The notes: generated by a model from the letters alone, not told the origin. A DNA stretch of 64,000 nucleotides from Macrostomum lignano (GCA_002269645.1 NIVC01000437.1:1-64000), one strand, 5' to 3'; counted from the stretch's first letter, positions 1 to 64,000 are shown. A program made the numbers and translations.

Positions 1-2617
1 TGACTTCAATATTATACTATTAGACGTATTTATTCATACAGATTCATACATATCTGACACACATTTGTCCAAAAATGACACTTTGGATTTGTATGATATA
101 ATGAATAAAACACTGATGTAAATCATTGTTATAAATTACTTTTGTACCTACAAACCAATACGTAGTAACTTTAAGCTTATTATGTATGCATTACTATTCT
201 CTGATATATTTGTCTACTTTATAGCATATAAAAATGTGTGAGTGCAATGTATGTGAAAAAGATTCAGTTAATTATTATTATTTTTATATATTTATTTTAT
301 CTATTCTTTAATCCTTTCTCTTACCTTTCTTTCTTATTGCCTATTCATTCTTCTTTCTACTCTTATCTGCCCCTCAGCCTTTATCTGGCTCTCTCTCATA
401 TACTCTCCCAGTTGTGCTCTTAAGGGACATAGTACTCTCATAGTTTTTCATTCTATGGCCTACTTGTTGACTGCTTTGATTGCATCATCTTTCTAGCCAA
501 TTTTTCAGTCTTGAGAAAAACTACATGTATACATTTTTAGCTCCACAGTGCCACATATCTGATATTGTGGCTAACCTAGGGCTGATGCTTTAAAGTTTGT
601 TTAATTAGTAACTAATCATATATATAAACCTTTGCCTAAGAAAATAATACAAGTCAATGAAATAGTCTTTTTAAAAATGAATGATTATTTAAAAGGACCC
701 TAAACTAACAAGAATACAATCCACTTTGGTAACAGCCACTTCGGTAAAGCAGATTTATGACTTTTAGCACTTTTTCTTTATGTTAATTTTTTAGTAACTA
801 TTAATTAAATTAATCATTAACTTGTTTAGTACTTTATTGCTGATTACCATTCAATTTTTTCTGATTAGGATATATTATACATGTAATTTGTTTCAACTTG
901 AACAGATAGAATATATAACAGCGGAGACTTAGAGAGATCAATGAAAGTAATTAATGACAAATAAATTAAAGTAAATACTGAAATTTCACATTTCTAACTC
1001 AAAGTAATTCTAATTACACAATACTTTGGTAATTACAAGTTTTATAGGTTGTATCATAACATATCTTGAGTATCAAGCGCACCTGGAAATTTAAATAGAT
1101 TGATCAAAACACATTAAAACAATTTTATCATTGTTGGCTAAATCATTGTCTAGGCCTAAAACATTATTTTTTGTCTCAAAAACTATTTGAAATTATTTTT
1201 TAGAGCACATTAAGATACATATTGTTATATCTCCTCCCTTGTTACCAAAATGGACTGTTACCACTAACAATACATTAAATACAAGTGCTAAAAATCCTAG
1301 GAGCTAAAGTGGCTAAAATAAAGGAGAAAGTCTCAAAAATCTTCCAAATAAAGCCAGGAGATAAAGGAGATAAAGGAAGGTGTAGGCACCCTGCATTTAT
1401 CCACTTATTCTATTGAATCAAATATACTAAATATCTATACTAGGCCTATACTATTTTTGTATAGCATGTTCTCTAAGGGCTGCAGGGCAAAGCATTCAAA
1501 AAGGACAAAAAAGTGAAAAAAATTAATCATGAATATCATGGAAGAATATAGATATAGCCTATAGACTATAGTGTATAGCCTTGCAAGGCTTGCAATTGCA
1601 ATTTAGCCTTGCAATTTTAACCATAAGCTTATAGTTAAAATTGCCTTGGTTGACTTGCAATAGTTTTGGGCCACTTATTCATCTTGTTAATATTAGTGAT
1701 AAGTCTTGGCCAGGGGGTGCATGACCAAGATGGCCACACACCAAGATGGCCACAGTTTATTAAAATGTCTAAATAGATAATATGATGCTCATTTCCTTAT
1801 TATAATTGGTCACAATTGGTCTTAAGGTATGTCTGTGAGAGCTGTGTCTTATTTGCCCTATAACTATAAGCCAAGTTTTAACATGAAGATTAAATAAAGA
1901 TCAAGATCCACTATTTGCAAACTCAATATTTTAAGTTAAAAAGGCAATAAATATATGCTCGAACAATTTAAACCCACCTGCAACTTGGCTAGATACTAAA
2001 TTTTCCAAAAGGGCTTTCCAGACATGAGTCCAAAAATTGAAGTAAGCAGAAGCAAGTAACTGTATAATTATCCACGAAACTAAAAATGAAGTGTCTGTAT
2101 GTATGCAAGTATATCTAATAGTAAGTAAGTAAGCTTGGCTCAGGCAAGAAGCCTGTTTGGCCAGTATATGTCAGTGTATTTATTATTAATAATAATTCAA
2201 TAGATAAACTAGATATGAGCGGCTAATTCGGCAATAATATAGTATTTGAAAGAGTGTTAATATTTTTTTCTACGAAACTTCAAACGATCTTTAACGATAA
2301 ACCCGCCGCGGAAGCCATGCAAATTTCGCGACAGAATCCCCAAATCAGCATTTGAAGTTGCTTACTATCATTTTAAAGCTATCGCTGCTGTAGTAAGTAC
2401 TTTAGTCACTTTTTGATGTATTAATTTCCATTGCCAATGAATGGGGCTCAAGAGTATACTAATAGTAGACTTGTTTTATAAACGATTAGAACATTTGTCC
2501 AAAAACGACACTTTTGATATTTTAATCCCAAATGGATAAAAATGAAAATCATTGCTACGAAAACTATGATTAATGTGCATGAAAATACAAAATAGAATAA
2601 AAAATACTATGAGATAT

Positions 2618-5600
2618 CTCAAATCGGCGCTGGAAAGCTCAAATTGGCGCGGAAAGCTCAAATTGGCGCCGAAAGTCAAATTTGGCGCCAGGATCACCAA
2701 ATCGGCGCCAGTATCGCCAAATCAGCGCCGGAATGCTGAAATCAGCGCTAAAAAGCCCGGACCAGCGATGGAAAGCTCAAATCGGCGCTGGAAAGCTCAA
2801 ATTGGCGCGGAAAGCTCAAATTGGCGCCAAAAGTCAAATTTGGCGCCAGGATCACCAAATCGGCGCCAGTATCGCCAAATCAGCGCTGGAATGCTGAAAT
2901 CAGCGCTAAAAAGCCCGGACCAGCGCTGGAAAGCTCAAATCGGCGCTGGAAAGCTCAAATTGGCGCGGGAAAGCTCAAATTGGCGCCGAAAGTCAAATTT
3001 GGCGCCAGGATCACCAAATTTGGCGCCAGTATCGCCAAATCAGCGCCGGAATGCTGAAAACAGCGCTAAAAAGCCCGGACCAGCGCTGGAAAGCTCAAAT
3101 TGGCGCGGAAAGCTTAAATTGGCGCCGAAAGCCAAATTTGGCGCCAGGATCACCAAATCGGCGCCAGTATCGCCAAATCAGCGCCGGAATGCTGAAAACA
3201 GCGCTAAAAAGCCGGACCAGCGCTGGAAAGCTCAAATTGGCGCGGAAAGCTTAAATTGGCGCCGAAAGCCAAATTTGGCGCCAGGATCACCAAATCGGCG
3301 CCAGTATCGCCAAATCAGCGCCGGAATGCTGAAAACAGCGCTAAAAAGCCCGGACCAGCGCTGGAAAGCTCAAATCGGCGCTGGAAAGCTCAAATTGGCG
3401 CGGAAAGCTCAAATTGGCGCCGAAAGTCAAATTTGGCGCCAGGATCACCAAATCGGCGCCAGTATCGCCAAATCAGCGCCGGAATGCTGAAAACAGCGCT
3501 AAAAAGCCCGGACCAGCGATGGAAAGCTCAAATCGGCGCTGGAAAGCTCAAATTGGCGCCGAAAGCCAAATTTGGCGCCAGGATCACCAAATCGGCGCCA
3601 GTATCGCCAAATCAGCGCGGAATGCTGAAAACAGCGCTAAAAAGCCCGGACCAGCGCTGGAAAGCTCAAATTGGCGCGGAAAGCTTAAATTGGCGCCGAA
3701 AGCCAAATTTGGCGCCAGGATCACCAAATCGGCGCCAGTATCGCCAAATCAGCGCCGGAATGCTGAAAACAGCGCTAAAAAGCCCGGACCAGCGCTGGAA
3801 AGCTCAAATTGGCGCGGAAAGCTTAAATTGGCGCCGAAAGCCAAATTTGGCGCCAGGATCACCAAATCGGCGCCAGTATCGCCAAATCAGCGCCGGAATG
3901 CTGAAAACAGCGCTAAAAAGCCCGGACCAGCGCTGGAAAGCTCAAATCGGCGCTGGAAAGCTCAAATTGGCGCGGAAAGCTCAAATTGGCGCCGAAAGTC
4001 AAATTTGGCGCCAGGATCACCAAATCGGCGCCAGTATCGCCAAATCAGCGCCGGAATGCTGAAATCAGCGCTAAAAAGCCCGGACCAGCGCTGGAAAGCT
4101 CAAATCGGCGCTGGAAAGCTCAAATTGGCGCGGAAAGCTCAAATTGGCGCCGAAAGTCAAATTTGGCGCCAGGATCACCAAATCGGCGCCAGTATCGCCA
4201 AATCAGCGCTGGAATGCTGAAAACAGCGCTAAAAAGCCCGGACCAGCGCTGGAAAGCTCAAATTGGCGCGGAAAGCTTAAATTGGCGCCGAAAGCCAAAT
4301 TTGGCGCCAGGATCACCAAATCGGCGCCAGTATCGCCAAATCAGCGCCGGAATGCTGAAAACAGCGCTAAAAAGCCCGGACCAGCGCTGGAAAGCTCAAA
4401 TTGGCGCGGAAAGCTTAAATTGGCGCCGAAAGCCAAATTTGGCGCCAGGATCACCAAATCGGCGCCAGTATCGCCAAATCAGCGCCGGAATGCTGAAAAC
4501 AGCGCTAAAAAGCCCGGACCAGCGCTGGAAAGCTCAAATCGGCGCTGGAAAGCTCAAATTGGCGCGGAAAGCTCAAATTGGCGCCGAAAGCCAAATTTGG
4601 CGCCAGGATCACCAAATCGGCGCCAGTATCGCCAAATCAGCGCTGGAATGCTGAAATCAGCGCTAAAAAGCCCGGACCAGCGCTGGAAAGCTCAAATCGG
4701 CGCTGGAAAGCTCAAATTGGCGCGGAAAGCTCAAATTGGCGCCGAAAGTCAAATTTGGCGCCAGGATCACCAAATCGGCGCCAGTATCGCCAAATCAGCG
4801 CTGGAATGCTGAAATCAGCGCTAAAAAGCCCGGACCAGCGCTGGAAAGCTCAAATCGGCGCTGGAAAGCTCAAATTGGCGCGGAAAGCTCAAATTGGCGC
4901 CGAAAGTCAAATTTGGCGCCAGGATCACCAAATCGGCGCCAGTATCGCCAAATCAGCGCCGGAATGCTGAAAACAGCGCTAAAAAGCCCGGACCAGCGCT
5001 GGAAAGCTCAAATTGGCGCGGAAAGCTTAAATTGGCGCCGAAAGCCAAATTTGGCGCCAGGATCACCAAATCGGCGCCAGTATCGCCAAATCAGCGCCGG
5101 AATGCTGAAAACAGCGCTAAAAAGCCCGGACCAGCGCTGGAAAGCTCAAATTGGCGCGGAAAGCTTAAATTGGCGCCGAAAGCCAAATTTGGCGCCAGGA
5201 TCACCAAATCGGCGCCAGTATCGCCAAATCAGCGCCGGAATGCTGAAAACAGCGCTAAAAAGCCCGGACCAGCGATGGAAAGCTCAAATCGGCGCTGGAA
5301 AGCTCAAATTGGCGCGGAAAGCTCAAATTGGCGCCAAAAGTCAAATTTGGCGCCAGGATCACCAAATCGGCGCCAGTATCGCCAAATCAGCGCCGGAATG
5401 CTGAAAACAGCGCTAAAAAGCCCGGACCAGCGCTGGAAAGCTCAAATTGGCGCGGAAAGCTCAAATTGGCGCCGAAAGCCAAATTTGGCGCCAGGATCAC
5501 CAAATCGGCGCCAGTATCGCCAAATCAGCGCCGGAATGCTGAAAACAGCGCTAAAAAGCCCGGACCAGCGCTGGAAAGCTCAAATCGGCGCTGGAAAGCT

Positions 5601-8600
5601 CAAATTGGCGCGGAAAGCTCAAATTGGCGCCGAAAGCCAAATTTGGCGCCAGGATCACCAAATCGGCGCCAGTATCCCTTAATCAGCGCTGGAATGCTGA
5701 AATCAGCGCTAAAAAGCCCGGACCAGCGCTGGAAAGCTCAAATCGGCGCTGGAAAGCTCAAATTGGCGCGGAAAGCTCAAATTGGCGCCGAAAGTCAAAT
5801 TTGGCGCCAGGATCACCAAATCGGCGCCAGTATCGCCAAATCAGCGCCGGAATGCTGAAAACAGCGCTAAAAAGCCCGGACCAGCGCTGGAAAGCTCAAA
5901 TTGGCGCGGAAAGCTTAAATTGGCGCCAAAGCCAAATTTGGCGCCAGGATCACCAAATCGGCGCCAGTATCGCCAAATCAGCGCCGGAATGCTGAAAACA
6001 GCGCTAAAAAGCCCGGACCAGCGCTGGAAAGCTCAAATTGGCGCGGAAAGCTTAAATTGGCGCCAAAGCCAAATTTGGCGCCAGGATCACCAAATCGGCG
6101 CCAGTATCGCCAAATCAGCGCCGGAATGCTGAAAACAGCGCTAAAAAGCCCGGACCAGCGATGGAAAGCTCAAATCGGCGCTGGAAAGCTCAAATTGGCG
6201 CGGAAAGCTCAAATTGGCGCCAAAGTCAAATTTGGCGCCAGGATCACCAAATCGGCGCCAGTATCGCCAAATCAGCGCTGGAATGCTGAAATCAGCGCTA
6301 AAAAGCCCGGACCAGCGCTGGAAAGCTCAAATCGGCGCTGGAAAGCTCAAATTGGCGCGGAAAGCTCAAATTGGCGCCGAAAGTCAAATTTGGCGCCAGG
6401 ATCACCAAATCGGCGCCAGGATCGCCGGAATGCTGAAATCAGCGCTAAAAAGCCCGGACCAGCGCTGGAAAGCTCAAATCGGCGCTGGAAAGCTCAAATT
6501 GGCGCGGAAAGCTCAAATTGGCGCCGAAAGTCAAATTTGGCGCCAGGATCACCAAATCGGCGCCAGGATCCCAATCAGCGCTGGAATGCTGAAATCAGCG
6601 CTAAAAAGCCCGGACCAGCGCTGGAAAGCTCAAATCGGCGCTGGAAAGCTCAAATTGGCGCGGAAAGCTCAAATTGGCGCCGAAAGTCAAATTTGGCGCC
6701 AGGATCACCAAATCGGCGCCAGTATCGCCAAATCAGCGCCGGAATGCTGAAATCAGCGCTAAAAAGCCCGGACCAGCGCTGGAAAGCTCAAATCGGCGCT
6801 GGAAAGCTCAAATTGGCGCGGAAAGCTCAAATTGGCGCCGAAAGTCAAATTTGGCGCCAGGATCACCAAATCGGCGCCAGTATCGCCAAATCAGCGCCGG
6901 AATGCTGAAAACAGCGCTAAAAAGCCCGGACCAGCGCTGGAAAGCTCAAATCGGCGCTGGAAAGCTCAAATTGGCGCGGAAAGCTCAAATTGGCGCCAAA
7001 GTCAAATTTGGCGCCAGGATCACCAAATCGGCGCCAGTATCGCCAAATCAGCGCCGGAATGCTGAAAACAGCGCTAAAAAGCCCGGACCAGCGCTGGAAA
7101 GCTCAAATTGGCGCGGAAAGCTCAAATTGGCGCCAAAGCCAAATTTGGCGCCAGGATCACCAAATCGGCGCCAGTATCGCCAAATCAGCGCCGGAATGCT
7201 GAAAACAGCGCTAAAAAGCCCGGACCAGCGCTGGAAAGCTCAAATCGGCGCTGGAAAGCTCAAATTGGCGCGGAAAGCTCAAATTGGCGCTGAAAGTCAA
7301 ATTTGGCGCCAGGATCACCAAATCGGCGCCAGTATCGCCAAATCAGCGCTGGAATGCTGAAATCAGCGCTAAAAAGCCCGGACCAGCGCTGGAAAGCTCA
7401 AATCGGCGCTGGAAAGCTCAAATTGGCGCGGAAAGCTCAAATTGGCGCCGAAAGTCAAATTTGGCGCCAGGATCACCAAATCGGCGCCAGGATCGCCTGG
7501 AATGCTGAAATCAGCGCTAAAAAGCCCGGACCAGCGCTGGAAAGCTCAAATCGGCGCTGGAAAGCTCAAATTGGCGCGGAAAGCTCAAATTGGCGCCGAA
7601 AGTCAAATTTGGCGCCAGGATCACCAAATCGGCGCCAGGATCGCCAAATCAGCGCTGGAATGCTGAAATCAGCGCTAAAAAGCCCGGACCAGCGCTGGAA
7701 AGCTCAAATCGGCGCTGGAAAGCTCAAATTGGCGCGGAAAGCTCAAATTGGCGCCGAAAGTCAAATTTGGCGCCAGGATCACCAAATCGGCGCCAGTATC
7801 GCCAAATCAGCGCCGGAATGCTGAAATCAGCGCTAAAAAGCCCGGACCAGCGCTGGAAAGCTCAAATCGGCGCTGGAAAGCTCAAATTGGCGCGGAAAGC
7901 TCAAATTGGCGCCGAAAGTCAAATTTGGCGCCAGGATCACCAAATCGGCGCCAGTATCGCCAAATCAGCGCCGGAATGCTGAAAACAGCGCTAAAAAGCC
8001 CGGACCAGCGCTGGAAAGCTCAAATCGGCGCTGGAAAGCTCAAATTGGCGCGGAAAGCTCAAATTGGCGCGAAAGTCAAATTTGGCGCCAGGATCACCAA
8101 ATCGGCGCCAGTATCGCCAAATCAGCGCCGGAATGCTGAAAACAGCGCTAAAAAGCCCGGACCAGCGCTGGAAAGCTCAAATCGGCGCTGGAAAGCTCAA
8201 ATTGGCGCGGGAAAGCTCAAATTGGCGCCGAAAGTCAAATTTGGCGCCAGGATCACCAAATCGGCGCCAGTATCGCCAAATCAGCGCCGGAATGCTGAAA
8301 ACAGCGCTAAAAAGCCCGGACCAGCGCTGGAAAGCTCAAATCGGCGCTGGAAAGCTCAAATTGGCGCGGGAAAGCTCAAATTGGCGCCGAAAGTCAAATT
8401 TGGCGCCAGGATCACCAAATCGGCGCAAATCAGCGCCGGAATGCTGAAAACAGCGCTAAAAAGCCCGGACCAGCGCTGGAAAGCTCAAATCGGCGCTGGA
8501 AAGCTCAAATTGGCGCGGGAAAGCTCAAATTGGCGCCGAAAGTCAAATTTGGCGCCAGGATCACCAAATCAGCGCCGGAATGCTGAAAACAGCGCTAAAA

Positions 8601-8995
8601 AGCCCGGACCAGCGCTGGAAAGCTCAAATCGGCGCTGGAAAGCTCAAATTGGCGCGGAAAGCTCAAATTGGCGCCGAAAGTCAAATTTGGCTCAAAATCG
8701 GCGCTGGAAAGCGCTCAAATTGGCGCGGAAAGCTCAAATCGGCGCTGGAAAGCTCAAATTGGCGCGAAAGCTCAAATTTCAAATTTGGCGCTAGGATCAC
8801 CAAATCGGCGCCAGTATCGCAAAATCAGCGCCGGAATGCTGAAAACAGCGCTAAAAAGCCCGGACCAGCGCTGGAAAGCTCAAATCGGCGCTGGAAAGCT
8901 CAAATTGGCGCGGAAAGCTCAAATTGGCGCCGAAAGTCAAATTTGGCGCCAGGATCACCAAATCGGCGCCAGGATCCCTTAATCAGCGCTGGAAT
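2618..8995. repeat. Tandem satellite, about 42 monomers of 158 bp and 138 bp built from ~20-bp AAATYGGCGC sub-repeats
   Basis: The AGGATC anchor recurs at 4921, 5059, 5197 and 5355 (138, 138, 158 bp apart). The short monomer lacks one 20-bp AAATCGGCGCTGGAAAGCTC sub-repeat. Copy number is estimated from array length. Confidence 0.97.
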
Positions 8996-9041
8996 GTGCC
9001 AACGGGCGTAGAAGTGGCAGCATATATCAGCTTGCTACTTT

Positions 9042-9102
9042 TGGGCGCCAATTTTAATTTACCGGCGCCAATTTTAGCCTTTCGGCGCCCATTTTAGCGC
9101 CC
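9042..9102 (-). repeat. Short inverted remnant of the satellite sub-repeat
   Basis: GGCGCCAATTTT x2, GGCGCCCATTTT and TTTAGCGCC are reverse-complement versions of the satellite motifs AAATTGGCGCC and GCGCTAAA. Confidence 0.7.
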
Positions 9103-9244
9103 TGGCAAGGTCATTGCATTTAGTTCTCACGCAATGGAGCCGAAAAAAGAGTTTTTTTTCTTTTTTGAATTAGTGCCATGTATCTTGACAACCAATGCGA
9201 GTCAAGTTCTGGCGTCTGCTTCTCCACAGCCCCGTAATGGCATA

Positions 9245-9381
9245 TCCTAATAATTGTGGGCTGGCCCGCGCTAAGGGAGCCCACCCCACCGTGGGGCGGA
9301 CCCCGCTAACGGGCTATTTTTAGCGTGGGATGGGCTCCGCTAACGGGCGGCCATAAACTGCCCCGGCCCTGACTCTGGGGG
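9245..9381 (-). mobile_element. Possible DNA-transposon (hAT-like) terminus
   Basis: The minus strand starts CAGGGCCGGGGCAG; CCGCTAACGGG/AACGGG motifs repeat internally. No matching second terminus or target duplication was found in the window. Confidence 0.25.
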
Positions 9382-9888
9382 CGTGTCTCGAATATCCTGG
9401 GCTGGATATTTTACTTTGCACCTACATTATATGCTTAATTTTGCATACATATGTTGTATTATACTTAACTTCCAGTGTGTGTATTTTATCCTATGACCGA
9501 TATATACTTTGTGCCTGCGGGTTAATATGCAAAATGTATCGTTTAAAATGCGCCTACATTATATGCTATGTAATTTTCCTGTATTATACTCAATTTGCAC
9601 CTACATTGTGTGTATGTATGCACCTGCATTATACTGTGTGTATTTCCACCTATGTAGCGCCTACAGTACCTGCTTTGTCTATTTCTGCCCATGCACCTAC
9701 ATTGTGTGTTTTTGCTGCTCATATGCTCCAATATGTATTATGCGTCATTATTCACACCTACCAATATGTTTTATCTACTTTTTATGTAAATATACGCAAT
9801 TTCATCTACTATAAGTAGTTTTCACTAGCCTAATATCGCTGACTAGATATCTTACATATCGGGAGAGTGGTAGAGTGTACATATCGCG

Positions 9889-9980
9889 AGAGTGTACACT
9901 CGGGGTGCCTGCGGCTCGGTAGAGTGTACACTCGGGGTGCCTGCGGCTCGGTAGAGTGTACACTCGGGGTGCTTGCGGCA
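9889..9980. repeat. 32-bp GC-rich tandem repeat, about 2.8 copies, containing palindrome GAGTGTACACTC
   Basis: CGGGGTGCCTGCGGCTCGGTAGAGTGTACACT starts at 9901 and 9933, with a partial copy at 9965. Confidence 0.85.
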
Positions 9981-10175
9981 TGGGGCGCCTGCAGCATGGG
10001 GGCCTGCGACATACATATCGGAAGGGTGCGCATACATATCGGGAGGGTACCCCTGCGGGATGGGCGCCTGCTGCTCTGAAGGGTCGCCTGCGGCTCGGGA
10101 GGGTGCACATATCGGGAGGGTGCGCCTGCGGCGCTTGGCGCCACGCGCCTGCGGCGTGCGCGCGCCGAGCGCCGA

Positions 10176-10258
10176 TATCGATACGCGTATCGATCACCTA
10201 GTGATCGGGGCGCCAGCCAATGAGAGGCGAGGAGGGTTGACACCCACCCCGCCTCCAA
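10176..10258. promoter_or_regulatory. Promoter-like motif cluster: DRE-type TATCGATA in an 18-bp palindrome, a hairpin, a CCAAT box and a GC box
   Basis: ATCGATACGCGTATCGAT at 10177-10194 is a perfect palindrome. CGATCAC-CTA-GTGATCG at 10191-10207 is a hairpin. AGCCAATGAG and CCCCGCCTCC follow. Function is inferred only. Confidence 0.3.
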
Positions 10259-10859
10259 AACGCCCGGATAAATGCGTCCTTAGTAGTCCTGTCAAACCTT
10301 GTAAGCCTTGACATGTCAGCAATGGCCCCCATAAACCTTGAAATCTAAAAAATCCCCTGTTAACCTTGAAGCCCGATAAAATATAACCCTCAACCCACAC
10401 CTGACCTAAACCTTACTTTAACCCAACCTAAAGCCTTGAAATCTCAGCAATTCTTCTCCCCTAAGCCTTGACATTTTAGTGATTCTTTCTTTAAGATTCA
10501 CAGCACTATAACGATTTCCACCAAGCTTTGACATCGTAGCAATTCCCAAATGAATCTTTTAACTTCGACATGACTTTTCTTTTATGTATACATAGTGCTA
10601 CTTTTATTTTTTACATGACTTTTCTTCTATCAGCGCCCCCCGTGACGAGCCAACAAAGAATGCAATAAAAAATGGAGTAAAGTACATGAACTTTGAAGTA
10701 GCTTCTGACTTTTGCTTTGACATCTCAGAAACCCCCCCCCGTAATCTCAGTTATTCTCTGAGAGCCTTTACGTCTCAGTTTTTCTCCCCAGCACAGCATT
10801 ATAGTTGCATTTAATTTTTACATGAACCCTTCATGTCTGACATGACGTTTCTTTTATTC

Positions 10860-11165
10860 TACCGTGACGCTTCTTAATTTTTTAAATGACACTTTCATTA
10901 GTTTTAAATGAGGCTTCTATGATTTTTTCTTGACGCTTCTATGATTTTTACATGATGCTTCTATGATTGTTTACATGACGCTTCTATGATTTTTATATGA
11001 CGCTTCTACGATTTTTTACATGACGCTTCTATGATTGTTTACATGACGCTTCTATGATTGTTTACATGACGCTTCTATGATTTTTTAAATGATGCTTCTA
11101 TGATTTTGTAAATGACGCTTCTATGATTTTTTAAATGATGCTTCTATGATTTTGTAAATGACGCT
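10860..11165. repeat. 22-23-bp ACATGACGCTTCTATGATT(G/T)TTT minisatellite, short copy fused to the Rep truncation point
   Basis: Same unit as 18260-22410. Rep homology stops at ...VLCPS and the frame terminates inside this repeat. Confidence 0.9.
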
Positions 11166-14100
11166 TTACGCTGGGACACAGCACTCCGTCCACAGTGTGC
11201 AGCGCCTCGAAGCTGGTTGGCCCTCTAACCTGCAGGAGGAGCATTCGCATATAAAACAGATCCCCTGCTCTCGGACTCACCGTGTACATTCGGGCAATGT
11301 TCGTGTTGTGCACAACACCAGGGTGGCCCTCAACTCTCGAACCCTTCTTGGCGCGGCGCCACTCCCTCTCGCTGTGGTGCCACACGAAGTAGGACGGCAC
11401 CTCGGTGTACACCAGGCCTCTAGCGAATTCATCAGTGCGGCACAGCTTGAAGAAAGCCGTCAGCGTCGAATCTCTGGGCGCCCTGGCCTTTGTGCTCGCA
11501 TTTTGCTCGTTGAAATACACGAGCTGCTCGTTAGACTTGTGCACGCACAATCGGATCACAGCCGGAAATCTGTTGTGCACCTGTTGTGTTTTAGTTTAAA
11601 AACCATATCATTATTTTCCCATTCTTTGCTCCTAGCACTGCCTTGCAAACATCTATGACTTACTTCAAAGCCCAAGATGGTATTCACGGCTTCCATTGGG
11701 CCTATGTAGCGCGCCAGCAGATACTCCTTGATCTCATTTCGCCCCTCCTTCTTGGCTTGAGTCGGAGCCTTGCTAGCTGAACCTTCCTGTCGTTCGCCAT
11801 CCGCAGCCTGCTCTCCTGGCCCGCTCGGCTTCTTGTTTGCCTCGAACTTGAACGACGCCATGTCGCCGCCTTTTAGCAAGTACTTGATCACGTACTTGAC
11901 CGACTTGACGGTGGCACAAACTTCAAAGTTCATGTGGCATTCGAAAAGGAGCAGCAGGCCCGGGTTGTATGGTACAACCGACCTGTATTTGTGCCAGGAA
12001 AAGAATTGCTAATTAATGATTTATGTATTCTAGCAATGGTAAATTAAACTTACAGTAAATAAACAATTTAGCAATATAAATAAACTAAACACAAGGCTAA
12101 ACTAAGTACTTTGCTTTCGTATTAAAGAATCAACCTTTCAATCAAGTCTGAAAAAACACCAACACCTCCTCACTCACCTGTTGTCCATGCGAATGCTGCG
12201 GCCTTTGAATAGTTTGTCCACCGTAAATCCGCCCATCTCAGGGGACAGCCTGCGATACAATGGGTAGCCAGTATCGCTGGTTAGGGTCGCCTGCTGGAAC
12301 TCCTTCGGGAAGCCCTTGCTGCACTGGCCGTCCACCATGCACGGGCAGGCTGGATTTACCACGCCGCAGGGGCCATGGATCATGTGAGTCTTCACCAGCT
12401 CGTGCAGCCTCGGCTGCTGCTGTGGGTCCGGGATCTCAGCGGACACGATTTTGTCGTAGCGGTCCGGAGTCACTCTCTGTCCACTGACCAGCCAGAGCAG
12501 AAAGTGCACATGGGGGAGACCTGTGGAAGACATAAACAAGTGATTCAAAGCGACGTATGAGTGATCACAATTTAGTCATGTAAATTAATTAAAATTCTAA
12601 ACCAGCGTTTGCATCGTAGAGAAAGCGGAGTTTGAATCATGGAGAAACTGGAGTTTGAATCATGGCTAAACCAGAGCTTAATTCCGGTTTGCAATGACCC
12701 CTTGCATAAAAATATGGATTGCTAAACCTGGAATGCAATTACAGAATGAAAATTGAAAGCGCAATTTGCTAACTTACCGCGCTTCTGATATTCCAGAGAG
12801 CAAACATGCGCGGCCTCCTTTCCAAAGCGCTTCCTCAGCTCGGCAAGCAGAGCCTTCTTCTTCAGCTCGAAAACACGCGTGACAATATCCGGCCGGTCCT
12901 CAGGTCGCTGTCCAGGCAGCAGCTGTGCACTGATTTCCGGCCACTTAGGGTTGCACGTCGCCGTGACAAACAGGTCCGGCTTGCCAAACTTTTGTACATA
13001 GGTCATGGCGTCTTGCAGCCTCTCCATCAGGTACCTTGGCCCGCCAACGAAGCTGGAGGACAGGAACACGTGCGCAGGCTTGCCAATATCAGTCGGATTT
13101 GTGTCGGTCGACCTGCCATCAGCAGCGAATAGAGCGTCTCGCAGACCGCTGTACGTCTCACTGCGCAGATCGCTCTGATGGGTCCGCAGATAGAGCAGCC
13201 TCTCTGACTCAATCTTGGCGCACATGTCCACCAGGTACTGCTGGAACAGCCGCCGTCCGTGGTGCAGCAGGCTGCTATGGCCCGCTCGCACCATGATTTC
13301 GCTGGCATAGTACTTCATCGGCGTCAGCTTGCGGCCATTGCTCATGCGCAGCTCCGGGTGCCAGCCGTCCTCGCCATGGGGGAACAGCAACACGTACTCC
13401 AGTGCATCATACGATCGGTGCGTTTTGCTAATCCTCTTGTAGCCGCCACCCCGCAGTTGAATGACAACATCTCGGCTAGTTGCTGGCTCATCACCGTCTT
13501 CAGGGGCCTCAGTGTCCTCAGTGTCCTTAACAATGAGGATGCCGACCTCGTTTGCCGTGGGCAAATTGTAGCGCCTGATTTTGAACGGTAGTAACAAATG
13601 CTTTTAACAAAACTCTTTACAACGGTAAACATTCCTGTGTACACAGGCACAAAGCTTTAAAAGACAGGTTTTAAAATGTGTTCGAATCCCTTTTCAGTTA
13701 TTGTTAGCTCACCGAATGTGTTCCCCAGAAGGTCTTCGGTCCGGGTGAATCACGATTCGCGCATCCACAAGCTCCGGATCCTCCATGATCCGCTGTGCTG
13801 CAGCCTTCAGGCTCCGAACGTAAAGGTTGCACTCGTGAAGCAACGTCTGTAGCAGCTCATGTAGCTCTGGCTTCACCCTATCGCTCAGACTCTGCTGGCT
13901 TTCGAGTTCGCGGTCAGTGAAGTACACCTGCCAGCCGCGAGGAACAGCAGACGCTTCAGCAAACAGCGGCATAGCAGTGTGGTGCAGCTGACCGCTGATG
14001 ATGTAGCTGGGATTCCAGCCTGGCACCAACCGCGGCTTGGCACTCAGCGAGGTCAGGTGCAGCACAGAGTTGTAGCTCCGGATGTTGGTCAGGAACTCTG

Positions 14101-15554
14101 AGCTCATGCCATGCCGGCCCATGTACAGGTCAGCCAGCAGCTGTGGCACAGTCCGGGTGGGCAGCTTCACCTTGCCGCCAGCACAGCAGAAATTGCCTGT
14201 CTCCATGCGGAACAGCTTGGCACCGCAATGGTTGCATGCCCAGTCCATTGGCCCGCAGTCATGGGCTGGAGCTTCTGGCCTCGCCATCGTCTCAGGCCTG
14301 ATAATAAAAATGGAATGTATCTCTTAGTAACTGTTAAATGTAAATGTAACTGTTCATTGTGTGTCAGTTTACCTTGCAGTAGCGGGTCCGTCTTCAGCGC
14401 GGCCCGCAGTCTCATGTTCCGCCGGCATCGCGCTGGGGCCCTTGGCCTTTTTGGCCCTCTTGGCAGGAGTTCTGCTTGCTGCCAGGCTTGGGAACTCAGC
14501 ATCTGTAAAGGCTTGCAAAAGCTCTCGAAGTCTCAGTGACTCGTAATGTTCATGGCGCAAAAGCACACGCACAATGGCATTAGGAGGGCGCAAATTAGCC
14601 CTGAAATATTGCATCACACTACCATTGGCCTGGTAAATGACCAGATCCACATCAAAGCAGCGGCTCAACAAAGAGGCAACTTCATCTGAAACATAAATTC
14701 CTGCTTGAAAAGAGGAATTCACGATCTCATCAGCACTCTCAGGTGCAATGAGGCCATCTGCAATCAGCTGTGGCATGAGTTCTGCAACACGGCAAGACAA
14801 GTCCTGCCGCAGGGAGGCTGCGTCAGTTTCCAGCGGGGTTCCACGCAGCTGATCACACACAGCATAAAAAAAGCAATTGCCATCACCAACAATGGGGATT
14901 ACCTGCAACTGCTCAAAGGGTACTATAGTTTCTGTACCTTGCTGCTGGGTGTCCGACCTAAGGGGCAATGGGTGAACGTAAGCACAGCAGCCTTAATTGG
15001 CTTTTTAAGACAATTCATTCCTCAAAAATCGTTATCCGCTTAATTTATACAGAATAAAATAGATACTACAAATTATCCCCTTCAAGGCAATTCAGAAAAA
15101 AACAAAAATAAAGACTTGTTATAAAAAGTTACTATACAACTCACCTAGAAACCACAGCTCCACGGCAACGAATCCGATCGGCTTCCAGTCGGGCAGCCCA
15201 CTCTGCCTCAGTCTCAGCCTCTCTGCGCTGAGCGTCCCGCTGCCGCTGTTCTTCCAGTCGGGCAGCCCACTCTGCCTCAGTCTCAGCATCTCTGCGCTGA
15301 GCATTCCGCTGCCGCTGTTCTTCCAGTCGGGCAGCTCGCTCTGCCTCAGTCTCAGCATGTCTGCGCTGAGCATCCCGCTGCCGCTGTTCTTCCAGTCGGG
15401 CATCCCGCTCTGCCTCAGTCTCAGCATGTCTGCGCTGAGCATCCCGCTGCCGCTGTTCTTCCAGTCGGGCATCCCGCTCTGCCTCGGATTCTGCCTGTCG
15501 CCGTCGCTTGGCATCGCGGCTCTTCTTTAAACTGCTGGCGCCGCGTCGAACCAT
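11131..15554 (-). CDS. Helitron Rep protein, 7 exons, 1162 aa: STPR repeats, OTU protease, zinc finger, Helitron_like_N and HUH/Y2 Rep; no Pif1 helicase. complement(join(11131..11580,11664..11982,12178..12520,12778..13574,13713..14297,14373..14957,15145..15554))
   Basis: Six GT-AG introns have matching phases (2,2,2,1,2,0). Splicing restores Helitron motifs GEHIR|RYNLPTANEV, EYQKRG|LPHVHFLLW, DNR|SVVPYNP, KYVIKYLLKG and ILGFE|VHNRFPAVIRL. OTU motifs are GDGNCFFYA and HEHYESL; the zinc finger is CNHC...CCAGGKV. Confidence 0.93.
15278..15490 (-). repeat. 69-bp coding tandem repeat giving 23-aa STPR-type repeats (4 full plus 1 partial; block spans ~15170-15490)
   Basis: E(S/T)EAE(R/W)xARLEEQRQR(D/N)AQRRxA repeats have the 23-residue period and ExxExRxxRL pattern of the FMBP-1 STPR DNA-binding domain. 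Confidence 0.8.
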
Positions 15555-16029
15555 GATTGAGAAATGAGAAGTGAAATGAAATTAGTTCAGAAAGAATGAT
15601 ATGGTTTGAAAGATGAAAGTTTGTGAATTTGGATGTCTGAAGAATCAGATAAGGTGCCCTTGAGCCAAACTATTACAGGCTATTTATCATCCAGTGGGCT
15701 GAATTGGAGCTTATCTTAAGACGCAGGGTAGAAACTGAAAAATCGATAAAGAAGAAAGGGGTCTAAATCTAAAAAACCTATGATTTGGGGTGTGGGCTCT
15801 CCAGGCCCGTGTGTCCAAATTCCGGGGCAGAGGGCTCACAATGTACACTGGTCTGCGCCAGCCAGTGAAAAAAAACTGTGAATGTAATCTATTTATGACT
15901 GTCTCGCCAGTGGGGTTGATACAGCTATGTACTTTTGACATAGTGAAATTCTTATCAGAGTTACCAGTATCACTGATATCAGTGATATCATCAATATCAG
16001 TGATAATCAGTATCACTTTTAACAAAACT

Positions 16030-16460
16030 GGTTTTGCAATGATTCAAACTCTGGTTTAGCCATGATTCAAACTCTGGTTTAGCCATGATTCAAACTCTGG
16101 TTTAGCCATGAGTCAGACTCTCGTTTAGCCATGATTCAAACTCTGGTTTTGCCATGATTCAAACTTTGGTTTAGCCATGATTCAAACTCTGGTTTAGTCA
16201 TGATTCAAACGATGGTTTAGCCATGACTTAAACTCTGGTTTAGCCATGATTCAAACAATGGTTTAGCCATGATTCAAACACTGGTTTTAGCCATGATTCA
16301 GACTCTGGTTTAGCCATGATTCAGACTCTGGTTTAGCCATGATTCAAACACTGGTTTTAGCCATGATTCAGACTCTGGTTTAGCCATGATTTAAACTCTG
16401 GTTTAGCCATGATTTAAACTCTGGTTTAGTCTGATTCAAGCTCTATTTTTGCAATGATTC
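16030..16460. repeat. 23-bp minisatellite TTTAGCCATGATTCAAACTCTGG, about 18 copies
   Basis: Directly visible tandem array between the Helitron 5' module and the Rep start codon. Confidence 0.95.
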
Positions 16461-16557
16461 AAAGTCAGATAATATTTTATTTACGATCATCTTCTTCATC
16501 TTCTTCTTCATTGATATTTATCTTCAATCACTACTGGCTGAAATTTGACGCAGTGCA

Positions 16558-16620
16558 GAATCGAACCCTAGCCGAGCCTATAACCAATTCCTAGTGCCTA
16601 CACATCGGCTATCGGCTAGT
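16558..16620 (-). other. tRNA-like/Pol III B-box segment inside element 1
   Basis: Minus strand GGTTCGATTC at 16567-16558 matches the B-box GTTCRANNC; the upstream A-box is degenerate. Confidence 0.4.
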
Positions 16621-18259
16621 CTGTTCGCATCTTTCTTGGCTATCTCTTTTCAATTGGAGAACATGAATTGTGGCCCTTATAATTCAATTCTTACAGCAAG
16701 TCAATTGGAGTAAAAAATTATGACATAATCAATTTCTCAGTCAGCCAGAATCAGTCTCAATTTAAGTTGGCAATATGGTTACGCAATTTCATTCAAGTTT
16801 TGTGTGCATTTGTTCGGCACTGTTTTCAACTTGTTGTGATGCAATCTTTATCACAATCGGAATTCAGTCAGTCAGTTTTTTCTCTAGCATTCTTACAATG
16901 CATTTCAGGTCGAAAGAGCCGCTTGACCTTTGCAAAAAATCATGTTTTTCGAATATTTAATCCCTTTAACATTGAGCAATTTCTTAGCCAATATGCATGT
17001 ACCGTCCCGGGAAAATTTCTGATCGAATGGTGCAAGTTTGAAGAAAATCGGTTGAGCCGTTCGGGAGAAAATCAATTACAAGCAAGCAACCAAGCATTTC
17101 ATTTTTAGTATATACTAGCAATCTACGCCCCCCGTTGGGGAGCCAAAGAAATGCAATACACGTTTTTTTAATAAGCTACATGTATCCTTGAAATCTTAAA
17201 AAATCTCCTATCAAACCTTGTAAGCCTTGACATGTCAGTAATTCCCCCCCACAAGCTTTAACATATCAACTTCCCCCCTTGACATCTCAGCCATGCCCCC
17301 AATAAGCCTTGGAAATCTAAAAATATCTGTCAACCTTCTAACCCTAACCCTAACCTAACCCTAAAGCATTGAAATTTCAGTAATTCTCTTTAAGAGTCAT
17401 TATAGCACTACTACAGCATTATAGCGATTCCCTGCAAGCCTCGACATCGTAGGGATTCCCAAATGAATATCTTAACTTCGACATGAAGCTTCTTTTATTT
17501 TTTACATTACGCTTTTTTAATCAGCGATCCCTCCCCTGAGGAGGCATCAAATAATGTAATAAAAAGTTTTCAATAAACTACATGTAGCTTCTGACTTTAG
17601 CCTTGAAATCTCATTTATACCCCCGTGAGCCTTGACATCTCAGCTATTCCCCCCGCAAGCCTTAACATGTCAGCGATGGCGCCCATAAACCTTGAAATCT
17701 GAAAAATCCCCTGCTAACCTTGAAACTCGATAAAATATAACCCTCAACCCACACCTGACCTAAACCTAACTTTAACCCAACATAAAGCCTTGAAATCTCA
17801 GCAATTCTTCTCCCCTAAGCCTTGACATTTTAGTGATTCCTTCTTTAAGAATCACAGCACTATAACGATTTCCACCAAGCTTTGACATCGTAGCAATTCC
17901 CAAATGAATCTTTTAACTTCGACATGACTTTTCTTTTATGTATACATAGTGCTACTTTTATTTTTTACATGACTCTTCTTCTATCAGCGCCTCCCGTGGC
18001 GAGCCAACAAAGAATGCAATAAAAAAAATTGAGTAAAGTACATGAACTTTGAATTAGCTTCTGACTTTTGCTTTGACATCTCAGAAACCCCCCCCCCCCG
18101 TAATCTCAGTTATTCTCTGAGAGCCTTGACGTCTCAGTTTTTCTCCCCAGCACAGCATTATAGCTGCATTTAATTTTTCCATGACACCTTTCATGTCTGA
18201 CATGACGCTTCTTTTATTCTACTATGATGCTTCTTAATTTTTTAAATGACACTTTCATT

Positions 18260-21200
18260 AGTTTTTAAATGACGCTTCTATGATTTTTTCATGACGATTC
18301 TATGATTTTTTACATGACGCTTCTATGATTTTTAGATGACGCTTCGATGATTGTTTACATGACGCTTATATGATTTTTAACATGACGCTTCTATGATTTT
18401 TAAAATGACGCTTCTATGATTGTTTACATGACGCTTCTATTATTTTTTACATGACGCTTCTATGATTTTTAACATGACGCTTCTATGATTGTTTACATGA
18501 CGCTTCTATGATTGTTTACATGACGCTTCTATGATTTTTTAAATGACGCTTCTATGATTTTTATATTACGCTCTTACGATTTTTTACATGACGCTTCTAT
18601 GATTGTTTACACGATGCTTCTATGATTTTTACATGGCGCTTCTATGATTGTTTACATGGCGCTTCTATGATTGTTTATATGACGCTTCTATGATTTTTAA
18701 ATGACGCTTCTACGATTTTTTACATGACGCTTTTATGATGTTTTAGATGACGCTTCTATGATTTTTTACATGACGCTTCTATGATTTTTTACATGACGCT
18801 TCTATGATTGTTTACACGATGCTTCTATGATTTTTTACATGACGCTTCTATGATTTTTTACATGACGCTTCTATGATTTTTACATGACGCTTCTATGATT
18901 TTTACATGACGCTTCTATGATTTTTTACATGACGCTTCTATGATTGTTTACATGACGCTTCTATGATTGTTTACATGACGCTTCTATGATTGTTTACATG
19001 ACGCTTCTATGATTGTTTACATGACGCTTCTATGATTTTTTAAATGACGTTTTTTGATTTTTATATGACGCCTCTATGATTTTTTAAATGACGCTTCTAT
19101 GATTTTTATATTACGCTCTTACGATTTTTTACATGACGCTTCTATGATTGTTTACACGATGCTTCTATGATTTTTTACATGACTCTTCTATGATTTTTAC
19201 ATGACGCTTCCATGATTGTTTACATGACGCTTCTATGATTATTTCATGACGCTTCTACGATTTCTGCAGGACGCTTCAATGATTTTTACATGACACCTCT
19301 ATGATTTTTACATGACGCTTCTATGATTGTTTACATGACGCTTCTATGATTGTTTACATGACGCTTCTATGCTTTTTACATGACGCTTCTATGATTGTTT
19401 ACATGGCGCTTCTATGATTGTTTACATGACGCTTCTATGATTGTTTATATGACGCTTCTATGATTTTTTAAATGACGCTTCTACGATTTTTTACATGACG
19501 CTTTTATGATGTTTTAGATGACGCTTCTATGATTTTTTACATGACGCTTCTATGATTTTTTACATGAAGCTTCTATGATTGTTTACATGACGCTTCTATG
19601 ATTGTTTGCATGACGCTTCTATAATTTTTTACATGACGCTTCCATGATTGTTTACATGACGCTTCTTTGATTTTTTACATGACGCTTCTATGATTGTTTA
19701 CATGACGCTTCTATGATTGTTTACATGACGCTTCTATGATTTTTTAAATGACGCTTCTATGATTTTTATATGACGCTTCTATGATTGTTTACATGACGCT
19801 TCTATGATTGTTTACATGGCGCTTCTATGATTGTTTACATGACGCTTCTATGATTGTTTATATGACGCTTCTATGATTTTTAAATGACGCTTCTACGATT
19901 TTTTACATGACGCTTTTATGATGTTTTAGATGACGCTTCTATGATTTTTTACATGACGCTTCTATGATTTTTTACATGACGCTTCTATGATTGTTTACAC
20001 GACGCTTCTATGATTTTTTACATGACGCTTCTATGATTTTTACATGACGCTTCTATAATTGTTTACATGACGCTTCTATGATTGTTTATATGACGCTTCT
20101 ATGATTTTTTACATGACGCTTCTATGATTTTTTACATGACGCTTCTATGATTGTTTACACGATGCTTTTATGATTTTTACATGACGCTTCTATGATTTTT
20201 TACATGACGCTTCTATGATTTTTTACATGACGCTTCTATGATTTTTACATGACGCTTCTATGATTTTTTATATGACGCTTCTATGATTGTTTATATGACG
20301 CTTCTATGCTTTTTACATGACGCTTCTATGATTTTTTACATGACTCTTCTATGATTGTTTACATGACGCTTCCATGATTGTTTACATGACGCTTCTATGA
20401 TTTTTTACATGACGCTTCTATGATTGTTTACATGACGCTTCTATGATTGTTTACATGACGCTTCTATGATTTTTTAAATGACGTTTTTTTGATTTTTATA
20501 TGACGCCTCTATGATTTTTTAAATGACGCTTCTATGATTTTTATATTACGCTCTTACGATTTTTTACATGACGCTTCTATGATTGTTTACACGATGCTTC
20601 TATGATTTTTTACATGACGCTTCTATGATTTTTACATGACGCTTTAATGATTTTTTCATGACGCTTCTACGATTTTTTACATGAAGCTTCTATGATTGTT
20701 TACATGACGCTTCTATGATTGTTTACATGACGCTTCTATGATTGTTTACATGACGCTTCTATGATTTTTTACATGACACTTCTATGCTTTTTACATGATG
20801 CTTCCACGATTTTTTACATGACACTTCTACGATTTTTACATGACGCTTCTATGATTTCTTACATGACGCTTCCATGATTGTTTACATGACGCTTCTATGA
20901 TTGTTTACATGACGCTTCTATGATTGTTTACATGACGCTTCTATGATTTTTTAAATGACGCTTCTATGATTTTTATATGACGCTTCTACGATTTTTTACA
21001 TGACTCTTTTATGATTTTTTACATGACGCTTCTCTGATTGTTTACATGACGCTTCTATGATTGTTTACACGACGCTTCTATTATTTTTTACATGACGCTT
21101 CTATGATTTTTTACATGACTCTTCTATGATTGTTTACATGACGCTTCTATGATTGTTTACATGAAGCTTCTATGATTGTTTACATGGCGCTTCTATGATT

Positions 21201-22410
21201 GTTTACATGGCGCTTCTATGATTGTTTACATGACGCTTCTATGATTGTTTATATGACGCTTCTATGATTTTTTAAATGACGCTTCTACGATTTTTTACAT
21301 GACGCTTTTATGATGTTTTAGATGACGCTTCTATGATTTTTTACATGACGCTTCTATGATTTTTTACATGACGCTTCTATGATTGTTTACACGATGCTTC
21401 TATGATTTTTTACATGACGCTTTTATGATTTTTTACATGACGCTTCTATGATTTTTTACATGACGCTTCTATGATTTTTTACATGACGCTTCTATGATTG
21501 TTTACATGACGCTTCTATGATTTTTACATGACGCTTCTACGATTTTTTACATGACGCTTCTATGATTTTTTACATGACGCTTCTATGATTGTTTACACGA
21601 TGCTTCTATGATTTTTTACATGACGCTTCTATGATTTTTTACATGACGCTTCTTTGATTTTTTACATGACGCTTCTATGATTATTTCATGACGCTTCTAC
21701 GATTTCTGCAGGACGCTTCAATGATTTTTACATGACACCTCTATGATTTTTACATGACGCTTCTATGATTGTTTACATGACGCTTCTATGATTTTTTACA
21801 TGACGCTTCTATGCTTTTTACATGACGCTTCTATGATTTTTTACATGACGCTACTATGATTTTTACATTACGCTTCTATGATTGTTTACATGACGCTTCC
21901 ATGATTGTTTACATGACGCTTCTATGATTTTTTACATGACGCTTCTATGATTGTTTACATGACGCTTCTATGATTGTTTACATGACGCTTCTATGATTTT
22001 TTAAATGACGTTTTTTTGATTTTTATATGACGCCTCTATGATTTTTTAAATGACGCTTCTATGATTTTTATATTACGCTCTTACGATTTTTACATGACGC
22101 TTCTATGATTGTTTACACGATGCTTCTATGATTTTTTACATGACTCTTCTATGATTTTTACATGACGCTTTAATGATTTTTTCATGACGCTTCTACGATT
22201 TTTTACATGACGCTTCTATGATTGTTTACATGACGCTTCTATGATTGTTTACATGACGCTTCTATGATTGTTTACATGACGCTTCTATGATTTTTTACAT
22301 GACGCTTCTATGCTTTTTACATGATGCTTCCACGATTTTTTACATGACACTTCTATGCTTTTTACATGACGCTTCTATGATTTTTTACATGACGCTTTTA
22401 TGATTTTTTT
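18260..22410. repeat. 22-23-bp minisatellite ACATGACGCTTCTATGATT(G/T)TTT, roughly 180 copies
   Basis: Directly visible; copy number is estimated from length. Variant blocks recur, e.g. GATTTCTGCAGGACGC at ~19260 and ~21700. Confidence 0.97.
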
Positions 22411-22460
22411 AGTTTTCCTGGCGTTAAAAAGCTTTAATTAAAAAAACTCTACTCTCTAAA

Positions 22461-22516
22461 AATTCGAACCATCGTTTCTGCATTTAGCAGTTCAGTCTGT
22501 TTACCTCTAGGCTAGC
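22461..22516 (-). other. tRNA-like segment (A-box plus B-box) inside element 2
   Basis: Minus strand reads AGCTAGCCTAGAGGTAAACAGACTGAACTGCTAAATGCAGAAACGATGGTTCGAATT. Confidence 0.5.
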
Positions 22517-23149
22517 TCTCATCGTTTTGATAACATGAATTCAGCACTTATAATTATAAGTTTCAAAACTCCAAGCATAGAGTAAATCACACGAGGCAGT
22601 TATTACATAATCAATTTCTCAGTCAGTCAGTATCAGTTAACAATATTGTTGCGCAATCTAAATAAAGTCTGGTGCTACGCTTCCACACTGCATTTTCAAT
22701 ACTGTGACGCAATTCAAGTCGGAGTTACAATTCAGTTATGATGTAATCTATTTCAGAATCAGAATTCAACCAGTCAGTTTTTTCTCTAGCATTCTTACAA
22801 TGCATTTCAAGTCGAAAAGTTTGCTTGACCTTTGCAAAAAAGCATGTTTTTCGAATATTTAATCGCTTTAACATGGAGCAATTTCTTAGCCAAGATGCAT
22901 GTACCGTCACGGGAAAATTTCTGATCGAACAGTGCAAGTCTCATGAAAATCGGTTAAGCCATTTTTTCTCTAATCGATTACAAGCAAGCAAGATTTTCAT
23001 TTTTAGTATATGGGACTAGCAATCTTCGCCCCCCGATGGGGGACATCTGGATAGAATCTCTGTTTTCTACAAGTAACAAAAAGACAGCCAAAAATCCTTC
23101 AAAAAGACAACAGACAAACTGCTCAAATGAAGTGCATTGCAAAAAGAAA

Positions 23150-24040
23150 TCATCCCAAGACTGCAAGCATCCCCCAGATAGCAAGCATCCCCAGATAGCA
23201 AGCATCCCCCAGATAGCAAGCATCCCCCAGATTGCAAGCATCCCCCAGATAGCAAGCATCCCCCAGATAGCAAGCATCCCCCCAGATAGCAAGCATCCAC
23301 CCAGATAGCAAGCATCCCCCAGATAGCAAGCATCCCCCAGATAGCAAGCATCCCCCAGATAGCAAGCATCCCCCAGATAGCAAGCATCCCCCAGATAGCA
23401 AGCATCCCCCAGATAGCAAGCATCCCCCAGATAGCAAGCATCCCCCAGATAGCAAGCATCCCCAAGATAGCAAGCATCCCCCAGATAGCAAGCATCCCCC
23501 AGATAGCAAGCATCCCCAAGATAGCAAGCATCCCTCAGATAGCAAGCATCCCCCAGATAGCAAGCATCCCCAAGATAGCAAGCATCCCCAAGATAGCAAG
23601 CATCCCCCAGATTGCAAGCACCCCCAGATAGCAAGCATTCCTCAGATAGCAAGCATCCCCCAGATAGCAAGCATCCCCCAGATAGCAAGCATCCCCAAGA
23701 TAGCAAGCATCCCCCAGATAGCAAGCATCCCCCAGATAGCAAGCATCCCCCAGATAGCAAGCATCCCCCAGATAGCAAGCATCCCCAAGATAGCAAGCAT
23801 CCCAAGATAGCAAGCATCCCCAAGATAGCAAGCATCCCCAGATTGCAAGCATCCCCCAGATAGCAAGCATCCCCCAGATAGCAAGCATCCCTCAGATAGC
23901 AAGCATCCCCCAGATAGCAAGCATCCCCCAGATAGCAAGCATCCCCCAGATAGCAAGCATCCCCAAGATAGATAGCATCCCCCAGATAGCAAGCATCCCC
24001 AAGATAGATAGCATCCCCAAATAGCAAGCATCCACCAGAC
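23150..24040. repeat. 18-bp minisatellite CCCCCAGATAGCAAGCAT, about 49 copies
   Basis: Directly visible; it explains the GDACYL and GGCLLS periodic ORFs. Confidence 0.97.
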
Positions 24041-24124
24041 AATAAGTAGCTAGTGCGACAATTTCCTTAGCATTATAGCGGCTCCTTTAAAATTCGCTTA
24101 CTTTTACGTTTGAAATTGTGTATC

Positions 24125-26350
24125 TTTTATGTTTAACAGGGTGGCTCTTTTATGTTCTACGCTCGTACATGGTAACTCTTTTATGTTTGATACGGTGGCT
24201 TTTCAATGTCTGACATAGTGGCTCTTCTATGTTTGACATGGGGGCTCTTCTATGTTTGACATGGGGGCTCTTCTATGTTTGACATGGGGGCTCTTCTATG
24301 TTTGACAAAGTGGCTTTTTAATGTTTGACATGGTGGCTCTATTATGTTTGACATGGTGGCTCTTTAATGTTCGAAATGGTGGCTCTTTAATGTTCAAAAA
24401 GGTGGCTCTTTTATGTTTGACATGGTGGCTCTTTAATGTTTGACATGGTGGCTCTTTAATGTTTGACATGGTGGCTCTTTAATGTTAGACAAAGTAGCTC
24501 TTTAATGTTTGACATGATGGCTCTTCAATGATAGACATGGTGGCTCTTTAATTTTTGACATGGTGGCTCTTTAATGTTGGACATGGTGGCTCTTTAATGT
24601 TAGACATGGTGGCTCTTTAATGTTCGACATAAAGTCACTTATATGTTTGACATGATGGCTCTTTTATGTTTAACATGGTGGCTCTTTAATGTTTGACATG
24701 GTAGCTCTTTAAAGTTCGACATGGTGGCTCTTTAATGTTCGACATGGTGGCTCTTTACTGTTCGACATGGTGGCTCTTTTATGTTCGACATGGTGTTGCT
24801 TCAATGTTTGACATGGAGTTACGTATATGTTTTACATGGTGGCTCTTTTATGTTCGACGTGGTGGCTCTTTAATGTTTGACATGGGGTCTCTTCAATGTT
24901 TGACATGGAGTTACGTATATGTTTGACATGGTGGCTCTTTAATGTTTTACATGGTGGCACTTTCATGTTTGACCTGGTGGCTCTTAAATGTTTGACATGG
25001 TGGCTCTTGATTGTTCGACATAGAGTCATGTATATGTTTGCCATGGTGGCTCTTTAATGTTAGACCTGGTGGCTCTTTAATGTTAGACCTGGTGGCTCTT
25101 TTATGTTTTGCATGGTGGCTCTTTTATGTTCGACATGGTGTCTCTTCAATGTTTGACATGGAGTCATGTATATGTTTGACATGGTGGCTCTTGTATTTTT
25201 AACACGTTGGCTCTTTAATGTTCGACATGGTGGCTCTTTAATGTCTAACATGGAGTCACGTATATGTTTGACATGGAGTCATGTATATGTCTGATATGGT
25301 AGCTCTTTAATGTTTTACATGGAGTTACCTATATGTTTCACATGGTGGCTATTTTATGTTTGACATGGTGGTTCTTAAATGTTCGACATGGTGGCTCTTT
25401 AATGTTTTACATGGTGGCTCTTTAATATTTGACATGGTGGCCCTTTTATGTTCTACACGGTGGCTCTTTAATGTTTGACATGGAGTCATGTATATGTTTG
25501 ACCTGGTGGCTCTTTAATGTTTGACATGGTGGCTCTTTAATGTTTTATATGGTGGCACTTTTATGTTTGACCTGGTGGCTCTTTAATGTTTGACATGGTG
25601 GCTTTTTAATATTTGACATGGTGGCACTTTCATGTTTGACCTGGTGGGTCTTTAATGTTTGACATGGTACCTCTTTTATGTTCGACATGGTGGCTCTTTA
25701 ATGTTTTACATGGTGGCTCTTTAATGTTTGACATGGTGACTCTTTTATGTTCTACATGGTGGCTCTTTTATGTTCGACATGGTGGCTCTTTAATGTTTGA
25801 TAAGGTGGCTCTTTAATGTTTAAAATGGTGGCTCTTTAATTTTCGAAATGGTGGCTGTTTTATGTTTGACATGGTGGCTCTTTAATGTTCGACATGGTGG
25901 CTCTTTAATGTTCTTAATGGTGTCTGTTTTATGTTTGACATGGCGGCTCTTTAATGTTTGACATGGTAACTCTTTTAGGTTTGAAATGGTGTCTCTTTAA
26001 TGTTTGACATGGTGGCTTTTTAATGTTTGACATGGTGGCTTTTTATTGTTCGACATGGTGGCTCTTTTAGGTTTGAAATGGTGGCTCTTTAATGTTTGAC
26101 ATTGTGGCTCTTTAATGTTCGACATGGTGGCTCTTTAATGTTTGACATGGTAACTCTTTTATGTTTGATATGGTGGCTCTTTTATGTTCGACATGGTGGC
26201 TCTTTAATGTTCGACATGGTGGCTCTTTTAGGTTTGAAATGGTGGCTCTTTAATGTTTGACATTGTGGCTCTTTAATGTTTGAAATGGTGGCTCTTTAAT
26301 GTTTGACATTGTGGCTCTTTAATGTTTGAAATGGTGGCTCTTTAATGTTT
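24125..26350. repeat. 23-bp minisatellite GACATGGTGGCTCTTTAATGTTT, roughly 95 copies
   Basis: Directly visible degenerate tandem array. Confidence 0.96.
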
Positions 26351-26403
26351 AGAATTTTGTGTTTTTAAGGTGTTTTAATAAAAAAAACATTTTTCACTAC
26401 TAA

Positions 26404-26457
26404 GATTCGAACCAAGGTCGCTACATTAGCATTCCAGTCTGTTTGCATCCAGCTATC
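26404..26457 (-). other. tRNA-like segment with B-box inside element 3
   Basis: Minus strand reads GATAGCTGGATGCAAACAGACTGGAATGCTAATGTAGCGACCTTGGTTCGAATC, homologous to 22461-22516. Confidence 0.5.
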
Positions 26458-27089
26458 TCTTTTCAATTGGAGAACTTGAATTGTGGCCCTATAATAAATT
26501 CTTATAGCAAGTCAGTTAGAGTAAAAAGTTATGACATAATCAATTTCTCAGTCAGCCAGTATCAGTCTGAATTCAAGTTAGCAATATGGTTACGCAATTT
26601 CAATGAAGTCTTGTGTGCGTTTCTGTGGCACTGTTTTCAACTTGTTGTGATGCAATCTTTATCACAATCGTAATTCAGCCAGTCAGTTTTTTCTCTAGCA
26701 TTCTTACAATTCATTTCAAGTCAAAAATTTGGCTTGACCTTTGCAAAAAAGCATGTTTTTCGAATATTTAATCCCTTTAACATTGAGCAATTTCTTAGCC
26801 AAGATGCATGTACCGTCCCAGGAAAATTTCTGATCGAATGGTGCAAGTTTGAAGAAAATCGGTTGAGCCATTTTTTCTGAAATCTATCGCATAGCTAGTT
26901 AGTTACAGACATTTCATTTTTAGTATATAGGAAGTGGAACTCCTCCTTCGGAGGAGAAAGGGGAAGAACTCCCATCACCGGAATTCCATTCCCTGTAATA
27001 TCCATCAACTGAAATTCCATGTCTTGAACCCTATCTTCCAAATCGTCTCCAAATTCTTTACAAAACTTTTCAAAGACCATGGCTCAAAG

Positions 27090-27990
27090 ACTCTCACGTC
27101 TCTCATATCTCCTCTCTCCTCTCTTCGCTATTATCGTGACTCTCTTCTCTCTCTTCTCTCTCCTCTCTCTCATCTCATCTCTATCCCTACTCCCTTATTT
27201 ATTTCTTGTCCCTCGTCTTTCGTCTGTACCTTCTCCTGTCTCTTGTCTCCTCTCTTCTCTCATCTCTCCTCTTCACTTCTGTCTCCTGTCTCCTCTCTTC
27301 TCTCTTATCTCTCCCTCTTCCCTCCTCTCTCATATGTCATCTCTACTCACTTATCTATCAACTTATCTTATCTCTATATTCTCCCTTCGTTGCTCCTTTC
27401 ATCTTCTCCCCTTTCTTCTCTAATCTCTAATCTCTTCTCTCTTATGTTCTCACTCATCTCTTCTCATCGCATCTCTAATCTCTCCTCTCCTCTCCTCACT
27501 ACTTTCCTCTCTTAACTCTCTCATCTCTGATCTTTCATCTCTCTCCTCTCTCTCTACTCCTTTCGCTTCTTTCTCCTCTCATTTCTACTACCTTATTTAT
27601 ATCTTCTCCCTGGTCTGTCGTCTGTACCCTCTCCTGTCTCCTTTCTCCCCTCTTTTCTCCTCTCTTCTCTCTCCCCTCCTCTCTTATCTCTCATCCTTCA
27701 TCTCATTCTTTCTTTCTCCTTTACTCTCTCTTCTCTTCTATTTCCCCTGTACGCTCCTATCCCGTCTCTCTTCTCTCTCTTCTCATCCATCTTGTCTCCT
27801 CTCTGCTATCTCATATCTCCCATCTCATCTCCTCTCTCCTCTTCTATTCTGTCCCCCTCTTCATTCCCGCATCACTCCCCTCTTCTCTCCTATCTGTCAT
27901 CTCTCCTCTCTAATTTCTACTCTCTTTTCTATCATCTCATTTCTCTTCTCTTTTCGCTCTTCTCTTTACTCTCTTCTCTGACTGACTGAA
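27090..27990. repeat. About 1-kb CT-rich low-complexity tract; representative of homologous tracts in the seven long units (~29350, ~31910, ~35390, ~37670, ~40215, ~42495)
   Basis: Extreme pyrimidine bias on the plus strand, with alignable wording between units. Confidence 0.9.
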
Positions 27991-28269
27991 GATGCAAAAT
28001 CCATCAAAATCCTCTGCGCGAAGCAGAAATCCTGTCGGTGCAAATGAAAACCATCGAAATCCTCTCCGTGAAACTGGACTCCTTCGAAATCCTCTCCTTC
28101 AAACTTAAATCCATTAAAATCGTCTCCATTAAACAGAAATTAATCATAAATTATCTCCACGAAACAGAAATCCTCTCCGTCAAAATTAAAACATTGAAAT
28201 CGTCTCCGCTAAACTGGACTTAATCGAATTTTTTTCCGTCAAACAACTCAACTCTCCGGATTCATTGGC

Positions 28270-28296
28270 TAGGGTTAGGGTTAGGGTTAGGGTTAG
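28270..28296 (+). repeat. Interstitial telomere-like (TTAGGG)n tract; one per family B unit (also ~30793, 33885, 36580, 38708, 41408, 43537, 45137, 46353, 47536)
   Basis: TAGGGTTAGGGTTAGGGTTAG at the same relative position in each unit. Confidence 0.85.
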
Positions 28297-31200
28297 AACT
28301 ACACACAGCTTCGTGTTAAAAGGCACTGATAAAAATATTGAACTAATTGAATCAATTCATTGCGCAACCGATTTCACAGTCAGTCAGTATCAGTCTCAGT
28401 TAAAGTTAACAAAAACATTGCGCAATCTAAATCAACCCTCTAATACACAGCAGCAGTGAGAAGTTGAACCCTCCCCTAACTTTATCTATTACGTCTCGCA
28501 AAACTGAGTACAATTTTTGCAAAAAGTTAAAAGTATGGAAATAGTTTTTTAAATGCTGTGCTTTTTCTTTTCATATTTAAAGCAAACAACTTACATCCCC
28601 GAACTCAGCGTTGCAAGATCTTTCCAACAATATAAGTTTCTCCTATCAAAGTTTAAAACTCGAGGAACAGTTAGCGTTTAAAGCTGTCTGATTTATAGCA
28701 TTGAAGTATCGAGTGTACATTCACTGCCTGCTTGCAAGTTGATGCATTGAATTTCAATGTCCAACAAATACACAGGGCTGCCCATTGAAAGGCAGGAAAA
28801 CTTATCAGTAGCTATATCATTGCGCAATTATCTATACAGTCAGCCAGTGAGCCAGGGTCCAAGTGTACACACGCAGCCACTGAGAACGCTCCCACCCCCC
28901 ACTGGAAAGAAAATACACTACAGAGATAGGGAAAAGTTGTGGCGCAATCACAAAAAATTCATGCATTTTTCAGCTCCAAGCAGAAAGAGGGGACAATTAA
29001 GATTATCAAAGGTCAAGATTCAAGTTTTCTGCTTTTTGAGGATCTTAGAAATTAAAATTTCAGAATTAAAATAGCCTATAGCCGACCTCGGATAATTTCC
29101 AATCTTCCCATATAAGTTTCAACGCTGAGTTGCCACTATTCAAGGAGGAGTTGTCGAAATGACAGACAGACAAACAACACGTGAACTTTAGTATATGTAC
29201 GAAGTGGAACTCCTCCTTCGGAGGAGAAAGGGGAAGAACTCCCATCACCGGAATTCCATTCCCTGAAATATCCATCAACTGAAATTCCATGTCTTGAACC
29301 CTATCTTCCAAATCGTCTCCAAATTCTTTACAAACCTTTCAAAGACCATAGCTCAAAGACTCTTACGTCTCTCGTATCTCCTCTCTCCTCTCTTCGCTAT
29401 TATCGTGACTCTCTTCTCTCTCCTCTCTCTCATCTCATCTCTACCCCTACTCCCTTATTTATCTCTTCTCCCTCGTCTTTCGTTTGTACCCTCTCCTGTC
29501 TCTTGTCTCCTCTCTTCTCTCATATCTCTCCTCTTCACTTCTGTCTCCTGTCTCCTCTCTTCTCTCTTATCTCTCCCTCTTCTCTCCTCTCTCATATGTC
29601 ATCTCTCCTTACTTATCTATCGTCTCTCTTAACCCTCTCTCTCTTCTCTTTTCTCTCCTATCTGCTTCTCATTTCTCATATCTCATATACGCTCTCACAC
29701 TCTACTTTCTTGTCTCCCATCTTTCTTTCCTCCTTACCACTATCCCCTGTCTCTTCTCTTCTCTCTTTTCTATCCTCTCCATTCTCTCTTCTCTCCTCTC
29801 CTTTCTCCTTTCGTCTTCTCCCCTCTCTTCTCTAATCTCTAATCTCTTCTCTCTTATGTTCTCACTCATCTCTTTTCTCATCGCATCTCTCATCTCTCCT
29901 CTCCTTACTACTTTTCTTCTCCTAACTCTCTTATCTCTGATCTTTCATCTCTTTCCTCTCTCCTCTCTCTCTTCTCCTCTCGCTTCTCTATCTCCTCTCT
30001 CTCCTCTCATCTATACTACCTTATTTATATCTTCTACCTGGTCTTTCGTCTCTACTCTCTCCTGTCTCATTTCTCCCCTCTTTTCTCCTCTTTTCTCTCT
30101 CCCCTCCTCTCTCATCTCTCATCCCTCATCTCACTCCTTCTTTCTCCTCTACTCTCCCTCTTTTCTATTACCTCTGTACGCTCTTATCCCTCATCTCTAT
30201 TCTCTTTCCTATCATCTCTCTTGTCACCCTCTGCTATCTCATATCTCCCCTCTCGTCTCCTCTCTCCTCTTCTTTTCTCTCTCCTTCGTTCCCGCCTTAC
30301 TCCCCTCTTCTCTGCCATCTGTCATGTCTAATCTCTCGTCTCATTTCTACTCTGTTTTCTATCATCTCATCTCATCTCTCTTCTCTTTTCATTCTTCTCT
30401 TTACTCTCTTCTCTGACTGATTGAAGATGCCAAATTCATCAAGATCCTCTCCGCGAAGCAGAAATCCTTTCCGTGCAACTGAAAACCATTGAAATCCTCT
30501 TCGTGAAACTGGACTCCTTCGAAATCATTTCCTTGAAACTTAAATCCATCAAAATCACAGAAATCGTCTCCATAAAACAGAAATCAATCATAAATTATCT
30601 CGGCGAAACAGAAATCCTCTCCGTGAAGCTGAACATCATCGAAATCCTCTCTTCATGAAACTGAACACCATCGAAATCCTCTCCACGATACAGAAATCCT
30701 CTCCGTCAAAATAAAACATTGAAATCATCTCCGCTAAACTGGACTCAATAGAATTTTTTTCCGTCAAACAACTCAACTCTCCGGATTCATTGGTTAGGGT
30801 TAGGGTTAGGGTTAGGGTTAGAACTGCGCACAGCTTCGTGTTAAAAGGCACTGATAAAAATATTGAACTAATTGAATCAATTCATTGCGCAACCGATTTC
30901 ACAGTCAGTCAGTCAGTATCAGTCTCAGTTAAAGTTAACAAAAACATTGCGCAATCTAAATCAACCCTCCAATACACAGCAGCAGTGAAAAGTTGAACCC
31001 TCCCCCAACTTTATCCATTACGTCTCGCAAAACTGAGTGCAATCTTTGCAGAAAGTTAAAAGTGTGGAAATAGTTTTTCAAATGCTGTGCTTTTTCTTTT
31101 CATATTTAAAGCAAACAACTTATATCCTCAAACTCTAAAAGTCTCAATTCTAATTCTCCTCTAAAAGTTTAAAACTCGAGGAACAGTTAGCGTTTGAAAT

Positions 31201-32186
31201 TTACCGATTTCCCGACTTCTTGCTAGAGATGCTCGCAAGTTTATTCATTGAATTTCACTGCCCAGCTAATACACAGGGCCGATAATAAAACCAATTGAAT
31301 CTCGGCACAGTTCTATCTGTTTACAACAGCTATGTACACTCAGCCCAAGCCCACCCCCCCGTTCCGGGGAATCATTAAATTCAACTCAACTCCCCAACAC
31401 GCGGGGGTTTTATTTGCATTGAACGCAGAACACGCGCACCCACCACCCCTCAATACACAGCGGCCCGCGGGCGGAGGTTGGGGTGGCTATTTTTACAAAC
31501 TGGCTGAAGCCCCAGGCAGAGTGGCGAAAGAAGGTTATTGGGGGGTCAAAAAGGCAGTTTTCTGCTTTTTTGAGGATCTTAGAAATTAAAATTTCAGAAT
31601 TAAAATAGCCTATAGCCGACCTCGGATAATTTCCAATCTTCCCATATAAGTTTCAACGCTGAGTTGGCACTATTCAAGGAGGAGTTGTCGAAATGACAGA
31701 CAGACACACAGACAGACAGACAGACAGACAAACAACGCGTCAACTTTAGTATATGTAGAGTGGAACTCCTCCTTCGGAGGAGAAAGGGGAAGAACTCCCA
31801 TCACCGGAATTCCATTCCCTGAATTATCCATCAACTGAAATTCCATGTCTTGAACCCCATCTTCCAAATCGTCTCCAAATTCTTTACAAACCTTTCAAAG
31901 ACCATAGCTCAAAGACTCTTACGTCTCTCATATCTACTCTCTCCTCTCTTCGCTATTATCGTGACTCTCTTCTCTCTCCTCTCTCTCATCTCATCTCTAC
32001 CCCTACTTCCTTATTTATCTCTTCTCCTCGTCTTTCGTCTGTACCCCCTCCTGTCTCCTCTGTTCTCTGTTCTATCACATCTCTATTCTTCACTTCTGTC
32101 TCCTGTCTCCTCTCTTCTCTCTTATCTCTCCTTCTTCTCTTCTCTCTCATATGTCATCTCTACTCACTTATCTATCGTCTCTCTTA

Positions 32187-32250
<64 letters not shown>

Positions 32251-35200
32251 CTGCTCTCATTTCTTATATCTCATATACGGTCTCAGACTCTACTTTCTTG
32301 TCTCCCATCTTTCTTTCCTCCTTTCCACTACCCCCGTCTCTTCTCTTCTCTCTTTTCTAATCTCTAATCTCTTCTCTCTTATGTTCTCACTCATCTCTTT
32401 TCCTCGCATCTCTCATCTCTCCTCTCCTCACTACTTCCCTCTCTTAACTCTCTCATCTCTGATTTTTCATCTCTCTCCTCTCTCCTCTCGCTCTTTTCCT
32501 TTCGCTTCTCTCTCCTCCTCTCCTCTCATCTCTACTACTTTATTTATATCTTCTCCCTCGTCTTTCGTCTCTACTCTCGTCTGTCTCCTTTCTCCCTTTT
32601 TTCTCCTCTTTTCTCTCTTCTCTCTCCGCTCCTCTCTCATCTCTCATCCCTCATCTCACTCTTTCTTTCTCCTCTACTCTCCCCTCTCTTCTATTTCCTC
32701 TGTACGCTCTTATCCTTCATCTATTCTCTCTCCTATTATCTCTCTTGTCTCCCTTTGCTATCTCATATATCCACTCTTATCTCCTCTCTCCTCTTCGCTT
32801 TTCTGTCCTTCGTTCCCGCCTTAATCCCCTCTTCTCTCCCATCTGTCATGTCTAATCTCTCCACTCATTTCTACTCTGTTTTCTACCATCTCATATCTCT
32901 TCTCTTTTCATTCTTCTTTTTATTCTCTTCTCTGACTGATTGAAGGGGATCTCTCCTCTCTGCTCTCATTTCTTATATCTCATATACGGTCTCAGACTCT
33001 ACTTTCTTGTCTCCCATCTTTCTTTCCTCCTTTCCACTACCCCCCGTCTCTTCTCTTCTCTCTTTTCTAATCTCTAATCTCTTCTCTCTTATGTTCTCAC
33101 TCATCTCTTTTCCTCGCATCTCTCATCTCTCCTCTCCTCACTACTTCCCTCTCTTAACTCTCTCATCTCTGATTTTTCATCTCTCTCCTCTCTCCTCTCG
33201 CTCTTTTCCTTTCGCTTCTCTCTCCTCCCTCTCCTCTCATCTCTACTACTTTATTTATATCTTCTCCCTCGTCTTTCGTCTCTACTCTCGTCTGTCTCCT
33301 TTCTCCCCTTTTTTCTCCTCTTTTCTCTCTTCTCTCTCCGCTCCTCTCTCATCTCTCATCCCTCATCTCACTCTTTCTTTCTCCTCTACTCTCCCCTCTC
33401 TTCTATTTCCTCTGTACGCTCTTATCCTTCATCTATTCTCTCTCCTATTATCTCTCTTGTCTCCCTTTGCTATCTCATATATCCACTCTTATCTCCTCTC
33501 TCCTCTTCGCTTTTCTGTCCTTCGTTCCCGCCTTAATCCCCTCTTCTCTCCCATCTGTCATGTCTAATCTCTCCACTCATTTCTACTCTGTTTTCTACCA
33601 TCTCATATCTCTTCTCTTTTCATTCTTCTTTTTATTCTCTTCTCTGACTGATTGAAGATGCCAAATCAATCAAGATCCTCTCCGCGAAGCAGAAATCCTG
33701 TCCGTGCAACTGAAAACCATCGAAATCCTCTCCGTGAAACTGAAGAGAATCGAAATCCTCTCCGCGAAACAGAAATCCTCTCCGTGAAACTGAAAACCAT
33801 CGAAATTCTTTCTTTTAAACTGGACTCAATCGAAATTTTCTCCGTCAAAAAGAATAAATATCAGGATTCATTGGTTATTGTTAAGGGTTAGGGTTAGGGT
33901 TAGAGCTACACACAGCTGCGTGTTCAAATAAAAAATGAACCAATTGAAGCAATTGATTGCGCAACCGATTTCACAGTCAGTCAGTATCAGTCTCAGTTAA
34001 AGTTAGCAAAAAAATTGCGCAATCTAAATCAACCCTCCAGTACACAGAGACCGACCCCTTTTCAATACGCAGTGGCAGTTAGAAATTGAACCTCAAACTT
34101 TTGGGGGCATTGAACAAAAAAATGAGTACAATCTTTGCATAAAGCTAAAAGTATGGAAATGGTTTTTTGAAACATTTTATATCCTCGAACTCAGCGTTGC
34201 AAGATCTTTTCAGCAGTATAAGTCTCTTCTCTTAAAGTTTAGAACTCGAAGAGCAGTTAGCGTTTGAAAGTTCCCGTTTTAAAGCATTGAAATGTCGCGT
34301 GTACGTTCACTGCCTGCCAAAGAGGCTCGCAAGTTTATTCATTTACTACACAGGCCGGCTATTACACAGGGCAGCCTATTGAAAGGCACAGATAATAAAA
34401 CAAAATTGATGGCGCAACTGATTTCACAGTATGTCAGTATCAGTCTCAGTTACAGTTAACAAAAAGATTGCGCAATCTAAATCAACCCTCCAATACACAG
34501 CGCCCGACCGCCTTCCACTACGCAGTGGCAATTAGCAATTGAACCCCCAAATTTATCTCTGACCTATCGCAAAAATAAGTACAATCTTTGCAGCAAGTTA
34601 AAAGTAAAAGTAATAAAATCGTTTTTTGAATGCTGTGCTTTTAATTTTTACAGTTAAAGCAAACAACTTATATCCCTGAACTCAGCGTTGCAAGATCTTT
34701 CCAGCAATATAAGTCTCTCCTCTCAAAGTTCAAAAATCGAGCAACAGTTAGCATTTGAAACTTTCTGATTTAAAGCATTGAAATATCGAGTGTACGTTCA
34801 CTGCCTGCTAGAGAGGCTCGCAAATTGATGCATTGAATTTCACTGTCCGCCAGTTAGCTAGGGTCCAAGTGTACACACGCCGCCACTGAGAACGCTCCTA
34901 TCCCCCCACTGGAGAGAAAATACACTGCCAAGTTAGCAAAATTTTATGGCGCAATCACTTAAAATTCATGCAAATTTTCAGCTCCAAGCAGAAAGAGGGG
35001 ACAATTAAGATTATCAAAGGTCAAGACCGCCGTTTTCTGCTTTTTTGAGGATCTTAGAAATTAAAATTTCAGAATTAAAATAGCCTATAGCCGACCTCGG
35101 ATAATTTCCAATCTTCCCATATAAGTTTCAACGCTGAGTTGCCACTATTCAAGGAGGAGTTGTCGAAATGACAGACAGACACACAGACAGACAGACAAAC

Positions 35201-35658
35201 AACACGTGAACTTTAGTATATGTAGAAGTGGAACTCCTCCTTCGGAGGAGAAAGGGGAAGAACTTCCATCACCGGAATTCTATTTTCTGAAATATCCATC
35301 AACTGAAATTCCATGTCTTGAACCCTATCTTCCAAATCTTCTCCAATTTTTTTTGCAAAACCTTTCAAAGACCATAGCTCAAAGACTTTCATGTCTCTCA
35401 TATCTCCTCTCTCCTCTCTTCGCTATTATAGTGACTCTCTTCTTTCTCCTCACTCTCATCTCATCTCTACCCCTACTTCCTTATTTATGTCTTCACCCTC
35501 GTCTTTCGTCTGTACCCTCTCCTGTCTCTTGTCTCCTCTCTTGTCTCATATCTCTCCTCTTCACTTCTCTCTTGTCTCCTCTCTTCTCTCCTATCTCTCC
35601 TTCTTCTCTCCTCTCTCATATGTCATCTCTACTCACTTATCTATCGTCTCTCTTAACC

Positions 35659-35692
<34 letters not shown>

Positions 35693-38600
35693 CCTCTCTG
35701 CTCTCATTTCTCATATCTCATTTACGCTCTAACACTCTACTTTCTTGTCTCCCATCCTTCTTTCCTCCTTTCCACTATCCCCTGTCTCTTCTCTTCTCTC
35801 TTTTCTATCCTCTTCATTGCTCCTGTCATCTTCTCCCCTCTCTTCTCTAATCTCTAATCTCTTCTCTCTTATGTTCTCACTCATCTCTTTTTATCGCATC
35901 TGTCATCTCTCCTCTCCTCACTACTTTCCTCTCTACACTCTCTTATCTCTGATCTTTCATCTCTCTCCTCTCTCCTCTCTTTCTTCTCCTTTCGCTTCTC
36001 TCTCCTCTCTCTCCTCTCATCTCTACTACCTTATTTATATCTTCTCAGTGGTCTTTCTTCTGTACTCTCTCCTGTCTCCTTTCTCCCCTCTTTCTCCTCT
36101 CTTCTCTCTCCCTCCTCTCTCATTTCTCATCCCCCATCTCACTTTTTCGTTCTCCTCTACTCTCCCCTCTCTTCTATTTCCTCTGTATGCTCTTATCCCT
36201 CATCTATTCTCTCTCCTATAATCTCTCTTTTCTCCCTTTGCTATCTCATATCGCCCCTCTCATCTCCTCTCTCCTTCGTCCCCGCCTTACTCCCCTCTTC
36301 TCTTCCATCTGTCATGTCTAATCTCTCCACTCATTTCTACTCTATTGTCTATCATCTCATCTCTTTTCTTTTTTCATTCTTCTCTTTACTCTCTTCTCTG
36401 ACTGATTGAAGATGCCAAATCCATCAAGATCCTCTCCGCGAAGCAGCAATCTTGTCTGTGCAACTGAAAACCATCGAAATCCTCTTCGTGAAACTGAAAA
36501 CCATCGAAATGATCTCTTTAAAACTGGACTCAATTGAAATTTTCTCCGTCAAAAAGAATAAAATATCAGGATTCATTGGTTAGGGTTATTGTTAGGGTTA
36601 GGGTCAGGGTTAGAGCTACACACAGCTGCGTGTCCAAATAAAAAATTGAACCAATTGAATCAATTGATTGCGCAACCGATTTCTCAGTCAGTCAGTATCA
36701 GTCTCAGTTAAAGTTAAAAAAAGATTGCGCAATCTAAATCAACCCTCCAATCAACAGCAGTAGTGAGAAGTTGAACCCTCCCCCCAACTTTATCTATTAC
36801 GTCTCGCAAAACTGAGTACAATTTTTGCAAAAAGTTAAAAGTATGGAAATAGTTTTTCAAATGCTGTGCTTTTTCTTTTCATATTTAAAGCAAACAACTT
36901 ATATCCCCGAGCTCAGCGTTGCAAGATCTTTCCAGCAATATAAGTCTCTTCTCTCAAAGTTTAAAACTCGAGGAACAGTTAGCGTTTGAAACTGTCTGAT
37001 TTATAGCATTGAAGTATCGAGTGTACGTTCACTGCCTGCTTGCAAGTTGATGCATTGAATTTCAATGTCCAACAAATACACAGGGCTGCCCATTGAGAGG
37101 CAGGAAAACTTATCAGTAGCCATATCATTGCGCAATTATCTATACAGTCAGCCAGTAAGCCAGGGTCCAAGTGTACACACGCAGCCACTGAGAACGCTCC
37201 CACCCCCCACTGGAAAGAAAATACACTACAGAGATAGGGAAAAGTTGTGGCGCAATCACTAAAAATTCGTGCATTTTTTCAGCTCCAAGCAGAAAGAGGG
37301 GACAAATAAGATTATCAAAGGTCAAAACCGCCGTTTTCTGCTTTTTTAGGGATCTTAAAATGTAAAAATGAAAGATTAAAATAGCCTAAAGCCATCCTCG
37401 GAAAATTTGCAGTTTTCCAATATAAGTTTCAACGCTGAGTTGCAAGTATTCTAGGAGGAGTTATGCAACAGACAAACAAACACACAAACATCGCACCAAC
37501 TTTAGTATATAGACGAGTGGAACTCCTCCTTCGGAGGAGAAAGGGGAAGAACTCCCATCACCGGAATTCCATTCCCTGAAATCCATCAGCTGAAACTCCA
37601 CTTGAATCCCATCTTCCAAATCGTCTCCAAATTCTTTACAAAATCTTTGAAAGACCATAGCTCAAAGACTCTCACGTCTCTCATATCTCCTCTCTCTTCT
37701 ATTCGCTATTATCGTGACTCTTTTCTTTCTCCTCTCTCTCATCGCATCTCTACCCCTACTCCCTTATTTATCTCTTCTCCCTCGTCTTTCGTCTGTACCT
37801 TCTCCTGTCTCTTGTCTCCTCGCATCTATCCTATCTCTCCTCTTCACTTCTGTTTCCTGTCTCCTCTCTTCTCTCTTATCTCTCCCTCTTCTCTCCTCTC
37901 TCATATGTCATCTCTACTCACTTATCTATCGTCTCTCTTAACCCTCTCTCACTATTCTCTTTTCTCTCCTCTCTGCTCTCATTTCTCATATCTCATATAC
38001 GCTCTCACACTCTAATTTCCTGTCTCCCATCTTTCTTTCCTCCTTTCCACTATCCCCTGTCTCTTCTCTTCTCTCTTTTCTATCCTCTCCATTGTCTCTT
38101 TTCTCCTCTCCTTGCTCCTTTCATCTTCTCCCCTCTCTTCTCTAATCTCTAATCTCTTCTCTCTTATGTTCTCACTCATCTCTTTTTATCGCATCTCTCA
38201 TCTCTCCTCTCCTCACTACTTTCCTCTCTACACTCTCTCATCTCTGATCTTTCATCTCTCTCCTCTCTCCTCTCTCTCCTCTCATCTCTCTTGTCTCCGT
38301 TTGCTATCTCATATCTCCCCTCTCATCTCCTCTCTCCTCTTCTCTTCTCTCTCCTTCGTCCCCGCCTTACTCCCCTTTTCTCTCCCATCTGTCATGATTA
38401 ATCTCTCCACTCATTTCTACTCTGTTGTCTATCATCTTATCTCTCTTCTCTTTTCATTCTTCTCTTTACTCTCTTCTCTAACTGATTGAAGATGCCAAAT
38501 CCATCAAGATCCTCTCCGCGAAGCAGTCTGTGCAACTGAAAACCATCGAAATCCTCTCCGTGAAACTGAAAACCATCGAAATCCTCTCCGCGAAACAGAA

Positions 38601-40483
38601 ATCCTCTCCGTGAAACTGAAAACCATCGAAATTCTTTCTTTTAAACTGGACTCAATCGAAATTTTCTCCGTCAAAAAGAATAAATATCAGGATTCATTGG
38701 TTATTGTTAAGGGTTAGGGTTAGGGTTAGAGCTACACACAGCTGCGTGTTCAAATAAAAAATGAACCAATTGAAGCAATTGATTGCGCAACCGATTTCAC
38801 AGTCAGTCAGTATCAGTCTCAGTTAAAGTTAGCAAAAAAATTGCGCAATCTAAATCAACCCTCCAGTACACAGAGACCGACCCCTTTTCAATACGCAGTG
38901 GCAGTTAGAAATTGAACCTCAAACTTTTGGGGGCATTGAACAAAAAAATGAGTACAATCTTTGCATAAAGCTAAAAGTATGGAAATGGTTTTTTGAAACA
39001 TTTTATATCCTCGAACTCAGCGTTGCAAGATCTTTTCAGCAGTATAAGTCTCTTCTCTTAAAGTTTAGAACTCGAAGAGCAGTTAGCGTTTGAAAGTTCC
39101 CGTTTTAAAGCATTGAAATGTCGCGTGTACGTTCACTGCCTGCCAAAGAGGCTCGCAAGTTTATTCATTTACTACACAGGCCGGCTATTACACAGGGCAG
39201 CCTATTGAAAGGCACAGATAATAAAACAAAATTGATGGCGCAACTGATTTCACAGTATGTCAGTATCAGTCTCAGTTACAGTTAACAAAAAGATTGCGCA
39301 ATCTAAATCAACCCTCCAATACACAGCGCCCGACCGCCTTCCACTACGCAGTGGCAATTAGCAATTGAACCCCCAAATTTATCTCTGACCTATCGCAAAA
39401 ATAAGTACAATCTTTGCAGCAAGTTAAAAGTAAAAGTAATAAAATCGTTTTTTGAATGCTGTGCTTTTAATTTTTACAGTTAAAGCAAACAACTTATATC
39501 CCTGAACTCAGCGTTGCAAGATCTTTCCAGCAATATAAGTCTCTCCTCTCAAAGTTCAAAAATCGAGCAACAGTTAGCATTTGAAACTTTCTGATTTAAA
39601 GCATTGAAATATCGAGTGTACGTTCACTGCCTGCTAGAGAGGCTCGCAAATTGATGCATTGAATTTCACTGTCCGCCAGTTAGCTAGGGTCCAAGTGTAC
39701 ACACGCCGCCACTGAGAACGCTCCTATCCCCCCACTGGAGAGAAAATACACTGCCAAGTTAGCAAAATTTTATGGCGCAATCACTTAAAATTCATGCAAA
39801 TTTTCAGCTCCAAGCAGAAAGAGGGGACAATTAAGATTATCAAAGGTCAAGACCGCCGTTTTCTGCTTTTTTGAGGATCTTAGAAATTAAAATTTCAGAA
39901 TTAAAATAGCCTATAGCCGACCTCGGATAATTTCCAATCTTCCCATATAAGTTTCAACGCTGAGTTGCCACTATTCAAGGAGGAGTTGTCGAAATGACAG
40001 ACAGACACACAGACAGACAGACAAACAACACGTGAACTTTAGTATATGTAGAAGTGGAACTCCTCCTTCGGAGGAGAAAGGGGAAGAACTTCCATCACCG
40101 GAATTCTATTTTCTGAAATATCCATCAACTGAAATTCCATGTCTTGAACCCTATCTTCCAAATCTTCTCCAATTTTTTTGCAAAACCTTTCAAAGACCAT
40201 AGCTCAAAGACTTTCATGTCTCTCATATCTCCTCTCTCCTCTCTTCGCTATTATAGTGACTCTCTTCTTTCTCCTCACTCTCATCTCATCTCTACCCCTA
40301 CTTCCTTATTTATGTCTTCACCCTCGTCTTTCGTCTGTACCCTCTCCTGTCTCTTGTCTCCTCTCTTGTCTCATATCTCTCCTCTTCACTTCTCTCTTGT
40401 CTCCTCTCTTCTCTCCTATCTCTCCTTCTTCTCTCCTCTCTCATATGTCATCTCTACTCACTTATCTATCGTCTCTCTTAACC

Positions 40484-40517
<34 letters not shown>

Positions 40518-43500
40518 CCTCTCTGCTCTCATTTCTCATATCTCATTTACGCTCTAACACTCTACTTTCTTGTCTCCCATCCTTCTTTCCTCCTTTCCAC
40601 TATCCCCTGTCTCTTCTCTTCTCTCTTTTCTATCCTCTTCATTGCTCCTGTCATCTTCTCCCCTCTCTTCTCTAATCTCTAATCTCTTCTCTCTTATGTT
40701 CTCACTCATCTCTTTTTATCGCATCTGTCATCTCTCCTCTCCTCACTACTTTCCTCTCTACACTCTCTTATCTCTGATCTTTCATCTCTCTCCTCTCTCC
40801 TCTCTTTCTTCTCCTTTCGCTTCTCTCTCCTCTCTCTCCTCTCATCTCTACTACCTTATTTATATCTTCTCAGTGGTCTTTCTTCTGTACTCTCTCCTGT
40901 CTCCTTTCTCCCCTCTTTTCTCCTCTCTTCTCTCTCCCCTCCTCTCTCATTTCTCATCCCCCATCTCACTTTTTCGTTCTCCTCTACTCTCCCCTCTCTT
41001 CTATTTCCTCTGTATGCTCTTATCCCTCATCTATTCTCTCTCCTATAATCTCTCTTTTCTCCCTTTGCTATCTCATATCGCCCCTCTCATCTCCTCTCTC
41101 CTTCGTCCCCGCCTTACTCCCCTCTTCTCTTCCATCTGTCATGTCTAATCTCTCCACTCATTTCTACTCTATTGTCTATCATCTCATCTCTTTTCTTTTT
41201 TCATTCTTCTCTTTACTCTCTTCTCTGACTGATTGAAGATGCCAAATCCATCAAGATCCTCTCCGCGAAGCAGCAATCTTGTCTGTGCAACTGAAAACCA
41301 TCGAAATCCTCTTCGTGAAACTGAAAACCATCGAAATGATCTCTTTAAAACTGGACTCAATTGAAATTTTCTCCGTCAAAAAGAATAAAATATCAGGATT
41401 CATTGGTTAGGGTTATTGTTAGGGTTAGGGTCAGGGTTAGAGCTACACACAGCTGCGTGTCCAAATAAAAAATTGAACCAATTGAATCAATTGATTGCGC
41501 AACCGATTTCTCAGTCAGTCAGTATCAGTCTCAGTTAAAGTTAAAAAAAGATTGCGCAATCTAAATCAACCCTCCAATCAACAGCAGTAGTGAGAAGTTG
41601 AACCCTCCCCCCAACTTTATCTATTACGTCTCGCAAAACTGAGTACAATTTTTGCAAAAAGTTAAAAGTATGGAAATAGTTTTTCAAATGCTGTGCTTTT
41701 TCTTTTCATATTTAAAGCAAACAACTTATATCCCCGAGCTCAGCGTTGCAAGATCTTTCCAGCAATATAAGTCTCTTCTCTCAAAGTTTAAAACTCGAGG
41801 AACAGTTAGCGTTTGAAACTGTCTGATTTATAGCATTGAAGTATCGAGTGTACGTTCACTGCCTGCTTGCAAGTTGATGCATTGAATTTCAATGTCCAAC
41901 AAATACACAGGGCTGCCCATTGAGAGGCAGGAAAACTTATCAGTAGCCATATCATTGCGCAATTATCTATACAGTCAGCCAGTAAGCCAGGGTCCAAGTG
42001 TACACACGCAGCCACTGAGAACGCTCCCACCCCCACTGGAAAGAAAATACACTACAGAGATAGGGAAAAGTTGTGGCGCAATCACTAAAAATTCGTGCAT
42101 TTTTTCAGCTCCAAGCAGAAAGAGGGGACAAATAAGATTATCAAAGGTCAAAACCGCCGTTTTCTGCTTTTTTAGGGATCTTAAAATGTAAAAATGAAAG
42201 ATTAAAATAGCCTAAAGCCATCCTCGGAAAATTTGCAGTTTTCCAATATAAGTTTCAACGCTGAGTTGCAAGTATTCTAGGAGGAGTTATGCAACAGACA
42301 AACAAACACACAAACATCGCACCAACTTTAGTATATAGACGAGTGGAACTCCTCCTTCGGAGGAGAAAGGGGAAGAACTCCCATCACCGGAATTCCATTC
42401 CCTGAAATCCATCAGCTGAAACTCCACTTGAATCCCATCTTCCAAATCGTCTCCAAATTCTTTACAAAATCTTTGAAAGACCATAGCTCAAAGACTCTCA
42501 CGTCTCTCATATCTCCTCTCTCTTCTATTCGCTATTATCGTGACTCTTTTCTTTCTCCTCTCTCTCATCGCATCTCTACCCCTACTCCCTTATTTATCTC
42601 TTCTCCCTCGTCTTTCGTCTGTACCTTCTCCTGTCTCTTGTCTCCTCGCATCTATCCTATCTCTCCTCTTCACTTCTGTTTCCTGTCTCCTCTCTTCTCT
42701 CTTATCTCTCCCTCTTCTCTCCTCTCTCATATGTCATCTCTACTCACTTATCTATCGTCTCTCTTAACCCTCTCTCACTATTCTCTTTTCTCTCCTCTCT
42801 GCTCTCATTTCTCATATCTCATATACGCTCTCACACTCTAATTTCCTGTCTCCCATCTTTCTTTCCTCCTTTCCACTATCCCCTGTCTCTTCTCTTCTCT
42901 CTTTTCTATCCTCTCCATTGTCTCTTTTCTCCTCTCCTTGCTCCTTTCATCTTCTCCCCTCTCTTCTCTAATCTCTAATCTCTTCTCTCTTATGTTCTCA
43001 CTCATCTCTTTTTATCGCATCTCTCATCTCTCCTCTCCTCACTACTTTCCTCTCTACACTCTCTCATCTCTGATCTTTCATCTCTCTCCTCTCTCCTCTC
43101 TCTCCTCTCATCTCTCTTGTCTCCGTTTGCTATCTCATATCTCCCCTCTCATCTCCTCTCTCCTCTTCTCTTCTCTCTCCTTCGTCCCCGCCTTACTCCC
43201 CTTTTCTCTCCCATCTGTCATGATTAATCTCTCCACTCATTTCTACTCTGTTGTCTATCATCTTATCTCTCTTCTCTTTTCATTCTTCTCTTTACTCTCT
43301 TCTCTAACTGATTGAAGATGCCAAATCCATCAAGATCCTCTCCGCGAAGCAGTCTGTGCAACTGAAAACCATCGAAATCCTCTCCGTGAAACTGAAAACC
43401 ATCGAAATCCTCTCCGCGAAACAGAAATCCTCTCCGTGAAACTGAAAACCATCGAAATTCTTTCTTTTAAACTGGACTCAATCGAAATTTTCTCCGTCAA

Positions 43501-46500
43501 AAAGAATAAATATCAGGATTCATTGGTTATTGTTAAGGGTTAGGGTTAGGGTTAGAGCTACACACAGCTGCGTGTTCAAATAAAAAATGAACCAATTGAA
43601 GCAATTGATTGCGCAACCGATTTCACAGTCAGTCAGTATCAGTCTCAGTTAAAGTTAGCAAAAAAATTGCGCAATCTAAATCAACCCTCCAGTACACAGA
43701 GACCGACCCCTTTTCAATACGCAGTGGCAGTTAGAAATTGAACCTCAAACTTTTGGGGGCATTGAACAAAAAAATGAGTACAATCTTTGCATAAAGCTAA
43801 AAGTATGGAAATGGTTTTTTGAAACATTTTATATCCTCGAACTCAGCGTTGCAAGATCTTTTCAGCAGTATAAGTCTCTTCTCTTAAAGTTTAGAACTCG
43901 AAGAGCAGTTAGCGTTTGAAAGTTCCCGTTTTAAAGCATTGAAATGTCGCGTGTACGTTCACTGCCTGCCAAAGAGGCTCGCAAGTTTATTCATTTACTA
44001 CACAGGCCGGCTATTACACAGGGCAGCCTATTGAAAGGCACAGATAATAAAACAAAATTGATGGCGCAACTGATTTCACAGTATGTCAGTATCAGTCTCA
44101 GTTACAGTTAACAAAAAGATTGCGCAATCTAAATCAACCCTCCAATACACAGCGCCCGACCGCCTTCCACTACGCAGTGGCAATTAGCAATTGAACCCCC
44201 CAAATTTATCTCTGACCTATCGCAAAAATAAGTACAATCTTTGCAGCAAGTTAAAAGTAAAAGTAATAAAATCGTTTTTTGAATGCTGTGCTTTTAATTT
44301 TTACAGTTAAAGCAAACAACTTATATCCCTGAACTCAGCGTTGCAAGATCTTTCCAGCAATATAAGTCTCTCCTCTCAAAGTTCAAAAATCGAGCAACAG
44401 TTAGCATTTGAAACTTTCTGATTTAAAGCATTGAAATATCGAGTGTACGTTCACTGCCTGCTAGAGAGGCTCGCAAATTGATGCATTGAATTTCACTGTC
44501 CGCCAGTTAGCTAGGGTCCAAGTGTACACACGCCGCCACTGAGAACGCTCCTATCCCCCCACTGGAGAGAAAATACACTGCCAAGTTAGCAAAATTTTAT
44601 GGCGCAATCACTTAAAATTCATGCAAATTTTCAGCTCCAAGCAGAAAGAGGGGACAATTAAGATTATCAAAGGTCAAGACCGCCGTTTTCTGCTTTTTTG
44701 AGGATCTTAGAAATTAAAATTTCAGAATTAAAATAGCCTATAGCCGACCTCGGATAATTTCCAATCTTCCCATATAAGTTTCAACGCTGAGTTGCCACTA
44801 TTCAAGGAGGAGTTGTCGAAATGACAGACAGACACACAGACAGACAGACAAACAACACGTCAACTTTAGTATATACGAGGCCAACTCCTCCTTCGGAGAA
44901 GAAAGGGGAAGAACTCCAATCAGCGGAATTCCATTCCCTGAACTCCATAAGCGGAATCCCATTTTCCAACACCTCTCCGCGCAACAGAAATCGTCTCCGT
45001 GAAACTGAACACTATCGAAATCCTCTCCGTGAAACTGAACACCATCGAAATATTCTCCGCGAAATAGAAATCCTCTCCGTGAAACTGGACTAAATCGAAA
45101 TTTCTACGTCAAATAGCCCAGCTCTCAGAATTCATTGGTTAGGGTTAGGGTTAGGGTTGACAGCTGCGTGTTGAAAGGCGCCGTAAAAACATTGAACCAA
45201 TTAAATTGCGCAACTTATTTCTCAGGCAGTCAGTATCAGCCTCAGTTAAAGTTAACAAAAAGATTGCGCAATCTAAATCAACCCTCAAATACACAGCAAC
45301 CGACCCCCCTTCCAATACGCAGTGCAGCTAGAAATTGAACCCCCCCCCCCACCAACTATTGGGGGGTCGGTCGAACCCCCATTGAACTCCAAAATGAGCA
45401 CAATCTTTGCAGAAAGCTAAAAGTATGAAAATCTTTTCTTGAATGCTGTGAATTTAATTTTCATATTTAAAGCAAAAAACTTATATCCCCGAACTCATTG
45501 CAGCAAGATCTTTCCAGCAATATAAGTCTCTCCTCTCTAAGTTCAAAACTCGAGCAACAGTTAGTGTTTGAAACTTTCTGATTTTAAGCATTGAAATATC
45601 GAGTGTACGTTCACTGCCTGCTAAAGATGCTCGCAAGTTTATGCATTAAAATGCACTGAATTTCACTGTGCAAAAAATACACAGGGCTTCCTGTTAAAAA
45701 ACAGAACACAAATAGTTGCGCAATTGTCTATAAAGTCAGTCAGTGAGCCAGGGTTCAAGTGTACACACGCAGCCACTGAGAACGCGACCATCCCCCCACT
45801 TGAGAGAAAATACACTGCCAAGATAGAAAAATTTTATGGCGCAATCACTAAAATTGATGCAAATTTTCAGCTCCAAGCAGAAAGAGGGACAATTAAGATT
45901 ATCAAAGGTCAAGACCGCCATTTTCTGCTTTTTTAGGGATCTTAAAAATTGAAAATGAAAGATTAAAATAGCCTAAAGCCATCCTCGGAAAATTTGCAGT
46001 TTTCCCATATAAGTTTCAACGCTGACTTGCAAGTATTCTAGGAGGAGTTATCCAACAAACACACACACACACAGACAAACAACGCACCAACTTTAGTATT
46101 AAGACGAGGCCAACTCCTCCGATGGAGGAGAAAGGGGAAGAACTCCCATCACCGGAATTCCATTCCCTGAACTCCATCAGCTGAATCCCAAGACCCGAAT
46201 ATCATCATCTAACTGTTCTCCAAATCCATCAAAATCCTCTCCGTGAAACTGAACACCATCGAAATCTTCTCCGCGAAACAGAAATCCTCTCCGTGAAACT
46301 GGACTCAATCGAAAGTTTCTCCGTCAAACAACTAAACTCTCAGGATTCAGTGGTTAGGGTTTGGGTTAGGGTTGGAGCTGCACACAGCTGCGTGTTGAAA
46401 AGGTCCAATAAAATATGAGATAATTGAATCAAAAGATTGCGCAATTTACGCTCGTATTTCTAAGTCAGTCAGTATCAGTCTCAGTTAAAGTTAACAAAAA

Positions 46501-48505
46501 TATTGCGCAATCTAAATCAACCCTCCAATACACAGCGACCGACCCCCTTCCAATACGCAGTGGCAATTAGAAATTGAGCCCCCCAACTGTTGGGGGTCAG
46601 TCGAACACCATTGAACTCCTAACATGAGTACAATCTTCGCAAAAAGTTAAAAGAATGGAAATAGTTTTTCCAATGCAGAGCATTTAGTTTTCATATTTAA
46701 TGCAAACAATTTATATAATTGAAATCAGCATTGAAAGATCGTTTCCGGCAATATAAGTCTCTTCTCTCTAAGTTAAAAACTCGGGGAACAGTTTGCGTTT
46801 GAAATTTCCCAATTGAAAGCATTGAATTTTTGAGTGTACGTTCACTGCCTGCTACATAGGGAGGCTCGCAAATTTATTCATTGAATTTTACTGAAGCCCT
46901 AACACCCCCAATACGTACGGGGGTTTTATTTGCCCCAGTGCTCAATGCAAAAAATTGTGGCGCAATCGCTAAAAATTGATGTCAACCGGCCCGGTTACAC
47001 CCCCTTCAGCTGAAAGAATACACTACACAGATAGGCCAGCTGTTGTGGCGCAATCATTGCAAATTACGCAAGATGGGCATATTCCCCTATTGTTCTATTA
47101 TTTCTGCTTTTTTAGGGATCTTAAAATGTAAAAATGAAAGATTAAAATAGCCTATAGCCTGACCCGGAAAATTTGCAGTTTTCCCATATGAGTTTCAACT
47201 CTGAGTTGCAAGTATTCTAGGAGGAGTTATGCAACTGACATACAGACAAACATCACACCAACTTTAGTATAAGACGAGGCCAACTCCTCCTTCGGAGAAG
47301 AAAGGGGAAGAACTCCAATCAGCGGAATTCCATTCCCTGAACTCCATAAGCGGAATCCCATTTTCCAACACCTCTCCGCGCAACAGAAATCGTCTCCGTG
47401 AAACTGAACACTATCGAAATCCTCTCCGTGAAACTGAACACCATCGAAATATTCTCCGCGAAATAGAAATCCTCTCCGTGAAACTGGACTAAATCGAAAT
47501 TTCTACGTCAAACAGCCCAGCTCTCAGAATTCATTGGTTAGGGTTAGGGTTAGGGTTAGAGCTACACACAGCTGCGTGTTGAAAGGCGCCGTAAAAACAT
47601 TGAACCAATTAAATTGCGCAACTTATTTCTCAGGCAGTCAGTATCAGCCTCAGTTAAAGTTAACAAAAAGATTGCGCAATCTAAATCAACCCTCAAATAC
47701 ACAGCAACCGACCCCCCTTCCAATACGCAGTGCAGCTAGAAATTGAACTCCCCCCACCAACTATTGGGGGTCGGTCGAACCCCCATTAAACTCCAAAATG
47801 AGCACAATCTTTGCAGAAAGCTAAAAGTATGAAAATCTTTTCTTGAATGCTGTGAATTTAATTTTCATATTTAAAGCAAAAAACTTATATCCCCGAACTC
47901 ATTGCAGCAAGATCTTTCCAGCAATATAAGTCTCTCCTCTCTAAGTTCAAAACTCGAGCAACAGTTAGTGTTTGAAACTTTCTGATTTTAAGCATTGAAA
48001 TATCGAGTGTACGTTCACTGCCTGCTAAAGATGCTCGCAAGTTTATGCATTAAAATGCACTGAATTTCACTGTGCAAAAAATACACAGGGCTTCCTGTTA
48101 AAAAACAGAACACAAATAGTTGCGCAATTGTCTATAAAGTCAGTCAGTGAGCCAGGGTTCAAGTGTACACACGCAGCCACTGAGAACGCGACCATCCCCC
48201 CACTTGAGAGAAAATACACTGCCAAGATAGAAAAATTTTATGGCGCAATCACTAAAATTGATGCAAATTTTCAGCTCCAAGCAGAAAGAGGGGACAATTA
48301 AGATTATCAAAGGTCAAGACCGCCATTTTCTGCTTTTTTAGGGATCTTAAAAACTGAAAATGAAAGATTAAAATAGCCTAAAGCCATCCTCGGAAAATTT
48401 GCAGTTTTCCCATATAAGTTTCAACGCTGACTTGCAAGTATTCTAGGAGGAGTTATCCAACAAACACACACACACACAGACAAACAACGCACCAACTTTA
48501 GTATT

Positions 48506-48506
<1 letters not shown>

Positions 48507-48537
<31 letters not shown>
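48507..48537. repeat. (AGAT)7 microsatellite at the outer 5' end of the Helitron train
   Basis: Directly visible; reads (TCTA)n on the element strand. Confidence 0.95.
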
Positions 48538-49210
48538 GGACTGCTGGTACCGAGAAGTCGCCCGACTGTCAATTGAGCAGTTTAACTGCACCATATGGCG
48601 GCTCCCGCTGCCCTGGGAGTATCGCGCAGCGCCATCGTGCTTTAATCTGACCCAAGTTCCTTCTCCTCCGCAGATCAACCCGACTCTACTCAGACAGCGA
48701 GAGGCAGTTTTGTACAATGCGACCGATCTGTGCAGTGGCAAACCGCCCTGCAAGCTGCGGACGTACAGTTACGCTTACTCTTCTAGCGACTGGCCATCCG
48801 ATGCGTACTGGAACACCTTTCTTAGAAGCTATATCAGTAGTTTTCTGATCAATAGAAATGGACCAACGCCCGGATTTTCGTATTTAGTACACAATGCTAC
48901 TATTGAACAAGTTCGGCAGTCACTGCTTCTCCTGGAACTGTCTGGAGCCGAGTTTAGAAGTCCCGAAGTTCGCCTGTCACTTGCGTACAGTTTCAATTCG
49001 TTGACTGCCGATGTTGGAGGTTTGTTGGGCCTCTTTCTGGGCATGTCGCTTTTGTCGGTGCTGGAACTGCTGGAGCTGCTGCACGACTGTTGCCTGATCC
49101 TTGGTAGGCGGCTGCGCCTGCGGCTGCTCAGAAAAGCAGTTGGCGACTCGCCTGAGAAAGAGAGCGGCACCGAACCTGGCGAGTTTGGCGAGACGAGTTC
49201 GGCCTTCTAG
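48537..49210 (+). CDS. DEG/ENaC (ASIC/pickpocket-like) channel, 3' part only: cysteine-rich thumb, post-thumb segment, TM2 and C-tail
   Basis: Frame is open from 48533 to stop 49210: DCWYREV...FNCTIW...CFNLT...C..KPPCKLRTYSYAYSSSDWPS...YSFNSLTADVGGLLGLFLGMSLLSVLELLE. Upstream exons were not found in the window. Confidence 0.88.
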
Positions 49211-50648
49211 CTTTGAGAAGGGCATCATTTGTTAAAGGACTTGAAACGTTGTAGACACAACACACATGGTTACCGTACATACAGAGGTCAATGCATGTAC
49301 TTAGCCGCCTGGGCTGGGAATACTCATTGTTTGCTCTAAGATCGTGATTAAACTACCACTGTGTTACAACTGTAGCAGTATTGGTCAGAAAACAGAATAA
49401 CTGCTTGTAGTATTGTAGACGTCTTATATATCTTTTTTTATATATTCTAATATCACTAAAAATCCACCTTTCTGCGTTTTATTTGGTAAAAACTGCTTTC
49501 AGTTTGGTGCGACACACGCAGCGGAAACGAGCCAGGCCGAAAGATATGGTTTGCCATAGGCATGTACAGAAAACCAGCAACCAATTTGGTTGGAACTGGT
49601 TCTAATTGGGATAACTAAAGATTCTCTCACGGTCCACCCAGCTGATTTTGGAATAAGGGCCTCTATGTGCCATGCCTCAACTTCTTATCTATTGTACTAA
49701 GCTGCTATTCTTGGGCAGACCAAATTGGACGCAGCAGTTTTCAAATTGCATGTCCAAATTCCAAATGCTTTCTGCATTCTTCTTAAGTCTATGGCCGGAC
49801 CCTAAGTGGCTGACATGTCCGCCTGCTACGAAGAGAATTCGAACCAAATTAAACGCAGATTTCACCAAATAGAGCGCAAAAATATAATTAGTCATCACCT
49901 ATTTCAAACGATAGTCGATTGAAGTACATCTCACACAATTTTTGCCATTACGAGCGTACTATCGTAAATTCTATTAAAATTAGAAAGAAAAGAAAGAATT
50001 AGCAAGTTTAGTCGATATTAATAAATATATCTAGTCTTGAAGTTTGGCCATGAGCGATGAGAGGACACATGTAGTATATAAGAAGCGATTTCGGTCCAAA
50101 CAAGTGGGTTTACCGAGTTGGCAAAGAAATTTTATCAAACCAGTGTTTACAAGCCTTATATTCTGACACTGTCGAACGCCACCTATTTGCCACGTCACCC
50201 ATATACAGGAGCATTATATTTCTTGTACAATAATCTTATAAATGTGCAGAGAACTAATACAACTCACTGTGTTCCACCTATTATTGCACACTGACCAGAA
50301 AAGATTTAAAGAAGCGCACAAAAATCTTTTTGAGCCCCCATATGCCACGAGTAAAATTCAACAGACGTGTGTTCTTGTGCTCTGAATGGGTGAATAATGG
50401 CATTTTCTAAGAAAAAAACGTAAGCAGCTTTAAGCGGATTTGGACTGCAGCGCAAGCTTGTAGGAAAATCCTCCAATTGGGCTACCGCTGCTGCAGCGGA
50501 CCTGAGTTTGGCATTCCCTGCCCAAGCTGTTGCCATTATGCCGCATATTTATATTTTGCTTTGCCTGTAAAGTTTTTACTATGACCGCCGGACCCATACT
50601 GCTGCATAGACCCAGAAAAGCAAGCTTTCAGACACGAATCTGCATGCA

Positions 50649-57130
<6,482 letters not shown>

Positions 57131-57574
57131 TTTTTCAATGCGTTGAAGCCGATTTTTTTAAATTTACCGCATAATTAATTACGTCTAATTACTCCCGTAG
57201 TTTCGTTTTAAGTGATCGAAGCAAAATAGTTGACGGTTTCGGTCACTTGGTTCAACTATATGTTAGCACAAGCCATGCGCAGATCATTATATTGCTAAGC
57301 TTCGTATTTAAAATATTGCTTCATTAACGCTTCACTGCAAATGCTGATATTTAAATTTTGATCGAAAATAAGTTAACTCAATAATTTCTTCCAAAAAAAA
57401 CTTGACAAAATCATTATTCATTTTATCTTTAAATGCATTAGATTATTTGCCATGGCATACAAAACTTTCCTTCTCCTTTTCCTTTTCGATTCAAAAAGAT
57501 TCAAAAAGTTTACCAATCTTTTGGGTTACTTTACATATACTAAACACTAATTATTACATCTTTGATTCTGTAAC

Positions 57575-57825
57575 AGACAGAGAGACCGACGGACAAACAA
57601 ACAGACACCAACACAGGCAGACAGACACTAAGACAGGCAGACACTAAGACAGCAGATAGACAGACGGATAGACAGACAGACAGACACTAAGACCGACACT
57701 AAGACAGACAGGCAGACAGACAGACAGACACTAAGACCGACACTAAGACAGACAGGCAGACAGACAGACAGATAGACAGACAGACAGACAGGCAGACAGA
57801 CAGTCAGACACTAAGACCGACACTA

Positions 57826-57866
<41 letters not shown>

Positions 57867-57867
57867 G
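57575..57867. repeat. Compound GACA microsatellite with repeated CACTAAGACCGACACTAAGACAG
   Basis: Directly visible. Confidence 0.9.
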
Positions 57868-58251
57868 TGTCAGCAAGCTTCTAGTTATTGACAATCAGCT
57901 GATACAATCATATAGCTGAATCTAAAAACAAAAAGAAATCAAAACTGGTTTGTTGCACATACTGCATGTGTAGTGTGAAGTCGCGTGCAAAGTTTGTATT
58001 TTAATTCTGCCTTAAACGTCCGCCATACACTACGCAAAATGAGGTTCAGCAAATAAAAAATGGACGCTAAAACTATACACTCAAACACAAGGAGTTCTTG
58101 AAAAAGTGGGTTACCCTAGACCAACTGAAATACAAACTACATAACTGTAGTTTTAGGACGCTAAAATGCGCTTTTGAACAAAAAGCTGCTTGAATGAACA
58201 TTGTTTTAATTTTAAACTTTACTTCAAAGAAAACTACCAGAGGCAGCGCAC

Positions 58252-60108
58252 TTACTGGATATTTTTAATAAAATTAGTATTCAGCATATACAGCTCATAA
58301 CAGCAGGGTCTTTTCAAGCCGCTGTATGATTTATATAATCTTGACCAGGGGTTCATGTCCCATTTCCAAGTTCGAAAGCCGATGTTGAAAATGTCCAAAA
58401 GAATCCTTACGAACCGACGGTAGTTAGATGCTCTGTAAAAGTAGCCGTCCGTGTGCGTCTCAAACAGAAGCTGCTTCACCCTAGCCAGGCAGCCCTCTTG
58501 TAAAGCCTGCGCTAGCGAGTCCCATTCTGCATATTCGATGTCAATCTTGAGAATGTCGATAGTCGAATTGCCCGGCACAAGTTCCTGAAACAGTTGGCAC
58601 AGAGAGCGCATCTTCCATCCTTCGGATGAGGTTTCATTGTTTGACGACAGACCGATGCTGTAGAACCAGGAACTGTTCTTACGCCTGTGATCCTTCACGC
58701 CTAGCATGCTGGGGTCAAACATGAACACTCGGCAGCCGAATCTGTCCGCTAACTCGTCATCGTATTCCCAAACGTCATTGATCCCGAACGAGAAGGCGAT
58801 GCAGCCTTTTGACCGACGAATGTCAAAGGGCTTGCTGAAGCAGACATCCCAACCGCCATCCTTTATGGACCCGATTCGCTTGCTATTAGGGCAGAAGATA
58901 TGCTGCTGCTCTACTAGCTGATAGTACAGATATTCCAATTGGGTCTGAGACATGGCAGCGAGGTTAGCTCGGAGTGCTACACGAATTTGATCACAGTGCT
59001 GTCCTTTGAAAATTGGATTATTCTTCAGAGGAAAGTCAATAAAGCTTCCAATGTCGTTCGTCAGTTTGATATTGGCAGAGTGGCTGCTTAGGAAATTGAC
59101 GTTAATGTAGCTTAGGTGCACTATACTGGCACCTATTGAGGTGTTTGCTTTAAGTGCACTTACATTCCATTGTCGAAATCCAACACTTTTCAGTTCCATC
59201 AGAGCACGAATATTTCTTTGAAGCTCGTCAGACGTCGGAGACTTTGTTACGTCGAATTCAATATTCAAGAGTAGCTGCTTTGTTAGTCCCAGCGAACCGT
59301 CAGTCGCGGCAGTTTTCAGCAGTGAAAAATGTCCTGACTGGATGTCGATTTTCAACACGTCGATCACTGATTTATCGGCTTTGAAGCGCTTTAGGTAGCC
59401 GAGATAAGTGTTGGTACCGACAATGTCGTTAGTAGTGAAGTTACCTAGACCCTCTCTGAGCAGTAGAATGCGTTCACTGTGCAGTCGACTAGATCGCGTC
59501 ATTTTCGGGTAAAATGACAATACATAGCAGCCATGAACTGTGGAGAAGTGTTCTTCGAATACTGGAGACGTCACATTGTCGCTGAATGAGAAGACGTAGC
59601 AAGGCTGAGTTGGACTGTATTGACCCGCCGTGCACACGTTGTAGCCAGTCGTATTTTTACCGTTTTTAACCATTGCAGTCTGGTTATTGTCGTGACAGAG
59701 CTCCGTTGACTGCTTCAGCATCTGCTTGAACATATTTTCCAACTCTGGTTTTGTTTTGCTTTGCAGTTGGTGTCGAGTTAAGAGCTTGGAACGCTTGATG
59801 GTTGCCTTGGCCATGTCAACATTCCAGAGCCATTGCGCAAGTGTTCCCAAGGATAAAAAGCTGCTCCCTGGTTTACCTGTTAAAGTTTCGGAAGTTTGTG
59901 TATATTGGCTCAATTGAGCAACGAACTTACTGGATCCACTGCGTAGAATTACAGTTTTTATACTTATTACAGTCAGCATTGCAATTATAAATCCGATGGT
60001 TATTCTTTTTAAGCATGTCGTACTTTGAAAACAGCCGTGCCTCCTCCATTCGACCAGAAGCAGATGCATCGTGCGCGATTTTGTCTGACTGAGAGAATCC
60101 TCTTGCAT
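58252..60108 (-). CDS. METTL24: Intronless METTL24-like protein (Methyltransf_22/FkbM-like), 618 aa, N-terminal signal anchor plus two tandem domains
   Basis: Domain 2 has CPNSKRIGSIKDGGWDVC, CIAFSFGIND, GCRVFMFDPS, IDILKIDIEYAEW and VKQLLFETH. Domain 1 has GYNVC, CYVFSFS, GCYVLSFYP, IDVLKIDIQSGHF and TKQLLLNIE. The symbol is family-level only. Confidence 0.88.
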   Translation of the reverse strand: MQEDSLSQTKSRTMHLLLVEWRRHGCFQSTTCLKRITIGFIIAMLTVISIKTVILRSGSSKFVAQLSQYTQTSETLTGKPGSSFLSLGTLAQWLWNVDMAKATIKRSKLLTRHQLQSKTKPELENMFKQMLKQSTELCHDNNQTAMVKNGKNTTGYNVCTAGQYSPTQPCYVFSFSDNVTSPVFEEHFSTVHGCYVLSFYPKMTRSSRLHSERILLLREGLGNFTTNDIVGTNTYLGYLKRFKADKSVIDVLKIDIQSGHFSLLKTAATDGSLGLTKQLLLNIEFDVTKSPTSDELQRNIRALMELKSVGFRQWNVSALKANTSIGASIVHLSYINVNFLSSHSANIKLTNDIGSFIDFPLKNNPIFKGQHCDQIRVALRANLAAMSQTQLEYLYYQLVEQQHIFCPNSKRIGSIKDGGWDVCFSKPFDIRRSKGCIAFSFGINDVWEYDDELADRFGCRVFMFDPSMLGVKDHRRKNSSWFYSIGLSSNNETSSEGWKMRSLCQLFQELVPGNSTIDILKIDIEYAEWDSLAQALQEGCLARVKQLLFETHTDGYFYRASNYRRFVRILLDIFNIGFRTWKWDMNPWSRLYKSYSGLKRPCCYELYMLNTNFIKNIQ

Positions 60109-60224
60109 AAAATCCGATTGCTTATTTAATTTACGTTTAATGGGCGCCTTCGCAGCAAGGAATCAATAGTCTATGGTACAACTACTTTTGTACCGGGACC
60201 AATATATCATTTAATGGTCATTTA

Positions 60225-60452
60225 ACAGTAAACATTTGTAAGTTTTCCCACAAAAATTTGGTTGCGAAAAATTGCTCCAGAGGCGAGTTATTGAGCACAG
60301 AAGTGTACGCTAGCAAAAGATTGTCTATGGCAGCTGTGTATGGCAAAGCTTGGCAGAAAAGCTAACGTTCACTTCTGTGCTCAATAACTCGCCTCTGGAG
60401 CAATTTTTCGCCACCAAATGTTTGTGGGAAAAAACTTACAAATGTTTACTGT
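60225..60452. mobile_element. MITE-like inverted repeat, ~81-bp arms around a 64-bp spacer
   Basis: 60225-60305 is a near-perfect reverse complement of 60370-60452. No clean target duplication was identified. Confidence 0.8.
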
Positions 60453-60959
60453 GGACCTGTTAAATTACTGTGCTATAGGCCTAACTGCTCACTCACAGTG
60501 AGCGCACAAAGTGTTACCTTTTTTTGGGACACCCGTTATGTGTAGTCTCTGGCCCGAAAAAAAGACTCAGTGTAAAAGTAGAAGCTGCACTTTGTACTTC
60601 AACTGCAGACATAGCAATGGATAAATAATCAGCGGTCCCAGTGCGTGACAACGATTGAGACTTGAGTTTATTTGAGTCTGTTGAGACTCTTGAGTCTGTT
60701 TAGACTCTACTGGTTGCAGTCTCCAGAAGGACTGCCCCTGATAGGTCTTAGAGGACTATCAGAGGTTTCCATAGCCATACCTAGAGTGCATAGAGGCACT
60801 GCTAGAAGAAGGAGGCTTAATTCAGACCGCAGTTTGGCGCAGGGATCCCATTGTTAATTCTGAAGCTTCCTATTGGTCCGAGCGACAGAATCCGGCCGGA
60901 ACTAATTGAAGAAGGAAAGAATACTCGGACCCGACCTACGAACGACAGTCAGAAGTGAC

Positions 60960-62645
60960 TGTAGCGTATTCACTAATATTATAAAAGTATTGCAGCTAGC
61001 GTATTATAACTACTGTATTCTAGAAACTTCCGCGTAAACACGCACTTTCCATATTTGGCATTTTGAATTCCCGCGCACCCCCATTCTAGAAACTGCTTCT
61101 CGAACTTTCCGGATTCCGGAATGTTCCATCAACACGAATATAAATATACAGCACCCTAGCACGCAATTACTCAAGCCCGTTTTCTCTATTCTTTTCCACA
61201 CGGAAAACAATCAAAGAAAAATTAAAGCAAACGAACCACCGCGTTTCACGCCTCAATTATTTTCGCAATTCTACAACTGGTCCGGTGAGGCGTCCAAAAT
61301 TCATCTGAGTCCCCAGCAGGGGGCTAGGCCGTCGAAGTGCGTGTAAATATCCGTGTAAATACTGCCTGAATGTAGCATAACGCCATCATCGACATTGCCA
61401 TCAACGCCATGCCTCATCGTCGTCTGCACGCGCCCGTCGTCCACGCCACCACTGGATATAGCTACCGGATGCATCATACATGTACGACACGATATTAACC
61501 TGATCGACGTAATTCTACAAACGTGGTATCGAAGTTGACACGGAACTCATCGACGACAGACAGACAAATGCCTACACGGGTATTACCAGGCCGTTCGATA
61601 GAGTCTTCCGTGAACCCCACCAAATTCTACGCCAAAATAAGCCGAAATATCACCAGTCAACCAAGCTGCTATATTGAACAAGGAACGCGCGGCTGAAACC
61701 TTCGGCGATCGTCTTTATATGACACCTTCCACGAGGTGATCGACATCCCGAGGGGCAACCCAGCCTGTCAATCGGTTCGTCTTGTGCGCTCCATCAGCCA
61801 TGCCCAGCAATATTCAGCGACTGCCCGCCGTCGTCCTCATATTATTCTCGGGAGTCTGCCTGCAATTCGAAAGGTCGTCCTGCCTGACGATCCGTCGTCC
61901 TGGAGTGTGGCTGAGCGTGCCACAAGCATCCCAAGTTCTCCTACCAGAAGCGCGTTGCGTGTACACCTGCTACGAGATGCCTACCGAAGCAGAGCGACAG
62001 CCCGCCTCGACTCACGGTGCACCGATCTTGTTCCGGGTGTCGTCTGTCTGCATCCTGGCACATTCCGTCTATGTACATTGCTATTCGGCCAATCGGGGGC
62101 ATCGCAGTAAGGTCTGATTTGCGAAATAACTAATTAATCAAGCAGCTTGACTTCACAAGTAATAACGTTTCACTTATTATTGAATATGTACATCATCGCC
62201 CCTATGCTGTAACAGTTTGAAATCTGCATGTACAAACGTACATGTCCATCCCCCCCCAATTCATCGTCTAATGTATATAATTTTTTCCTGTACTTCTCCA
62301 GGTGACTCCGTCTCCGGCGGGGGAACTGTTGTAGCGTATTCACTAATATTATAAAAGTATTGCAGCTAGCGTATTATAACTACTGTATTCTAGAAACTTC
62401 CGCGTAAACACGCACTTTCCATATTTGGCATTTTGAATTCCCGCGCACCCCCATTCTAGAAACTGCTTCTCGAACTTTCCGGATTCCGGAATGTTCCATC
62501 AACACGAATATAAATATACAGCACCCTAGCACGCAATTACTCAAGCCCGTTTTCTCTATTCTTTTCCACACGGAAAACAATCAAAGAAAAATTAAAGCAA
62601 ACGAACCACCGCGTTTCACGCCTCAATTATTTTCGCAATTCTACA
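60960..62645 (+). mobile_element. Non-autonomous LTR retroelement (TRIM-like), 1686 bp
   Basis: 316-bp LTRs at 60960-61275 and 62330-62645 have TGTAG...CTACA ends. The 4-bp TSD TGAC is at 60956-60959 and 62646-62649. A PBS-like TGGTCCGGTGAGG follows the 5' LTR and a G-rich PPT-like GGCGGGGGAAC precedes the 3' LTR. No recognisable gag or pol. Confidence 0.92.
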
Positions 62646-62974
62646 TGACTACAGACGAGATCTACCCGAGATCGACATTGAAGAGATATCTCATAAGGAC
62701 TCAAGGTAATTGAATACCTTCTGTTGACTTACTGGGTTGCCTAGCTACTGAGCTAGAAGTGATTGTTCCTTGATTATCGAAAGTCGGGTAATAAGGAACA
62801 CATCATTACAACAAAAATAGTGAAAAGAAGATAGAATAGAAACAATATAATATTAATATTTGATTACACCTGTCCCAATAAGCAGATGTGCAACCGACAG
62901 CTCAGCTGCAACTATTGCGCGGCGCGACTGAAGGCTGAGTATGGCGGCTGATCAGTCCAAGGACTAATGAGGGG

Positions 62975-63168
62975 GGGGGGGGTAAACACACATTCTCAAT
63001 TATCTCAGCTAATGCTGGCGCACAGATTACAGCGGGGTGAACTGAAGTAATGCAGAGTTAAGTGTCTTTCTCTTTCTCCAGGACAAATTGTTCTGAGTGG
63101 AGTCGAAAATCGAACCCCTGACCTGCAAGTCGTGAGTCCGACGCTCTAACCACTGGGCCACAACCTCC
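62975..63168 (-). mobile_element. tRNA-derived SINE
   Basis: Minus strand has GGAGGTTGTGGCCCAGTGGTTAGAGC (A-box) and GGGGTTCGATTTTC (B-box-like), then GTCCTGGAGAAAG...AAGACACTTAAC...TTCACCCCGCTGTAA, which resembles conserved invertebrate SINE central domains. Confidence 0.7.
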
Positions 63169-64000
63169 AAGCCACCGAAACATCATCTTGAAACAATTTT
63201 CTTTCAAGTTTTCAACTCGACAATGTTTTCAGTTTCATCATAAAATCATTTTTTCTCCCTGTGTGTGAGATTCTTTTGAGTTGCACTCGCGATGCTTCTA
63301 GTTGCCACCAAATTGCTTTGTTGAAGCGAGTCCCCACCAGCCTTTTAGCTCCCGATTTGTCGACGCAACACTCATCCTGAGGACTATGGGCATTTTTGCT
63401 TTAGAATAACACAACTCAGAAATAGCTCACGACCGATTCACAGGAATACTCGATATTCATGTAAGGGGTCTTTGACTCAAAAACACAAAAATTAATATTT
63501 ACTTGAGATAGATGAAGCTGAGAGATCTGTGAAGCTAACAAGAGTCTCTTTGTGCCACAAGCAGACTGAAAGCCCGGCTGTAGTGGCGTGCGGTGTGGAA
63601 TTTTGATTAATTTGGGCGGCCAACTTTAGAGCGCCCGTGACGTGGTTTGTATTGCATCACTGTTGCTGTCTCTCTGACACCTTATCACTAAGTGGATGTG
63701 TACTTTTGAACATTTACTTTCTTATGCTGCATAATTAAATCATTCGCGCATTTAAATAATAAAAGGCTTACAGTTATGAGAACTATTCTTTAATTTTCTT
63801 TAATCAGACAAACTATATGACATGTACAACAACAGCGTGCAAAATGTCCTGACAGGTGTATTGAAATGACCGAAACCAATTTGATCAATATTATCGTGCA
63901 TCTCGGTAAGTAAAATTTTCAAACCCAGCGTGTACGTAAAGCAAAGTTTATTGAACATGGAATACGCAGTAAAACTTCAATTGTTTATGCGTGTGCATGA

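Follow-up and report, generated by a model that had tools for sequence, protein, structure and literature searches.

A head-to-tail train of thirteen Helitrons from two families in Macrostomum lignano, with terminal joining and recombination as probable modes of growth

In the genome assembly of Macrostomum lignano, thirteen consecutive Helitrons of two families follow one another end to start on the minus strand of the window analysed here (i.e., the whole 64,000-nt stretch NIVC01000437.1:1-64000), which makes for an unusually long and clean head-to-tail cluster. We regard this train, which is now defective, as probably a decaying cluster of canonical-type Helitrons, and we lean to a similar, moderate degree towards a history in which it was built in two ways, first by transposase-made joints between termini and then by recombination. 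Clusters of this kind are already known, and as it stands the locus gives no sign of a new mechanism.

A motif search of the window recovered 13 Helitron 5′ ends (T[C/A]..ATACTAAA) on the minus strand between 17.1 and 48.5 kb, the motif lying at 17105, 23003, 26920, 29188, 31746, 35213, and 37502 in elements E1 to E7 and at 40039, 42328, 44866, 46093, 47264, and 48498 in E8 to E13. In twelve of the 13 cases the next element, with its 3′ hairpin and tail, directly adjoins the 5′ end; the first 12 motifs lie only 5-8 nt from this structure, without host DNA in between. The arrangement proposed in the preliminary description, in which non-identical Helitrons of two families line up end to start on one strand, is borne out. 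Compared with shuffled sequence, the pattern GGAGGAGTTSSMCT-N(0-10)-ATACTAAA gave 10 matches in the window against none in 100 shuffles, and the 10-mer ATATACTAAA (≤1 mismatch) 16 matches against 4.5 expected. This 10-mer is common to the 5′ ends of both families, family A (E1-E3, with 3′ CTAG) and family B (E4-E13, with CTCG-like 3′ ends, its termini on both sides being defined by the array itself alone), while their 3′ ends are unrelated, a combination compatible with the action of one transposase or of related ones. Neighbouring elements vary in length (1.2-6.8 kb), terminal subtype, and family.

Seven junctions had been quoted before, and direct reading of the sequence confirmed each of them on the minus strand: CTAG|TA at 17115/4 (E2/E1), CTAG|TC at 23016/5 (E3/E2), CTCG|TC at 37514/3, 42340/39, 46105/4, and 47275/4, and CTCG|TA at 44876/5 (the bar marks the joint). 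The five others, previously unquoted and on the same strand, have variant 3′ ends, namely CACT|TC at 26933/2, TTCG|TA at 29200/199, ACTC|TA at 31758/7, and CTTC|TA at 35225/4 and 40051/0, so that the precision claimed for the joints holds to within 1-3 nt. Among three junctions whose flanks of ~100 nt are nearly identical, the differences are indels of 1-2 nt that fall precisely on the joint (CACTTCG|TA, CACTC|TA, and CACTTC|TA). At one heterologous joint, the 5′ end of the family-A element E3 adjoins the 3′ end of the family-B element E4. Altogether, the 12 joints comprise 10 distinct sequences and link elements that differ over kilobases. Since random insertion is unable to yield an end-to-start train, a process that joins 3′ to 5′ ends is required.

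The single coding member of the train and the only one with a Rep gene is E1 (10288..17114, minus strand; 5′ end TATATACTAAAAATG at 17114), a defective autonomous Helitron of family A. The Rep gene, formerly placed beside the train, therefore lies inside it. On the minus strand of E1, Pfam calls Helitron_like_N at 12722-13597 (E = 4e-46), and motif reading locates the HUH motif (HVH) at 12504-12512 and the tyrosine motif (YVIKY) at 11880-11894; the Rep reading frame is split across several ORFs, as it is in related copies. Compared with the full-length Logan copies L001-L005, E1 loses homology within the first ~130 codons of their PIF1 ORF, and a 23-bp minisatellite (10865-11166, minus strand) occupies the place of the helicase, which by its sequence makes E1 a deletion derivative without helicase. 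The left boundary at 10288, earlier taken for a Helitron end, turned out to be a truncation: in alignment, E1 and E2 agree at ~95 % as far as roughly 10290-10297, after which the last ~85 nt of E2, including the hairpin and CTAG, have no counterpart in E1, whose true 3′ terminus is thus absent. A pseudo-3′ terminus that has lost CTAG is found at 10620-10665 (minus strand). An OTU-like ORF (14369-14968, minus strand) was considered as a protease domain and rejected, since the OTU match of E1 stays below threshold (E = 0.13; the relative L001 gives E = 0.008). Lacking a helicase in E1, the train has no working transposase, and with the 3′ end of E1 missing as well the locus is now inert cargo.

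Both other members of family A are non-autonomous. E2 (17115..23015, minus strand; 5′ end TCCCATATACTAAAAATG, 3′ end CCCCAACGGGGGGCGTAGATTGCTAG) contains 185 copies of a 23-bp minisatellite (18200-22409) and two internal pseudo-3′ termini without CTAG (17974-18019 and 17518-17559), and E3 (23016..26932, minus strand; 5′ end TCCTATATACTAAAAATG, 3′ end CCCCCATCGGGGGGCGAAGATTGCTAG) carries 49 copies of an 18-bp repeat (23163-24039) and 95 copies of a 23-bp repeat (24167-26350).

Family B comprises the remaining ten elements, all on the minus strand. E4 (26933..29199; 5′ end TACATATACTAAAG, 3′ end ...CTCCTCCGAAGGAGGAGTTCCACT) and E5 (29200..31757; 3′ end ...GTTCCACTTCG) have type I ends on both sides. 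In E6 (31758..35224; 3′ end ...GTTCCACTC), the 5′ 1.4 kb is ~100 % identical to E8 and E10 as part of a 4.8-kb repeat (see below), and the 3′ part is distinct and internally duplicated. E7 (35225..37513), with a type II 5′ end (TCTATATACTAAAG) and a type I 3′ end (...CCACTTC), is 99.8 % identical to its recent duplicate E9 (40051..42339); E8 (37514..40050), with a type I 5′ end and 3′ ...CCACTCG, is 99.9 % identical to E10 (42340..44875), a recent duplicate of E8 barring the outermost ~20 nt at its 5′ end (TATATACTAAAGTTGACG). The short form of the family is represented by E11 (44876..46104; 5′ type II TCTTAATACTAAAG, 3′ type II ...GTTGGCCTCG), E12 (46105..47274; likewise ending in ...GTTGGCCTCG), whose hairpin has the loop ATC instead of GAA on a retained stem, and E13 (47275..48509), the 5′-most element of the train. 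E11 and E13 share 98.5 % identity over their entire length, and their 5′ flanks are unrelated (the 3′ end of E12 versus host DNA), which fits separate arrivals of sister copies. Captured genes in B elements found no support: the long plus-strand ORFs are low-complexity, S/L/P-rich products of the CT-rich strand without homologues.

The assignment to canonical Helitrons rests on proteins and termini. The Rep HUH motif and the two catalytic tyrosines are present in E1, and a PIF1 helicase is found in the lineage (L001-L005), not in the window copy E1. These closest relatives have a Rep that is 83 % identical, together with a PF05970/PF13604 helicase and an RPA-like OB fold; no AP-type endonuclease domain was called on the 7.2-kb incomplete contig L001, which has the RPA-like OB fold instead. 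The Logan contigs L001-L006 cover coding regions only, their termini being absent. Family-A ends fit the canonical rule, with 5′ TC (E2, E3) or TA (E1), 3′ CTAG (E2, E3), and, 13 nt from the end, a GC-rich 3′ hairpin of the form CCCC(C)-loop-GGGG(G). Family B likewise begins with TC or TA, and its variable 3′ ends (CTCG, CTTC, CTC, or CACT) fall outside the CTRR rule; its 3′ hairpin (CTCCTCC-GAA/ATC-GGAGGAG) lies 9 nt from the end and varies in the loop with stems kept. Within the last 300 nt, 11 of the 13 elements have no inverted match to their 5′ end (11-mers, ≤2 mismatches); the remaining two show one in AT-rich sequence, no more than chance would give, as 64 of 200 shuffles produce a match too. 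With no asymmetric terminal inverted repeats, the Helentron/Helitron2 class was ruled out. Also discarded was a homogeneous rolling-circle concatemer, given the two families, units of 1.2-6.8 kb, and 10 joint sequences; element pairs at least 98.5 % alike are restricted to E7/E9, E8/E10, and E11/E13, the first two of which lie within a two-element repeat.

This repeat, with a period of 4,826 bp (one E7-type plus one E8-type element), spans 33793..44860 in 2.29 copies at ~100 % identity. In self-BLAST, 33437-40117 matches 38271-44942 at 99.2 %, and a three-way windowed alignment supports the repeat, whose edges lie inside elements (on the left ~1.4 kb inside E6/E8/E10, on the right ~20 nt inside a 5′ end). 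It accounts for the equivalence of E7 with E9 and of E8 with E10 and for the identical 5′ 1.4 kb of E6. With a multi-unit period, very high identity, and boundaries unrelated to element ends, it is a higher-order tandem repeat of the kind that unequal crossing-over forms, though a repeat of ~100 % identity could be an assembly artefact. Windowed best-match mapping furthermore revealed the B elements to be mosaics of segments that are 95-98 % identical to different neighbours, and repeat and mosaics together demonstrate recombination. Conserved termini around diverged interiors, considered as evidence of independent arrival, are weakened as an argument by the same mapping, in which interiors match at 95-98 %, each to different neighbours. 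Tandem repetition extends over several scales, from 18-23-bp minisatellites through ~460-bp 3′ modules with pseudo-termini to whole elements. Because the B elements are mutual mosaics, most B-to-B joints may descend from a single founding joint, which would put the number of transposase-made joints at ~3-5 at the lowest. Accordingly, much of the diversity of element types described before can stem from recombination inside the array instead of separate arrivals.

At the outer 5′ end, the train borders a host (TAGA)n microsatellite (48510..48537), and immediately before the 5′ T of E13 (48509), read along the element strand, stands a host A of this (CTAT)n tract. A channel gene of ASC/ENaC type has its last exon beyond this tract (~48674-49210, plus strand), with the train ~165 bp upstream of it. 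Besides the train, the window contains a single solo terminus, a family-A 3′ fragment (51340..51577, plus strand; ending ...GGGGGGCGTAGATTGCCAG) in opposite orientation to the train, which stops at C(C/T)AG and continues with T and unrelated host sequence. The A before the E13 5′ T and the T after the solo A-type 3′ end would fit insertion between host A and T without target-site duplication, the outer 3′ end of the train being missing. A targeted RNA gene as the cause of clustering found no support, there being no Rfam or tRNA gene matches in the window. Metagenome scans with B-family 24-26-mers returned no B-family copies, and a protein search with an ORF spanning a B 3′ end found no homologue. 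No record was found of a host ORF of 618 aa, whose sole homologue is a Saccoglossus protein (38 % identity).

As to the making of the joints, the end that was targeted, and the order of events, we infer the following course. The founding joints would have arisen by rolling-circle transposase chemistry, in which a cleaved 3′ end is joined to a 5′ end; this would concern at least the A-to-B joint and the joints between structurally different A members and B variants. The route may have been either the exact integration of an incoming element at a resident terminus or the integration of a multimer, and a resident 5′ junction, A|T(C), would be the place where the transposase itself nicks as well as a permitted A|T target. 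Subsequently, homologous recombination between similar elements would have expanded and scrambled the array, with unequal crossing-over generating the 4.8-kb two-element unit (2.3 times), gene conversion and crossing-over the mosaic B elements, and internal modules and minisatellites changing in copy number. A more specific proposal, that the transposase of this lineage places new copies preferentially and exactly at a resident Helitron terminus and uses the donor-site A|TC nick as target, is conceivable but rather doubtful.

Recombination might also have done nearly everything. If one A and one B element adjoined and unequal crossing-over, replication slippage, and divergence followed without any further transposase-made joints, the result would be a satellite-like array with kilobase monomers, and the demonstrated recent tandem duplication, the B-element mosaicism, the repetition in tandem that these elements show at all scales, and known satellite-like arrays derived from Helitrons (PMC11934779, PMC12001565) all agree with it. 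We nevertheless hold this to be unlikely, since making a first head-to-tail pair out of a solo element requires breaks placed precisely on its two termini, something recombination does not supply. Moreover, at the A-to-B and A-to-A joints the sequences of the linked elements next to the joint are unrelated, 5′ and 3′ terminal types are combined in different ways, and E13 matches E11 up to the first base beside non-homologous host DNA.

Taking up the preliminary description, the opposite extreme would attribute each junction to an independent event, i.e., homing to existing ends or mixed circles, in a composite macro-element mobile through its own Rep. The heterologous A-to-B joint and structurally different neighbours, the sister copies E11 and E13 with their unrelated 5′ flanks, the microheterogeneity exactly at joints, and the precise cleavage and joining of RTS-LTS junctions by Helraiser (PMC5876387) are in its favour. 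Yet at least three elements and three joints derive from the ~100 % identical 4.8-kb duplication with boundaries inside elements, which leaves 10 distinct junction sequences, and the mosaic B elements point to recombination within the array. There is also no sign of the train transposing as a unit. Without the helicase and 3′ terminus of E1 it has neither its own transposase nor an outer 3′ end, and no multi-element segment recurring with other flanks was seen. Such a history therefore seems quite improbable. That the train is an assembly artefact, either of reads from dispersed copies chained via Helitron ends or of an expanded tandem repeat, is very improbable: 2.29 copies at ~100 % identity are the type of region where assemblers miscount, but ten different junction sequences lie between elements differing over kilobases, chained copies should betray themselves by host flanks or sudden drops in identity (none were seen), and comparable arrays are known from genomes with good assemblies (PMC5876387, PMC11934779).

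Under the favoured two-stage history, a single locus displays both modes of growth, exact-terminus joints and later unequal recombination. Resident ends as Helitron integration targets have been suggested in the literature and, as far as examined, not demonstrated there. Should terminus targeting be true, different families would stack end to start and trains would serve as safe landing sites, and any 5′ end could, together with any downstream 3′ end, make chimeric families.

Tandem Helitron arrays and head-to-tail junctions are described from bat (Myotis), silkworm (Bombyx mori), maize, and rice, and further from plant centromeres, the Drosophila pseudoobscura Y chromosome, and Hydractinia subtelomeres (reported or cited in PMC5876387, PMC5148889, PMC4067079, 10.1101/2021.06.02.446622, PMC11934779). 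They resemble the train in same-strand 3′-to-5′ joining without host DNA and in later local growth, whereas the descriptions mostly concern copies of one family or truncated units and the train combines differing lengths, terminal subtypes, and families. According to PMC4067079, which cites Thomas et al. 2014 and Yang & Bennetzen 2009, distantly related Helitrons adjoin directly in bat and in maize, a likeness in abutting heterologous elements that is drawn here from the citing statement. Circular intermediates of Helraiser contain precise RTS-to-LTS joints (PMC4778049, PMC5876387), and their CTAG|TC equals the joint at 23016/5, so this chemistry is able to make such joints; however, the Helraiser joints are extrachromosomal and involve a single element, while those of the train are chromosomal, connect different elements, and in family B involve CTCG-like ends. 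The internal pseudo-3′ termini without CTAG in E1 and E2 recall maize Helitrons whose multiple termini derive from nested insertions (PMC3288121) and fungal cases of several 5′ termini or of three copies in tandem (PMC5148889); most internal termini of the train, by contrast, are intact ends of full elements and not relics inside one element. Finally, Xenopus Heli2Xen (PMC12001565) and Paramecium Helitrons (PMC13085455) share large internal minisatellite arrays with the train (23 bp x185 and 18 bp x49); they differ in repeat units and hosts, and Heli2Xen is assigned to Helitron2, whereas the train is free of asymmetric terminal inverted repeats.

The 5′ motif T[C/A]..ATACTAAA occurs 13 times on the minus strand between 17.1 and 48.5 kb, and in 12 of these 13 cases it directly follows the 3′ end of the neighbouring element, lying 5-8 nt downstream of its GC-rich hairpin and short tail. 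The combination of a B-type hairpin arm, 0-10 nt and the 5′ motif was matched ten times as compared to zero in shuffles. The end-to-start Helitron train is thus borne out, and the preliminary description, which had listed thirteen abutting elements, was right about the train as a whole, which is real on the sequence given. Each of its seven quoted junctions reads as claimed (the bar marking the joint): CTAG|TA (17115/4), CTAG|TC (23016/5), CTCG|TC (37514/3, 42340/39, 46105/4, and 47275/4), and CTCG|TA (44876/5). Five further junctions carry variant 3′ tails, namely CACT|TC, TTCG|TA, ACTC|TA, and CTTC|TA (twice). The refined coordinates, all on the minus strand, are 10288-17114 (E1), 17115-23015 (E2), and 23016-26932 (E3) for family A, followed by 26933-29199 (E4), 29200-31757 (E5), 31758-35224 (E6), 35225-37513 (E7), 37514-40050 (E8), 40051-42339 (E9), 42340-44875 (E10), 44876-46104 (E11), 46105-47274 (E12), and 47275-48509 (E13) for family B.

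Family A elements start with T(CC/CCC)ATATACTAAAAATG, and E2 and E3 end in a hairpin, CCCC(C)-loop-GGGG(G), followed by CG(T/A)AGATTGCTAG. E1 encodes a Helitron Rep domain (Pfam Helitron_like_N, E = 4e-46) with the motifs HVH (12504-12512, minus strand) and YVIKY (11880-11894, minus strand), while an ORF upstream of Rep gave a sub-threshold OTU match only. The closest relatives of this Rep (83 % identity) reside on Logan contigs, where a PIF1/AAA_30 helicase and an RPA-like OB fold lie downstream of it; the homology of E1 to these contigs extends over some 130 codons of the ORF with the helicase and ends where a 23-bp minisatellite starts. Further upstream than the OTU-like ORF, a 69-bp repeat (15182-15485, minus strand; 4.4 copies, 96 % identity) lies inside the ORF 15141-15554, which encodes an E/R/Q-rich repeat; a weaker match to this region is present in the related contig L002. 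Neither E2 nor E3 is coding, and both are largely made up of minisatellites (a 23-bp unit in 185 copies, an 18-bp unit in 49, and a 23-bp unit in 95). The tail of E2 comprises three tandem modules of ~460 bp, each closing with hairpin and tail, and CTAG is kept in the last one only, leaving two internal pseudo-3′ termini without CTAG (17974-18019 and 17518-17559, minus strand). Another such terminus is found in E1 (10620-10665, minus strand).

Position 10288, the left edge given for the train, did not hold up as an element terminus: E1 matches E2 at ~95 % identity as far as about 10290-10297 and is then cut off, lacking the last ~85 nt of E2 including hairpin and CTAG, and this missing 3′ piece was not found further left within the window. 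The Rep-bearing E1 is defective, and the proposed composite macro-element with its own Rep gene finds no evidence for mobility. At the opposite edge, a host A belonging to a (CTAT)n microsatellite stands before the 5′ T of E13 (48509) when read on the element strand, in line with what A|T insertion predicts. A solo, degenerate family A 3′ fragment (51340-51577, plus strand, opposite to the train) sits between apparent host exons and contains ~30-bp ...GAATTGCTGAGATGTCAAGGCTT... repeats. Its similarity to family A stops at ...GATTGCCAG, after which come a T and host DNA with no relation to the element (end GGGGGGCGTAGATTGCCAG|T); this supports C(T)AG as the true boundary of family A. No solo copy of family B was found within the window. 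A possible miniature Helitron-like element at 57529-57884 (plus strand) starts with TACATATACTAAA, a 13-nt exact match to B 5′ ends, has an (AGAC)n-rich interior, and ends in GACAGTGTCAGCAAGCTTCTAG followed by T; on its 5′ side it is flanked by T, not by A.

The family B elements (1.2-3.5 kb) start with T(A/C)..ATACTAAAGTTG and a (TGTC)n microsatellite, have a repetitive, purine-rich interior, and end in CTCCTCC-GAA-GGAGGAG followed by TTCCACTCG or TTGGCCTCG. Two 5′ and two 3′ subtypes occur among them, in three combinations. Both families share the 5′ 10-mer ATATACTAAA; their 3′ ends are unrelated. None of the train elements carries the asymmetric terminal inverted repeats that mark Helitron2/Helentron, so that by anatomy they are canonical Helitrons, except for the B 3′ tails, which do not fit CTRR.

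Self-comparison revealed a 4,826-bp period, consisting of one E7-type and one E8-type element, which is repeated 2.29 times at ~100 % identity from 33793 to 44860. Accordingly, E9 duplicates E7 (99.8 %), E10 duplicates E8 (99.9 %), and the 5′ 1.4 kb of E6 is identical to E8 and E10. The repeat boundaries fall inside elements (~1.4 kb from a 5′ end and ~20 nt from the E10 5′ end), a pattern that marks unequal homologous exchange rather than transposition. Once this repeat is discounted, the train has ten different junction sequences. In a windowed best-match map, each B element is furthermore a mosaic of segments that are 95-98 % identical to those of different neighbours. Together with the E2 tail modules, this shows tandem duplication and recombination to be active at every scale in the locus, and a substantial part of the train is their recent local product.

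The earlier interpretation, repeated targeting of existing Helitron ends or integration of mixed circles, is supported in part. A joining mechanism is still required for the founding head-to-tail pair, whose breakpoints at the very ends of both elements are beyond what recombination can produce; the same holds for the A-to-B joint (E4|E3) and for those between structurally different A members. For some joints, the chemistry of the transposase, acting at exact ends, has to be invoked. Over their full length, E11 and E13 share 98.5 % identity, but the sequences at their 5′ sides are unrelated (the E12 3′ end versus host), consistent with sister copies having arrived twice. Three joints with almost the same ~100-nt flanks differ from one another by indels of 1-2 nt located precisely at the joint, a hint of independent joining or of imprecise ends. 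The transposase of the Helitron Helraiser makes and cleaves precise joints between its 3′ (RTS) and 5′ (LTS) ends (PMC4778049, PMC5876387). Where a resident element begins, its 5′ junction with the host, A|T(C), is at once transposase nick site and permitted A|T target, and integration there would generate exactly the structure seen. The same structure would be expected from integration of multimers or mixed circles.

The window represents animal nuclear DNA. The last exon of an ASC/ENaC-type gene (amiloride-sensitive sodium channel family; about 48674-49210, plus strand; Pfam ASC, E = 4e-17) lies only ~165 bp from the outer 5′ end of the train, and an intron-less Methyltransf_22/FkbM-type ORF of 618 aa is found at 58252-60108 (minus strand), its sole database homologue being a Saccoglossus protein (38 % identity). 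Shortly past the point where E1 breaks off lies a 6.4-kb satellite (2618-8996) with a 20-bp unit (CTCAAATCGGCGCTGGAAAG), higher-order periods of 138 and 158 bp, and a strong A-over-T skew. Region 9000-10287, which abuts the truncated 3′ side of E1, falls into three parts: GC-rich sequence with CCGCAGGCACCCCGAGTGTACACTCTACCGAG repeats, a palindrome (GATCACTAGGTGATCGATACGCGTATCGATATCGGCGC), and AT-rich sequence in which TGTAGGTGCA recurs. Read on the minus strand, the region starts with ACTACTAAGG, loosely resembling a Helitron 5′ end. Repeat finding on the host side returned a 26-bp minisatellite (52634-53041, 15.7 copies), (AGAC)49 (56421-56617), and a compound (ACAG)n/44-bp repeat (57573-57867). 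AGAC/GTCT-type microsatellites occur both just inside each B 5′ end and among these host-side repeats.

Tandem Helitron arrays or head-to-tail junctions have already been reported from bat and plant genomes (PMC5876387), Drosophila, rice, and maize (PMC5148889), Bombyx mori (PMC4067079), the D. pseudoobscura Y chromosome (10.1101/2021.06.02.446622), and Hydractinia subtelomeres (PMC11934779), so that the train is not a novel type of structure but a long, heterogeneous case of a known one. Helitrons laden with minisatellites are likewise known (PMC12001565, PMC13085455). Nested insertions are described as a source of multiple and pseudo-termini (PMC3288121), and the pseudo-3′ termini inside E1 and E2 resemble the multiple termini within single maize Helitrons.
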